From: Octopus vulgaris
Taxonomy: Eukaryota
Direction of reading: 5' to 3'
Assembly (NCBI GenBank): GCA_951406725.2
Contig: OX597820.1
Coordinates: forward strand, 13,454,001 to 13,518,000
Length of the DNA: 64,000 nt
Part shown: piece by piece, positions 1-64,000 of the stretch
How positions within the stretch are numbered: position 1 is the first letter of the stretch
How the letters are laid out: the number at the start of each line of letters is the position of its first letter
Notes under the pieces: generated by a model
The model's database searches: none
The model's input: only the letters and a program-made list of their open reading frames with translations
What the model was told of the DNA's origin: nothing
Translations under genes and position numbers: made by a program

Positions 1-2183
1 GTTCTCGAGTTGACCCTCCTCCGTCTGAATAATTAAATCAAGCGTCCTTCCTTTGCACCCTCCTTCTGCTTCTGTGGCATCTTCTCCTCGCTTCCAACAA
101 GGATAGCTGCCGCTACCCAAGCTACTTCTATATCCGATGGAATTGCTTCTACCCTCACCTTGGAAGTTTTTCTTGTTTTCACCGCCACATTCGCCAGCCT
201 CATCGCCTCCTCTACTGTCCTAAATTGGGCGACCATTGTCCCATATCTTTTTCCTTTGGTGATATATATTATATCTTTTGACTTCTCTCTTACCGCCTTT
301 TCTGTTTCCGCTTCCAACTGCTCAGCCTTTTTTTCCTTTTAAAGAGAACACCTTATAGGTGATCGTTTTCCTTTCCATCTTACATTTCGTTGGAGAGGTT
401 GAGGCCGACCTCACCACACACTTGTGGGCTCCCTCTTTCTCCTCCCTCCTCAGGTAGCCCGGCAAGGTCGCGATACGCCGGATGGCCTTTGGGTGTCTCT
501 TTTATTTGTCTGTACACTTTTTCCGCAATCCACGCACATCTTTCGTCTAGATCTTTGTTTTTGTCGTACAATCTTGCTGTGTGGTGCGGGACGACAATAT
601 CATCTGTATATTTGTCTCGAGTATCATACTCAATTAACACAAGTTCATCTCTTTCGTCTTTTTTTTTCTGGGCCAGTTAAGCGGGATTTTTTTTTTGGTG
701 GGGGTATCTGTGATGCGTCATCATTTTTATTTTTTGTAGGGGATGTGGACAGGGATGATGCATGAGTTATTTTACGAACAATCGTAAATTCCCTCTCTGA
801 TACCTCCATGGTATCGTCTGGGGTAGTTATATTTTGTTCAGTAGGCACTGCAATTTTTAAGGGGGTGGGAGGTTTTAATAATGTAGGGGCTTGTGTGTGC
901 AAGGGCTGGGTTTTTTGTCAGTTTGTTTTGAGGTTGGCACCGTAACAGCAGGAGTGGGACATTTTGTTTTTGTACGGGTAGGTGAGTTTGCAAGGGTAGG
1001 GATTTTTTTTATCTGAGGGGCCTGTTGTCTGCGGTTTCTTTTGATTGCCAGGACAGTCCACACGAATGTGGCCCTTTTTGCCGCAGGCGTAGCAGGTGGG
1101 TTTTCGGCCCTCGACCTGTACCTCGAGGGCCACATTCTCGCCCACGAGTACCCTCTCAGGAAGGACCTGCAGGTCCTCCTGTGTCCCTTGGATTATTACA
1201 TTAATGCTCCGCCCAAGCCAACTTTGAGGAGCATAGCATATTACCTGCAATATTTTGTACGCCCTCTTATATAACAGGGCGGCCACCACCTCTACTTCTG
1301 GCGGCACTTCTGTAATCTTGACCCAGGACGTCCTACGCCCCATATGTCGGCAGAAGTACTACCTCCTTAGTGTTTAGGGGACTCACGGAATGCCCGCGGG
1401 CCACCTCTTCCCCCGAGAAGCGGACCTCCACAGTGCCGTGTGCCCGTCCCCGGCGACGTACACTATGTCCCTCCAAATCGGCGACAGGCATTTTTGATAA
1501 TATTCTTTTCAAAGTGTTTGAACATTCTGCTTTGTGGGCAGAAGGTTTTAAACACTACGGTCCGCTTCTCTGTCTCCACGATACTAGAGGATGGTGATAT
1601 TTTAACATCACCACCCTCTTCTTTCATTCTTTTAAATAGCTAGACGAGCTGATCAACATTAATGTCAATGTTCTCGGTTGCCACTGCGGCAACCGCCGAA
1701 AATTTTTTATGTGTTGGCACATCTATCAACGTTGCTCTCAAGAGCACATTTTTCATGAATAATCTCTGTTGAACTTAATTATACACAACACAAAAATTAC
1801 AAATACAAATATTGGTTTCCCACAAAACTGGGAACCCTATAAAAAGTATTCCTCCCAAAGCAGTTCAAAAAGTAGTTCAAAAGCAGTTCAAAAATTAAGT
1901 CCAATTCCCACCCCCATTCGGGGGAGGGGCATAAAAATAGTCTAGCAAGACTATATACAGTCACGAAGATGTTATAAATTAAAAAAGGCCACAATGGCTA
2001 ACAGTTCAACAATAGCAAATTATCAAATTATTCCCCGGTAAAACCGGGAATCAAGACAGTTCAACAACAAATCTTCAGTAATAAAATCCAACAAGTAATC
2101 CAAATGCTACGAATAGTAACAGAGCAAAACTCTTACCGAGAAGAAAAACACGTCCAAACCGTAGTAAGGTAAGCAAAGCTACT
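1..2183 (-). mobile_element. Unit 1: composite ORF1-only element (family D ORF1 joined to family C ORF1), runs off the window
   Basis: Disrupted ORF1 from about 1756 (KRTVVFKTFCPQ..., CYACGKKGHIRVDC in ORF 918-1343), then a second ORF1-like segment (33-317, ITKGKRYGTMVAQFRT) homologous to ORFs 5674-6105 and 18819-19733. Confidence 0.75.
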
Positions 2184-2211
2184 CTTCAGTCAGTGAGGTA
2201 AGCAAGCTACT

Positions 2212-4364
2212 TTATTTGATAAAATTTATCATATAGACAGTACAAAGATTGTGTAGCTTTGCGGGCTGGACAAACATAATGAATGAAAATGAAATATAAT
2301 GAATGAGAGGCGAAACCCAACACCCGCCGATTGGATTTTTCTCAAATATTTTTTTTTTTTTTTAATCAATATGAGGTTTCAAACCTCTTACAAGAAGGAA
2401 GCACTAAAACCTCTTGCAAGCCACCTTATTTCATTCAACCTGCCACAAGAGCTGCACATAGATTTACAACAATTCTCCTTATCAGATCCCCCAAGCAATG
2501 TGACTTGCCGCCTGCAGACAACTCTGCAGCGACAAGTCGGGGCCTGCAAAGAGGAAAGCAAATTCTTCCTTGTCAAAGGTCGCTGTGACCTTTGACAAAA
2601 GGTTCTCCGTTACTACCTCCGCAGCCATCTGCGGAGGCCATATCGGACTACTTGGGCAGAACGAGTATACACGTTCTCGGTCATCCAAGCCGTCCAAAAA
2701 TTTATTCACCGTCCTTTCCTTGTGGTAAAGGAGGAGAAACCCCTCCTCTTCACACTGCTCCGTCAGTGACACTTCCCACTGACAGAGCCCTATCCGCAGG
2801 TGGCACACATCCCACCTGCGGCTCCATCGGCGGCCTAGGAGCATCTGCCAACCGCCTTCTGATCCTCTTTTTCCTCTTTCTTTTTGAGGCTGCGGGAGCA
2901 GGGGGCTGCGTCGACAGATGCGGGGGGTCGCTACCTTCCTCCGCCGCCTGTACATTCTTTGGTGAGCAACCATTGTTGCTCACCTTTTTCTTTTCGTGGA
3001 GGCAACTTCTTCCACGACTTCCGCCATCTCCCCCTCCAATAAGGGGGCGGCGGGCACCTCTTTCTCATGCTCCAGGGCCCCACCACGGCCCCCTGGAAGT
3101 TCCTTTTGATATGGCCAGGCTCCAGGCACAGATGACACTTGGGGGGGGGGTCGTCCCTCAAGTATCACCGGGTACCTGTGCACGGCCATTTTCAGGAAGT
3201 CTGGGAATTTCATCTCTCCCACGGCCACCGGGGTCCACAGGATCAAAGTTGCCTTTGACTCCTCCCAGGCGACCGCGGGAGTCATTTTTACACTCAGTAG
3301 CCTAGGCCCGCTATTCCCCAGGCCTCGCCGGATGGTCTCCTCGATCCATTCCGCCTCCGTGCCCGGGGGCATCCCGCAAACCCAGGCTCTTTTTATTTTC
3401 CTGCCACAATACGAGGGGAGGAACAATTTCCTCTCCCTCAAGGGGCTCGCTAGCAAATCTGCTAGCTTCCTCGTGGGTACCAAACAGCAACCACACCGTT
3501 GCAAATTTAGTCCCCCGAGAAATAAACTTTATAGTTGGCAGGTGGTCTGCCAACTCTTTTTCTATTGTGCTCCTGTCGAAGAGGGCGATGTCCCCATGCG
3601 ACCTAGAATAGGTTCGTAGGACCACCGTCCTCTTCTCAAGATCTTTAATCCACTCCAAAGCAGTGGCTTCATTTTTTTTTTGCCATGTGACAGAAAGTTC
3701 AGAGTTCAAATAAAGTTCGATAGTTTTGAAAAAAGTAAGGAAGGTACAGAAAGGAGGAGCACAACAGAAGGGAAGAAATCAACAGAAAATCACAAACAAA
3801 AAAACAAAAAGAGAAGTTAAATAAAGTTCAAAATAAAGTCAATAAACAGCAAAACACGGCAAAAATCTTCTGGCCTTACGGTACTCCGGCCTGAGTTAAA
3901 CCTGGAACGCCGCAACACAACCTCTACAAAAATTGGTCCAAAAGGTAAATCCAAAAGTGGCTTATTCTTTTCTTGCGAGATACTCCGACAAAGGAATCAA
4001 TTTTTCGGTCGAAAAGGTCTGGCCGTCCAATGGTAAAATAAATTCAATAAAACCAACCACAGCACTGGTCACCGCAACAGTAACTGTATTGGGTTCTGAG
4101 GATACGCCCCTCCACTGTTTTTTTTTTTCAATAAACACAAAAACAGCAGCCGACGAGAGCAGGTGAAATTGTCCCGGAGCTGGACACAACTTACTGAAAA
4201 AATAATTAGCACGCAATAAATTATGCCCAACAAACAAAATCACTCACCTCGACAACTGTTTTTGGTCTTTTTTTTCTGTAATTGGACGGAGCTAGCTATC
4301 TCACGTCCACTTTGGTTCAACAGGAAGCAACTGACTAACAGCGCATGTGCGTTAGCGAGCTACT
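2212..4364 (-). mobile_element. Unit 2: ORF1-only non-autonomous Tx1-type element, family B, frameshifted
   Basis: ORF pieces 3686->2482 (LEKRTVVLRTYS, ISRGTKFATVWLLF, RAWVCGMPPG, CHLCLEPGHIKRN). AATAAA 3' end at about 2212. No ORF2. Confidence 0.85.
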
Positions 4365-5068
4365 TTTATTCATTAAATTTGCCATAAAGGCAGTACATCG
4401 ATGTAGCTTTTGCGGGCTGGACGTAGACATTGATGGTATGAATGATGGTGATGGAACGAAGATATTGATGGGAGAAGACGAAAGCACCCGCCGACTTCCG
4501 CTTCTCTAAGACAATGTTTTTTCCAAAAAATTTTACAAAGTCACAAAATTTTACAAAGGTTAAGAGACAATGAACCTCTTTCTCAATATGATACAAAAAC
4601 ATTAAACAGGTTCCAGTTACCTGGCCGACCAGCGCTCTTGCTTCATTGAGGCAATCATTCTTTGTCAGGCCGTACCATACAGGTATAAATTGAAAGGAGT
4701 CCTCCGGGAAGGAATTAGCGATCCTGCATAGTTCGTTATCCAATAGGACCTCCGCAGCCAGCTGCGAAGGCCACTTAGGGTCCTCTGTGCAGGACCGAAG
4801 TCTTTCCCATTGGCCTCTCTTTCTCATTTTACCTATTTCATTTTCCAGCGTTCCTCCTTTGTAGAAGACCACATGACCGGAGCAAAGTGGAGTCTATTAC
4901 TCTCCAAAAAATAAATACAGAGCAATAAACTTCACTAAGCCCCCCAAAAAATTCAACAAATGCCTACCTGTAGTCGAGTCTCAAAATTCAATAATTCACG
5001 TCGAAAAACGCGACATCCGGCAGCAGCCAAAAAACACGTCCGTACACGTCGAAGGTTAGCAAGCTACT
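4365..5068 (-). mobile_element. Unit 3: about 0.7 kb internally deleted derivative (5' UTR fused to the family A ORF1 C-terminus and 3' UTR)
   Basis: 4875-5068 is nearly identical to 8365-8558. 4610-4872 encodes the family A C-terminal domain (RKRGQWERLRSCTEDPKWPSQLAAEV). Confidence 0.8.
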
Positions 5069-6469
5069 TTATTTTATCAGATTTGCCATAAAGGCAGTAC
5101 ACAGATGGGACACTACAACACATGTGGGGACATATAACAATTAAAAAATAAAATATGATATAATGAATGAACATGAAAATGCACATGAAGAACAAATTAA
5201 TATATGATAATATGAATATCTGAAAATGATATTATGAAGAGTCTGCTACTCACCCCACACTGAGTAACACAACTCGCTGTCTCTGGGTCCTGAGTTCTTT
5301 TTCTCTTTTCGTTCAATCCTGTCACTTAATGGTAACCTTCTCTCCGTCATGCATTCATAACCATTTTTTTTTTGCCTGGAGGGGGGGGTCTTCTAAATTT
5401 TGTGGTGTCTGTTCTTTTCTTGAGGGGAAATGGGGGGGGTCTGAGTGGTCTTGGGTGGGATGGGGTTGGACTGGGGTGCCAATTCATACTCAGTGTCTTT
5501 TCTTTTTTCTCTTTCTTCTTGTGCGCTCTGAAACTTTCCCTTCCTCCTTTTCATCGCTTCCTTCGTCTATTTTTTCTTTTTCCTCTTTTTTCTCTTCTGT
5601 CTCTGCAACCACATCCGCGGCCGTAGTCTTTCGTAGGGGGCAGTATGCTCTAATGTGGCCCTTTTGGCCACATTTAAAGCAACGTGGTACTCTGCCCTCT
5701 ACCCACACCCTCAGCACGATTTCCCCCCAGCGTCACAGTTTCTGCCAAGTTCTCAAGCTGTTCCTCCTCTGTCTGAATGATTAATTCGAGCGTCCTTCCT
5801 TTGCACCCTCCTTCTTCTGTTTCTGTGGCTTGGAGGACAACCACCTTCTCCTCGCTTCCAACAAGGACAGCTGCCGCTATCCAAGCCCCTTCTACGTCCG
5901 GCGGAATTGCTTCTACCCTCACTTTAGAAGTTTTTCTTCCAAGGTATTTGGGTAGAAGCACTACCTCCTCCGTTTTCACCACCACACTTGCCAGCCTCAT
6001 TGCCTCTTCAGCTGTCCTAAATTGGACAATCATTCTTTTTCCTTTTGTGATGTATGTGATTTCTTTTGACCTCTCTCTTAGCGCTCTTTCTGTATCCGCT
6101 TCCACCTGTTCAGCCCTTTTTCCTTATAGGTGATAGTCTTTCTTTCTATCTTCTCCATAATTCTTTTGGGGGGCGACAGTCTTACGTCCCCTCCCACCTT
6201 CTGTAGCATCTTGCCATGGTTTTTCAGTCCAGCCAAGTCCAGCTCCTTTCGTATCTTCTCCGTGACCTCTGCAAAACTCCTGGTCTTTTCAAGCATACCG
6301 GCCATTGCTATGACCGCCCTCACGAGCTCCTCCTCTGAAGACAACTCAGACCCGGTAAGGTCTGAGTACATTGTCTCACCGCAGCAACAACACCGACGTC
6401 CGACTCGCACACAAACGACAAACCAAATGCACTATGGGTAACCGGAAGCAAGCTGGTTAGCGAGCTACT
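5069..6469 (-). mobile_element. Unit 4: ORF1-only element, family C, frameshifted
   Basis: MYSDL start at 6371. Pieces 6078-6410, 5674-6105 and 5490-5717 (VEGRVPRCFKCGQKGHIRAYC) are homologous to unit 11. Confidence 0.85.
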
Positions 6470-8558
6470 TTATTTCATTAGAATTTGCCACGAGGTCAGT
6501 ACATAGAGTAGCTGCGGGCTGGACAAAAACATTGAGATGAGGATGATAATGATGAACAAAAATGGGAGGGGCACTGGCACCCGCCGACCAATAACCCCTC
6601 GAATACAAAGTTTCTTTACAAAAATTTTTTACAAAATATTTTACACCAAAAATTTTACAACAAAATTTTTACAGCAAAAATTTTCTTACAATTTTCCTTG
6701 TCAGGTCCCCCGAACTAATTGACCTTCCCCCTGCAGAAAACTCTGCATCGACAGGTCGGGGCCTGAAAACAGAAAAGCGAATTCTTTCTTGTCAAAGGTC
6801 GCTGCGACCTTTGACAAAGTTTTTTCCGTAACCACCTCCGCAGCCACCTGCGGAGGCCAATTCGGACAGCTTCTGTCGAACGAGTACATTCGTCCTAGTT
6901 CGCCCAAGCCGTCCAGAAATTAATTAACCTTCCCTCCCTCGCAATAAGGAGGACAATCGTTCCTTCTTCAGGGGAAGGTACTTCATGCTGCTCCATCAGT
7001 GGCACACATCCCACTGACAGAGCCCTCTCCGCAGGTGGCACACATCCCACCTGCGGCTCCGTCTGCGACCCATGAACATCAGCCGCCCGACCTCTATTTC
7101 TCTTTCTCCTCCTTTTTTGGGGGGAGACTGCTGGCTCAGGGGGCTCCGTCAGCAGACATGGGGGGTCGCTATCCCCCTCCACCACCTGAACATTCTTTGG
7201 TGGGCAACCATTGTTGCTCACCTGTCTTTTTCTTTTCGTGGAGGCAACTTCCAATACTTCCACCGTCTCCCCCTCCAATGAGAGGGCAGCGGGCACCTTT
7301 TCCCTTTCATGCTCCGGGGCACCGCCACGGCCCCCGGGACAGTTCCTCTTGATATGTCCAGGCTCCAGGCAACGGTGACACTTGGGGGGGGGGCGTCCCT
7401 CGAGTATCACCGGGTACCTGTGCCCGGCCATTCTCAGGAAGTCTGGGAATCTCATCTCTCCCACGGCCACCTGGGTCCACAGGATCAAAGTTGCCTTTGA
7501 CCCTTCCAAGGCGACCGCGGGAGTCATTTTTACAATCAGTAGCCTGGGCCCGCTGTCCCCCAGGCCTCGCCGGATGGTCTCCTCGATCCATCCCGCCTCA
7601 TTGCCCGGGGGAAGCCCGCAAACCCAGGCTCTTTTTATTTTCCTGCCACAATACGAGGGGAGGAACAATTTCCTCTCCCTCAAGGGGCTCGCTAGCAAAT
7701 CTGCTAGCTTCCTCGGGGGTACCAAACAGCAACCACACCGTTGCAAATTTAGTCCCCCGAGAATTAAACTTTATAGTTGGCAGATGTTCTGCCAATTCTT
7801 TTTCTATTGTGCTCCTGTCGAAGAGGGCGATAGCCCAACGCGACCTAGAATAGGTTCGTAGGACCACCGTCCTCTTCTCAAGATCTTTAATCCACTGCTT
7901 GGGTGGGACAACCTCCCACTCCAAAGCAGTGGCTTCATTTTTTTTGCCATGTGACAGAAAGTTCAAATAAAGTTCGATAGTTTTGAAAAAAGTAAGGAAG
8001 GTACAGAAAGAAGCACAACAGAAGGGAAGAAATCAACAGAAAATCACAATAAACAAAAAAAAACAAAAAGTTAAATAAAGTTCAAAATAAAGTCAATAAA
8101 CAGCAAAACACGGCAAAAATCTTCTGGCCTTACGGTACTCCCGGCCTAAGTTGAACTCAGGAACACCGCGACTGGAACAGCTTTCACCAAATTGGTATAA
8201 ATTGGTACCGAACCGCAGCACAATTAGTCCTTTCTACCTTGGTACTCCTTGGTAAATCCAGTGGGAGAACACAAAGACAATTTTTGCAGAGAGGCTACGC
8301 CTCCTCAAAAAGCACAATTCTCACTGCAAAGTGAGTCTTTACGCTCGTCCACAGGCAGGAAAAATGTCCGAGCAAAGTGGAGTCTATTACTCTCCAAAAA
8401 ATAAGTACAGAGCAATAAACTTCACTAAGCCCCTAAAAAAATTCAACAAATGCCTACCTGTAGTCGAGTCTCAAAATTCAATAATTCACGTCGAAAAACG
8501 CGACATCCGGCAGCAGCCAAAAAACACGTCCGAACACGTCGAAGGTTAGCGAGCTACT
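6470..8558 (-). mobile_element. Unit 5: ORF1-only element, family B
   Basis: ATG at 7950. ORFs 7598-7966, 6895-7746 (CHRCLEPGHIKRNC) and 6701-6907. Body closely similar to unit 2. Confidence 0.85.
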
Positions 8559-9869
8559 TTTATTCATCGAATTTGCCATAAAGACAGTTCACAGATGTAG
8601 CTTTTGCGGGCTGGACGTAGACATTAATGGTATGAATGATGGGGATGGAACGAAAATGGTGATGGGAGAAGACGAAAGCGCCCGCCGACTTCCGCTTCTC
8701 TAAGACAATGTTTTTTATTTTCAAAAATTTCAAAAAAATTTCAAAATTTTACAAATGTCACATGAGGCAATGAACCTCTTTCTCAATATGATACAAAAAC
8801 ATTCAACAGGTTCAAGTTACCTGGCCGGCCAGCGCTCTTGCTTCTTTGAAGCACTCACTCGCTTCCAGGCCGGACCACACAAGCATAAATGTACAGATCA
8901 CTTTCCCATAGGACCTCCGCAGCCGTCTGCTAAGGCCACTTAGGGTCCTCCGAGCAGGACCGAAGTCCCTCCCATTGGCCTCTCCCTTTCACCTTCCCTA
9001 TCTCGCTCTCAATGGTCCCTCCCTTGTGGAAGAGGACCACATAAGTGACCTCCGGCAGCACATCCGCCTGAGGAGGCTCGGGAGACGCCGTCCGCGTCTC
9101 ACAATCCGCCGGCGGCGTTCCGCTTCTTTTCTTCCTTTTCTTTTTTCCTTGGGCCGCGGGAGGCTGAGGTTCCGGTGTTGCACACAACGGGTCCTCTTTC
9201 TCTCTCGCAGCTTCCGGGTCTTTTGGTGGGTCACCATTGTTGCGCACTTTTCCTTTTCTCGTTGAGGAAGTTACTGTTTCCTCGTTCTGTTTCTCTCCCC
9301 CCATTGGGGGACCAGGGAGAGGTTCCAACATTAACTGCTCCAGGATCCTACTTTGGTCCCTGGGGTAGTTCTCCAGGCACAGGTGACACTTGGTGGGGGG
9401 GGGCGTCCCTCAAGCATCACCGGATACTTGGACCCGGCCATCCTCAAGAAGTCCGGAAAAACCAGACTTTTGGCTGATTGGGTCCACAGGGTCAACACAG
9501 CTTTCGACCCCTCCCAATCAGCCGCAGGCAGTACTTTTACATTCAGCAGCTTGGAACTGCTACCATCCAGACCCCGGCGGATAGAATCCTCTATCCACTC
9601 GGGCTCAACGCCGGGTGGTAAGCCGCAGATCCAGGCTCTCAATTGTTCTCCCTTGTAATTTGGGAGAAACAATATTTCTTTTCTCAATGAGCTGGCTTGG
9701 AAAATCGCAAGCTTCTTTTGGGGAGTCAAATAGCAACCAAACCGTTGCGTATTTCACTCCCCGTGCGATAAATTTAACGGCTGGCATGTAGTCCGCCAGC
9801 TCGTTCAGTATGGTGGCCTTCGGGAAGACGGCTATGGTGTCGAGCGACTTCGAGTAAGTCCTCAACACC
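8559..9869 (-). mobile_element. Unit 6: ORF1-only element, family A, 5'-truncated
   Basis: ORFs 9605-9868, 9331-9729 and 8930-9331. It begins abruptly at VLRTYSK against the 3' end of unit 7, with no junction motif. Confidence 0.8.
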
Positions 9870-12800
9870 TTTTTCTTTATTACCCACGAGGGGCGACATA
9901 GAGGGGAAACTACAAGACAGTGGGGACATAGAACATTATAAAAATAAAAGTATGCAAGATGAAATTTTGAAAATGATAATATGAAAGTGATGCTAACGGC
10001 TCCATTCCGCTAGCATCACTTACCTGTCCTTCGTAACCTATCATCATCTGTCATCTCCAATCAGAAGCCCTACATTCTCTATCATTCTCTTAGCTCTCTC
10101 TTCAAACTCCTTCACCGTCTCATCCGTAAATTTTACCTTAGTCACTTTCACACCTTCATTTAAACAATTCACCATAATTCCATCCGTCCGTTCCTCTGAC
10201 ACTACTGCATAACTACCATCTACCTTCTCATACCATGAATAATCACTTATGTCTATTGAGTCTTTTGTGTCCTCTTTTTTTCACAAAACAAAGAATATGG
10301 GGCCTGGGATCTTGGTTAATTTCTTGTGTGTCTGTATTTTTTTGTTTTCTTGTAGGCGGGGAGTGGGTGGAATCACTGTTTGCAGGGGAAGGATGGGACT
10401 CAGAGGGTGCGGGTGGTGTTGGGGTGGGTTGGGGTTCAGTACAGTTCATTTTTCTCCTCCTTCTTTTCCTTTTCTTCCTTGCTTCTTCCCATTCAATCTG
10501 GGCTTCCTCCTCCTCATTTTCTTCCTCTACTTGTTTCTGTTCTACTTCCTCCTCTTCCTGGTTCTTCACCACAGTTTCCTTTTGTGGGGGAGGGCAGTAA
10601 GCTCTTAGGTGGCCCCTCAGGCCACACTTGTAGCAACGTGGAGCTCTGCCCTCCACCCACACTCTCATAATAACATCGCCCATCTTATTTTCGGTTAGTC
10701 TTTCCAACGTATCTACCTTCGCTTGAACATTCATATCCAGTATTGCTCCCTTCCATCCTTCATCCTTTACGGTGGCATGCAAGATGTCCACCTCTTCTTC
10801 ACAATCTTTTATCACAGCTGCTGCTATCCATTCTGCTTCAATGTGGTGGAGTATTCCCTCCACCCGGATTCTCGTTGTCCTATTTAAATACGTTGGTAGC
10901 ATGAAAATTTTCTCCGTCTTTACAGCTTTCGCCGCCATTCTTCTCGCTACTCGTTCACTTTTGTATTGCACTACTACCGTGCCAAACTCGTTTCCTCTTG
11001 CAACAAATATTATATCTTCACCTGTCCTTTTTACCGCCTCCTCGATTACTTCCATTTTGATAATTTCGACATTTTTGCTATTGATTTCGTAGGTTCGGTA
11101 CTTTATAGTCCTTTTGTTGAACCACTCGCCACGCTTTGGTGGTGGTGTCAGTTCTACATCGCTTCCAACTTTCTCCATATACTCTTGAAAGCCTGGTAAT
11201 TTGACTAAATCTATGTCTTTCTCTTCCGTTTTCCTCGCTGCGCCCGCGTATGTCTTTCCAACTTTGACGTCCATTTTATTCACGGCGCTTATCAATTCCT
11301 CTTCGGCGGTTGATAGCTCCCACAGACTTTCGAACAAAGTACTTTCTGCCATCTCTCCCGTTAGGGAGGGGCGGTTCATTACTTCTTGTCTGTCTTGTTT
11401 ATGTAGGGACTTGTGCGTGCTGGGGCTGGGTTTTTCTGTGCTTTGTTTGGGGACTAGCACCTCAACAACGGGGGTGGGAGTTTTTGTGTTTGTGGGGATT
11501 GGTGTGTTTGCGGGGGTGGGTTTTTTTTTGTTATTTGAGGGGCCTGGTGTTTACAACAACTATTTTTTTTCTTCGGTCAGCTCGAATGTGGCCCTTTTTT
11601 CCGCATTGGTAACAGGTGGGCTTACGGCCTTCCACCTGTACCCTAAGGGCCACATTCTCCCCAACGAGTACTCTCTCTGGTAGAGCCTGAATGTCCTCCT
11701 GTTTGCCTTGTATTAAAACCGTTGTTTCGCCCTAACCATATCTGTGGGGCGGAACTTGTGGTCTGTAATATGTTAATCCGGTCCGTCCTGTTGAACAACA
11801 GGCCGGCCACCACTTCTTTCGGGTCTACTGTGGATGGGATTTCGTTAATCCTTACACGGGATGTTCGTCGCCCCCTGTGCGTTGGCAAAAGTACCACTTC
11901 CTTGGTCTTCAGGGGGCACACGTGGTGCCCGCGAGCCACCTTTTCCTCTGAGAATTGAAACAACGGATCCGTATGCCCGTCCCCTCGAAATATACATTAT
12001 ATCCCTCCATATCGGGGCCAGGCATTTTTCAATGGTTTCTTTCCCGAAGTGCTTAAACCTTTTGTCTTGTGGGCAGAAGGTTTTAAACACCACGGTCCTC
12101 TTTTCCGTTTCTAGCACGGTGGAGGAGGGCGATATCACAACATCACCTCCCTCCTCCTTCATTCTTTAAAATATCCCTGCAGCATGTCTGCAGAGATATC
12201 TATGTTTTCGGTTGCTACTTCTGCAACTGCGGAAAACTTTTTACAGCGTTGGCGCAATTGCCAACATCAACATTGATCTCTTCAAGAGTAGATTTTTCAT
12301 GTATTATTTCAACCGACATGGTTGAAAAGTAATTGGTTTCCCACAAAACTGGGAGACCTTTCGAAAAAAGAAATTTTCCTCTCACAGAGGACAAAAGTAA
12401 TTAATTTTTTAAATGCTCGCAGTCCCAGGTTCAAATCCCACCCCCGCTGGGGGGGGGGGGGGTGAGACGTAGCAACAAAGTCTACGACGATTTGAAATTA
12501 TTTTCCACCACAACGAAATCCCCAAAAAGGGAAACCTATATTTTTCCAAAACAGTTCAAATCTCGCCCGTGCTACGAGTGGATGTCACAATAGAGCCTAC
12601 AATGGCTAAAATTAAATTTTTCTACAATAACAATTTGCTATCCCAAAAACGGGAAGCCTATAATATTTTTTTTCCTCTTAATAAGGATAACAGTTCAATT
12701 GCCACCCCCGCCGGGGTGGGGCGCAACAATAAAGCCTACAACGGCTTTAACAAGTTCAACAATATTAATATTTCAATATTAATTTTTTTTTTCTTACAAG

Positions 12801-12924
12801 AATTACTTTTTCCCGTCACCGGGAAGAAAGTACAAAAGTTCACAAAAATATTCAACAATAAACAGCAGAAAAATTATCTGTGTGACTCACCGCAAAAAAA
12901 CACGTCGGATGTTAGGGAGCTACT
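9870..12924 (-). mobile_element. Unit 7: composite element with family D ORF1 followed by family E ORF1
   Basis: ORFs 11845-12162 and 11643-11963 are homologous to unit 1 ORF1, followed by ORF 10243-11460. 3' end is GCCCCTCGTGGGTAATAAAG. Confidence 0.75.
10243..11352 (-). CDS. Tx1-type ORF1 (gag-like RRM + CCHC zinc knuckle), family E, open frame
   Basis: MAESTLFES..., ARGNEFGTVVVQY, VWVEGRAPRCYKCGLRGHLRAYC, then an acidic/basic tail. Part of the 405-aa ORF 10243-11460. Confidence 0.7.
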   Translation of the reverse strand: MAESTLFESLWELSTAEEELISAVNKMDVKVGKTYAGAARKTEEKDIDLVKLPGFQEYMEKVGSDVELTPPPKRGEWFNKRTIKYRTYEINSKNVEIIKMEVIEEAVKRTGEDIIFVARGNEFGTVVVQYKSERVARRMAAKAVKTEKIFMLPTYLNRTTRIRVEGILHHIEAEWIAAAVIKDCEEEVDILHATVKDEGWKGAILDMNVQAKVDTLERLTENKMGDVIMRVWVEGRAPRCYKCGLRGHLRAYCPPPQKETVVKNQEEEEVEQKQVEEENEEEEAQIEWEEARKKRKRRRRKMNCTEPQPTPTPPAPSESHPSPANSDSTHSPPTRKQKNTDTQEINQDPRPHILCFVKKRGHKRLNRHK

Positions 12925-14692
12925 TTATTTCATATAGTTTGCCACTAGGGCAGTACACAGAGTAGCTGCGGGCTGGACAAAAGACATTAATGAATGATGG
13001 TGATGGACGAAGATGGTGATGGGAGAAGACGAAAGCGACTTCCGCTTCTCTAAGACATTGTTTCTTTTTCAATATTTTCACAAATTCCAAATTTCACAAA
13101 ATTTCAAGTTTTACATATTACAAATTCAAAAATTTTACAAGAAGCAATAAATCTCCTTCTCAATATAACACAAAAACAGGTTCACGTTACCCGGCCGATG
13201 AGCGCTCTTGCCTCATTGAGGCAATCGTTCTTCGTCAGGCCCCATTGAGGCATAACTCGAAAGGAGTCCTCCGGGAAAGAATTCGTGATCCTGCACAGAT
13301 CTTTATTCAGCAGGACCTCCGCAGCCAGCTGCGAAGGCCACTCGGGATCCTCCGTGCAGGACCGAAGTCCCTCCCATTGGCCTCTCTTCCCCATTTTACC
13401 TATTTCATTTTCTAATATTCCTTCTTTGTAGAAGAATACCACAGATTGTTTCTCCGGCCACACAATCGCCGGAGGAGACATGGGAGACGCCGTCTGCGTG
13501 TTACAATCCGCCGGCGTCCCGTTTCTTTTCTTTTTCTTTTTACCTTGGGCCTCGGGAGGTTGAGGCTCCGACGTTGCACACACCGGGTCCTCTTTTTCTC
13601 CCGCAGCTTCCGGGTCTTTTGGTGGGTCACCGTTGCTCCCCACTTATCTTTTTCTTTTTGTTGAGGAAGTCACCGCTTCCTCGCTTTGTTTCTCTCCCTC
13701 CATTGGGGAGGCAGGGAGTGGCTCCAACATCAACTGCTCCAGGATCCTGCTTTGGTTCTTGGGGCAGTTCTTCTTAATATGGCCGGTCTCCAGGCACAGG
13801 TGACACTTGGGGGGGGCGTCCCTCAAGCATCACCGGATACCTGTACCCAGCCATCCTAAAAAAGTCCGGTAAAACCAGACTTTTGGCTGACTGGGTCCAT
13901 AGGGTCAAAACAGCTTTTGACCCATCCCAGTTAGCCGCAGGCTGCACTTTTACGTTCAGTAGCTTGGAACTGCTACCATCCAAACCCCGGCGGATAGTCC
14001 TCTATCCACTCGGGCTCAATGCCTGGTGGTAATCCGCAGATCCAAGCTCTCGGTTTTTCTCCCATATAATTGGGGAGAAACAATATTTCTTCGCCCTCGA
14101 TAGGCTTGCTTGCAAATTCGCAAGCTGCTTTGGGGAAGTCAAATAGCAACCAAACCGTTGCGTATTTAACTCCCCGAGCGATGTATTTAACGGCTGGCAT
14201 GTAGTCTGCCAGTTCGTTTAAAATAGCCTTTGGGAAGACTGCTATGGTGTCGAGCGACTTCGAATATGTCCTCAACACCACGGTCTTCCTTTCCAGCTCT
14301 TTTACATACTTTTTTGGAGGTGCTAGGTCCCACACAATAAGTTCCTTTGCCATAACGTAAAGTTCAAAAACAGTCCTTGGTTATCGTTGGTAATCTCCTC
14401 GAAAGCAAATAATTTTTGAGGAGGGACTACGCCTCCTCAAAAAATACAATTCTCACTGCAAAGTGAGTCTTTACACTCGACCACAGACAGGAATAATGTC
14501 CGGAGCAAAGTGGAGTATATTACTTTCTAAAAAATATTAAATGCAAAGCAATAAACTTCACTAAGCCCCTAAAAAATACAAAACGCCTACCTGTAGTCGA
14601 GTCTCAAAAATTCAACATTTCACGTTGAAACACGTGACAACTGGAGCAGCCAAAAAAACACGTCTGAACACTTCAGAGGTTAGCGAGCTACT
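12925..14692 (-). mobile_element. Unit 8: ORF1-only element, family A, frameshifted
   Basis: MAKELIVWDL at 14353. Pieces run to 13182 and include CHLCLETGHIKKNC and the C-terminal RGQWEGLRSC domain. Confidence 0.85.
14413..14467. promoter_or_regulatory. Conserved double hairpin of the ORF1-only 5' UTRs (example copy)
   Basis: TTTTTGAGGAGG-GACTACG-CCTCCTCAAAAA followed by CTCACT-GCAA-AGTGAG. Homologs occur in more than 10 UTR monomers. Confidence 0.55.
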
Positions 14693-16329
14693 TTATTTCA
14701 TATGATTTGCCACTAGGGCAGTACAAAGAGTAGCTGCGGGCTGGACAAAAAACATTAATGAATGATGGTGATGGATGAAGATGGTGATGGGAGAAGACGA
14801 AAGCGCCCGCCGACTTTCGCTTCTCTAAGACATTGTTCAAAATTTGACAAAAATTCAATAATTTACAAATTTTAAAAGAGGCAATAAACCTCTTTTTCAG
14901 TATGATACGAAATGTTCAATAGGCCTATGTAACCCGGCCGACCATCGCTCTTGCCTCACCGAGGCAATAATCGCCTTGGGCCACGGGAGGTTGAGGTTCC
15001 GGACTTGCACACACCGGGTTCTCTTCTCCCGCAGTTTCCAGGTCTTTTGGTGGGTCGCCATTGCTCCCCACCTTTCTTTTTCTTTTGGAGGAAGTCTTTG
15101 CTTCTTCATTCTGTTTCTCTCCCTCCATTGGGGAGGCAGGGAGAGGCTCCGATATCAACTGCTCCAGGATCCTACTCTGGTCCCTGGGGCAGTTCTTCTT
15201 AATGTGGCCGGTTTCCAGACACAGGTGACAGTTGGGGGGCGTCCCTCAAGCAACACCGGATACCTGTACCCGGCCATCCTCAGAAAGTCCGGCAAAACCA
15301 GACTTTTGGCTGATAGGGTCAAATTGGCCTTTGGCCCCTCCCAATCAGCCGCAGGCTGTATTCTAACATTTATGATCTTAGTGCTACTATCACCCAGACC
15401 CCGGCGGATAGTCTTCTATCCACTCGGGTTCAATGCCGGGTGGCAGGCCGCAGATCCATAATCTTATTAATTTTTCTCCCTTGTAACTAGGGAGAAACAA
15501 AATCTCTTTGCCCTCAATGGGCTTGCTTGCGAAATCGCAAGCTGCTTTGGGGGAGTCAAACAGCAACCAAACCGTTGCGTATTTGGCTCCCCGTGCAATG
15601 TATTTCCCGGCTGGCATGTAGTCTGCCAGCTCATCAATAATTGTTGCCTTCGGAAAGACAGCGATGGTGCTGAGCGACTTTGAATAACAATTAGTTATTT
15701 TGCCATTTTTAACAAAATGCAATACCAGTTAAAAAACAAAATGCAATACCAGTTAAAAAACAAATGCGACAGGAAGTAAGAGAAAACAAAATGAAAGCGA
15801 AGAATTACAGTAAAAATACAGTTCAGAGAGTTCAAATAAAAGATAGCTAGAAGGAAGAGAGTTCAAATTGGCAAAGAATTAATATTTTTTTTGGCCGAAA
15901 AGGTAGTCCTGGCCAAGCGTCAACAGCAATCCCTGGTTATTCTTGGTGCCTCCTAGTAATTCCAAAAAACGGTCCTCGAATATCACTGGTGCCTCCTGGT
16001 ATATCCAATTGAATCAATATTTTTAAAGAGGGGCTACGCCTCCTCAAAAAACACAATTCTCACTAAAATGTGAGACTTTAAACTCGACAACAGGCAGAAA
16101 GATTATATCTGGAGCAAAGTGGAGTGTATTACCCGCTAAAAAAATATTAAATGCTAAATAACATTAACTGCTAAATAACATAAGCAAGCAATAAACCTCA
16201 CTAAGCCCCTAAAAATATAAAACGTCCTACCTGTCGTCGTCAAAAAGTTCAATATTTCACGTGGCAACACGTGACATTCGGAGCAGCAATGAAAACACGT
16301 CCGACCAAGTCAGAGGTTAGCGAGCTACT
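14693..16329 (-). mobile_element. Unit 9: ORF1-only element, family A, internally deleted
   Basis: ORFs 15390-15722 and 14925-15158. Most of the C-terminal domain is deleted relative to unit 10. Confidence 0.8.
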
Positions 16330-18369
16330 TTATTTCAAAAATGTTTGCCACTAGGGCAGCACACAGAGTAGCTACGGGCTGGACAAGGACATTAATGAAT
16401 GATGATGGAGGAAGATGGTGATGGAAGACAAATGCGCCCGCCGACTTTCGCTTCTCTAAAACATTGTTCAAAATTAACATTTAGTACAACAATTTACAAA
16501 TTTTAGAGGAGGCAATGAACCTCCTCTTCAACATGTTACAGAAAATGTTCAAAAAGCCTATGTAACCCGGCCGACCATCGCTCTTGCCTCATCGAGGCAA
16601 TAATCGCTGGTCAGGTCGGGGTCCATAGGTATAATCTTGTACGAGTCCACCGGGAAGGAACCCACGATCCTGCCTAGATTACCCCTTTCTACGACCTCCG
16701 CAGTCAACTGCGAAGGCCACTTGGGGTCCTCCGTACAAGACCGGAGTCCCTCCCAATGTCCTCTTTTTCTGATGTGTACGGTGTTCTCCACCGTTTCTCC
16801 TTTAAAAAAGAGGAGCACACAGTCTTCTACAAATTGTCCCTCAGGCGGCACACCCGCCTGAGAGGACCCGGGATACTCGGGAAACGCCGTCTGCGTGTTA
16901 CACTCCGCCGGCGGCGTTCCGTTTCTCCTTTCTTTTTTTTTTGGCCTTGGGCCACGGGAGGTTGAGGTTCCGGAGCTGCACGCACCGGGTTCTCCTCTCC
17001 CGCAGCTTTTAGGTACTTTGGTGGGTCGCCATTGCTCCCCACCTTTCTCTTTCTTTTGGTGGAGGTTTTTTCCCCCTCCTCATTTTGTTTCTCTCCCTCC
17101 ATTGAGGAGGCAGGGAGAGGCTCCGATATCAGCCGCTCCAGGATCCTACTCTGGTCCCTGGGGCAGTTCTTTCTGATGTGGCCAGTCTCCAAACACAGGT
17201 GACACTTGGGGGGCGTCCCTCAAGCATCACCGGATACTTGGACCCGGCCATTCTCAAAAAGTCCGGCAAAACCAGACTCTTGGCTGACTGGGTCCATAGG
17301 GTCAAAGTAGCCTTTGACCCCTCCCAATCAGCCGCAGGTTGTATCCTAACATTTAGGATGTTTGCGTTACTACCACCCAGACCCCGGCGGATAGTCTTCT
17401 ATCCACTCGGGTTCAATGCCGGGTGGCAGGCCACAGACCCATAGTCTTGTTAATTTTTCTCCCTTGTAACTCGGGAGAAACAAGATCTCTTTGCCCTCAA
17501 TGGGCTTGCTTGCGAAATCGCAAGCAGCTTTTGGGGAGCCAAACTGTTGCGTATTTGGCCCCCCGTGTAATGTATTTCACGGCTGGCATATAATCTGCCA
17601 GCTCGTCAATTATTTTTGCCTTCGGAAAGACCGTGATGGTGTTGAGCGACTTTGAATAAGTCCTCAGTACCACGGTCTTGTCCTCCAGCTGTTTTACATA
17701 CTTTTTGGGAGTTTCCAGCTCCCACACAATAAGTTCTTTGCCATTTTTAAAACCAAATGCAAAAACAGTTCAAATAGGAGCAAACAAAAGTGACAGAAAG
17801 TAGGAAGAGAAAACAAAACGGAAACGAAGAATTACGGTAAAATTACAGTTCAGAGTTCAAATAAAGGATAGCTAGAAGAAAGAGAGTTCAAATATGGCAA
17901 AGAATTATTTTTTTTTTTTGGCCGAAAAGGTAGTCCAGGCCAAGCGTCAACGGCAATCCTTGGTTATTCTGGTACTTGCAAAAACAGTCCACGAATGTCC
18001 CTGGTGCCTCCTGGTAATCCAAAAGTGATTCAATAGGTAATCCAAAAGTGAATCAAAATATTTTTGAGGGGCTACGCCTCCTCAAAAAACACAATACTCA
18101 CTAAAAAGTGAGACTTTAAATTCGACAACAGGCAGAAAGAATATATCTGGAGCAAAGTGGAGTTTATTACCCGCAAAAAAAATATTAATGCTAAATAACA
18201 TTAACTGCTAAATAACATTAAAAGCAAGCAATATACCTCACTAAGCCCCTAAAAATATAAAACGTCCTACCTGTCGTCGTCAAAAAGTTCAATATTTCAC
18301 GTGGCAACACGTGACATTCGAAGCATCAATGAAAACACGTCCGACCAAGTCGATGGTTAGCGAGCTACT
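16330..18369 (-). mobile_element. Unit 10: ORF1-only element, family A
   Basis: ATG at 17744. ORFs 17497-17727, 16827-17192 and 16558-16851. Confidence 0.85.
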
Positions 18370-19842
18370 TTATTTCAATTATTTTGCCATAAAGGCATTA
18401 CACAGAGGGGACACTACAAAAACATGTGGAGACATATAACAATTAAGAATATGTAAAAATAAAATGATACTGTGAGTGACATGAAAACGAACGTGATAAA
18501 ATAAATTAAGTTTATGATAACATGCATGATATCTGAAAATGAAATATGAAGAGTGTGCTACTCACCCCACTCTGAGCAACACCACTCGCTGCCTTTGAGT
18601 CTGAATTCTTCTCTAATCTCTGGTCTAGTCCTTCTTTTTCCACTCTCACTATCGCTTAATAACATTCTTTCGCAACCTTTTTCACCGGGGGAGGGGTTTT
18701 CTAAATTCTGTGGTGTCTGCTCTTTTTTCTTTTTCTTTTTTTCTTGTGGGGAAAGGGAGTGGGTGGGTCTGGTGTCTGAGTGGTCTTGGGTGGGATGGAG
18801 TTGGACTGGGGTACCATTTCACACCGTGTTCTTTCTTTTCCTCTTCTTACTTCTACTCTCTGCTACTATCCATTCTTCCTCCTTTCGTCCGTCTTTCTTT
18901 TCATCCTCTTTTTTCTCCTTCGTCTCCGCAACTGCTTCATCTATTTTTTCCTCTATCTTTTTCTTCTGTAGGGGGCAGTGTGCTCTAATGTGGCCTTTTT
19001 GGCCACATTTAAAGCACCGCGGGGTTCTGCCTTCTACCCATACTCTCAATACTATTTCTCCCATCGTCACCGTTTCCGCCAAATTTTCCAGCTCCTTCGC
19101 CTCCGCTTGTATGATCATTTCCAGTAATTTTCCTTTGTAGCTTCCTTCCTCTGTCTCTGTGGCTTGGAGGACAGTCACCTCCTCACTTCCAACGAGGACG
19201 GCTGCCGAAACCCAAGCCACTTTTATGTCAGGTGGAATTCCTTCTACCCTCACCTTAGAATTCTTTCTTCCAAGATAAGAGGGTAGAAGTACTAGTTCCT
19301 CAGTTTTTACGGTTGTACTTGCCAGCTTCTTTGCCTCCTCTTCTGTTTTAAACTGGACAACAACCGTCCCATATCCGCTTCCTTTTGCTATATATGTTAC
19401 TTCCTTCGAAAGCCCCTTGAGAGCTTTTTTTACTTTTTCCATCTTCATCTGCTCCACCTTCCTACTCTCCACTGAGTGCACTTTGTAGGTAATTGTTTTC
19501 TTTTCCATATTTGCCATAACCGTTTTCGGGGGTAATAACTTTACGTCACTTCCCACCTTCTGTGTCATCTTATACAGCTCCTTCAGTTCTGTTAGGTCTA
19601 CTTCCTTTTTCTTTACCTCTGCCGCATCAGTAAAACTTTTTGTTCTTTCCAAATGTTCGTCCATTCTGTTTACCGCCTTAACGAGCTCCTCCTCTGATGT
19701 GGATAGTTCGTACTCGCTAAGGTCTGAATACATTCTTTTCCACTCGCCAACAAACCGCTGGCGAGCAGCTCAAAGGATTCTGTCCGCCTAGTCAAAACTC
19801 AACACAGCAAATAACTCGACGCATGCGCGTTAGCGAGCTACT
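18370..19842 (-). mobile_element. Unit 11: ORF1-only element, family C, with intact ORF
   Basis: About 1.47 kb between two junction motifs, with a short 5' UTR, a single 304-aa ORF, a 3' stem-loop and AATAAA. Confidence 0.88.
18819..19733 (-). CDS. Tx1-type ORF1 protein (RRM-like + CCHC zinc knuckle), 304 aa
   Basis: Uninterrupted ATG-to-stop ORF: IAKGSGYGTVVVQFKTEEEA, SKVRVEGIPPDI, VEGRTPRCFKCGQKGHIRAHC. Confidence 0.85.
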   Translation of the reverse strand: MYSDLSEYELSTSEEELVKAVNRMDEHLERTKSFTDAAEVKKKEVDLTELKELYKMTQKVGSDVKLLPPKTVMANMEKKTITYKVHSVESRKVEQMKMEKVKKALKGLSKEVTYIAKGSGYGTVVVQFKTEEEAKKLASTTVKTEELVLLPSYLGRKNSKVRVEGIPPDIKVAWVSAAVLVGSEEVTVLQATETEEGSYKGKLLEMIIQAEAKELENLAETVTMGEIVLRVWVEGRTPRCFKCGQKGHIRAHCPLQKKKIEEKIDEAVAETKEKKEDEKKDGRKEEEWIVAESRSKKRKRKNTV

Positions 19843-21964
19843 TTATTTCAACAATTTTGCCACTAGGGCTGGACAAAGACATTAGTGGATGAAGATGGTG
19901 ATGGGAGAAGTCAAAAAGCGCCCGCCGACTCCCGCTTCTCTAAGACATTGTTCTTTTTTTTTTTCAATAAGTTCAATTTTCTTTTTTTCCTTAGTTTCAA
20001 TAAATCGACATGAGGTTGCAAACCTCTTACACGAAGGAGGCACTAAAACCTCTTACAAAAGTCTTTTTTTCATTTCTTTTGCTACAAGGGCAGTGTATGA
20101 ATTCACAAAAATTCTCCCTGTCAGGTCCCCGAAGCAAATTGTCTTGCCGCCTGCAGACAACTCTGCGACGACAAGTCGAGGCCTGCAAAGAGAAAAGTAA
20201 AATGTTTCCTCTCAAAGGTTTTTGTGACCCTTGACAAAATGTTTTCCGTTACTACCTCCGCAGCTACCCGCGGAGGCCATAACGGACCCCTTGAGCTGAC
20301 CGTGTCCTTGCGTTCTCGGTCACCCAAGCCATCCAAAAACTTTTCCACCTTCCCTCCCTTGTGGTAAAGGAGGAGAAACAACTCCTCTTCACAGGAAGGA
20401 CCTCACACTGATCCGTCAGTGGCACACTTTCCACTGACGGAGCACTGTCCGCGGGTGGCGCACGTCCCACCTGCGGCTCCGTCGGCGACACAGAAACGTC
20501 AGCCGCCCGACCTCTCTTTCTTTTTCTCCTCCTTCTTTTGGGGGAGACTGCTGACCCAGGGGACTCCGTCACCAGACACGGGGGATTGCTATCCCCCTCC
20601 GCCACCTGAGCGTTCTTTGGCGAGCAACCATTGTTGCTCGCCTGTCTCTTTCTTTTCGTGGAGGCAACCTCCTCCACGACTTCCACCGTCTCCCCCTCCA
20701 ATGAGGGGGCGGCGGGCGCCTTTTCCCCTTCATGCTCCGGGGCACCACCACGGCCCCCGGGACAATTCCTCTTGATATGTCCGGGCTTCAGGCACAGGTG
20801 ACACTTGGGAGGGGGCGTCCCTCGAGTATCACCGGGTACCTGTGCCCAGCCATTCTCAGGAAGTCCGGGAATTTCATTTCTCCCACGGCCACCGGTGTCC
20901 ACAGGGTTTAAGTTGCCTTTGACCCCTCTTAGGCGACCGCGTGAGCCATTTTCACACTCAGTAGCCTGGGTCCGCTATCCCCCAGGCCTCGCCGGATGGT
21001 CTTCTCGATCCATTCCGCCTCCGTGCCCGGGGGCAGCCCACAAACCCAGGCTCTTTTTACTTTTCTGCCACAATACGAGGGGAGGAACAAAATTTCCTCT
21101 CCCTCCAGTGGCTCACTCGCAAATCTGCTAGCTTCCTCGGGGGTACCAAACAGCAACCACACCGTTGCAAATTTAGTCCCCCGAGAAATAAACTTTATCG
21201 TTGGTAGGTGGTCCCCCAACTCTTTCTCTATGGTGCTCCTGTCGAAGAGGGCGATAGCTCCACGCGACCTAGAATAGGTTCGTAGGACCACCGTCCTCTT
21301 CTCAAGACTTTCAATCCACTGCTTGGGTGGGACAACCTCCCATTCCAAAGCAGTGGTTTCTTTTGTTGCCATGATTTTGAAAAAAAGTTCAACTAAAAGT
21401 TCAAAGTCCAATAAGAAAAAACACAATGACAGAACAGAAAGACAGAGCAGAGAAAAGGACGAAGGAAGACAGTTCAAATAATGGCAACACAGTTCTGCAA
21501 CTGGTAATCCTCACGAAACAGGGTACTCCAGTTGCAGCACACTTGGTTCTCCGTGGTAAATCCAAGCACAATTGGTTCTCCCTGGTAAATCCAAGCACAA
21601 TTGGTTCTCCCTGGTAAATCCAAGCACAATTGGTTCTCCGTGGTAAATCCAAGCGAACAAATTAATTTTTGAGGGGCTATGCCTCTCAAAACACACAATT
21701 CTCACTAAAAGGTGAGACAATAAATATGCCAACAGGCAGAACAAATACATCCGAAGCAAAGTGAAGCTTATTACGCGCAGAAAAGTGTTAACACTAATTA
21801 ACATTAATGCCAAAAAAGTATTAACGGCAAGCAATAAACCTCACTATGCTTCCAAAAATATCCAAAATGTCCTACCTGTTGCCGTAAAATGTTCAATATT
21901 TCACGTTAACACGTGACATTTGCCGGAGCGAAGAAAAAACGCGTCTGTCTGGTAAGAAGCTACT
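19843..21964 (-). mobile_element. Unit 12: ORF1-only element, family B
   Basis: MATKETTALEW at 21372. ORFs 20929-21477, 20264-20902 (CHLCLKPGHIKRNC) and 20121-20381. Confidence 0.85.
21543..21654. repeat. 29-bp tandem repeat, about 4 copies, in the unit 12 5' UTR
   Basis: TTGGTTCTCC(G/C)TGGTAAATCCAAGCACAA starting at 21543, 21572, 21601 and 21630 (last copy partial). Confidence 0.9.
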
Positions 21965-24440
21965 TTATTTCAACAATATTGCCACTAGGGCAGTACACAG
22001 AGTAGCTACGGGCTGGACAAAGACATTAATGGATGATGGTGGTTGTGGATGAAGATGGTGATGGGAGAAGTCAAAAAGCGCCCGCCGACTTCCGCTTCTC
22101 TAAGACATTGTTCTTTTTTTTCAATAAGTTCAATTTTCTTTTTTTCCTTAGTTTCAATAAATCGACATGAGGTTGCAAACCTCTTACACGAAGGAGGCAC
22201 TAAAACCTCTTACAAAGTTCTTTTTTTCATTTCTCTTGCCACAAGGGCAGTGTATGAATTCACAAAAATTCTCCCTGTCAGGTCCCCGAAGCAAATTGTC
22301 TTGCCGCCTGCAGACAACTCTGCGACGACAAGTCGAGGCCTGCAAAGAGAAAAGTAAAATGTTTCCTCTCAAAGGTCTTTGTGACCCTTGACAAAATGTT
22401 TTCCGTTACTACCACCGCAGCTACCCGCGGAGGCCATAACGGACTCCTTGAGCTGACCGTGTCCTTGCGTTCTCGGTCACCCAAGCCATCCAAAAACTTT
22501 TCCACCTTCCCTCCCTTGTGGTAAAGGAGGAGAAACGACTCCTCTTCACAGGAAGGGACCTCACACTGATCCGTCAGTGGCACACTTTCCACTGACGGAG
22601 CACTGTCCGCGGGTGGCACACGTCCCACCCGCGGCTCCGTCGGCGACACAGAAACGTCAGCCGTCCGACCTCTTTTTCTTTTTTTTTTCCTCTTTTTTTT
22701 AGAGGCTGCTAGCCCGGGGGCTCCTTCGGCAGACACGGGGGGTCGCTATCCTCCTCCTCCGTCTGTACGTTCTTTGGCGAGCAACCATTGTTGCTCACCT
22801 GTCTTTTCTTTTCGTGGAGGCAACCTCCTCCACGACTTCCACCGTCTCCCCCTCCAATGAGGAGGCAGCGGGCACCTTTTCCTTTTCATGCTCCGGGGCC
22901 GCACCACGGCCACCGGGACACTTACTCTTGATATGTCCAGGCTCAAGGCACAGGTGACACTTGGGGGGGCGTCCCTCAAGCATCACCGGATGCCTGGACC
23001 CGGCCATTCTCAAAAAGTCCGGCAAAACCAGACTCTTGGCTGACTGGGTCCACAGGGTTAAGGTAGCCTTAGAACCCTCCCAATCAGCCGCAGGCTGTAT
23101 ATTAACATTTAGGATGTTTGCGTCCCTGTCACCCAGACCCTGGCGGATAGTCTTCTATCCACTCGGGTTCAATGCCGGGTGGCAGGCCGTAGACCCATAG
23201 TCTTGTCAATTTTTCTCCCTTTTTAATTAGGGAGAAACAAAATTTCTTTGCCCTCAATGGGCTTGCTTGCAAAATCGCAAGCATCTTTTGGGGAGTCAAA
23301 CAGCAACCAAACCGTTGCGTATTTGGCTCCCCGCGTGATATATTTCACGGCTGGCATGTGGTCTGCCAGCTCTTCAATAATTTTCGCCTTCGGAAAAACC
23401 ATGATAGCGTTGAGCGACCTTGAATAAGTCCTCAGTACCACGGTCTTATCCTCGAGCTGTTTGACATATTTTTTGAGAGCTTCCAGCTCCCAAACAATCA
23501 GTTCCTTTGCCATTTTTAACAAAAAATATTAATACAGTTTGAATAGAAAAACACAAAAGTGACAGAAAGAGGGAAGTAAAAACAAAAATGGAAACGAGAG
23601 TTACAATAAAAACAGTTCGGAGTTCAAATGAAGGATAGCTAGAGGAAGAAGTTCAAATGTGGCAAAGAATTATTTTTTTTTTTTGGCCGAAAAGGTAGTC
23701 CAGGCCAAACGTCACGGCAGTCCTTGGTAATTCTGGTACTTGCAAAAACAATCCACGAATGTCCTTGGTGCCTCCTGGTAATCCAAAGGTGCAGTATTCC
23801 ACGTGTGGTAATCCAAAGCGAAATTGGTGCTCCAATGAATCGAAATATTTTTGATGTGGGCTACGCCTCTTCAAAAAACACACTTCTCACTAAAACGTGA
23901 GATTTTAAATACAACAGGCAGAAAAAATATGTCCGAAGCAAGGCGAAGTCTATTATCCGCAAAAAATTATTAACGCTAATTAACGTTGACGTCAAAAAGT
24001 ATTAATGGCAGGCAATAAACCTCGTCAAGCTTCTAAAAATATTCAAAACAGTCCTACCTGTTGTGCCAAACAGTTCAATATTCCACGTGTGGTAGTCCAA
24101 GTGTGAAAATTGGTACTCTAATGAGTCAAAAATATTTCTGAGGAGGGGCTACGCCTTCCTCAAAAAAACACAATTTCTCACTAAAGGGTGAGACTCTTAA
24201 ATACGCCAACAGGTAGAAAAATATATTCGAAGTAAAGTGAAGCATATTACCCGCAAAAATTATTAACACTAAATAACGTAGTTAATGCTAAAAAGTATTA
24301 ACGACAGGCAATAAACCTCACTAGGCTTCCATCAATATTCGAACGTTCCACCCGTTGACGTAAATGTTCAATAATTTACGTTAAAACGTGACATTTGCCG
24401 GAGCGAAAAAATAACGCGTCCGTTCGGTGAGAAAGCTACT
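21965..24440 (-). mobile_element. Unit 13: chimeric ORF1-only element (family A N-half, family B C-half)
   Basis: MAKELIVWEL at 23513. After CHLCLEPGHI the sequence switches to family B (CPGGRGAAPEHE). The 5' UTR has a duplicated monomer of about 280 bp. Confidence 0.82.
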
Positions 24441-24696
24441 TATATTTCTTTATTACCCACAAGGGGCCAACTAAGAATGGGACAATACATCATGATTTGG
24501 GGTCATGAGATACAAATGATATTTACACAAAAATGAACTTTAAAAACATTTTTACACAAAATCGGAAAAATCGAATGATACACAATGTTTTTAACAACAG
24601 CACGACATAAAAGGAACACATGAAGTGGGAACACCAGGATTGCCGACCCCACGAGCCCTGTTTTTCCCACCGAAACTCGGCAGCCAACTTACATGT

Positions 24697-27600
24697 TCAC
24701 GTGGCCCCTTTCACTCGCAGCAATCGTGCCACACGTTTCCATATTTTATCGAACTCACACGCAGACAGACACCTTTTCTCTAACTCCACCTTTCTTTTTA
24801 GGTGGAACCTGAAATAGGTCACCAAGGCGGAGCCAGAGATCATGGTGCCTGTCATTACCGCTTTCATTCTAGTCTTCCATATACACTCTTTCGCTACTGC
24901 TACTGTACTGAGAAAGCAATGCTTACCTTCACTTGTCAAAAAGCTAGGCGAGTCAATTTTTATTATTGTCTCAGCCGATAGCTGTACTCTTCTTCCGTCC
25001 GACAACAGGTGTTCGGCATATACCCACACGTCCGAAACTTCCGGACACTGAACAATAGCGTGCGAGACTGTTTCCAGATCCCGCTCGCATCTTGGGCAGT
25101 TCGATGGTCCACTCCAACCATGCCTTGTGAGTTTATCCCGAACGGGTAAAGCCCCTCTGAAACATTGCCAGGTCAAAGACTTCTGGAAGTTATCCAATGT
25201 CTTCGGCCCGAACGTCCTTCGGAACAGGCTGTCTAACTGATTTCGATCGAGGCCCAAGGTCCTTCCTAAAGCATCGTCATTTCCGGCCTCTACCAACCTG
25301 CTATAGAAAGCTGCGGTGGTACCAAAGCCGCCGGCATTGCCCGACTTGCGGAAGTGGCAGAGTGCCTTATGGCACTCCGAATACCACATGCTCGATCTAA
25401 GTCTGCGACGAAACCAGGTTTCTCTGCCACCGAAACTGACAAAGCTGGGGAACATCTGCCTCGCAAGCGGAGACCACACCCGTTCACCATCCAGGTAGAG
25501 CCAAAGGTGCCTTAACCTCAGCGCATCTCTGCGCATCATCAGCCAAGGCATCCCTAAGCCACCCTTTAACGGTTTCTGACAGCAAATAGAACGTCTTACA
25601 AGAGGAGTGCTTCCCTTCCACAAAAAGTGGAAGATCTGCCTCTCCAACTTGCTCAACCATGAATCCGGACCAGGGACGACGGTCAGGCGGTAAGTGATGA
25701 CCGATGCCAACACATTGGCCACCTCCGCCCTCCCTTTCAAGGATAGCCACCGTCCGGACCAAGTCCCGACCGCGTGAGCCACCTTGCCCGTCACCTCAGA
25801 CCAGTTCTTTTCTATCTGGAGACCTGGACCAAACCAGATCCCTAGCAGCTTAACCGGGCCCTCCGTCCAGCATCCCACGATGCTATTCGAAGGCATCGAC
25901 TTGCCCCTCCAGGTGCCGAGTTGCAAGCCGACCGATTTTTCCCGGTTAATCTTTGCTCCTGTCACCGTCTCGTAAGCCTTGATGGCATCTCCCACATTAC
26001 GTAGGAGTTCCACCTCGGTCACGATGATGGTGATGTCGTCCGCATACGATGTCACAGATCCTCCACCTCCTGGATTCATCGGGATGGCGCTCAGCTTTCG
26101 CAGCAATGGCTCAAGAGCCATCACATACAAAATCGGGAGAGCGGACACCCTTGACGAACAGACTGTTTGATGCGGAACGGCTTCGAAAGGAAGCCATTCA
26201 CCCGAACGATCGAGTCGATGTTATCGTACAATTGTATGATCCACCTGAGGAAGCCAACACCCAGACCGAACTGCGCCAGCACGGACACCAGGTACCGATT
26301 GTTCACCCTATCAAACGCTTTATTCTGGTCTAAATGGACCAATGCCCCACCCTTGCCAGAGTCATTCCCAAACCTCTCTATTGTGTAGCGTACTAGGTGA
26401 AGATTGTCCTGGATGGTTCTTCCAGGGACCGCACAAGTTTGTGCCTCCCCGATCAGACCACCCGCGACACGCGTCAACCTTTTCGCTAGCACCTTGGCCA
26501 AAATCTTCATCTCTGTGTTTAGCAGTGTGATGGGCCGAAAGTTGTCTATGTTGTCCCCCTTGCTCGGGTCCTTTCTGATCAGCGTCACCACTCCCCGACG
26601 TACAGATCTGGGAATGAACCCATTCTGCCGCCAGTTCGTGAAAACGCCGGCCAGCACGTTCCCGAACAAGTCTGGCATTCTTTTATATAGTTCGTAAGGT
26701 AAACCATCGATCCCAGGCGCCCTGCCTTCACCGCAGTCGACCAGGACCTCAGCTATCTCCTCAGGCGAGATCGACGCTTCACAGCTCTCCGCGTCCTGCC
26801 CCGAGAGGCGCGGCAACCCGGCGAGGATGTCCGTTAGGTCCACCCTCTCCTCCGGTCCGCCGTCGCCCCCAAAGAGCCGAGCGAAGTGCTCCTGAAACGT
26901 CCGACACATCTCCTCTGGTTCGGTGATCACATCGCCTCGCCCGTTCGTCACAGACTTAATTGTGGAATCGTTTCCACGTTGAGCCTCCACAACTCGTGCC
27001 CATCCGGCAGCCTTGATACTCTCGCACCCCATTGCGCGAATTCTAGCTCTGACGATACAACCCATATGTTGGGCTTCGAGGTGCTGGTTCAACTCCAGTC
27101 TCCTCAGCCTAACCTGAGCTCCATCGCCAGCTCTCATGGCTTCCTCTAAGGCCTTAACTAGCCCCATCTCTTTCTTACGCCCACTAGTTGCTAGACCTAT
27201 GTTGTATCTAACGGACTCGTATTTGATGGCTCTTTTGAGGGCGTACCACCATTTGTTGTTAATAATGGAACCGGTTAACGCCCTCTTTACTAATAACTCG
27301 ATCCGTTTTCTGTACTCCTCAATAGCCAGGAGGGACTTATTGAGTTTCCAGTAGCCGGATCCCTTTCTATCTAACTTATCTAGGTTCAGTTCACCAGTGA
27401 CCATCTTGTGATCGCTGTAACTGACCGGGTGAAACTGTGGACACTTAACTAATCCTTTATCTATTTTTCTAATAAAAATTCTGTCTATGTAGGACCTGAC
27501 AGACCCGTCGCCACTTAACCACGTCCACTGTGGAGCGTTCGGGAATTCAAGTCTGTAGGGATCTACCAGCTGAAAGCGACTCAGTAGATCCCGGAAGCCA

Positions 27601-28080
27601 GGGTTTGGTTTTCTATCTTTCGAGCCAATGCCATCGACGCGCGCGTCGACTATGGCATTAAAGTCCCCTAACATGACTATGGATTTTGACGTGCCAAGAA
27701 ACTTCTCCAAGCCTCGATAAAAATCAGTCTGACTCGTATTAGGTGCATATACCGCCACCAGCCTGATTTCTTTACCACAACTGAACGTCAGATTTAAGAC
27801 GACCAGCCTACCTTCTGAATCAGAAAAAAATCAACTTTTTCTCTGAGACACTATCTTTTTTAAGCAGGACCAACACCCCACTCCCGCCCACATGCCGTCC
27901 AGGAGAAATAAATTTCTCGTAGCCGTTCATGAGCGGGAGCAGATCTCTTGGCCCTTCGATTCGTGTCTCAGTAGCTACAATTACATTTAAATTCCGCGCC
28001 CTGATATCGTTTAGTAAACGACCTTGTTTCCAGTTCGCTACCAGGGTGCGCACATTTATGCAACCAACGTAAACAGCCAT
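24697..28080 (-). pseudogene. Tx1-A ORF2: APE endonuclease + reverse transcriptase + C-terminal CCHC (frameshifts near 27825 and 26140)
   Basis: GCINVR, VATETR, LGDFN, SYIDRI, YSDH, GYWKLN, FRPITLLN, LDQNKAFDRV, VRQGCPLS, YADD, CPRC..ETVSHAIVQC. Confidence 0.92.
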
Positions 28081-28087
28081 AGTTTGC

Positions 28088-29440
28088 TTACCTTATTTCC
28101 TCTGGGTCCGGCCGACGGGGGGGACCCTTCTCTTCTGCCTCCGATGAACGTGGACTCGGCGAGTTGCTGTTCTTCCTTTCTACATCCTTCAGGGCATCCC
28201 CCTTGCTCATTCTGGATGGGCCTACGTCTTTTCTAAAATCATTTGCAAACATGTTGAACCCTTTCAGTCCCATCACGTAGCATCTCCAGTCTCCACATCT
28301 CGCTTCCATCTCCACCTCCTCGATGTGTTGAGTCTCCACTCTACGTACCACTTCTCTGTTTGCGGTATTCATCGCCACATACACCTTGTTCTCCTTCTCC
28401 GGCTTCTTCGCCTTCTTCACTTCTCTTTGCTTATACTTTTCTCCGGGGAGGGGTTATTGTTTTCGTTTTGTCGCAGCAATCTGTGACCACCCCTCCCCTA
28501 CTTCTGTTGGGGTTGTTGTTTCTGTTGCCGCCACTTGAGCACTTGGTTTTGTGGGTTCGCTCTTCTCCGCCGGCTTGCAGTCTTTTTTGATGTGGCCCTT
28601 CTTGCCACAGGTGAAACACCTGGGCTTCCGGCCCTCCACCATTACTGCCATCCGGCTCTCTCCTATTTCGATGACCTCGCCTATCTCTTCCAAGACGTCC
28701 GGCTCGGCCTGTACTATAATCTTTACTTTCTGTCCTTGCCACTTTTTGGCGTCTTCCACCGTGGCATCGCGTATTTTTATTTTGTCTTCCAGCCCTGCAG
28801 TGACTCCAGCCACTATTAGTTCGGGCTCAACCTCTGGCGGTATGTTGGCAATTGTTATTCTTGAAATGCGCCTTCCTCTATAAATAGGTAGAAGGGTTAT
28901 TGTATCTGTTTTCAGGGGTTTCATTGACTGCTCCCTTGCTTCCTCCTCTGTTCCGAACCTGGTTTCTACGGTCCCATACCTCTTACCCCTGGTTAAAAAT
29001 GTAATTTTTTCCCAGATGGGTAGTAAGCACGCCTCCACTTCCTTTTCCGAAGAAAAGTCTATTCTCCTTTCCTTATTACGATATGTTTTATATATTATCG
29101 TTTTCCTCTCTATCTCTTCGAGAGATTCTTGCGTCTGGTTCAGTTTAATTTTGTACCCGTCTCGAGATACTATCTTTTTTACTTCTTCCAACTTGGTTAG
29201 GTTTATCTTTCTTTCTTTCGGGCTCGCCGCCTCGGCGAAGTTTAGCGCCTTCCTTGCCATGCTTGGCACATCTATATTTCTTCTGATTCTCCTACTTTCC
29301 TCTTCATCCGAGGAAATGTCGGGTAAGGCTATTGTTTTTTCCAGGCTGGACATCTCTGGACTCAGGACCTGGGTTTGGTCTTCCGTTCTGTCCGCCTTCG
29401 GGCTGGCCATTATTGGCCTACCCCTCCTCAGCGTCTTCAC
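28088..29440 (-). pseudogene. Tx1-A ORF1 (one apparent frameshift near 28450)
   Basis: LTRGKRYGTVETRF, SRITIANIPPEV, VEGRKPRCFTCGKKGHIKKDC. Continues in ORF 28088-28420. Confidence 0.8.
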
Positions 29441-30129
29441 TAAAATTAGTCAAATAAATTCGACTAACAAAAACCAACTTTTTTTCTTTTTGGTTTTTTT
29501 TTTTTCTTTCACAAATAACAACTGGTAGTAGAATAAAAAAATTTTCTCACTGGACGAAAAAAACACACTTCTCACTAAAACGTGAGATTTTAAATACAAC
29601 AGGCAGAAAAAAATATATCCGAAGCAAGGCGAAGTTCATTATCCGCAAAAAATTATTAACGCTAATTAACGTTGACGTCAAAAAGTATTAATGGCAGGCA
29701 ATAAACCTCGCCAAGCCTCTAAAAATATTCAAACAGTCCTACCTGCTATGCCAAACAGTTCAATATTCCACGTGTGGTAATCCAAGTGTGAAAATTGGTA
29801 CTCTAATGAGTCAAAAATATTTCTGAGGAGGGGCTACGCCTTCCTCAAAAAACACAATTTCTCTCTAAAAAGTGAGACTTTTAAATACGCCAACAGGTAG
29901 AAAAAATATACATCCGAAGCACAGTGAAGCATATTACCCGCAAAACTTATTAACACTAAGTAACGTTGTTAATGTTAAAAAGTATTAACGGCAGGCAATA
30001 AACATCACTAGGCTTCCAACAATATTCGAACGCCCCACCCGTTGACGTAAAATGTTCAATAATTCACGTTAAAACGTGACATTTGCCGGAGCGAAAAAAA
30101 TAACGCGTCCGTTCGGTGAGAAAGCTACT

Positions 30130-32561
30130 TTATTTCAATAATTTGCCACTAGGGCAGCACACACAGTAGCTACGGGCTGGACAAAGACATTAATGGATGA
30201 TGGTGGTGGTGGATGAAGATGGTGATGGGAGAAGTCAGAAAGCGCCCGCCGACTTTTGCTTCTCTAAAACAATGTTCAATAATTACATTTAATACAATGA
30301 TTCAAAATTACAAACTTTAGAGGAGGCAATAAACCTCCTCTTCAAAATGTTACAAAATGTTCACAAAATATTCCAATTTACAATTGAAAGTCTCTTCAGA
30401 GGCAACAAACCTCTGTTACAATATAACACAATTTCACGTCACCCGACCGACGATTGCTCTTGCCTCATTGAGGCAATACTCGCTGGTCAGGCCGGTGTCC
30501 AGTGGTATAGTCTGGAAGGAGTCCGCTGGGCAGGAACCCACGATCCTGTGTAGATCAGCCCTTCCCACGACCCCCGCAGCTAACTGCGAAGGCCACTCGG
30601 GGTTTTCCACACAGGACCGGATTACCTCCCAATGTCCTCTCTTTCTCACTTTTCTCACGGTACTTTCCACCTTTTTTCCTTTGAAAAAGAGGAGCACAAA
30701 ATCTTCCACGAATAGTCCCTCAGGCGGCACACCGTTGCCGGAGAACACTTAGGAGTCGCCATCCGCGAATTACTATCCGCTGGTGGCGTCCGTTCCTCTT
30801 TTTCTTTTTTACGCCGGGCCTCGGGAGGTTGAGGCTCCAGTGCTGTACGCACCGGGTCCTCTTTTTCTTCCGAAGCCTCCGGTTTCTTTGGTGGGTCGCC
30901 ATTGCTCCCCACCTTTCTCTTTCTTTTGGAGGAGGATTTTTCCCCCTCCTCACTTTGTTTCTCTCCCTCCACTGGTGGGGCAGGGAGAGGCTGATATTAG
31001 CTCCTCCAGGATCCTACTTTGGTTCCTGGGGCAGCTCTTCTTGATGTGGCCGGTTTCCGAACACAGGTGACACTTGGGGGCGCGTCCCTCAAGCATCACC
31101 GGATACTTGGATCCGGCCATCTTCAAGAAGTCTGGCAAAACCAGACGCTTGGCCGACTGGGTCCATAAGGTTAAGGTTGCCTTAGACCCCTCCCAATCAG
31201 CCGCAGGCTGTATATTGACATTTAGGATTTTTGCGTCCCTGTCACCCAGACCCCGGCGGATAGTGTTCTATCCACTCGGGTTCAATGTCGGGTGGCAGGC
31301 CGCAGACCCATAGTCTTGTCAATTTTTCTCCCTTGTAACTAGGGAGAAACAAGATTTCTTTGCCCTCAATGAGCCTGCTTGCAAACTCGCAAGCATCTTT
31401 TGGGGAGTCAAACAGCAACCAAACCGTTGCGTATTTGACTCCCCGTTGGATATATTTTACGGCTGGCATGTGGTCTACCAGCTCTTCAATAATTTTCGCC
31501 TTCGGAAAAACCATGATAGCGTTGAGCGACCTTTGAATAAGTCCTCAGCACCACGGTCTTATCCTCGAGCTGTTTGACATATTTTTTGGGAGCTTCCAGC
31601 TCCCAAACAATCAGTTCCTTTGCCATTTTTAACAAAAAATATTAATACAGTTTGAATAGAAAAACACAAAAGTGACAGAAAGAGGGAAGTAAAAACAAAA
31701 ATGGAAACGAGAGTTACAATAAAAACAGTTCGGAGTTCAAATGAAGGATAGCTAGAGGAAGAAGTTCAAATGTGGCAAAGAATTATTATTTTTTTTTTTT
31801 TTGGCCGAAGAGGTAGTCCAGGCCAAACGTCACGGCAGTCCTTGGTAATTCTGGTGCTTGCAAAAACAATCCACGAATGTCCTTGGTGCCTCCTGGTAAT
31901 CCAAAGTTGCAGTATTCCACGTGTGGTAATCCAAAGCGAAATTGGTGCTCTAATGAATCGAAATATTTTTGATGTGGGCTACGCCTCTTCAAAAAACACA
32001 CTTCTCACTAAAACGTGAGATTTTAAATACAACAGGCAGAAAAAAATATATCCGAAGCAAGGCGAAGTTCATTATCCGCAAAAAATTATTAACGCTAATT
32101 AACGTTGACGTCAAAAAGTATTAATGGCAGGCAATAAACCTCGCCAAGCCTCTAAAAATATTCAAACAGTCCTACCTGTTATGCCAAACAGTTCAATATT
32201 CCACGTGTGGTAATCCAAGTGTGAAAATTGGTACTCTAATGAGTCAAAAATATTTCTGAGGAGGGGCTACGCCTTCCTCAAAAAACACAATTTCTCTCTA
32301 AAAAGTGAGACTTTTAAATACGCCAACAGGTAGAAAAATATATTCGAAGCAGTAAAGTGAAGTGTATTACCCGCAAAAACTTATTAACACTAAGTAACGT
32401 TGTTAATGTTAAAAAGTATTAACGGCAGGCAATAAACCTCACTAGGCTTCCATCAATATTCGAACGTTCCACCCGTTGACGTAAATGTTCAATAATTCAC
32501 GTTAAAACGTGACATTTGCCGGAGCGAAAAAATAACGCGTCCGTTCGGTGAGAAAGCTACT
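30130..32561 (-). mobile_element. Unit 15: ORF1-only element, family A
   Basis: ATG at 31626. ORFs 31242-31514, 30950-31138 (CHLCSETGHIKKSC), 30655-30972 and 30434-30748. The 5' 1.2 kb is nearly identical to unit 13. Confidence 0.85.
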
Positions 32562-34206
32562 TTATTTCAATTTATTTGCCACTTAGGGCATAACACAGAG
32601 GTAGCGGTAGCTCCGGGCTGGACACGGACATTAATGGATGATGGTGGTGGTGGATGAAGATGGTGATGGGAGAAGTCAGAAAGCACCCGTCGACTTTTGC
32701 TTCTCTAAAACAATGTTCTTTTTTTCAATGGTTTACAATGTTTTAAAATTTACAAAAAATTCCACAAAATTCAAAAATTTCAAAAAATTCCACAAAATAT
32801 TCCAATTTACAATTGAAAGTCTCTTCAGAGGCAACAAACCTCTGTTACAATATAACACAATTTCACGTCACCCGACCGACGAACTCTCTTGCCTTGGTGA
32901 CGCAATCGTCCATCGTCAGGTTTCCGCACACAGGTAAGACTTGCAAGAGATCCTCCGGGAAAGAATTCTCGATCCTGCACATATCATTTTCGAGTAGGAC
33001 CTCCGCAGCAAGCTGCGAGGGCCACTCTGGATACTCCATGCAGGACCGAAGTCCCTCCCATTGGTTTCTCTTCCTCATCTTACCTATTTCGTTCTGTACT
33101 ATTCCTCCTTTGTAAAAGAGGACCACATAAAATTTCTCCGGCATCACCGTTGCCGGAGAACACTTGGAGTCGCCATCCGCGAATTACTATCCGCTGGTGG
33201 CGTCCCGTTCCTCTTTTTCTTTTTACGCCGGGCCTCGGGAGGTTGAGGCTCCAGTGCTGTACGCACCGGGTCCTCTTTTTCTTCCGAAGCCTCCGGTTTT
33301 TTGGTGGGTCGCCATTGCTCCCCACCTTTCTCTTTCTTTTGGAGGAGGATTTTTCCCCCTCCTCACTTTGTTTCTCTCCCTCCACTGGTGGGGCAGGGAG
33401 AGGCTGATATTAGCTCCTCCAGGATCCTACTTTGGTTCCTGGGGCAGCTCTTCTTGATGTGGCCGGTTTCCGAACACAGGTGACACTTGGGGGCGCGTCC
33501 CTCAAGCATCACCGGATACTTGGATCCGGCCATCTTCAAGAAGTCCGGAAAAACCAGACTCTTGGCCGACTGGGTCCACAGTCAAAGTGGCCTTTGACCC
33601 TTCCCAGTTAGCCGCAGGCTGAATTTTCACGTTTAGGATCTTGGCACTACCACCACTCAGACCCCGGCGGATGGAATCTTCCACCCACTCGGGCTCAAAG
33701 CCGGGCGGCAGGCCACAGACCCACAAACGTAACAATTTTTCCCCCTTGTAACTGGGGAGAAACAGAATTTCATCGCCCTCAATGGGCTGGCTTGCAAATT
33801 TGCAAGCTTGCGTCGGCGGAGTCAAATAGCAACCATACCGTTGCGTATTTGACTCCCCGTTGAATATGTTTAACGGCTGGCATATAATCTGCCAGCTCGT
33901 TCACAATGGTATCTCTCGGAAAAACCATTATGGTGTCGAGTGACTTTGAAAATGTTCTCAGCACCACGGTTCTTTCCTCGAGTTCGTGTAAATATTTTTT
34001 GGGAGGTGTTAACTCCCACACAGTAAAATTCTTTGCCTTTGCCATAACGTAAAATACAATAGTTCAAAATGATAAACTAAAATTAGCCACAGAAAGGAGA
34101 ATGAAAAATGCAACAGAAGGGAAGAAAATAAAAATGGCAGTTCAAAAAAGTTTTTACAAATAAATAATAGAAGAGAGAGTTCAAATCAGGCAAAGGAATT
34201 CAGTTT

Positions 34207-34237
<31 letters not shown>

Positions 34238-34786
34238 CCACACTTCTTCGGCCAAAATATAATCCAGGCCAAATGCACTTGGTAAATAATCCTTGGTAAT
34301 CCGTGGACACACAATGACAATTTCAAATAATTTTTTCAGACGGACTAAGCCGCTTCAAAAATACAATTTCTTTTCGCTCGACACAGGCAGAAAAATTACA
34401 CCCGGAGCAAAGTGGAGCTCTATTACTTGCTAAAAAATATTAACTGCTAAAAAAAACATTCATGCAAATAATAAAACTTCACTTCGCTCGCAAAAATACA
34501 AAATTCCTACCTTTAGTCGAGACGAAAGTTCAATATTTCACGTTGAAACAACGCGACATCAATACAATTTTCTTTCCACTCGACACAGGCAGAAAAACTA
34601 TATCTGGAGCAGAGTGGAGCCTTATTATCTGCTAAAAAACATTAATGCAAGCAATAAAACTTCACTAAACTCCCAAAAATACAAAGTTCCTACCTTTAGT
34701 CGAGACGAAAGTTCAACAATTCACGTTGAAACAACGCGACATTTGCCGGAGCAAAAAACAACACATCTGTATGGTAAGAAGCTACT
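32562..34786 (-). mobile_element. Unit 16: ORF1-only element, family A
   Basis: MAKAKNFTVW at 34045. ORFs run to 32863. Duplicated 5' UTR monomer at about 34360-34750. Confidence 0.85.
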
Positions 34787-36513
34787 TTATTTCATTTAAT
34801 TTGCCACCAGGGCATCACACAGAGGTAGCAGTAGCTCCGGGCTGGACACAGACATTAATGGATTATGGTAATGATGGATGAAAATGGTGATGGGAGAAGT
34901 CAGAAGCGCCCGTCGACCTCTGCTTCTCTAATACAATGTTCTTTTTACAATGTTTTTAAATTTTACAAAATTCAAAATTTTCAGAAAATAACAGTGTTCA
35001 ATGAATACATTTAGTAAAATGTTCAAAAATGTTCAAAATGTTCAAATTGCATTTTTTCAGACGAGATGATAAACCTCCTCTTCAACATGTTTAAAAATGT
35101 TCAAAATGTTCAATAAGTGTTTAACAATTCTCCCCGTCAGGTCCCCGAAGCAAATTGTCTTGCCGCCTGCAGACAACTCTGCGACGACAAGTCTCTGCGA
35201 AGAGAAAGGTAAAGTGCCTTCTTTCAAAGGTCTCTGCGATCCTTGATAAGATAGCATCCGTTACCCTTTCCGCAGCTACCCACGGAGGCCATAACGGATT
35301 TCTTGAGCCGACCGCGCCCTTGCGCTCAAGGTCGCTCAAGCCATTCAAGAAATCTTCCACCTCCTCTCCCTTGTGGTAGAGGAGGAGAAGCATCTCCTCT
35401 TCACAGGAAGGGACCTCCAGTGGCTTACTTCCTACTGGCGGAGCCTTGTCCGCGGGTGGCACACATCCCACCCGCGGCTCCGTCGGCGACACAGAAACGT
35501 CAGACGTCCGACCTCTCCTTTTTCTCCTTCTTTTGGGGGAGACTGCTAACCCAGGGGACTCCGTCACCAGACACGGGGGATTGCTATCCTCCTCCGCCCC
35601 CTGAGCGTTCTTTGGTGGGCAACCATTGTTGCTCGCCAGCCTCTTTCTTTTCGTGGAGGCAACCTCCTCCACGACTTCCACCGTCTCCCCCTCCAATGAG
35701 GGGACGGCGGGCACCTTTTCCTTTTCATGTTCCGGGGCGGCACCACGGCCCCCGGGACACTTCTGCTTAATATGTCCAGGCTCCGAGCACCGGTGACACT
35801 TGGGGGCGCGTCCCTCAAGCATCACCGGGTACCTGGACCCGGCCATCTTCAGGAAGTCCGGAAAAACCAGACTCTTGGCCGACTGGTACCACAGAGTCAA
35901 AGTGGCCTTTGACCCTTCCCAGTTAGCCGCAGGCTGCATTTTAACGTTGAGGATCTTGGCGTCCCTGTCACCCAGCCCCCGGCGGATAGTCTTCTATCCA
36001 CTCGGGTTCAAAGCCGGGCGGCAGGCCACAGACCCACAAACGTAACAGTTTTTCCCCCCTGTAACTGGGGAGAAACAGAATTTCATTGCCCTCAATGGGC
36101 TGGCTTGCACATTTGCAAGCTTCTTCGGCGGAGTCAAATAGCAACCAGACCGTTGCGTACTTGACCCCCGTTGTATATGTTTAACGGCTGGCATATAATC
36201 TGCCAGCTCGTTCTCAATGGTATCTCTCGGAAAGACCATTATGGTGTCGAGTACCTTTGAAAATGTTCTCAGCACCACGGTTCTTTCCTCAAGATCATGT
36301 AAATATTTTTTGGGAGGTGCCAACTCCCACACAGTAAAATTCCTTGCCTTCGCCATAACGTAAAATACAATAGTTCAATAATAACTAAATTTAGCCACAG
36401 AAAGAATAAAAATGTAACAGAAGGGAAGAAAAAATAAAAATGGCAGTTCAAAAAAGTTTTTAACAAATAAATGATAGAAGAGAGAGTTCAAATTAGGCAA
36501 AGGAATTCAGTTT

Positions 36514-36555
<42 letters not shown>

Positions 36556-36935
36556 CCTCACTTCTTCGGCCAGAATGTAATCCGTGCCAAATGCATTGGT
36601 AAGACCCTTGGTAAACAATCCTTGGTAATCCCGTGGACACACAATGACGATTTCACAATAATCTCTTCAGTCGGACCAAGCCGCTTCAAAAATACAATTT
36701 CTTTCGCTCGACACAGGCAGAAAAATTACATTCGGAGAAAAGTGGAGTTTTATTACTTGCTTAAAATAATTAATGCTAAAAAACATTAATGCAAGCAATA
36801 AAACTTCACTTCGCTCACAAAAATACAAAATTCCTACCTTTAGTCGAGACGACAGTTCAATATTTCACGTTGAAACAACGAGACATCGGAGCAGCAAAAA
36901 ACCACGTCTAACTCAGACGAAGGTAAGAAGCTACT
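34787..36935 (-). mobile_element. Unit 17: chimeric ORF1-only element (family A N-half, family B C-half)
   Basis: MAKARNFTVW at 36356. ORF 35121-35939 switches to the family B tail after CHRCSEPGHIKQKC. Confidence 0.82.
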
Positions 36936-37711
36936 TTATTTTATATAATTTGCCACTAGGGCAGCACACAGAGTAGCTGCAGGCTGGACAAGGACATTAA
37001 TGGATGATGGTGGTGGTGGATGATGATGGTGGTGGGAGAAGTCAGAAAGCGCCCGCCGACTTTTGCTTCTCTAAAACAATGTTCTTTTTTTTTTTTTCAA
37101 TCATTTGCAAAATTTCAAAAATTACAAAAAATTCAAATAATTTTTCACAGAAATTTCAATTTTCAATTTACACTTTTTAATAGTCTCTTCAGAGGCAATA
37201 AACCTCTGTCACAATGTAACACAATTACAATTTTACGTTACCTGACCGATGAACTCTCTTGCTTTAATGACGCAATCGTCCATCGTCAGGCTTCCGCATA
37301 CTGGTATGACTTGCAAGAGATCCTCCGGGAAAGAATTCTCGATCCTGCACATATCATTTTCGAGTAGGACCTCCGCAGCCAGCTGCGAAGTCCACTTGGG
37401 ATACTCCATGCAGGACCGAAGTCCCTCCCATTCGTTTCTCTTCCTCCTCTTACGTATTTCGTTTTCTATAGTGATTTCTTTATTAAGATTATATAATCTT
37501 ATACATAGAATTACAAATACATAACAAACATGCAAAACAAATAATTAAGAGGTTCGCTATTTAAAAATTTTTTTTTTTTTTTATAACATTTGTATTAAAA
37601 ATTCGTTTTTTTTTAAATTGTCCTTTATATAACCAGTAGCATCTTTATCACAGTTCAAACCCCGGCAATTTACAAGCCCCGCAGCTTTTATTTCCTCTCC
37701 TCCCTCCATAG

Positions 37712-40700
37712 TTAAGCTGGGTTTCTAACACCCACCTTTCTTTCCACTTCCTTCCATCTTTTCTCATACACGCCCCGTGGTAAGCTCCTCTTCTCCAGCC
37801 CCATTTGCTCTTCAGATGATATCTGAAGTAAGTGAGCAAGCCGGGGCCGGAGACAAAGGTTCCTATCGCGGCTCCTTCCATTCTCGTTCTCCACATGCAT
37901 TCTTTTACTACTGCAACCGTACAGTGAAAACATGCCTCACCTTCCTTCGAGAGTCCAGTTGGCGGTATCATCTTAATCATAGTCTCAGCCGACAGCTGTA
38001 CTCGTCCTAGATGCGATAACACGTGTTCTGCGTAACTTATCAAGTCTGACAACTTCCGACAGTGTACAAAGGCGTGCTGAACGGTTTCATCGTCCAACTC
38101 GCACCTTGGACACGTCGGTGGCACTGGAATTCCGTGCCGCGATAACTTCTCGCGAACAGGTAGAGCGTTCCTATAACACTGCCAGGCCAGGGATCTTTGG
38201 AAATTATCCAAGTACCCCGTCCTGAAAGTCTTTTTAAACAGGTTGGTAAGCTGGTCTTCATCAAACCCCAGAGCCCCTCCTAGGACGTCGTCGTTTTTTT
38301 CCTCTACCAGCTTTCTATAAAATACCGAGGTGGTATTTCCGCAGCCGGCCTTGCCCGCCTTGTGGATCAGCGTGAGTGCCTGTCGGCACTCCCTTTGCCA
38401 CAAAGTCAGTTTCCATCTTTTGATGCGACCGGGTTTAAAATCCGTTAAGGAGGCCAGTCTCGGAAAAAAATTCCCTGCCAGCGGACTCCACACCTTATCA
38501 CCCTCCAGGTGGTGCCAGAGATGCTTCAGCCTCAACGCATGTCTGCGCATCATCAGCCAAGGCATTCCTAACCCACCCTTTAACGGTTCCTGGCAGCAAA
38601 CTGAGCGCCTCACAAGTGGCTTTCCTCCCTTCCACAAAAAGCGGAAGAGGATTCGCTCCAACTTGTTAAGCCATGAACCGGGGCAAGGGACAACGGTCAG
38701 GCGGTAAGTGATTACAGATGCAATGAACATCTGCACCACCTCCGCCTTTCCTTTCAAGGACAGAGACCTTCCGGACCAGGTCCGTACTATGGCCTCCACC
38801 TTGCTCGCCACCTCACTCCAGTTCCTCTCCGTTTGGGAGTCTGGCCCAAACCAGACTCCTAGCAACTTAACAGGGCCATCCGTCCAGTGTCCCACGACGC
38901 TGGACGATATCGACTTGTTCCTCCAGGTGCCGAGGCGCAAGCCAACCGACTTGTCCTTGTTAACCTTTGCTCCTGCCACCGCCTCGTATCCTCTGATAGC
39001 CTCTTCCACACAAGGTAGCTGGGCCTCATTGGACACGATGAGGGTGACGTCATCCGCGTAAGCAGTAACCGACCTCCCACCTCCGATCTCATCCGAGTTG
39101 CTTCCCAGCCTCTCCAACTTTCGCAGCAATGGCTCAAGAGCCAACACGTACAAAAGTGGTGACAAGGGGCACCCTTGACGAACTGAACATTCAATCGAAA
39201 ACGGTTCCGTTAGGTAACCGTTTATCTGGACGGTGGACTTGATGCCGCTATACATAGCGGAGATCCACCCGCGAAATTCAGGGCCCAGTCCAGCCGCTTC
39301 GAGGACCGTCGCCAGGTACTCATGGTCTACCCTATCGAAGGCTTTACTTTGGTCTAAATGGACCATTACCCCTCCCTTGCCGGTTAATTTACCCACCCTG
39401 TCTAAGGTGTAGCGTATAAGGTGAAGATTGTCCTGGATCGACCTGCCTGGAATTGCACATGTCTGTGCTCTCCCTACAAGTTTCTCCACGACAACCGTCA
39501 ACCTTTTTGCCAACACCTTGGCCAAAATCTTTAACTCTACATTAAGTAGAGTTATGGGCCTGTAGTTACTAATGTTGTCCCCCTTGCTCGGGTCTTTCTG
39601 GATTAGCGTCACCACTCCCCGGCTTACAGAGCTGGGAATTCTCCCATTCTGCTGCCAGCTCGTGTAGACGCCTGCCAAAATTCCCCCGAACAAGTCCGGC
39701 ATACTTTGGTAAAACTCGTAGGGCAGACCATCCAACCCCGGCGACTTCTCCCCGGCGCATCCGGGCAGTATCCCCTCTATCTCCGCGGGAGTGATCGCTC
39801 CTTCACAGCACTCCACCTCACGCCCCGAGAGCCGCGGTCCGCCGGCCAGGAAGTCCTTTAAGGTCCTTCCCCGCTCCGGCGCCACACCACCCCCGAACAC
39901 GCGGGCGAAATGCTGGTGAAGAAACTTTTGCATCTCCTCCTGTCCATAGATCTTTTGTCCCTGTTCGTCAGTTAAAGATTTGATTGAGGCTCTGTTGCCT
40001 CTCTGACTCTCCACACGACGGGCCCATCCGGCCACGTTAATACCTTCTCGTTTCCCAGCGCGTAGCTTAGCTCTGACTCTGCAACCTTCGTGTTTGGAGT
40101 TAAGGTGACGGTACAATACCGTCCTTGCCGCCAACACTCCGGATGCAGAGCCAGCTTCCATTGCCTCGTCTAGATTCTTAACTAAATCGCCCTCTAGACT
40201 AGCCCTATCTATCCTTAGCTGATTGCTAAATCTAACGGACTCTGAACGAATGGCTCTTTTGAGGGAGTGCCACCATCTATTGTTAATGATGGCGCCACAC
40301 AATGCCCCTCTGTACTAATACCTTAATCCGGGTACGGAAGTCTTCACAATTCAAAATAGCCTTGTTCAGCTTCCAGTACCCGGGTCCCTGTCTATGACAC
40401 TTGTCCAACTGCATCTCACACGTCACAAATTTGTGATCCGTGTAAGGCACAATGTGGAACTGTGGACAACTAAACGTGTCCTTATCTCTTTTTTTAATAA
40501 ATATCCTATCTAAATACGATCTGCGTGAGCCGTCGTTGTTACTCCACGTCCACTGTGGAACGCTCGGCTCATCCAGTCGGTAACGGTCTACTAGATCAAA
40601 GCTCTCTAGTAGACCCTTGAGGCTAGGGTTCCCCTTCCTATTGGTTGAGCCAACACTGTCGACCCGCGCTTCAAGGACAGTGTTAAAGTCCCCTACTAGG

Positions 40701-41100
40701 ATTACCGTTTTCGACGTCGCTAAAAAGGGCTCCAGGTTCCGAAAAAACCCGCCTGTCTACTCTCGTTCGGAGCGTAGACAGCTACCAACCTGAAGGACTG
40801 TTTACTTACGTGTGTCACATCCAGAACAACCAGCCTGCCTTCTGGGTCCAGAAAGACAGTACTTACCTGCAAGTCCAAGCTCTTCCTGATAAGGACTGCC
40901 ACGCCTCTGCCTCTTCCTCGGCTAGGAGAAATAAATTTCTCGAAGCCATTTAGAAGAGGCGAGAACGCTTGGGCCCCGTTCATCTTGGACTCGGTTGCAA
41001 TAGCTATGTCAACATTATGTGTTGTGAGGTCGTGCAGGAAGCAAATTTGCTTCCATTTCGACCCCATTCCACGTACATTTATACAACCCAACTTAGCCAT
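37712..41100 (-). pseudogene. Tx1-B ORF2 (EN + RT + CCHC), several frameshifts
   Basis: GCINVRG, IATESK, YRPITLLN, LDQSKAFDRV, VRQGCPLSPLL, YADD, CPRC..ETVQHAFVHC. Confidence 0.9.
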
Positions 41101-41128
41101 TGTAGGTGAGAGAGAAAAATAAATGTAC

Positions 41129-42562
41129 TCACGGTTGGGAAAGGGAGCATGACAGTTTAAGTCTGCCTGCTTCCCCTTCTTCCTCCCTTGTAGTTGCTGC
41201 TGCAGGGCTCTTGACCGGCGTTGCCACCGGGCTCTGGGTGGGTGTGGTTGCCGGGGTTATTACAAGTTTGCCCTCCATTACTTCTTTAGTCACGTCTCTG
41301 ATCAGTCGGTTCCTTCAAATGCTCTTGAAGAACTTCCTCCTTCCACTCGTCCTCCCCTACTTTCGCGAAGCGAGCGGTTGCTTTTACATCTGTAGCCCTA
41401 CTATACAACACAAATCTTGAGAATTTACAACACTTATAAACTCTTTCGTTTTTCTCATCGAAAGCAATTATCTTATTTTTTTTAACAACTTTTTTACGTC
41501 TTGTTTTATGGGGAGGGGCTTGGCAAACTGTTTCCCAATGAAAACAGTGCCATGGGGGTAGGGCTGGGGGATTTGCTTGGTGTGTGTGTCTGCTGTGCTT
41601 GCTGTTTTTTTCTTTGTTTGGGGAGGGGAGTCCTGGGTATTATCCTTTTTTCTTTTATGTGTGACTTGAGTGTAGTCCATCTGTTCGGTGCAGTCTGTTT
41701 TGGTTTCAATACTTGTCTTCGTCTTGTTATCTTTTCCTGTCTTCTCCCCTTCAGTGTTGGGAACACTTTGAGGAGGCGCTTCATCTGTTTTTTTTTTCTT
41801 TTTTATACAGTTCGATCGGACGTGACCCTTCTCTCCACACTTAAAACATCTGGGTCTACGTCCCTCTACTGAAACTCTCATTGATGTACCGTCTTCATTG
41901 AAAATTCTATCGGGCAGGTTTTCTAAAATTTTGTTTTCCGCCTGCACGAGGAGTTCCAGGGTCTGTCCCTTCCATCGTACCACCTCTTTCTTTCTCATCT
42001 GCAGTATCGAGATTTCCCTTTCAATATTGTGCAGGACCGCTGCTGCTACCCACATAATGTCGTACCCTCTGGGTATGTCCTCAACCAGCAGTTTTGCTGT
42101 ACGTTTCCCCATGTACGAGGGTAGCAGCATGATGTCGTCGTTTTTCAGTGTCAATGACGACACCTCTCTCGCTACCTCGGCTGTGTCAAAATGTGCCTCA
42201 ACCGTAGCACTACGCGCACCTCGGACAACATGACGAATTTTGTCCCACACCGGGGACAGGCAATTTTCGACCATTTCATTCCTTACGTCCATTATTTTCT
42301 TCTCTTTGAAGCTGTATACTTTATAAATGACTGTTTTCTCCTTAATCTCTTGTACCTTTGCCTGCGGCGGTACAAGCCTGATTTCGCCTCCTTCCACCTT
42401 CACCAGGTTCCTGAATTCGAACAATTGTTCGATTTTGAACTCCACATCCATCATGGCACCGCCCACCGCGGCCGAAAATGACTGTTTGGGTACTTCTGTT
42501 TCCTTTGTTTCACTTTTTCCCATCACGGGAAAATCATCCTTCGACGTCAAGTCGAATTCCAT
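41129..42562 (-). pseudogene. Tx1-B ORF1 (frameshifted near 41480)
   Basis: MEFDLTSK...VEGRRPRCFKCGEKGHVRSNC. The homolog 53178-54596 is open. Confidence 0.82.
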
Positions 42563-44282
42563 TTCAAAAAATTACCTCGAAGGTAATAACAATACAGGTA
42601 ATACAATACAAAATTTTCTGCCCCGTAGGGCGAAAATTACCGTTATACAACGGGCACTGTTCAAAACAATCAGCACAAACAACAACAACAATAGCACAAA
42701 TACGAACTCTCTTAGAGAAAGGCAGCTAATTCCGCAGAACGCAGATGAAAAATAACTAGAGAATAGAAAAGAGGTTTTTCGATAGTGCCTCCTTTATGGA
42801 AGAGGACTACATAAAATTTGTCCGGCATTACAATCGCCGGATGACACCTGGGAGACGCCCTCTGGGTGTTACAGTCCGCTGGCGGCGTCTCGTTCCTCTT
42901 TTTCTTTTTGCGCCGGGCCTCGGGAGGTTGAGGCTCCGGTGCCATACGCACCGGGTCCTCCTTTTCTTCCGCAGCCTCCGGTTCCTTTTGTGGGTCGCCA
43001 TTGCTTCCCACTCTTCTTTTTCTTTTGGCGGAGGGCTTTTCCCCCTCCTCGCTTTGTTTCTCTCCCTCCATTGGTGAGGCAGGGAGAGGCTCTAATATTA
43101 ACTTCTCCAGGATCCTACTCTGGTTCCTGGAGCAGTTTTTCTTAATATGGCCGGTCTCCGAGCACAGGTGACACTTGGGGGCGCGTCCCTCTAGCATCAC
43201 CGGATACTTGGAACCGGCCATCTTTAGGAAGTCCGGCAAAACAAGACTCTTGGCCGACTGGGTCCACAGAGTTAAAGTAGCCTTTCCTCCTTCCCAGTTA
43301 GCCGCAGGCTGCATTCTTACGTTTAGGATCTTGGCGCTACCACCACTCAGACCCCGGCGGATGGAATCTTCCACCCACTCGGGCTCAAAGCCGGGCGGCA
43401 GGCCGCAGACCCATAAACGTATCAATTTTTCCCCCTTATAGCTTGGGAGAAACAGAATCTCTTCGCCCTCAATGGGCTTACTTGCGAAATCGCAAGCTGC
43501 TTTAGGAGAGTCAAACAGCAACCAAATCGTTGCGTATTTGGCTCCCCGTTGAATGTGTTTAACGGCTGGCATATAGTCTGCCAGCTCGTTCATAATTGTG
43601 TCTTTCGGAAAGACCATTATGGTGTCGAGAGACTTCGAATGTCCTCAGCACCACTGTCTTTTCCTCAAGTTCGTTCAAATATTTTTTGGGAGGTGTTAAT
43701 TCCCACACTGTGAAATTCCTTGCCATAACTTAAGAAAAACAGTTCAAACTGTTACAAAATAAATTAGACACAGAAAGGAGAATGAAAAAGGCAACAGAAG
43801 GGAAGAAATAAAATTAAAATGGCAGTTCAAAGAAAGTTTTTTACAAATGAATGATAGGTAGAGAAAGAGAGTTCAAATTCAACAAAGGAATTTTTTCACT
43901 TTTTCGGCCAAAAATTGTACTCCAGGCCAAGTATATGGTTGGTACAACACCTTGGTAAATGATCCTTGGTAAATCCGTAGATAACACAACGATAATTTCA
44001 AAAATATTTTTTGTAGACGGACTACGCCGCCTCAAAAACACAATTTTCTTCACACCCGACAACAGGCAGAAAAATTATATCCGGAGCAAAATGGAGCCTT
44101 ATCTGCTAAAAATATTTAATGCTAAAATACATTAATGCAAGTAATAAAGCTTCACTTCGCTCGCAAAAATACAAAACTCCTACCTGCAGTCGAGTCGAAA
44201 GTTCAACAATTCACGTTGAAACAACGTGGCAACCGGAGCAGCAAAAAAACACGTCTAACTCAGACGAAGGTAAGAAGCTACT

Positions 44283-44303
44283 TAGCACACAGCCACTCCT
44301 GCG

Positions 44304-44305
<2 letters not shown>
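44283..44305 (-). mobile_element. 5' head of a tRNA-derived SINE (Pol III A-box region), interrupted by the retrotransposon array
   Basis: Minus strand reads GGCGCAGGAGTGGCTGTGTGCTA directly followed by AGTAGCTTCTTACC. TGGCTGTGTG is A-box-like. From memory it matches the start of an abundant octopus SINE (GGCGCAGGAGTGGCTGTGTGGTAAGTAGCTTGCTTACCAACC...); not database-verified. Confidence 0.75.
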
Positions 44306-44360
<55 letters not shown>

Positions 44361-44460
44361 CATTAAAGACCCGTCGTTGCCGGGTCATAGTGCTAGTGCA
44401 TGTATATATGTGTACATATTACATGTACATCTATATATATATATATATATATCTACACAT
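44306..44460. repeat. (TA)n microsatellite and AT-rich flank upstream of the SINE head
   Basis: Perfect TA run at about 44306-44359 and a second run at about 44433-44452. Confidence 0.95.
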
Positions 44461-44496
44461 AAAATGCAAAATACAAAGTTATATCTTGATATCTGA

Positions 44497-45866
44497 TTCT
44501 TTATTACCCACGAGGGGCGACGCAGATGGGACATTACAAAACATTGGGGACATAGAACATAATAATTAAATTTATGAAGAATGAATTTTTAAATGAAAAA
44601 ATGATATGAAAGTGATGCTTGTGAATTTTCTTCTTCTATTGTCTCCTTCTCCTCTGGTTTCTGCTCTTTTTCCGCCTCTCTTTGTGGCTCGGCATCCATT
44701 TCTTTCTCTGGGGGAGGGCGGTTAGCTCTTATGTGGCCCCTCAGGCCACACTTGTAACAACGTGGAGCTCTGCCCTCCACCCACACTCTCATGATTACGT
44801 CTCCCAATCTGATGTTTTCTGCTAGGTCCACCAGTACATCATCCTCTGCCTGCACATTTAGTTCCAGTGTCACGCCTCTCCAGCCCTCGGTCTTAACCGA
44901 GGCATGGAGGATGTCCACTTCATCCTCGTGGCCGCTGATTATAGCCGCCACAATCCACTCGGCTTCGACGTTTGGGGGTATTCCCTCGACCCCTATTCTG
45001 GTAATTTTTCTATTTAAATATGTGGGCAAAAGGAATACCCTCTCGGATTTCACCGCCTTCGCCGCCATCTTCCTTGCTGTATTCTCACTTTTGAACTGTA
45101 CTACCACAGTACCATACTTTGAACCTCTAGTCAGAAAATTATTTTCCTCTTCCGTTCTTCTTAGCGCCTCCTCTATCCACTCCATATTCACCACTTCTAT
45201 CTTTCTCTTTCCGCTTGCGTATACCCTGTATGTGATGGTCCTTTTCTCGTACCATTCTTTTCTGCTTGGTGGCGGTGCCAGTTCCACGTCACCGCTGTCC
45301 TTAATATACTTCTGGAAACATGGCAGCTTGGCCAAGTTCACCCCTCTCTCCTCCGCCTTCTTAGTCACTCCGGCATAGGTATAACCCAGTTTCTGGTCCA
45401 TTTTCCTCACTGCTTCTTCTAGTTCCTCCTCAGACAGTTCAATATCCCACGTGTGGTAGTCCAAGTGTGAAAATTGGTACTCTAATGAGTCAAACATATT
45501 TCTGAGGAGAGGCTACGCCTTCCTCAAAAAAACACAATTTCTCACTAAAGGGTGAGACTTTTAAATACGCCAACAGGTAGAAAAATATATTCGAAGTAAA
45601 GTGAAGCATATTACAAGTCTGATAGAGACTCAAAAACTCTAGCCGTCTCTCCCAACAGGGACTGGTCGTCCATATCCTTTTGTCTGACAGACCAAAAACG
45701 GCCCCCCGAACAGAAACAGTGTAACGCGAAACCGTATCAACAAACGTACAAAATTCCACAACAATTTTCCCACTTTTTGTTCTTTTTAACACAATTTCAC
45801 GAGCGTTCAAAAACACAACCGATGTCAACGTTATAATACTCAAAATATATAACAGACTGGAATTAA
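44497..45866 (-). mobile_element. ORF1-only element, family E, with a captured fragment of the unit 13/15-type 5' UTR
   Basis: ORF 44589-45497 (VWVEGRAPRCYKCGLRGHIRA) is homologous to 10243-11352. 45435-45615 matches 24071-24250. 3' end is GCCCCTCGTGGGTAATAAAG. Confidence 0.75.
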
Positions 45867-48800
45867 TTTTTTATTACCCACAAGGGGCGAACATAGAGGG
45901 GACAAAACAATCTGATGTGGGGTCAGATTTACGAATGAAATTACGCAAAATGATGAGATTTAAAAATTTACATAAATTAAAAAGAAATCGAATGGTAGAA
46001 CAGACCGGAAGACATTACGGATGGAGTGGGTGCGGGTTTAGCTCGGACCCCACGAGCCCCGCCTCCCCACTAATACTTTTGGTTGCGCTTGTTATTACAT
46101 TTGTGGTATCTTTCACTCGCAACTTTCGTGCTACATCCTTCCATCGATCTTCATAGACTTTCTTAGTCAGGCATTTTCTCTCCAGCCCTATTTTCCTTTT
46201 CAGGTGGAAGATGAAGTAATTCATCAGTCCAGGGCCGGAGATGAGATTGTCTGACTGTAAACTTTTCAGCCAAGTCTTCCAAATCACCTCTCTCGCAATT
46301 GCAACTACAACGAGAAAACAATTCTTACCTTCTTTCGCGAGGAAATCCGGTGGGTCAATTTTTATAATAGACTCAGTCGACAGCTGTACCCTTCGTGTGC
46401 TTGACAACAGCTGTTCGGCATAAACCCACACCTCAGACACGACCGAACATTGAACAATAGCATGCGGGACGGTTTCCCTATCTCGCATCTTGGACATGTC
46501 GGACTGTCTTGGCCACCATGCCTTGCGAGTTTGTCCCAAACAGGTAAAGCTCCTCTGTAACACTGCCATGCCAGAGATCTCTGAAAGTTGTCCAGGGTCT
46601 TCGGCCCGAATGTACGTTGGAACAGACTAGCCAGCTGATTATCGTCGAGACCTAGGGTTTCCCCCAAGGTATCTTCACATTCCGCCTCTACCAACCCTCT
46701 ATAGAAGAATTTGGTGGAACCCCCACCGCAGGCGTTGCCCGAGCGACGGAATAGCAGGAGAGCCTTGCGACACTCCATGTACCATGTTCCCAGTTTCGAT
46801 CTTCGATTGAGCCAGGTTTCCCATCCACCGAAACTAGTGAACTTGGGAAACATCAGTTTTGCCAGCGGAGACCACACCCATTCACCATCCAGGTAGAGCC
46901 ACAGATGTCTTAACCTCAGCGCATGTCTGCGCATCAACAGCCAAGGCATCCCTAGCCCACCCTTTAACGGTTGTTGACAGCAAGTAGAGCGTTTCATAAG
47001 CGGTTTCCCGCCCTTCCACAAGAAGCGGAAGAGCTGTCTTTCCAGCTTGATCAACCACGAATCAGGGCAAGGAACGACGGAAAGGCGGTAGGTGATAACC
47101 GATGCGATGAACACATTGCTACCTCCGCCCTTCCTTTCACGGATAGACACCGCCAAGACCAGGTCTTGACTACTGCAGCCACCCTGCTCGATACCTCGCC
47201 CCAGTTCTTCTCTGTTTGGAGGTCTGATCCGAACCAAACCCCTAGCAACTTAATCGGACCCTGCATCCAACGTCCCACGACGCTGTCAGGAGGCATCGAC
47301 TTGCCTCTCCAGGTGCCGAGTTGCAAGCCGACTGACTTTTCACGATTAACTTTTGCTCCTGTCACAGTCTCGTAAACCTCTATGGCCTTGCCTACCCTCT
47401 GTAGGTGATCCATTTCGGTTAATATGGTGATGTCATCCGCGTACGCTGACACCGATTTTGCACTACTTGACTGTCTCGGGATGCCGCTCAGTTTTCGCAG
47501 TAATGGCTCGAGAGCCACCACGTAAAGAAGCGGGGAGAATGAACACCCTTGACGAACCGAGCGCTTGATGTTGAATGGCTTCGACAAGAAGCCGTTCACC
47601 CGAACTACCGAGTCGATGTTATCATAAATCTGAATAATTCACCTGGGGTAGCCAGGGCCCAGGCCGAACTATACCAGAACGGACACCAGGTAGCGATGGT
47701 CGACCCTGTCGAAAGCTTTTGATTGGTCTAAATGGACCAGTGCCCTACCCTTGCCAGAGTCACTATTAAACCTCTCTAGAGTGTACCGCATAAGATGGAG
47801 GTTATCCTGAATGGTTCTGCCGGGAACGGCACATGTCTGTGCCTCCCCGATCAGACCATCCGCGACACGCGCCAATCTTTTCGATAACACTTTGGCCAAA
47901 ATCTTCAACTCTGTGTTTAGCAGAGTGATGGGCCTGAAATTATCAATGCACTCCCCCTTGCTCGGGTCCTTTCTGATAAGTGTCACTATTCCACGGCGCA
48001 CAGATCTGGGAATGTACCCGTTCTGCTGCCAGTTCGCATAGACCTCTGCCAGTAGGTGCCCGAATAAGTCTGGCATACTCTTATATAACTTATAGGGTAG
48101 ATTATCCAAACCCGGTGCCTTGCCCGCGCTGCAGTCCGCCATCGCCTCAGGCGTGATTGGCCCTTCACAGCCCTCCACATCTCGCCCCGATAGGTGCGGC
48201 AGCCCGTCGAGGTCTGTAAAGTCCCTCCTTCTATCCAGTCCGCCGCCCCCACTGAAAAGCTGAGCGAAGTGCTCCTGAAAGGCCTCACACATCTCCTCGG
48301 GTTCGTCTATCAACTTACCCTGTTGGTTCGTCACAGATCGAATTGTGGCATCATTACCACGTTGGGCTTCCTCCACTCGGGCCCATCTCACGGCGTTGAT
48401 TCCCTCACAACCCACTGCGCGGATCCTAGCCCTGACAATGCAGCCCATATGTTTGGCCACGAGGTGCTGGTTTAACACCAGTCTCTTGGCCGTCACCTGA
48501 TCCGCAGAGCCAGTTCTCATGGCTTCCTCTAATTCCTTAACTAGAGTTGATTCCCTCCTAGCCTCTCTAGCCACTAATCCTATGCTATATCTAATAGACT
48601 CGAATTTGATGGCTCGCTTGAGGGCATACCACCATTTGTTATTAATGATGGCACCAGATAGCGCCCTCTGAATCATAGTCCTAATCCGGTCTCTGCACTC
48701 CTTAATCGCCAAAAGGGACGTATTATGTTTCCAATAACCGGAGCCTCTATTAACCTTATCTATGTCAAGCTTACAGGTGACCATTTTATGATCACTGTAG

Positions 48801-49532
48801 CTGACCAGGTGAAACTGGACTATTTCTCTGTCTACTTTTCTAAGTAGTATTCTATCTATGTATGACCTGGAAGATCCGTCGCTGCTTGACCATGACCACA
48901 ATGGAGCGTTCGGAAATTCCAGCCTATAAGGATCTGCTAGCTCAAAGCGACTTAGCAGTTCCAGGAAGCCAATGTTACCTTTTCTATCTGGACGCAAGCC
49001 AACGCAAACCACATCGGCTTTGCAAATTGTGTTAAAGTCTCCTAGCACAACTAATGAATGTGAAGTACCAAGAAACTTCTCCAGCTCTCGAAAATAATTA
49101 CTTTGCCCCTTTTGGTTGGGTGCGTAAATTGCAACCAGTCTGATAACTTTACCGTTACTGAACGTCAAATCCATGACGACCAGCCTACCTTCTGGATCTG
49201 AAAAAATTAACTTTTTCTCAAAAACCCGGTTTCTTTTTAATAGGACCAACACCCTACCCCCGCCGGTAGGACTGGCCGGAGAGAAAAAACTCTCGTAGCC
49301 GTCGAACAGCGGGAGCAGACCTCTTGGCCCCTCTAAACGGGTTTCTGTAGCAACAATGACATCCAAATTACGCAACCTGATATCATTACGGAAGCGACCT
49401 TGCTTCCTGCTTGATCCCAGGCCGCGCACATTTAAACTATCAACATAAATGTAATCCATGACTTACCTTATATCAGTGGTTCGACTTGTTCTCCTTCTTC
49501 TTCACTTTTGTCTTTTTCCCGGACTCGTGGGG
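45867..49532 (-). mobile_element. Tx1-C copy 1: ORF2 and the end of ORF1 only
   Basis: ORF2 pieces 47669-49459, 47051-47599, 46362-47237 and 46015-46569. The 3' UTR is nearly identical to 59467-59710. Confidence 0.88.
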
Positions 49533-49787
49533 ATTTCTTTATTATGATTATACAATCGTTACATAGAAGGACAAATACAGGACATACATGCAAAAAACAG
49601 TTAAGAGGTTCGATTAAAAATTTTCCATAACATTTGGATTATTCATTATAAAAATTCGTCTGTAAATTGTCCTTTACATGACCAGTAGAATATTATAACA
49701 TTACATAAACTTTTGATCTTACCGAAGTTTTAAACCCCGGCAATTTATAAGGCCCCGCAGCTTTTGTTTCCTCTCCTTCCTCCATAG

Positions 49788-52700
49788 TTAAGCTGGGTTT
49801 CTGACACCCACCTTTTTTTCCACTTCCTTCCATCTTTTCTCATACACACCCCGTGGTAAGATCCTCTTTTCCAGCCCCATTTTGCTCTTCAGATGCAAAG
49901 GATCCTATCGCGACTCCTTCCATTCTTGTTCGCCACATGCATTCTTTTACTACTGCAACCGTGCAGTGAAAACATGCCTCACCTTCCTTCGAGAGTCCAG
50001 TTGGCGGTATCATCTTAATCATAGACTCAGCCGACAGCTGTACTCGTCCCAGATGCGATAACACGTGTTCTGCGTAACTTATCAAGTCGGACAACTTCCG
50101 ACAGTGTACAAAAGCGTGCTGGACGGTTTCATCGCCCAACTCGCACCTTGGACACGTCGGTGGCACTGAAATTCCGTGCCGCGATAACTTCTCGCGAACA
50201 GGTAAAGCATTCCTATAGCACTGCCAGGCCAGGGATCTTTGGAAATTATCCAAATACCCCGACCTGAAAGTTTTTTTAAACAGGTTGGTAAGCTGGTCTT
50301 CGTCAAACCCCAGAGCCCCTCCTAGGACGTCGTCGTTTTTTAACTCTACCAGCTTTCTATAACATACCGAGGTGGTATTTCCGCAGCCGGCCTTGCCCGC
50401 CTTGTGGATCAGCGTGAGTGCCTGTCGGCACTCCTTTGCCATGGAGTCAGTTTCCATCTTTTGATGTAACCGGGTTTAAAATTCACTAAGGAGGCCGGTC
50501 TCGGGAAAAATCCCCCTGCCAGCGGACTCCACACCTTATCACCCTCCAGGTGGTGCCAGAGATGCCTTAGCCTTCAACGCATGTCTGCGCATCATCAACC
50601 AAGGCATTCCTAACCCACCCTTTAACGGTTCCTGGCAGCAAACGGAGCGCCTCACAAGTGGCTTTCCTCCTTTCCACAAAAAGCGGAAAAGGATTCGCTC
50701 CAACTTAAGCCATGAATCGGGGCAGGGGACAACGGTCAGGCGGTAGGTGATTACAGATGCAATGAACATCTGCACCACCTCCGCCTTTCCTTTCAAGGAC
50801 AGAAACCTTCCGGACCAGGTCCGTATTATGGCTTCCACCTTGCTTGTCACCTCACTCCAGTTCTTCTCCGTTTGGGAGTCTGGCCCAAACCAAACTCCCA
50901 GCAACTTAACAGGGCCATCCGTCCAGTGTCCCACGACACTGGACGATATCGACTTGCTCCTCCAGGTGCCGAGGCGCAAGCCAACCGATTTGTCCTTGTT
51001 AACCTTTGCTCCTGCCACCGCCTCGTATCCTCTGATAGCCTCCTCTACACAAGGTAGTTGGGCCTCTTTGGACACGATGAGGGTGACGTCATCCGCATAA
51101 GCAGTAACCGTCCTCCCACCTCCGATTTCATCCGAGTTACTCCCCAGCCTCTCCAACCTTCGCAGCAATGGCTCAAGAGCCAATACGTACAAAAGTGGTG
51201 ACAAGGGGCACCCCTGACGCACTGAACACTCGATCGAAAACGGTTCCGTTAGGTAACCGTTTATCTGGACGGTGGACTTGATGCCGCTATACATAGCGGA
51301 GATCCACCCGCGAAATTCAGGGCCCAGCCCAGCCGCTTCGAGGACCGTCGCCAGGTACCCATGGTCTACCCTATCGAAGGCTTTACTTTGGTCTAAATGG
51401 ACCATTACCCCGCCTTTGCCGGCTAATTTACCCACCCTATCTAAGGTGTAGCGTATAAGGTGAAGGTTGTCCTGGATCGACCTGCCTGGAATTGCACATG
51501 TCTGTGCTCTCCCTACAAGTTTCTCCACGACAACCGTCAACCTTTTTGCCAACACCTTGGCCAAAATCTTTAACTCTACATTAAGTAGAGTTATGGGCCT
51601 GTAGTTACTGATGTTATCCCCCTTGCTCGGGTCTTTCTGGATTAGCATCACCACTCCCCGGCTTACAGAACTGGGAATTCTCCCATTCTGCTGCCAGTTC
51701 GTGTAGACGCCCGCCAGTATTCCCCCGAACAAGTCCGGCATACTTTGGTAAAACTCGTAGGGCAGACCATCCAACCCCGGCGACTTCTCCCCGGCGCATC
51801 CGGCCAGTATCTCCTTTATCTCCGCGGGAGTGATCGCTCCTTCACAGCACTCCACCTCACGCCCCGCGAGCCGCGGCCCGCCGGCTAGGAAGTCCTTTAA
51901 GGCTCTCCCCCGATCCAGCGGACCACCACCCCCGAACACGCGGGCGAAATGCTGGTGAAGAAACTTTTGCATCTCCTCCTGTCCATAGATCTTTTGTCCC
52001 TGTTCGTCAGTCAAAGATTTGATTGAGGCTCTGTTGCCTCTCTGACTCTCCACACGACGGGCCCATCCGGCCACGTTAATACCTTCTCGTTTCCCAGCGC
52101 GCAGCTTAGCTCTGACTCTGCAACCTTCGTGTTTGGAGTTAAGGTGACGGTGCAATACCGTCCTTGCCGCCAACACTCCGGATGCAGAGCCAGCTTCCAT
52201 TGCCTCGTCTAGATTCTTAACTAAATCGCCCTCTAGACTAGCCCTATCTATCCTTAGCTGATTGCTAAATCTAACGGACTCTAAACGAATGGCTCTTTTG
52301 AGGGCGTGCCACCATCTATTGTTAATGATGGTGCCACACAATGCCCTCTGAACTAACACCTTAATCCGGGTACGGAAGTCTTCACAATTCAAAATAGCCT
52401 TGTTCAGCTTCCAGTACCCGGGTCCCTGTCTATGACACTTGTCTAATTGCATCTCACACGTCACAAATTTGTGATCCGAGTAAGGTACAATATGAAATTG
52501 TGGACAACTAAACGTATCCTTATCTCTTTTCTTAATAAATATCCTATCTAGATACGATCTGTGTGAGCCGTCGTTGTTACTCCACGTCCACTGTGGAACG
52601 CTCGGCTCATCCAGTCGGTAACGGTCCACTAGATCAAAGCTCTCTAGTAGACCCTTGAGGCTAGGGTTCCCCTTCCTATTGGTTGAGCCAACATTGTCGA

Positions 52701-53149
52701 TGTGCGCTTCAAGGACAGTGTTAAAGTCCCCTACTAGGATTACTGTTTTCGACGTCGCTAAAAAGGGCTCCAGGTTCCGAAAAAAACCCGTCTGTCTACC
52801 CTCGTTCGGGGCGTAGACAGCTACCAACCTGAAGGACTGTTTACTTACGTGAGTCACATCCAGGACAACCAGCCTGCCTTCTGGGTCCAGAAAGACAGTA
52901 CTTACCTGCAAGTCCTTCCTTCCTGCAAGTCTTCCTGATGAAGACTGCCACGCCTCTGCCTCCTCCTCGGCTAGGAGAAATAAATTTCTCGAAACCATTT
53001 AGAAGAGGCGAGAACGCTTGGGTCTCGCTCATCTTGGACTCGGTTGCAATAGCAATATCTACACCATGTGTCGTGAGGTCGTTCAGGAAACAAATTTGTT
53101 TCCGTTTCGACCCCATTCCACGTACATTTATACAACCCAGCTTAGCCAT
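49788..53149 (-). pseudogene. Tx1-B copy 2 ORF2 (EN + RT + CCHC), frameshifted
   Basis: ORFs 52841-53149, 50539-52998 (VGDFN, YSDH, YADD) and 49840-50457. Confidence 0.9.
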
Positions 53150-53177
53150 TGTAGGTTAGAGAGAAAAATGAATGTAC

Positions 53178-54596
53178 TCACGGTTGGGAAAGGGAGCATG
53201 ACAGTTTAAATCTGCCTGCTTCCCCTTCTTCCGCTGCTGCAGGGCTCTTGACCGGCGTTGCCACCGGGCTCTGTGTGGGTGTGGTTGCCGGGGTTATTAT
53301 CAGTTTGCCCTCCATTACCTCTTTGGTTACGTCTCTTATCAGTCGGCTCCTCAGATGCTCCTGAAGAACCTCCTCTCTCCACTCGTCCTCCCCCACCTTC
53401 GCGAAGCGAGCGGTCGCCTTCACGTCTGTGGCTCTACTAAACAATGCAAATCTTGAGAATTTGCAACAATTGTACACTCTTTCGTTGTTCTCGTCGAAAG
53501 CTATGATCCTCTCGTTCTTCTGTAAACACTTTTTTATGTCTTGTTTTATGGGGAGGGGCTTGGCAAACTGTTTTCCAATGAAAACAGTGCCATGGGGGTA
53601 GGGTTGGGGGATTTGCTTGGTGTGTGTGTCTGCTGTGTTTGCTGTTTTTTTCTTTGTTTGGGGAGGGGAGTCCTGGGTATTATCCTTTTTTCTTTTATGA
53701 GTGACTTGTGTGTAGTCCATTGGTTCTGTATGGTCCGTTTTTGTTTCCGTATTCGTCTTTTTGTTGTCTTTTCCTGTTTTCTCCCCTTCAGTGTTGGGGA
53801 CACTTTGGGGAGGCGCTTCTTCTGTTCTCTTCTTTTTTATACAATTTGATCGGACGTGACCCTTCTCTCCACACTTGAAGCATCTGGGTCTACGTCCCTC
53901 TACTGAAACTCTCATGGACGTACCGTCCTCATTGAAGATTCTATCTGGCAGGTTTTCAAGGATTTTGTTCTCCGCCTGCACGAGGAGTTCTAGGGTCTGA
54001 CCCTTCCACCGCACCACCTCTTTCCTTCTCATCTGCAGTATCGATATTTCTCGTTCAATGTTGTGCAGGACCGCCGCTGCTACCCACATGATGTCGTACC
54101 CTCTGGGTATGTCTTCTACCAGTAACTTCGCTGTACGCTTCCCCATGTACGAGGGTAGCAGCATGATGTCGTCGTTTTTTAGGGTCAACGACGACACCTC
54201 TCTCGCTACCTCGGCTGTGTCGAAATGTGCCTCGACTGTAGCACTGCGTGCACCTCTAACGACATGACGAATTTTGTCCCACACCGGGGACAGGCACTTT
54301 TCTACCATTTCATTCTTTACATCCATTATCTTCTTTTCTTTAAAGCTGTATACCTTGTAGATAACTATTCTTTCTTTAATTTCTTGTACCTTTGCCTGCG
54401 GCGGTACAAGCCTTATCTCGCCTCCTTCCACTTTTACTAGGTTCCTGAATTCGTATAATTGTTCGATTTTAAACTCGACATCCATCATGGCGCCGCCCAC
54501 CGCGGCCGAGAATGACTGTTTGGGTACTTGTTTTTCCATATTTTCACTTTTTCCCATCACGGGAAAATCCTCCTTCGACGTCAAGTCGAAATCCAT
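53178..54596 (-). CDS. Tx1-B ORF1, open frame
   Basis: MDFDLTSKED start within the 560-aa ORF 53178-54860. CFKCGEKGHVRSNC knuckle. Confidence 0.8.
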   Translation of the reverse strand: MDFDLTSKEDFPVMGKSENMEKQVPKQSFSAAVGGAMMDVEFKIEQLYEFRNLVKVEGGEIRLVPPQAKVQEIKERIVIYKVYSFKEKKIMDVKNEMVEKCLSPVWDKIRHVVRGARSATVEAHFDTAEVAREVSSLTLKNDDIMLLPSYMGKRTAKLLVEDIPRGYDIMWVAAAVLHNIEREISILQMRRKEVVRWKGQTLELLVQAENKILENLPDRIFNEDGTSMRVSVEGRRPRCFKCGEKGHVRSNCIKKKRTEEAPPQSVPNTEGEKTGKDNKKTNTETKTDHTEPMDYTQVTHKRKKDNTQDSPPQTKKKTANTADTHTKQIPQPYPHGTVFIGKQFAKPLPIKQDIKKCLQKNERIIAFDENNERVYNCCKFSRFALFSRATDVKATARFAKVGEDEWREEVLQEHLRSRLIRDVTKEVMEGKLIITPATTPTQSPVATPVKSPAAAEEGEAGRFKLSCSLSQP

Positions 54597-54839
54597 TACC
54601 TCGAAGGTAATACAAACGCAGGTAATACAAAATTTTCTGCCCCGTAGGGCGAAAATTACCGTTATACAACGGGCACTGTTCAAAACAGTTAGCACAAACA
54701 CTAATAGCACAAATCCGAACTCTCTTAAATGAAGGCAGCAAATTTCGCACAACGCAGATGAAAGTAACTCGAGAACAGTAGCGAGTGAATAGGGACGAAC
54801 ACATAGGGGGACAGAACAACCGGAGAACTTAAAATAACA

Positions 54840-54957
54840 AAATCGATTGACAAAAAACAAGGAAAAATAAAATAACAGTGAATTACGAAAAGATGATTAA
54901 ATCGATTGACAAAATGAAGAAACATAAAATAACAATGAATTATGAAAAGATGATTAT
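54840..54957. repeat. Imperfect tandem duplication of about 59 bp in the Tx1-B 5' UTR
   Basis: AAATCGATTGACAAAA...AAAATAACA.TGAATTA.GAAAAGATGATT occurs twice. Confidence 0.7.
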
Positions 54958-55515
54958 GAGGTGCAAATGTCCACGCGATCCCCGGAATCGAGAGGTTACA
55001 TTTTCGTCAGTTTTTTTTTTTCACATATATTTCACTTTTTTTTTTCTTTTTCCTCACAATCTTACCCATATTCTACGATTTCTTCCAAATCTCTGAAGTC
55101 TCTCACTGAATCCGCAGGTAGCCGCTTTCTCACTCTACACTTCGTGGAAAATATTACTCTTTCCCCGGCAGCTTCGAAGAACTCAACGGCTCCTTCCTCA
55201 GGGATCAGAGCAGTCTCCTCCCACCGGTCGGTTATCCTTCTAACCCATACATGTCCCTCCGTTTCAGTTGTTACATCGGTCATTACAGGGCAGAAATGGT
55301 AGGTTACTAATCTATAAAAGTAGTAATCCTGATTCCGTCCTGCACTTTCCTTCATCTTCCTTTTCGAAATTATTTCCTCTTTATTTTCCCCTTTTTGTTT
55401 CTCTCTTTCTCTCTTTTCTTTCTCCTTCCTTCTCTTGTCTTTTTGGCTCTTTCTGTTTTCTCTTTCTCTCGTACTCTGTTCCTTTCCTGTAGTTTCTTTT
55501 TCCTTTTGAGTACCG

Positions 55516-58500
55516 TCTGCCTCTCCAGGTGCCGAGCTGCAAGCCGACTGACTTTTCGCGATTAACCTTTGCTCCTGTCACCGTCTCGTAAACCTCTATG
55601 GCCTTTCCTACTTTACGTAGGAGGTCCACATCAGTCACGATGATAGTGATGTTATCCGCGTACGCCGAAACCGACATTCCACGACCTGGCTGCCTCGGGA
55701 TGCCACTCAGTTTTCGCAGCTGCGGCTCGAGAGCCACTACATACTAAAGCGGGGAGAGTGGGCATCCTTGACGAACCGAGCATTTGACTCTGAACGGCTT
55801 AGAAATAAAGCCGTTCACCCGAACTACCGAGTCGACGTTATCGTACATTTCGATGATCCACCTGAGGAAGCCAAGACCTAGGCCGAACTGAGCCAGAACA
55901 GACACCAGGTAATGATGGTCGACACTGTCGAAAGCTTTTGATTGGTCTAAATGGACCACTGCCCCTTCCTTGCCGGGATCGCTATTAATTCCCTCTATAG
56001 TGTATCTAATTAGATGGAGATTATCCTGAATGGACCTGCCAGGTACGGCACACATTTGTGCCTTCCCTATTAGTCCATCCGCGACACGCGCCAATCTGTT
56101 TGATAACACTTTGGCCAAAATCTTCAGCTCTGCGTTAAGCAGAGTGATGGGCCTAAAATTATCAATGACATCCCCCTTGTCCGAGTCCTTCCTGATTAGT
56201 GTCACCACTCCCCGGCGCACAGATCTGGGAATAAACCCATTCTGCTGCCAGTTCGCGTAGACGTTCGCCAGTAAGTCCCCGAACAAGTCCGGCATACTTT
56301 TGTAAAGCTCGTAGGGTAGACCATCCAGTCCTGGCGCCTTACCCGCGCCGCAGTCAGCCATGGCCTCTATTACTTCCCCAGGCGTGATCGGCTCCTCACT
56401 ACACTTCGCGTCCTGCTCCGAGAGGCGCGGCAGCCCGTCGAGGAGGTCCGTTAGGCCCCTCCTCCTATCCGGTCCGCCGCTCCCCCCAAAGAGCTGGGCG
56501 AAGTGGTCCTGAAAAGCTTCACACATCTCCTCGGGCTCGTCTATCAACTTACCTTGTTGGTTCGTCAAAGATCGAATTGTGGCATCGTTGCCACGTTGGG
56601 CTTCCACCACTCGGGCCCATCTCGCGGCATTAATTCCTTCGCTCCCCATTGCACGTTGTCTAGCCCTGACAATGCAACCCATGTGTTTGGCTTCGAGGTG
56701 CTGGTTCAAAACCAGTCTCTTGACCTTCACCTGGGCTGCCGTGCCAGTTCGCATTGCTTCCTCTAAGTCCTTAACTAGTGCTGATTCCCTTCTAACCTCT
56801 CTAGCTACTAGATCTATACTATATCTAATGGACTCATATCTGATGGCTCGCTTGAGGGCATACCACCATTTGTTGTTAATTATGGTTCCGGTCAAAGCCC
56901 TCTGAATCATTAACCTTATCCTGTTAATGTACTCCTTAATCGCCAAAAGGGACGTATTAAGTTTCCAGTAACCAGGACCTCTATTCGTCTTATCTATGTC
57001 TAGCCTACAGGTGACCATCTTGTGGTCACTGTAGCTGACCATGTGGAGCTGTGGACTCCTAGCTAGTTTCTTATCTACTTTTCTAATTAATATCCTGTCT
57101 ATGTACGACTTGATAGATCCGTCGCTTTTTTACCATGTCCACAATGGAGCGTTCGGATGTTCCAGTCTATATGGATCTACCAGCTCGAAACGTCTTAGTA
57201 GATCCTGGAAGCAAGCATTTACTTTCCTATCTGTTCGCGAGCCCTCACAGTCTACCCGCACATCGTAGACTGTGTTGAAGTCTCCTAAAACAACTAAAGG
57301 ATGCGATGTACTCAGAAACTTTCCAAGGTTCCGAAAATAATCTTGTTCCCCTTGACTGTGGGGTGCGTAAACCGCAACCAGCCTGATTGTCTTACGACTA
57401 CTGAACGTCAAATCAACGACGACCAGTTTACCTTCTGGATCTGAAAAAATCAACTTTTTCTCAGAAACCCGGTTCTTTTTACACAGGACCAACACCCCGC
57501 TTCCGCCGGACAGACGGCTCGGAGAGATAATTCTCTCGTAACCGCTGAACAGCGGGAGCGGATCTCTTGGCCCCTTTAACCAGGTTTCTGTGGCAACAAC
57601 AACATCTAAATCCCGTGACCTGATGTCATTTAGGAGGCGCCCTTGCTTCCAGTTCGTCACCAGGCTACGCACATTTATGCACCCTACATGAATACGAGCC
57701 ATCACCTACCTTTTAGTTGGTTTCCCTTTTTTTCGTTTGTCGTGGGGGGGAAGTCCGCATTATACAATGACTCGTGCAAGTCAAGATGCGGACCTCTAAT
57801 GTCTTCTGGGTATTCCCCATGCACAATGTTGTAATTTAATCTGTCGATTTTGTATACTTCCACATTCTTGGGCAACACCCTGTAAGTTTGTATTTTTTCT
57901 GCTGTTGGGACTTCATTAATAAGTTTCACCAACCTATCGTTATCATTGTTTATTGAGATGTACACCATCTCTAATCCTTCCATTTTTTTCTTTGGGCTTT
58001 GTGGGGGTGATGGACGGCGGGGAGTAGTTTGGGAGGGGAGGGAATTGTTCGACACTGGGGGGTGGGGGTGGGGGTGGTTGTTCGGGTTGGGTTGGGGGGG
58101 GGGTCTTCTCTTTTTTTTCCTTTTGTGGGGAACCGTGGTTGGGTGGGGTGAATTTTCCCCCCTGTGTGTTATTTTTCTTTTTGCTTGTGCATGGGGAGGG
58201 TGGGTTCAAGTCTTCATTTTTTTCTTTTTGATGTTTTTTTCTGCCTCACCAGTGTGAAGGCATTTTCTTCTTCTGTTGCTTTCTCTTCCACCGTCTCTTT
58301 TTTCCTCTTCTCCTCTGCTTCCGTCCTTTTTCTCTCTTCTTCTTTCTTGCGGGTGGGGCAGTCTATACGGATGTGGCCTTTCTCACCACATCCGTAGCAT
58401 CGAGGCTTTCGCCCCTCCACCTCCACCTCCACCCGCAAATTTATTTCATCGCTGAAATTGATATTTTCTGCCACCTCCTCCAACGTCTCTGGGGCCGCCT

Positions 58501-59465
58501 GTACTGTCACTTGAAGAGATTGACCTCTCCAATTCTCCATCCTGACCTTTGTTATCGCTATCACACTTATTTTTTCTTCCAGCCCCATTAGTAAGGCTGG
58601 AAGCAACCACTCCGCCTCGATTTCTGGCGGTATGTCCTCGACCTTTATTTTGGCGGACCTCCGCCCCAAATAGGAAGGCAAAATAACAATGTCACTCGCC
58701 TTAATTGGGGTTATCGAGTGCTTTCTTGCCATTTGTTCGCTCTTGAAATATACCACTATTGTGGCGTACTTTTTGCCCCATGTCACACAGTCTATGTCTT
58801 GCCATATTGGTTGCAGACACTTCTCTGCTTGTTCCTTTGTTACTCTTTCGATTTTTTTCTCTTTTATTAAAAAGGATTTGTAAATCACAATCCTTCTGTG
58901 TTTCATTTTTAATTTCTTCTGGGAGGGTGGCTTTTATATTATTCCCCTCCCTTACAAACATAGTTTTGTGTTTTTCATATTCTATGTCCTCCATCTTTAT
59001 CTCTTCCGTCTTCCGTCCGGCGGCGGCTGCGAAGTTGTATGTTTTAGCTTTCGAAGGCGAACCTTCAATAATTTTAGCTGCAGACACAGCTACACTTGAA
59101 GGCGAACCTTCGATGACTTTAACTGCAGGCAAACCTGCTTCACTTGAAGGCGAATCTTCGTCACTTGAAGCGGACAGTGTTTCCACATCAAACAACATTT
59201 TTTTTTTTGACTTCATGTCTTTTTTGTTCATTTTTTCCACAAATGTAGTGTTTTATATATATATATATTTTTTTTTTGTATGCAACGTGTAGCACTTTTC
59301 CCCTCCTTACGGAGGGGAATAACAATATCTTTTGTTATTACACCAGACGTTCAAAAGTTCAAACAAAACAAGTTTCTGTAACAAACACTAAGCAGTTACT
59401 TACAAATTACTGAAAAAACCACGCTTCAAATACGGGAAAAAATCAGACATCAATCAAATTGAATT
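55516..59465 (-). mobile_element. Tx1-D: ORF1 (59240->57702, frameshifted) + ORF2 (57702->55516) truncated just after the RT core
   Basis: CYGCGEKGHIRIDC. ORF2 shows GCINVRS, LGDFN, YSDH, VRQGCPLSPL and YADN, and ends at GLQLGTWRGR. TGATG stop/start overlap at 57700-57704. Confidence 0.85.
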
Positions 59466-59466
59466 A

Positions 59467-62400
59467 TTTTATTACTACCCACAAGGGGCGAACATAGAGG
59501 GGACAATACAATCTGATGTGGGGTCAGACACACGAATGGGTTTTTACAATAAAGCGAATTTAAAAATTAACAGGAAATTACAAAATAGACACAAAATCGA
59601 ATGATGTAACAGACCGGAAGACATTACAGGTGGAGTGGGTGCGGGTTTAGCTCGGACCCCACGAGCCCCGCCTCCCCACTGATACTTTTGGTTGCGCTTG
59701 TTATTACATTTATGTTGTATCTTTCACTCGCAACTTTCGTGCTACATCTTTCCATCGTTCTTCATACACTCTCCTAGTCAGGCATATTCTCTCCAGCCCT
59801 ATCTTCCTTTTCAGGTGAAAGATGAAATAATTCATCAAACCAGGGCCGGAGATGAACTTGCCTGACTGTAAACCTTTCATTCTCGTCTTCCATATCACCT
59901 CTTTCGCAATTGCTACTACAACGAGAAAACGAAACTTACCTTCATTCACGAGGAAATCTGCTGGGTCAATTTTTGTAATCGACTCAGTCGACAGCTGTAC
60001 TCTTCGTGTACCTGACAACAGCTGTTCGGCATAAACCCACGCCTCAGACACGTCCGGACAATGAACAATAGCGTGCGGGACGGTTTCCCTATCCCGCCCG
60101 CATCTTGGACATATCGGACTGCCTTGGCCACCGTGCCTTGCGAGTTTATCCCGAACAGGTAGAGCTCCTCTGTAGCATTGCCATGCCAGAGACTTCTGGA
60201 AGTTGTCCAGTGTCCTCGGCTTGAACGTACGTCGGAACAGACTGGCCAGCTGATTATCGTCGAGACCCAGGGTTTCCCCCAAGGCATCTTCACATTCCGC
60301 CTTTACCAACCCTCTATAGAAGAATGTGGTGGAACCCCCACCGCAGGCGTTGCCCGAGCGACGGAACAGCAGGAGAGCCTTGCGACACTCCGTGTACCAA
60401 GTACCAAGTTTCGATCTACGATTCAGCCAGGTTTCCCATCCACCGAAACTAGTGAACTTCGGAAACATCAGTTTTGCTAACGAAGACCACACCCGTTCAC
60501 CATCCAGGTAGAGCCACAGATGTCTTAACCTCAGCGCATGTCTGCGCATCATCAGCCAAGGCATCCCTAGCCCACCCTTTAACGGTTGTTGACAGCAAGT
60601 AGAGCGTTTCACTAGTGGTTTCCCGCCCTTCCACAAGAAGTAGAAGAGCTGTCTTTCCAGCTTGATCAACCACGAATCAGGGCAAGGAACGACGGAAAGG
60701 CGGTAGGTGATAACCGATGCGATAAACACATTGGCTACCTCCGCCCTCCCTTTCAGGGATAGACACCGCCAAGACCAGGTCTTGGCTACTGCAGCCACCA
60801 TGCTCGTTATCTCGCCCCAATTCTTCTCTATTTGGAGGTCTGGACCGAACCAGACCCCTAGCAGTTTAATCGGACCCTCCGTCCAACGTCCCACGACGCT
60901 GTCAGGAGGCATCGACTTGCCTCTCCAGGTGCCGAGTTGCAAGCCGACCGACTTTTCGCGATTAACTTTTGCTCCTGTCACCGTCTCGTAAACCTCTATG
61001 GCCTTGCCTACTTTACATAGGTGGTCCATTTCGGTTACGATGATGGTGATGTCATCCGCGTACGCTGACACTGATTTTCCATTACCTGGCTGTCTCGGGA
61101 TGCCGCTCAGTTTTCGCAGTAATGGCTCAAGAGCCATCATGTACAAAAGCGGGGAGAGCGGACACCCTTGACGAACCGAGCGTTTGATTTTGAACGGCTT
61201 CGACAAGAAGCCGTTCACCCGAACTACTGAGTCGATGTTATCATAAATTTGGATAATCCACCTGAGGAAGCCAAGGCTCAGCCCGAACTGTGCCAGGGCA
61301 GATACCAGGTAACGATGGTCGACCCTATCAAAAGCTTTAGATTGGTCTAAATGGACCAGTGCCCCACCCTTGCCAGAATCACTATTAAACCCCTCTATAG
61401 TGTACCGCATTAGATGGAGATTATCCTGAATGGATCTGCCCGGAACGGCACATGTCTGTGCCTCTCCGATCAGACCATCCGCGACACGCGCCAATCTTTT
61501 CGATAACACTTTGGCCAAAATCTTCAACTCCGTGTTTAGCAGAGTGATGGGCCTGAAATTATCAATGCACTCCCCCTTGCTCGGGTCCTTTCTGACGAGA
61601 GTCACCACTCCCCGGCGCACAGATCTGGGTATAAGCCCGTTCTGCTGCCAGTTCGCATAGACCTCCGCCAGTAGGTGCCCGAACAAGTCTGGCATACTCT
61701 TATATAACTCATAGGGTAAACCATCCAAACCCGGCGCCTTGCCCGCGCCGCAGTCCGCCATTGCCTCAACCACCTCCCCAGGCGTGATTGGCCCTTCACA
61801 GCCCTCCGCATCTCGCCCCGATAAGCGCGGCAGCCCGTCGAGTAGGTCCGTAAAGGCCCTCCTCCTATCCAGTCCGCCGCACTCACCGAAAAGCTGAGCG
61901 AAGTGCTCCTGAAAGGCCTCACACATCTCCTCGGGTTCGTTTATCAACTCACCTTGTTGGTTCGTCAAAGATCGAATCGTGGCATCGTTACCATGCTGAG
62001 CTTCCACCACTCGGGCCCATCTCACGGTGTTGATTCCTTCACATCCCATATGGCGGATTCTAGCCCTGACAATGCAGCCCATGTTTGGCCTCGAGGTGCT
62101 GGTTTAACACCAGTCTCTTGGACGCCACCTGAGCCGCAGAGCCAGTTTTCATGGCTTCCTCTAATTCCTTAACTAGAGTATTTTCCCTTCTAGCCTCTCT
62201 AGCCACTACTCCTATGCTATATCTAATAGACTCAAACTTGATGGCTCGTTTGAGGGCGTACCACCATTTGTTATTAATGATGGTACCAGATAGTGCCCTC
62301 TGAATTATATTCCTAATCCGGTCTTTGTACTCCTTAATCGCCAAAAGGGACGTATTAAGTTTCCAGTAACCGGATCCTCTATTTTTAACCTTATCTATGT

Positions 62401-64000
62401 CAAGCTTACAAGTGACCATTTTATGATCACTGTAGCTGATCGGGTAAAACTGTGGACACTTAGCTATTTTACTGTCTACTTTTCTAATTAGTATTCTATC
62501 TAAATATGACCTGGAAGATCCGTCGCTGTTTGACCATGTCCACAATGGAGCGTTCGGAAATTCCAGCCTATAAGGATCTGCTAGCTCAAAGCGGCTTAGC
62601 AGTTCCATGAAGCCACTGTTACCTTTCCTATCTGGACGCGAGCCAACACAATCTACATCCGCTTTGCAAATTGTGTTAAAGTCTCCTAGCACCACTAATG
62701 AATGCGAAGTACCAAGAAAGTTTTCTAGTTCACGAAAATAATCACTTTGCCTTGTACTGTTGGGTGCGTAAATTGCAACCAGTCTGATAACTTTACCGTT
62801 ACTGAACGTCAAATCCATGACGACCAGTCTACCTTCTGGATCTGCAAAAATTAACTTTTTCTCAGAAACCCGGTTTCTTTTTAATAGGACCAACACCCCA
62901 CTCCCGCCTGTAGGACTGCCAGGAGAGAAAAAACTCTCGTAGCCGTCAAACAGCGGGAGTAGACCTCTTGGCCCCTCTAACCGGGCTTCTGTAGCAACAA
63001 TAACATCTAAATTATGCGACCTGATATCATGCAGGAAGCGACCTTGCTTCCAGCCTGCTCCCAGGCCGCTCACATTCAAACAACCAACATAAATGTAATC
63101 CATTACTTACCCTTATATCAGTGGTTCGACTTGTTCGACTTGTTTTTCGTCGTCTTCACTTTTATTTTTTTCCTTGGCTCGTGGGGGAGTCCGACGCAGG
63201 CCCTCGTATAGATATGGAGACATGTCCAATCTCAGAGGGCCCACGTCGTGGAAGAATTCGGATTATATCCGTCTGTAATCCTTCCGGCCTATTTTATAAA
63301 CAATGCAGTCTTTTGCTTTTCTCACTCTTTCCACTTTGGCCATGGCTGCCAAAACATTACCTAGTCTGTTATTGGTGGCCTTAATGGCCATAAATGAATT
63401 AGTTGCTTCCTTTCTCTTCTTCTGGTTCTCTTCCTGAGGGCTGGTTTCTGTTTTCCGTTTTTTTTTTGGTAACTTTTGACCACCCCTCCTCTTTTTCCTT
63501 TTCTACGCCACTTGTTGTTTCTACTACCTCTTTGGTTTCATGTGTTTTTTCTTCTGTTTCCTTTTCTGTTTTTTCCTTTTCCGGCGGTGCTTCTACCTGC
63601 GGTTTAGGTTGGTACTCTGCTCTTACGTGCCCCTTTTTACCGCAGCCGAAGCACCTCGGCTTTCTTCCCTCCACGAACACTAGCACCCTCTCCTCCTCGC
63701 TGAGCCTCAATATCTCCGGTATTTCTTCTAGTGTTTGGACTTCGGCTTGGATCGCCATTGTGATGCATTGGCCTTGCCAAAACCCTTCCTCCTCTACTGT
63801 AGCCTGGAGGATAGTGATCTTGTCCTCCAGGCCTAGCATCACTGCCGCCACCAGGCATGTGGCGTCCGCTTCTGGCGGAATATTTTTCATTACTATTTTT
63901 GAGGTCCTTCTGCCTCTGTACAGGGGTAGGACTATATTCCCTACTTTTTGAGGTTCGGTTGATAGCTTCTTTGCTATCTCCTCGGTCTTAAACCTCACCT
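59467..64000 (-). mobile_element. Tx1-C copy 2, autonomous type, continues beyond the window
   Basis: ORF1 (63399-63998, CFGCGKKGHVR) and ORF2. 3' end is GCCCCTTGTGGGTAGTAATAAA. Confidence 0.9.
59710..63103 (-). pseudogene. Tx1-C ORF2 (EN + RT + CCHC), single frameshift near 62080
   Basis: The 347-aa EN part and the 790-aa RT part carry all the core motifs (LDQSKAFDRV, VRQGCPLSPLL, YADD, CPRC..ETVPHAIVHC). Confidence 0.92.

Follow-up and report, generated by a model that had tools for sequence, protein, structure and literature searches.

Stacked Tx1-like retroelements at a fixed site of a tRNA-like SINE in Octopus vulgaris

Layout of the array

The window, i.e., the whole 64,000-nt stretch of Octopus vulgaris DNA analysed here (contig OX597820.1, positions 13,454,001 to 13,518,000), harbors 17 motif-led units on the minus strand, running from a SINE head (44283-44305) down to position 379 (Table 1). 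The initial annotation had counted about 18 co-oriented units; the co-orientation stands, as all array units lie on the minus strand (motif matches with ≤2 substitutions: 13 minus, 0 plus), but the number is 17. Its joins of a 3' AATAAA to the motif hold for the 16 motifs that come right after an element 3' end, except that one of these ends, at 24441, reads GAAATATA and not AATAA. The remaining motif (44269-44282) is preceded, as had been claimed, by a tRNA-like A-box head of 23 nt instead of an element end; this head ends directly past the A-box-like stretch, with (TA)n before it on the minus strand.

Table 1 Features of the window (nearest copies are those elsewhere in the genome)
Feature	Position	Strand	Remark
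SINE-A head, nt 1-23	44283-44305	-	31-nt match to natural SINE copy; tRNA alignment
Head-proximal motif, TTCTTACC variant	44269-44282	-	putative live insertion site
Motif starts, first 9	44282, 36935, 34786, 32561, 30129, 24440, 21964, 19842, 18369	-
Motif starts, last 8	16329, 14692, 12924, 8558, 6469, 5068, 4364, 2211	-
Unit 1: ~2.03-kb ORF1-only element, split by nested element	36936-44282	-	96.5-97.8% to copies elsewhere
Nested 5.3-kb autonomous element, group B, frameshifted	37474-42775	-
Unit 2: ORF1-only, 2149 bp	34787-36935	-	95.3% to copy elsewhere
Unit 3: ORF1-only, 2225 bp	32562-34786	-
Unit 4: ORF1-only, 2432 bp, TTTCTCACC motif	30130-32561	-	nearest copy 94%
Unit 5: 570-bp leader and group-C autonomous element, 3' end adjoining motif	24441-30129	-
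Unit 5 group-C ORF1	28454-29449	-
Unit 5 group-C ORF2	24697-28073	-	in pieces
Unit 6: ORF1-only, 2476 bp, TTTCTCACC motif	21965-24440	-
Unit 7: ORF1-only, 2122 bp	19843-21964	-	from family carrying TTCTTACC variant
Unit 8: ORF1-only, 1473 bp	18370-19842	-	opens TCGCTAAC run
Unit 9: ORF1-only, 2040 bp	16330-18369	-	nearest copy 95%
Unit 10: ORF1-only, 1637 bp	14693-16329	-	internal deletion
Unit 11: ORF1-only, 1768 bp	12925-14692	-
Unit 12: three-piece mosaic	8559-12924	-
Unit 12 piece: 5' 1.5 kb of SINE-targeting autonomous family	11395-12909	-
Unit 12 piece: group-C ORF1 fragment	9870-11394	-
Unit 12 piece: 3' part of ORF1-only unit	8559-9869	-
Unit 13: ORF1-only, 2089 bp	6470-8558	-	nearest copy 92%
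Unit 14: ORF1-only, 1401 bp	5069-6469	-	relative of unit 8
Unit 15: ORF1-only, 704 bp	4365-5068	-	internal deletion
Unit 16: ORF1-only, 2153 bp	2212-4364	-
Unit 17: leader and ORF1 of 5.4-kb SINE-targeting autonomous family	379-2211	-	nearest copy 90%
ORF1 fragment without motif	1-378	-	start of decayed distal run
Separate co-oriented group-B/group-C cluster, not motif-joined	44505-64000	-	upstream of head

The array is almost wholly ORF1-only, and no whole SINE-targeting autonomous copy is present in it. The nested group-B element, encoding ORF1 CCHC, EN, RT and zf-RVT, sits within the ORF1 of unit 1 between two 12-nt duplicates that differ at one position (42776-42787 and 37462-37473) and is 91% identical to 49532-54778. 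The leader of unit 5 resembles that of unit 6 (93%), and this unit shows that a different lineage is able to end at the motif. In the 316-aa frame of unit 8, RRM and CCHC each give a weak match. Unit 17, which bears the canonical TTGCTTACC motif, breaks off at the ORF1/ORF2 boundary.

The array had been taken to be nested in a single SINE, the rest of which should appear left of position 1. This is correct at the head end and fails locally at the distal end, where the remainder is missing for ~39 kb (on the minus strand, a SINE-A body is lacking from 2211 to a point 39,425 bases beyond the left edge of the window) and the decayed distal run extends ~2.8 kb beyond the window to terminate on a different SINE. 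The distal body was likely lost through later deletion. Its absence would also fit a long array assembled artificially from collapsed or mis-joined repeats, but we regard this as very improbable, given that the 144 kb including the array hold no N, that the units are 65-95% alike in pairwise comparison rather than being copies, that their junctions are as exact as those of solo insertions, and that smaller complete arrays exist on other contigs.

A tRNA-like SINE with one insertion site

The motif represents nt 24-38 of a short, dispersed, high-copy, tRNA-like SINE. That head and motif together are the start of such a SINE, as proposed at the outset, is borne out by natural empty copies (77,084 exact genome matches to the empty SINE-head pattern, control 0). 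When aligned to tRNA, the SINE displays A- and B-box-like stretches; the best of 30 own tRNA genes scored 51.5 against the head (200 shuffles: 27.7 +/- 4.5, max 45), Lys-like and Ala tRNA genes scored alike, and the Rfam tRNA covariance model, run on one natural SINE copy, gave no tRNA match at E<=10.

Genome-wide, the 3' junctions fall at the same SINE position, in line with the initial annotation: 662 junctions pass from element end through motif to SINE body (control 0), 1,119 element ends are joined to AGTAGCT (control 6), and of 145 element ends listed, the first 100 include 94 that AGTAG follows directly. Loci chosen by their 3' junction carried a SINE head at the 5' end in 28/40 cases (11 of the other 12 match 5'-shortened or rearranged element pieces, one is without a match), and loci chosen by their 5' junction had a SINE body within 10 kb in 15/20. 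The insertion site lies between SINE nt 23 and 24/25, directly after the A-box-like stretch. Most of the 40 head-plus-leader matches listed span both parts, as they would if the head were a captured promoter belonging to the element, the composite inserted anywhere and arrays were self-insertions. This is scarcely credible, since the SINE body restarts exactly past the last motif in 15/20 loci and at 662 sites, 5'-truncated copies also stand behind the head (L070, L094, L100, L103) and inner units are devoid of it; we rejected the head as an element part on the SINE-body flanks. Insertion splits the A- and B-box-like stretches of the SINE, so a copy that receives an element is likely silenced by it. 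A SINE joins the list of sequence-specific LINE targets, and its ~77,000 empty natural sites, with ~1/100 filled, are a resource for testing what determines specificity.

Autonomous and ORF1-only families

The autonomous SINE-targeting families (5.1-5.7 kb) encode an APE-type endonuclease and an RT, and the several ORF1-only families (1.4-2.5 kb) have a 3' hairpin and an AATAA end in common with them. Most members of the group bear a single gene. The 4-bp stem of this hairpin is fully paired in 107 of the 122 ends counted, with both-side changes seen. For the 1140-aa ORF2 of a SINE-targeting family the best solved match is human L1 ORF2p (E 7e-66), the L1 endonuclease catalytic motifs align in it, and seven SINE-targeting RTs form one clade (support 100/99). 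ORF2s of the window match Pfam Exo_endo_phos, RVT_1 and zf-RVT; the two ORF2-bearing elements in 1-44305, one of them nested in unit 1, both fall outside this clade in the RT tree, which rules them out as the SINE-targeting helper and contradicts the initial annotation, where they figured as SINE-targeting autonomous units. Autonomous and ORF1-only elements do pile up at the site, as it described, in an array elsewhere with seven ORF1-only units and one 5.45-kb autonomous unit between a single head and body.

ORF1 in the Tx1 clade typically carries an RRM and a CCHC knuckle. Both are present in the window ORF1s, on near-cut-off zf-CCHC matches and one weak RRM_3 match, and ORF1 resembles ZCCHC3-like clusters at 0.90. 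Also present are the ORF2 set of that clade (APE-type endonuclease, RT and C-terminal zinc finger) and its target preference with a short duplication. Homolog and cluster look-ups returned only unnamed or hypothetical proteins and no named Tx1, the nearest named ones being from Argonauta. We class the elements as Tx1-like, in the L1/Tx1 group, the RT tree having no labelled Tx1 or L1 rows.

The sole gene of the ORF1-only elements is an ORF1 of the CCHC kind, a relative of the Tx1-like ORF1s found locally; these elements multiply as their own families, with solo copies of 2.0-2.5 kb. A single 400-422-codon frame in 11 copies, dN/dS of 0.18-0.53 among these, and several deep lineages (20-23% global identity to the helper ORF1) mark them as old lineages under purifying selection. 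Selected ORF1-only lineages beside their helper bear on why such elements retain ORF1.

How the motif is rebuilt

The initial consensus, AGTAGCTYGCTWAC, fits 9 of the 17 window motifs over 14 nt but not the other eight; seven head-side motifs continue after AGTAGC with TTCTTACC (4) or TTTCTCACC (3), and one motif reads TCCCTAAC. Each insertion was also said to regenerate the motif, which applies to the target-borne part, whereas the element leader appears to supply the rest, and the 5' and 3' copies are identical in 12/40 cases. Were every motif copy a plain 14-16 bp target-site duplication, with any junction reusable, one would readily account for the private target variants common to both copies at L027, L071 and L081 and for the full 15-nt duplicate beside a truncated unit in L023, and the arrays would match R1 arrays and tandem SINEU-3 as described (PMC3414825, PMC4494074). 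However, the copies differ in 28/40 pairs, a 1-nt indel affects 11/40 5' copies vs 0/40 3' copies (p=4e-4), one variant is bound to one family across dozens of unlinked loci, and age order and variant order have a direction, so we judge plain duplication unlikely. The deleted variant occurs 108 times genome-wide; among 100 matches listed, 57 precede one family's leader and ~22 precede a SINE body. The junctions argue for a motif of mixed origin, with one part rebuilt from the target and the other supplied by an element-borne leader. Given hundreds of natural junction pairs, the target and RNA shares in LINE 5'-end joining, a poorly observed step, become testable.

Growth of the arrays

Complete arrays with head, units (≤8) and body are found at other loci, and two of them retain motif variants that speak to the direction of growth. 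The +T variant is lacking in the terminal motif of both. On C5 the 7 junctions upstream of that motif all carry it; on C10 it occupies the 5 junctions seen closest to the head, and there an older same-family copy (97.8%) lies body-side. Such inheritance rules out use of the terminal motif and stays compatible with use of inner junctions. In the window, the nearest copy of unit 17 is 90% identical and that of unit 1 97.8%, and identity increases toward the head (Spearman 0.86, p=0.014, n=7), though 3/7 unit ages come from a locus pool picked for likeness to unit 1, a selection that favours units near the head. The age order is broken at units 4 (94%) and 9 (95%), and a T8 motif at 5068 breaks the C8 run. 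Because variants of the motif that arise locally are handed on toward the head and units seem younger in that direction, array growth is likely polar, at the head end. If so, arrays would order element-family activity directly, no clock being needed, and with single additions at the same end, as is likely, the stack would record in order of time the elements that were mobile.

It could be argued that arrays arise mainly by local tandem duplication or by multi-unit read-through copies, as might be implied by C1, C5 and C10, where runs of units from one family are 99.2-100% identical, C5 having a u3/u5 and u4/u6 pattern (99.9%) compatible with a two-unit duplication. Unit pairs at 99.9-100% (C1, C5) do show that local duplication can create some units. 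As a general explanation it is improbable: window units fall in at least four ORF1 classes, no pair exceeds 94.6% identity, by which recent tandem amplification of this array is excluded, and the four units searched have their best matches on other contigs. Repeated independent insertion remains our reading. By analogy only, the arrays resemble CRISPR arrays, where leader, short repeat and cargo follow one another, the repeat is renewed leader-side and order equals time; unlike those, their cargo consists of self-copying retroelements placed by reverse transcription, with no sign of guides or defence.

Proposed mechanism

We consider it probable (roughly 0.72) that Tx1-like non-LTR retroelements use one fixed site of the tRNA-like SINE and that the 17 successive window units were added singly at the head-side motif. 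The steps that we propose rest on the junction sequences. The ORF2 endonuclease of an autonomous family would nick the bottom strand where the motif begins, and this nick would prime reverse transcription of RNAs recognised via the shared 3' hairpin, through which ORF1-only RNAs would be mobilised in trans. A variable second cut, 7-15 nt downstream, would duplicate the left part of the motif, while transcription beginning inside the donor's own motif copy (~nt 8-10) would let the element carry the right half, so that the join restores the full motif, at times 1 base long or short. The head-side motif would be reused, and the array would grow from the head end, because only this motif retains the upstream SINE context. 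The system offers an APE-type endonuclease whose 14-15-nt site is defined. We further postulate, tentatively and at somewhat less than even odds, a long-lived guild of retroelements for which the SINE would be a harmless landing site, with a target rebuilt from a site half and an RNA-borne half, a time-ordered ledger arising by strict head-side reuse, and ORF1-only lineages that would keep ORF1 for their own RNA and compete for the helper ORF2.

Comparison with known systems

The SINE-targeting array reported in the initial annotation is largely real. Its impression that this array type was undescribed stands for the target: our literature search, which did not cover subscription journals, Repbase Reports and Dfam, found no SINE-targeting LINE and no octopus Tx1 targets. 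The architecture itself is not new, because R1 tandem target-duplication arrays with non-autonomous copies are known (PMC3414825); publications already cover Tx1 elements that target transposons, R1 arrays with duplications between the copies, and LINEs that have ORF1 only. Tx1-clade elements are described that target other transposons, with Tx1D as the site of Tx1L in Xenopus and Mariner-N4_AMi as that of Tx1-Mar and SINEU-3 in crocodilians, the targets given being DNA transposons, LTR elements, U2, U5, 5S, satellites and microsatellites (PMC4494074). As in the octopus, an APE-type LINE goes to one set position within an abundant mobile element, tandem insertions enclose a duplication (16 nt there), and non-autonomous partners use the same target. 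In contrast, the octopus target is a tRNA-like SINE, its partners code for ORF1 where theirs are snRNA-headed, the arrays reach 17 units from many families, and half of the motif is probably element-borne.

Drosophila R1 forms tandem arrays in 28S rDNA with a 14-bp duplication between copies and R2/R1 SIDEs mixed in (PMC3414825). Several duplication-separated copies at one target, interspersed with non-autonomous ones, are common to both systems; the octopus elements differ in clade (best solved match L1), in a dispersed SINE target vs rDNA, in non-autonomous units that retain ORF1 and in the polarity indicated. R1-clade membership was rejected, the target being a SINE and not 28S rDNA, the solved matches L1 then R2, and no R1-clade endonuclease chain being listed. 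HAL1 (half-L1) is a non-autonomous LINE derivative with ORF1p only and own families (PMC5753468); the octopus ORF1-only elements also encode ORF1 alone and form own families, but are site-specific, have a Tx1-like ORF1 (RRM and CCHC) and comprise deep lineages. We rejected them as HAL1 proper, since they are not mammalian-L1-derived and have a CCHC-type ORF1; they are HAL1-like in working only. Telomeric HeT-A/TART/TAHRE arrays are head-to-tail, consist mostly of an ORF1-only element relying on an RT-coding partner and grow at one end (PMC4700185). The octopus arrays share the head-to-tail order, the ORF1-only majority and, probably, the need for an RT partner and one growing end, but are interstitial, presumably endonuclease-dependent, with a motif between units and no known host function.

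The group-C 3' end, searched with a second LINE target in mind, was mostly the tail of another SINE, and the 638-bp insert of L100, considered as a foreign retrocopy, proved to be a truncated autonomous copy.

SINE-A as a genome-wide target

The array on the minus strand of the window belongs to a SINE-targeted retroelement system that is real and genome-wide. Its target, SINE-A, reads in natural empty copies in the flanks as head (nt 1-23), motif (ca. nt 24-38), AACCACATGG and a B-box-like stretch. The initial annotation had recognized head and motif as the start of a high-copy tRNA-like SINE, which is borne out by 77,084 genome matches to the exact empty pattern (control 0) and by an alignment of the first 80 nt with the genome's own tRNA genes ca. 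5 SD over shuffles (best of 30 genes, Lys-like and Ala genes scoring alike), though the one copy scanned had no Rfam tRNA match.

It had also proposed the motif as a target site inside the SINE, and genome-wide pattern searches agree: element end, motif and SINE body are joined at 662 places (control 0), element end is followed by AGTAGCT at 1,119 (control 6), and with the downstream bases left free AGTAG directly follows 94 of 100 element ends (first 100 of 145). Among 40 loci chosen by their 3' junction (the start of the end-motif-body list, skipping one known locus and one near-duplicate), 28 have a SINE head in front of the element, 11 match element pieces that are rearranged or shortened on the 5' side, and one has no match; a SINE body lies within 10 kb in 15 of 20 loci chosen by 5' junction. 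Other contigs carry further arrays (see table). The largest cluster on contig C1 holds eight of the 90 C1 junctions listed, and the length rank of the window array in the genome is likewise to be read against the 100 of 1,119 junction places listed.

Locations of array features, motif variants and tails
Feature	Location	Strand
Window in assembly	G000:C7:13454001-13518000	
Motif variant TTCTTACC	44282, 36935, 34786, 21964	minus
Motif variant TTTCTCACC	32561, 30129, 24440	minus
Motif variant TCGCTAAC	seven of ten distal copies	minus
Motif variants TCCCTAAC, TTGCTAACC, TTGCTTACC	one copy each	minus
Element within unit 1	37474-42775	
Unit 17	2211-379	
Inner end look-alikes	2426, 22227	minus
Repeated motif and leader	23873-24440, 29558-30129	
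Group-C/SINE-B tail	L149-L162 (loci); window ends 24441, 45868, 59469, 9870, 44505	
Complete array, 8 units	C1	
Complete array, 4 units	C1	
Complete array, 5 units	C4	
Complete array, 7 units	C5	
Array, at least 8 junctions, head not reached	C10	

Array structure, motif rebuilding and growth

Every large frame with domain matches lies on the minus strand of the window, where a first motif search gave 13 matches (plus strand, 0) and a looser one 17 copies from 44282 down to 2211, 16 preceded by an element 3' end and one by the 23-nt head. The expected single-strand motifs joined to element 3' ends are thus present and the units are co-oriented, but they number 17 rather than ca. 18, and the motif copies vary in sequence instead of being uniform. 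The units are different elements (closest pair, 94.6% identity), and the ORF1 of unit 1 is split by an element with its own 12-nt duplication. Two inner element-end look-alikes are followed by a decayed motif-like stretch; in some units such look-alikes sit 215-260 bp ahead of the true 3' end and are perhaps fossil junctions captured into the 3' UTR. The group-C element of unit 5 (a Tx1-like ORF2 lineage other than the SINE-targeting families) is flanked on both sides by the motif and a 570-bp leader, 93% alike, the product of a template switch or else of an unusually long target duplication.

Of 40 full-length units adjoining SINE body, half of them at loci picked for likeness to unit 1, 12 had identical 5' and 3' motifs; one-base indels at motif nt 8-10 marked 11/40 5' copies vs 0/40 3' copies (p = 4e-4), and the T/A site mismatched in 11/38. 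Indels were absent from the 100 terminal motifs and the 100 empty SINEs listed. The deleted variant has 108 genome places, and by eye count the 100 listed comprise 57 before one family's leader, 11 before other leaders, ca. 22 before SINE body and ca. 10 before other sequence. A purely element-borne motif is argued against by three loci (L027, L071 and L081) in which private target variants at motif nt 9-10 occur in both copies. As the simplest reading of the junction sequences we infer a two-part rebuilding, in which a variable 7-15 nt target duplication would be joined to a leader starting inside the donor's motif.

Array growth is likely polar. The terminal motif on C5 is TTGTTTACC and seven of seven upstream junctions carry the +T form, which is absent from the same young family on C1; on C10 the +T form arises at one junction and from there on is carried by all head-ward junctions seen, and that young family's more diverged copy is body-side. 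From unit 17 to unit 1 of the window, nearest-copy identity rises head-ward (90, 92, 95, 94.8, 94, 95.3 and 97.8%; Spearman 0.86, p = 0.014), three of the seven values coming from a biased pool and genome searches scoring 40 candidates each. Inner junctions may also be used for insertion, and other arrays hold 99.9-100% identical unit pairs, hence some local duplication there.

Autonomous and ORF1-only elements

SINE-targeting autonomous (helper) copies measure 5.1-5.7 kb. For the 1140-codon ORF2 frame of one copy, human L1 ORF2p scores best among solved structures (E 7e-66), with R2 next, and the endonuclease motifs of this frame align with the L1 endonuclease; the nearest named homolog is from Argonauta. 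Seven SINE-targeting RTs form one clade (support 100/99) in a tree of 29 rows, 14 being chosen database homologs and none labelled Tx1. Of the stacking of autonomous and ORF1-only units proposed for the window, the latter part stands (14 of 17 window units are ORF1-only or remnants thereof), but the two ORF2s inside the array sit in two other groups, outside that clade.

Twelve ORF1-only frames from other loci gave dN/dS of 0.18-0.53 and dS up to ca. 2 (Nei-Gojobori, unreliable for saturated pairs, some copies being mosaic), with 18-24% global identity to helper ORF1, which marks these families as old lineages keeping ORF1 under selection rather than fresh deletions of the present helper; they may descend from separate extinct helpers. 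ORF1 resembles CCHC and ZCCHC3-like clusters (scores 0.90-0.93). An AATAA end preceded by a 4-bp hairpin is common to all elements; the hairpin is fully paired in 107 of 122 ends counted and shows both-side changes (a few loci overlap, and the search pattern favours the 3' arm). Copies L028_u2 and L026_u1 and window units 2 and 6 are mosaics, with the N-terminal RRM region of one family and the C-terminal region of another, which suggests template switches between RNAs packaged together. ORF1-only lineages are dS >1 apart, against a still high similarity among SINE-A copies; the guild may hence be older than the present SINE-A burst and may earlier have followed a tRNA gene or a more ancient subfamily.

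Distal end and surroundings

Unit 17 comprises the leader and ORF1 of a 5.4-kb autonomous family, and distal to it lie ORF1 fragments without motif, followed by a different SINE ca. 2.8 kb left of window base 1. No SINE-A body was found at the distal end in 39 kb of the minus strand, so the initially proposed nesting in a single SINE cannot be taken as fact at this locus; given the decay of the distal units, we infer that the body was lost by deletion. In a solo insertion 28-30 kb left of the window, a 2.1-kb unit stands between two motif copies, with SINE head before and SINE body after them. Upstream of the SINE head, 44505-64000 and ca. 4.6 kb beyond hold at least five further co-oriented group-B (another such ORF2 lineage) or group-C elements without motif, making ca. 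71 kb almost all same-strand Tx1-like sequence. Locus L017 (ca. 71.8-73.4 kb in window coordinates, minus strand), 8-9 kb right of the window, has an old ORF1-only unit and then SINE-A body.

Comparison with known systems and a second SINE

In the available parts of the sources, DNA transposons, LTR elements, snRNA genes and microsatellites serve as targets of Tx1 families, and SINEU-3 occurs in tandem around a 16-nt duplication (Kojima 2015, PMC4494074); R1 forms tandem arrays in which a 14-bp duplication parts the copies and non-autonomous SIDEs are interspersed (PMC3414825); and HAL1 (PMC5753468) and HeT-A (PMC4700185) are precedents for the present ORF1-only units. Target lists in the accessible portions of PMC5035012 and PMC4640811 include tRNA genes and transposons in general and name no SINEs, and the corresponding portions of the octopus repeat papers PMC13282606 and PMC9115989 say nothing on Tx1 targets. 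No SINE-targeting LINE was found in the literature searched; Repbase and Dfam lie outside it and may already note one. Each component has precedent, but that literature gave no report of their combination, of a SINE target, of two-part site rebuilding or of the likely polarity.

SINE-B, a second SINE of ca. 230 bp, shares its terminal tail with the group-C elements; the tail has 21,188 exact matches, and on this ground mobilisation of SINE-B by these elements is likely. Many SINE-B copies run on into a further stretch of SINE-B body that begins at a set internal position, forming 184-bp tandem runs of up to six, possibly a second self-targeting system.

Follow-up and report, generated by a model that had tools for sequence, protein, structure and literature searches.

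An age-graded stack of L1/Tx1-type retroelements in the head of an octopus SINE, with signs of growth from one end

Introduction

Tandem R1 elements in Drosophila rDNA are separated by one 14-bp target duplication, an arrangement put down to new copies entering the duplication that flanks resident elements on their 5' side, and target sequence present on some R1 RNAs anneals at the 5' junction (Stage and Eickbush 2009, PMC2718515). The target is 28S rDNA, an average of no more than two to three copies is present per unit, and the copies belong to the R1 family. Transcripts of the R2 element begin within upstream 28S sequence (Eickbush et al. 2013, PMC3774820), and R2 forms its 5' end by an HDV-like ribozyme. 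Tx1-type elements and their non-autonomous partners can target another repeat, as in Tx1-Mar and SINEU of crocodilians and Tx1 in Tx1D of Xenopus; tandem Tx1 copies sandwich a target duplication, and in some the 5' end is extended by sequence of the target repeat (Kojima 2015, PMC4494074). In the accessible part of that study the target is a DNA transposon, the partners are SINEs and the tandems are pairs, not long age-ordered stacks. More generally, tandem transposable elements can arise by double insertion, the head-to-tail repeated insertion at one site that leaves the duplication in the junction; these are mostly dimers, later expanded by unequal exchange (McGurk and Barbash 2018, PMC5932611).

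The window analysed here, a 64-kb stretch of octopus DNA, holds 17 non-LTR units head to tail, all on the minus strand and at one insertion site. The array is a stack of L1/Tx1-type elements, mostly ORF1-only, inside the head of an abundant SINE; it works like an R1-type array and is not a member of that class, since its target is not 28S rDNA. It differs from R1 in this target, in combining units of several families, most of them ORF1-only, and in a measured age gradient, which supports R1-like entry of new copies into the 5' duplication of residents. As in R2, donor junction variants turn up at new 5' junctions, but in this stack tags that were carried compete with tags copied locally, and no ribozyme family was matched at E up to 1 in the family scan of the window. 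The stack occupies an internal site, unlike the Drosophila telomeric arrays, which grow at the chromosome end (PMC5932611). L1-Tx1 families are given in PMC13282606, in whose available text the words 'target' and 'nested' have no match. No age-ordered Tx1 stack in a SINE was found in the literature searched, which mostly excluded subscription papers, Repbase and supplements. Both ingredients, reuse of the duplication and carry-over of motif sequence, are already described for R1 and R2; what is new is the measured gradient together with a tag that is likely inherited in two ways.

CRISPR arrays, too, grow at one end, duplicate a short repeat with every addition and in this way keep a time order. 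The comparison is an analogy only, as the stack has no Cas integrase, kilobase selfish units stand in place of spacers, an incoming unit can overwrite the repeat, and nothing points to guide processing or a benefit for the host.

Layout of the array and its junction motifs

Units range from 0.7 to 7 kb, and three of them (U01, U05 and U12) contain foreign LINE sequence. A search of 39 kb to the left of the window did not find the 3' half of the SINE on the element strand. Junction motifs are labelled S (SINE-type, at 2211), C (C at motif position 8, from 4364 to 19842, with T there at 5068 and one further change at 12924), D (shorter by one base, at 21964, 34786, 36935 and 44282) and H (the variant of 24440, 30129 and 32561). 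The percentages below are median divergences, by tiles, from the nearest dispersed copy.

44283..44305, minus: SINE 5' head (target), 23 nt, in which the base 3 nt ahead of the insertion point is a rare variant
36936..44282, minus: U01, SINE-proximal, family A, motif D; 1.0%
37463..42787 (ends approximate), minus: foreign full-length LINE nested in U01, with ORF1, endonuclease, RT and zf-RVT
34787..36935, minus: U02, ORF1-only, motif D; 0.8%
32562..34786, minus: U03, ORF1-only, motif D; 1.0%; D is carried, as the near copy L225 shows D at a SINE head
30130..32561, minus: U04, ORF1-only, motif H; 2.0%
24441..30129, minus: U05, motif H; about 570 bp of U04-type 5' UTR (2.5%) fused to a foreign full-length LINE
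21965..24440, minus: U06, ORF1-only mosaic, motif H; 5' part U04-type, 3' part U07-type; 2.0%
19843..21964, minus: U07, ORF1-only, motif D; subfamily carrying D, with many dispersed copies; 1.8%
18370..19842, minus: U08, ORF1-only, family B, motif C; 2.5%; C missing in 5/5 dispersed copies of its start class
16330..18369, minus: U09, family A, motif C; 3.8%
14693..16329, minus: U10, family A, motif C; 3.5%
12925..14692, minus: U11, family A, motif C; 4.6%
8559..12924, minus: U12, composite, probably the remains of two units; U17-related 1.5-kb 5' part (2.0%), foreign ORF1 piece (about 9880-11400) and family-A 3' part
6470..8558, minus: U13, family A, motif C; 5.1%
5069..6469, minus: U14, related to U08, motif C; full local motif, then a second, partial copy; 3.2%
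4365..5068, minus: U15, family A, internally deleted, T at motif position 8; 9.9% (3 tiles only)
2212..4364, minus: U16, most distal unit with motif C; 4.6%; C missing in 5/5 dispersed copies of its start class
357..2211, minus: U17, motif S, 3' part lost; 5' part of an autonomous 5.4-kb family, 84% to L119; 5.6%
2211, 4364, 5068, 6469, 8558, 12924, 14692, 16329, 18369, 19842, 21964, 24440, 30129, 32561, 34786, 36935 and 44282, minus: the 17 junction motifs

A second motif copy lies at 2183-2168, within the 5' end of the last unit, U17. All 17 motifs listed in an earlier, sequence-only reading of this DNA were located on the minus strand, with the variants that it gave, and its description of their arrangement was borne out. 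Variants are stratified along the array, with 8 of the 16 neighbouring junctions identical over 13 nt, a value reached in 420 of 100000 shuffles; the C variant stands before unrelated 5' starts; and the 5' UTRs of family A shift gradually along the array (Mantel rho 0.45, 52/10000 permutations, 12 units). Genome-wide there are 898 junctions of an element tail with the motif, and the insertion point relative to SINE head and tail is constant across the loci examined.

Age gradient and direction of growth

The same reading had the array growing at its SINE-proximal end, so that the leftmost units are the oldest, and this is supported by an age gradient. Next to the SINE, units differ from their nearest dispersed copy by about 1%, and at the opposite end by 5-10%; the Spearman correlation of this divergence with array position is 0.87 (17 units, 177 other places compared), and separate runs gave 0.90, and 0.86 on the tiles of the first 1.5 kb with 192 other places. 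The measure depends on family size and on capped searches, in each of which 39-40 candidates were scored. The search bias runs against the gradient, because the distal units had genome searches of their own and U01 and U02 had none. Simulated insertion into random slots reached a Spearman of 0.85 in 0 of 4000 runs, and growth by repeated insertion at the SINE-proximal junction is likely.

The gradient is not strictly monotonic (U12 at 2.0%, U14 at 3.2% and U07 at 1.8%), and within the last nine units alone it has p 0.11. These dips would be expected if insertion were head-biased but not head-confined, with U12, U14 and the foreign LINE of U05 having entered internally, in which case the record would be roughly chronological. 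In keeping with internal entry, the tail of the U05 LINE (about 24441-29558) ends beside the next, internal motif, and some pairs in other arrays have the younger-looking unit downstream (L299, L296, L292); moreover, head use of 70% and of 100% could not be told apart in simulation, and even at 50% a Spearman of 0.85 was reached in 6% of noise-free runs. However, the nine distal units include none below 2%, and the dips fall within the noise of the age proxy. We regard such leakage as unlikely, and it would be a milder form of growth at the SINE-proximal end, not its opposite.

Like blocks could also be made, with no time order, by unequal crossing-over or gene conversion among residents. The units are indeed mosaic: U04, U05 and U06 have 5' parts in common at 1-5%, the first tiles of U09/U10 and of U13/U15 are alike at 2-3%, and U06 and U07 have 3' tiles in common. 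Against this, and unlike in a satellite grown by unequal exchange, array neighbours are seldom the nearest relatives: no more than 19 of 144 tiles lie nearer an array neighbour than a dispersed copy, as independent arrival would have it, and the other 125 have no array match or no nearer array neighbour. Mosaic forms also occur dispersed (L152, L225), per-module trees group U01, U08 and U11 with dispersed copies rather than with array neighbours, and exchange does not predict an age gradient, which makes this explanation very improbable. No junction-spanning piece was found among the contigs listed from four runs, compared over 2100-22050.

Polarity was also scored in other arrays, where it is replicated weakly. 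Among 63 adjacent pairs, 27 vs 15 run in the same direction at a 0.3-point margin (p 0.09). At a 2-point threshold, which was picked on the first set, 12 vs 1 clear pairs lean the same way as the window, one of the 12 being a segmental twin, and the hold-out pairs alone give 5 vs 1 (p 0.22, not significant). An initial sign test on these arrays (20 vs 15, with 15 ties) was discarded, as its set held some false junctions. Unit order was also compared across arrays, with units paired by nearest assignment, and its concordance with the window gave no support at three thresholds (2 vs 4, 3 vs 5 and 10 vs 10); these assignments are poor because the units are mosaic.

Origin of the motif variants

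Two sources had been put forward for the variants, target mutations copied into later duplications and motifs carried from a donor, and each accounts for part of the array. For the proximal blocks carriage holds: where the subfamilies of D and H occur dispersed, these variants are the usual 5' junction, opposite a SINE-type 3' junction, D being found in 56 of 74 U07-type starts genome-wide and H on the 5' side of all five U04-class single insertions (5/5), each SINE-type on the 3' side. A strictly local model, in which every variant is a target mutation at this locus copied into later duplications, is contradicted for D and H by these dispersed junctions unless all dispersed carriers stem from this locus, and even then the RNA carries the motif; the order D, H, D would in addition need a back-mutation. 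What speaks for it is block C, which is enriched at the locus, precedes unrelated starts and is missing in the dispersed U08 and U16 start classes. As an account of the whole array we consider it extremely unlikely.

The local enrichment of C is what local copying predicts. C stands at position 8 in 8/9 window junctions vs 6/22 dispersed relatives (p 0.004), a count that omits five U12 relatives with T at position 8 and becomes 6/27 with them, and 7 of the 13 element-tail junctions with C genome-wide lie in this window. C is absent from the dispersed relatives of U13, U14 and U16 (0/7) and present among those of U09 to U12. Could carriage alone explain this, each subfamily 5' end bringing its own motif and the blocks mirroring active subfamilies, with no local copying? 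It explains D and H, and C is sometimes carried, since four SINE heads (L213, L244, L097 and L131) have C where the next downstream junction lacks it; C-bearing donors of all C-block families could lie outside the scored candidates. Yet at least five unrelated starts have C in the window while most of their relatives lack it, the U01/U02-type start bears 7 different motifs across 16 places, and private variants are common to neighbouring junctions at five other loci (L124, L287, L294, L297 and L300). Carriage alone is therefore improbable, and strict fixation by subfamily does not hold.

In single insertions, a set that the searches used enriched for U07- and U04-type carriers, the 5' and 3' motifs match over at least 13 nt in only 12 of 52 cases, in keeping with carry-over; the modal shared prefix is 8 nt, exactly this length being shared in 23, and the version of the subfamily often stands in place of the 5' copy. 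Local sequence gives way to donor sequence mostly near position 8, a point that speaks for annealing of RNA sequence derived from the target, as described for R1 and R2. An apparent locus specificity of H (3/4 matches in the window) was dropped, as the pattern used was blind to SINE-head junctions and H was found at dispersed heads. Part of block H may be a local duplication, because U04 and U05 have 343 bp in common at 100%; no dispersed copy across the U05 breakpoint was found among 40 scored candidates. Inheritance of the tag is thus likely dual, by local duplication plus donor carry-over, and the stack, being age-graded with tags probably part copied and part brought in, can likely be read as a dated record of earlier jumps.

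Proposed mechanism

Taken together, we give a probability of roughly 0.75 to the reading that this is a SINE-head stack of 17 sequence-specific L1/Tx1-type elements, age-graded, grown by repeated SINE-proximal insertion and with tags mixing local duplication and RNA-carried sequence. In the mechanism that we propose, the endonuclease of the autonomous 5.4-kb family would nick the bottom strand where the SINE head meets the motif, with a preference for the SINE head upstream, because of which the proximal junction would be reused and internal ones mostly not. ORF1-only partners would be mobilised in trans via their similar 3' tail. The element RNA may start in or before the motif, so that the cDNA end could anneal to the duplicated target and the donor version overwrite the local one, the switch point varying but mostly lying near position 8. 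A carrier would reset the tag and open a new variant block (U07, U06 and U03), and a block would go on when later arrivals copy the local tag or bring an identical one. U14, with its full local motif followed by the partial one, was counted for local copying.

The stack could also be a source locus, the head unit being transcribed from the SINE head and exporting the current tag, sometimes with the head variant, to daughters genome-wide. This extension is tentative, and we rather doubt it. It draws on the rare head base of the window, which recurs in 2 of the 98 filled heads outside it; both of these have motif H, as do 4 of the remaining 96 (p 0.003). A further hint is the split of variant C described above, absent among relatives of U13, U14 and U16 but present among those of U09 to U12. 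The trees did not resolve a donor locus. If the locus does export its tag, master copies would be traceable genome-wide, and the stack would keep an ordered record of arriving families while barcoding departing copies by their epoch.

A one-ended stack orders subfamily activity with no need of a molecular clock and shows the exchange of 5' UTR and ORF1 modules over time, and its natural tag variants map second-strand priming, which is poorly understood for L1-type elements. As its ingredients have precedents, the locus is a good natural experiment, not a new kind of system.

Autonomous partner and classification

Tx1 is here a presumptive label, taken from architecture and target specificity. 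The tRNA and Rfam scans of the window gave nothing relevant, and no rRNA family. In pseudoknot-free folding the head plus the U01 start did no better than shuffles (z -0.83), and the 3' tail folded with the next motif gave z -0.2 to -1.2. The 32 frames scanned in the window match retroelement-type families only. Matches to zf-CCHC, the zinc knuckle of ORF1, several of them just under the curated cut-off, occur in U01, U02, U07, U08, U13 and in L115, where the autonomous family has a 1081-aa frame with Exo_endo_phos, RVT_1 and zf-RVT, whose best solved match is human L1 ORF2p (E 7e-67). Inside the array this family is represented by the 5' fragment U17 only.

Array anatomy and target

The sequence-only reading had placed 17 junction motifs along the array, and all 17 are present there on the minus strand, in four variants (tags S, C, D and H). 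Units are numbered from U01 at the SINE end (proximal) to U17 at the far end (distal).

Junction motifs of the array
2211, minus strand: tag S junction, SINE-type
4364-19842, minus strand: tag C junctions, C at position 8
21964, 34786, 36935, 44282, minus strand: tag D junctions, one base shorter
24440, 30129, 32561, minus strand: tag H junctions, a further variant

As seen in intact SINE copies nearby, the motif belongs to the SINE head, and the array begins 23 nt inside one SINE copy; in the 39 kb to the left of the window, the element strand showed no SINE 3' half. Most units measure 1.4-2.5 kb and carry a zinc-knuckle ORF1 without ORF2, and U01, U05 and U12 enclose foreign LINE sequence whose tail is of another kind. 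Across the 2.8 Gb genome searched, 898 element-tail junctions were counted with one search pattern; other assembled arrays hold 2-8 units, 17 being the longest in this non-exhaustive sample. Identical motifs adjoin more often than by chance (8/16, equalled in 420 of 100000 shuffles), and the 5' ends of family A, one of the 5' UTR families, do shift gradually with array position, as had been proposed (Mantel rho 0.45; 52/10000 permutations).

Units U01-U16, like dispersed copies at L152 and L225 (L numbers denote comparison loci elsewhere in the genome), are mosaics with exchangeable 5' UTR, ORF1 halves and tail, and part of the mosaic forms occur as dispersed copies too. The U12 foreign piece (10646-11399) is covered by one long low-depth contig in 4/4 sequencing runs with three organism labels, at 3-6 differences, a match that concerns the piece itself. 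In U05 (24441-30129) the foreign LINE tail stops a few bases short of an internal motif, and the 5' end of this LINE is fused to a U04-type UTR. Insertion of a chimeric RNA at the target could account for this, as could an internal insertion accompanied by a deletion; a second copy of this arrangement was absent among 40 candidates. Both flanks (44500-64000 and 20 kb left of 2211) are densely packed with more L1/Tx1-type elements on the array's strand, with a different tail, and GC skew is negative in 63 of the 64 1-kb bins of the window. These flanking one-strand elements may represent another targeted stack or a piRNA-type one-strand cluster.

Age order of the units

As a proxy for age, each unit was divided into 200-bp tiles, nested inserts excluded, and every tile was scored for substitutions relative to its nearest copy located elsewhere. 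Median divergence is 1.0, 0.8, 1.0, 2.0, 2.5, 2.0, 1.8 and 2.5 percent for U01-U08 and 3.8, 3.5, 4.6, 2.0, 5.1, 3.2, 9.9, 4.6 and 5.6 percent for U09-U17, and correlates with array position (Spearman 0.87, p 7e-6, 17 units), targeted genome searches having been made for distal units and none for U01/U02. The coefficient is 0.90 on a smaller locus set and 0.86 with first-1.5-kb tiles, while the last nine units by themselves give rho 0.57 (p 0.11). In this array the gradient thus supports the proposal that growth is polarised at the SINE-proximal end, with the oldest units on the left. In noise-free simulations, insertion at random slots reached Spearman 0.85 in 0/4000 runs, and head use of 50%, 70% and 90% reached it in 6%, 31% and 80% of runs; hence head bias is strong, if not necessarily strict. 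Only 19/144 tiles, mostly in U04-U07, are nearer to an array unit than to a dispersed copy, and U04 and U05 have 343 bp in common at 100%; local exchange among units occurs and is minor.

The polarity replicates more weakly in other arrays, where 63 adjacent pairs were scorable and 13 were not. With a margin of 0.3 points, 27 pairs had a younger-looking upstream unit and 15 an older-looking one (Wilcoxon p 0.04 across pairs). With a margin of 2 points the balance was 12 versus 1, a margin selected on the first pair set and with a segmental twin among the 12. New pairs only (n=22) gave 5 versus 1 at the 2-point margin (p 0.22), and class-order concordance between this array and the others was null (10 vs 10). 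Segmental duplicates can resemble young insertions, as with filled sites every ~12.5 kb at G000:C23:13.056-13.081 Mb and the inverted near-identical pair L134/L135 (C13:23.05 and 23.08 Mb).

Source of the junction tags

It had been proposed that target mutations are copied into later duplications or, alternatively, that elements bring the motif from their donor locus. The former is supported for C, found at 8/9 junctions of its block versus 6/22 dispersed relatives (p 0.004), a conservative contrast because 2 of the 6 dispersed C loci were fetched for having C. This tag is missing from the dispersed copies in both the U08 and the U16 start class (0/5 each) and is carried on occasion (L213, L244). 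Private variants are common to neighbouring junctions at L124, L287, L294, L297 and L300, and in U14 a second, incomplete copy comes after a complete local motif.

D and H, on the other hand, travel with subfamily, as the donor alternative has it. The U07-type start has 74 genome matches (4 seemingly unrelated), 56 of them with D, mostly immediately after a SINE head; among single insertions (one element between two motif copies) of this class, 18/21 have a D-type 5' side and a non-D 3' side. D moves together with its subfamily. H lies at the 5' and not the 3' side in 5/5 U04-class single insertions, and those of its carriers that have U04-type starts group with U04-U06 in a single clade. Carriage as sole source is made unlikely by the block enrichment of C, and strict determination by subfamily fails since the U01/U02-type start has 7 motifs across 16 places. 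Among 52 single insertions, a set over-representing carriers owing to the searches used, 5' and 3' motifs match over at least 13 nt in 12 and have exactly 8 nt in common in 23. Tag inheritance is likely dual, by local duplication and donor carry-over.

The head in the window has a rare base found in 1/67 empty SINEs and 2/98 filled heads elsewhere, both with H. Its sharing by two H loci suggests, tentatively and as a rather unlikely reading, that carriage can include sequence upstream of the nick, and that the locus acted as a donor in the past. The start at L101, one of these two loci, is absent behind H in the window, which would call for a different allele or a different donor.

Proposed mechanism

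One-ended stack growth with dual tag inheritance is, at a probability of roughly three in four, the reading we favour, its steps being deduced from the junctions together with what is established for target-primed reverse transcription. A nick would be made in the bottom strand between SINE head and motif, and the downstream-side motif would remain with the older unit, so that each unit retains its original tag. What the endonuclease likely recognises is the upstream head, which is absent at internal junctions, hence one-ended growth. Element RNA likely begins in or before the motif; the cDNA would anneal to the duplicated target, donor sequence overwriting the local version. The point at which this overwriting starts would vary, position 8 or its vicinity being the commonest. 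From the far end, the order would be S at U17 and C from U16, kept through unrelated arrivals to U08, with resets to D at U07, H at U06 and D at U03; the T of U15 within the C block may reflect CpG decay or carriage.

The 3' tail (last 40-51 nt; U01-U04, U06, U09-U13, U15, U16) contains a stretch that matches, as reverse complement, the motif's first 7 nt, exact in 8/16 tails and with one mismatch in 4/16. It would pair with the next motif in read-through RNA; tail plus next motif folded no better than shuffles. Head end and motif form a near-palindrome (44265-44288, and other SINE heads), and with D the opposite strand also resembles a junction; the target may be prone to hairpin formation.

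In published work, tandem R1 is explained by insertion into the 5' duplication (Stage and Eickbush, PMC2718515), R2 junction variants can pass into the RNA template and be propagated (Eickbush et al., PMC3774820), Tx1 families and their partners have another repeat as target and show both tandem copies and 5' extensions derived from the target (Kojima, PMC4494074), and double insertion is treated by McGurk and Barbash (PMC5932611). An age-ordered stack in a SINE was not found in a search of mainly open-access papers.

Autonomous family and likely helper

U17 represents the 5' portion of a 5.4-kb family whose copies at other loci are flanked by the same motifs and code for endonuclease, RT and zf-RVT, with human L1 ORF2p as best solved-structure match of its protein. 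This autonomous family is the likely helper of the ORF1-only units. At its start stands a 28-nt extension that terminates in a motif-like copy (window 2168-2211; L099, L101, L109, L115, L119, L140, L141), probably a former junction that has become part of the autonomous element. Passengers often lie directly upstream of autonomous copies. At L115+L313 (G000:C1:223.69-223.71 Mb), 7 near-identical young ORF1-only units lie upstream of one autonomous copy with an ORF2 frame of 1081 aa, and this stack is of very recent origin.
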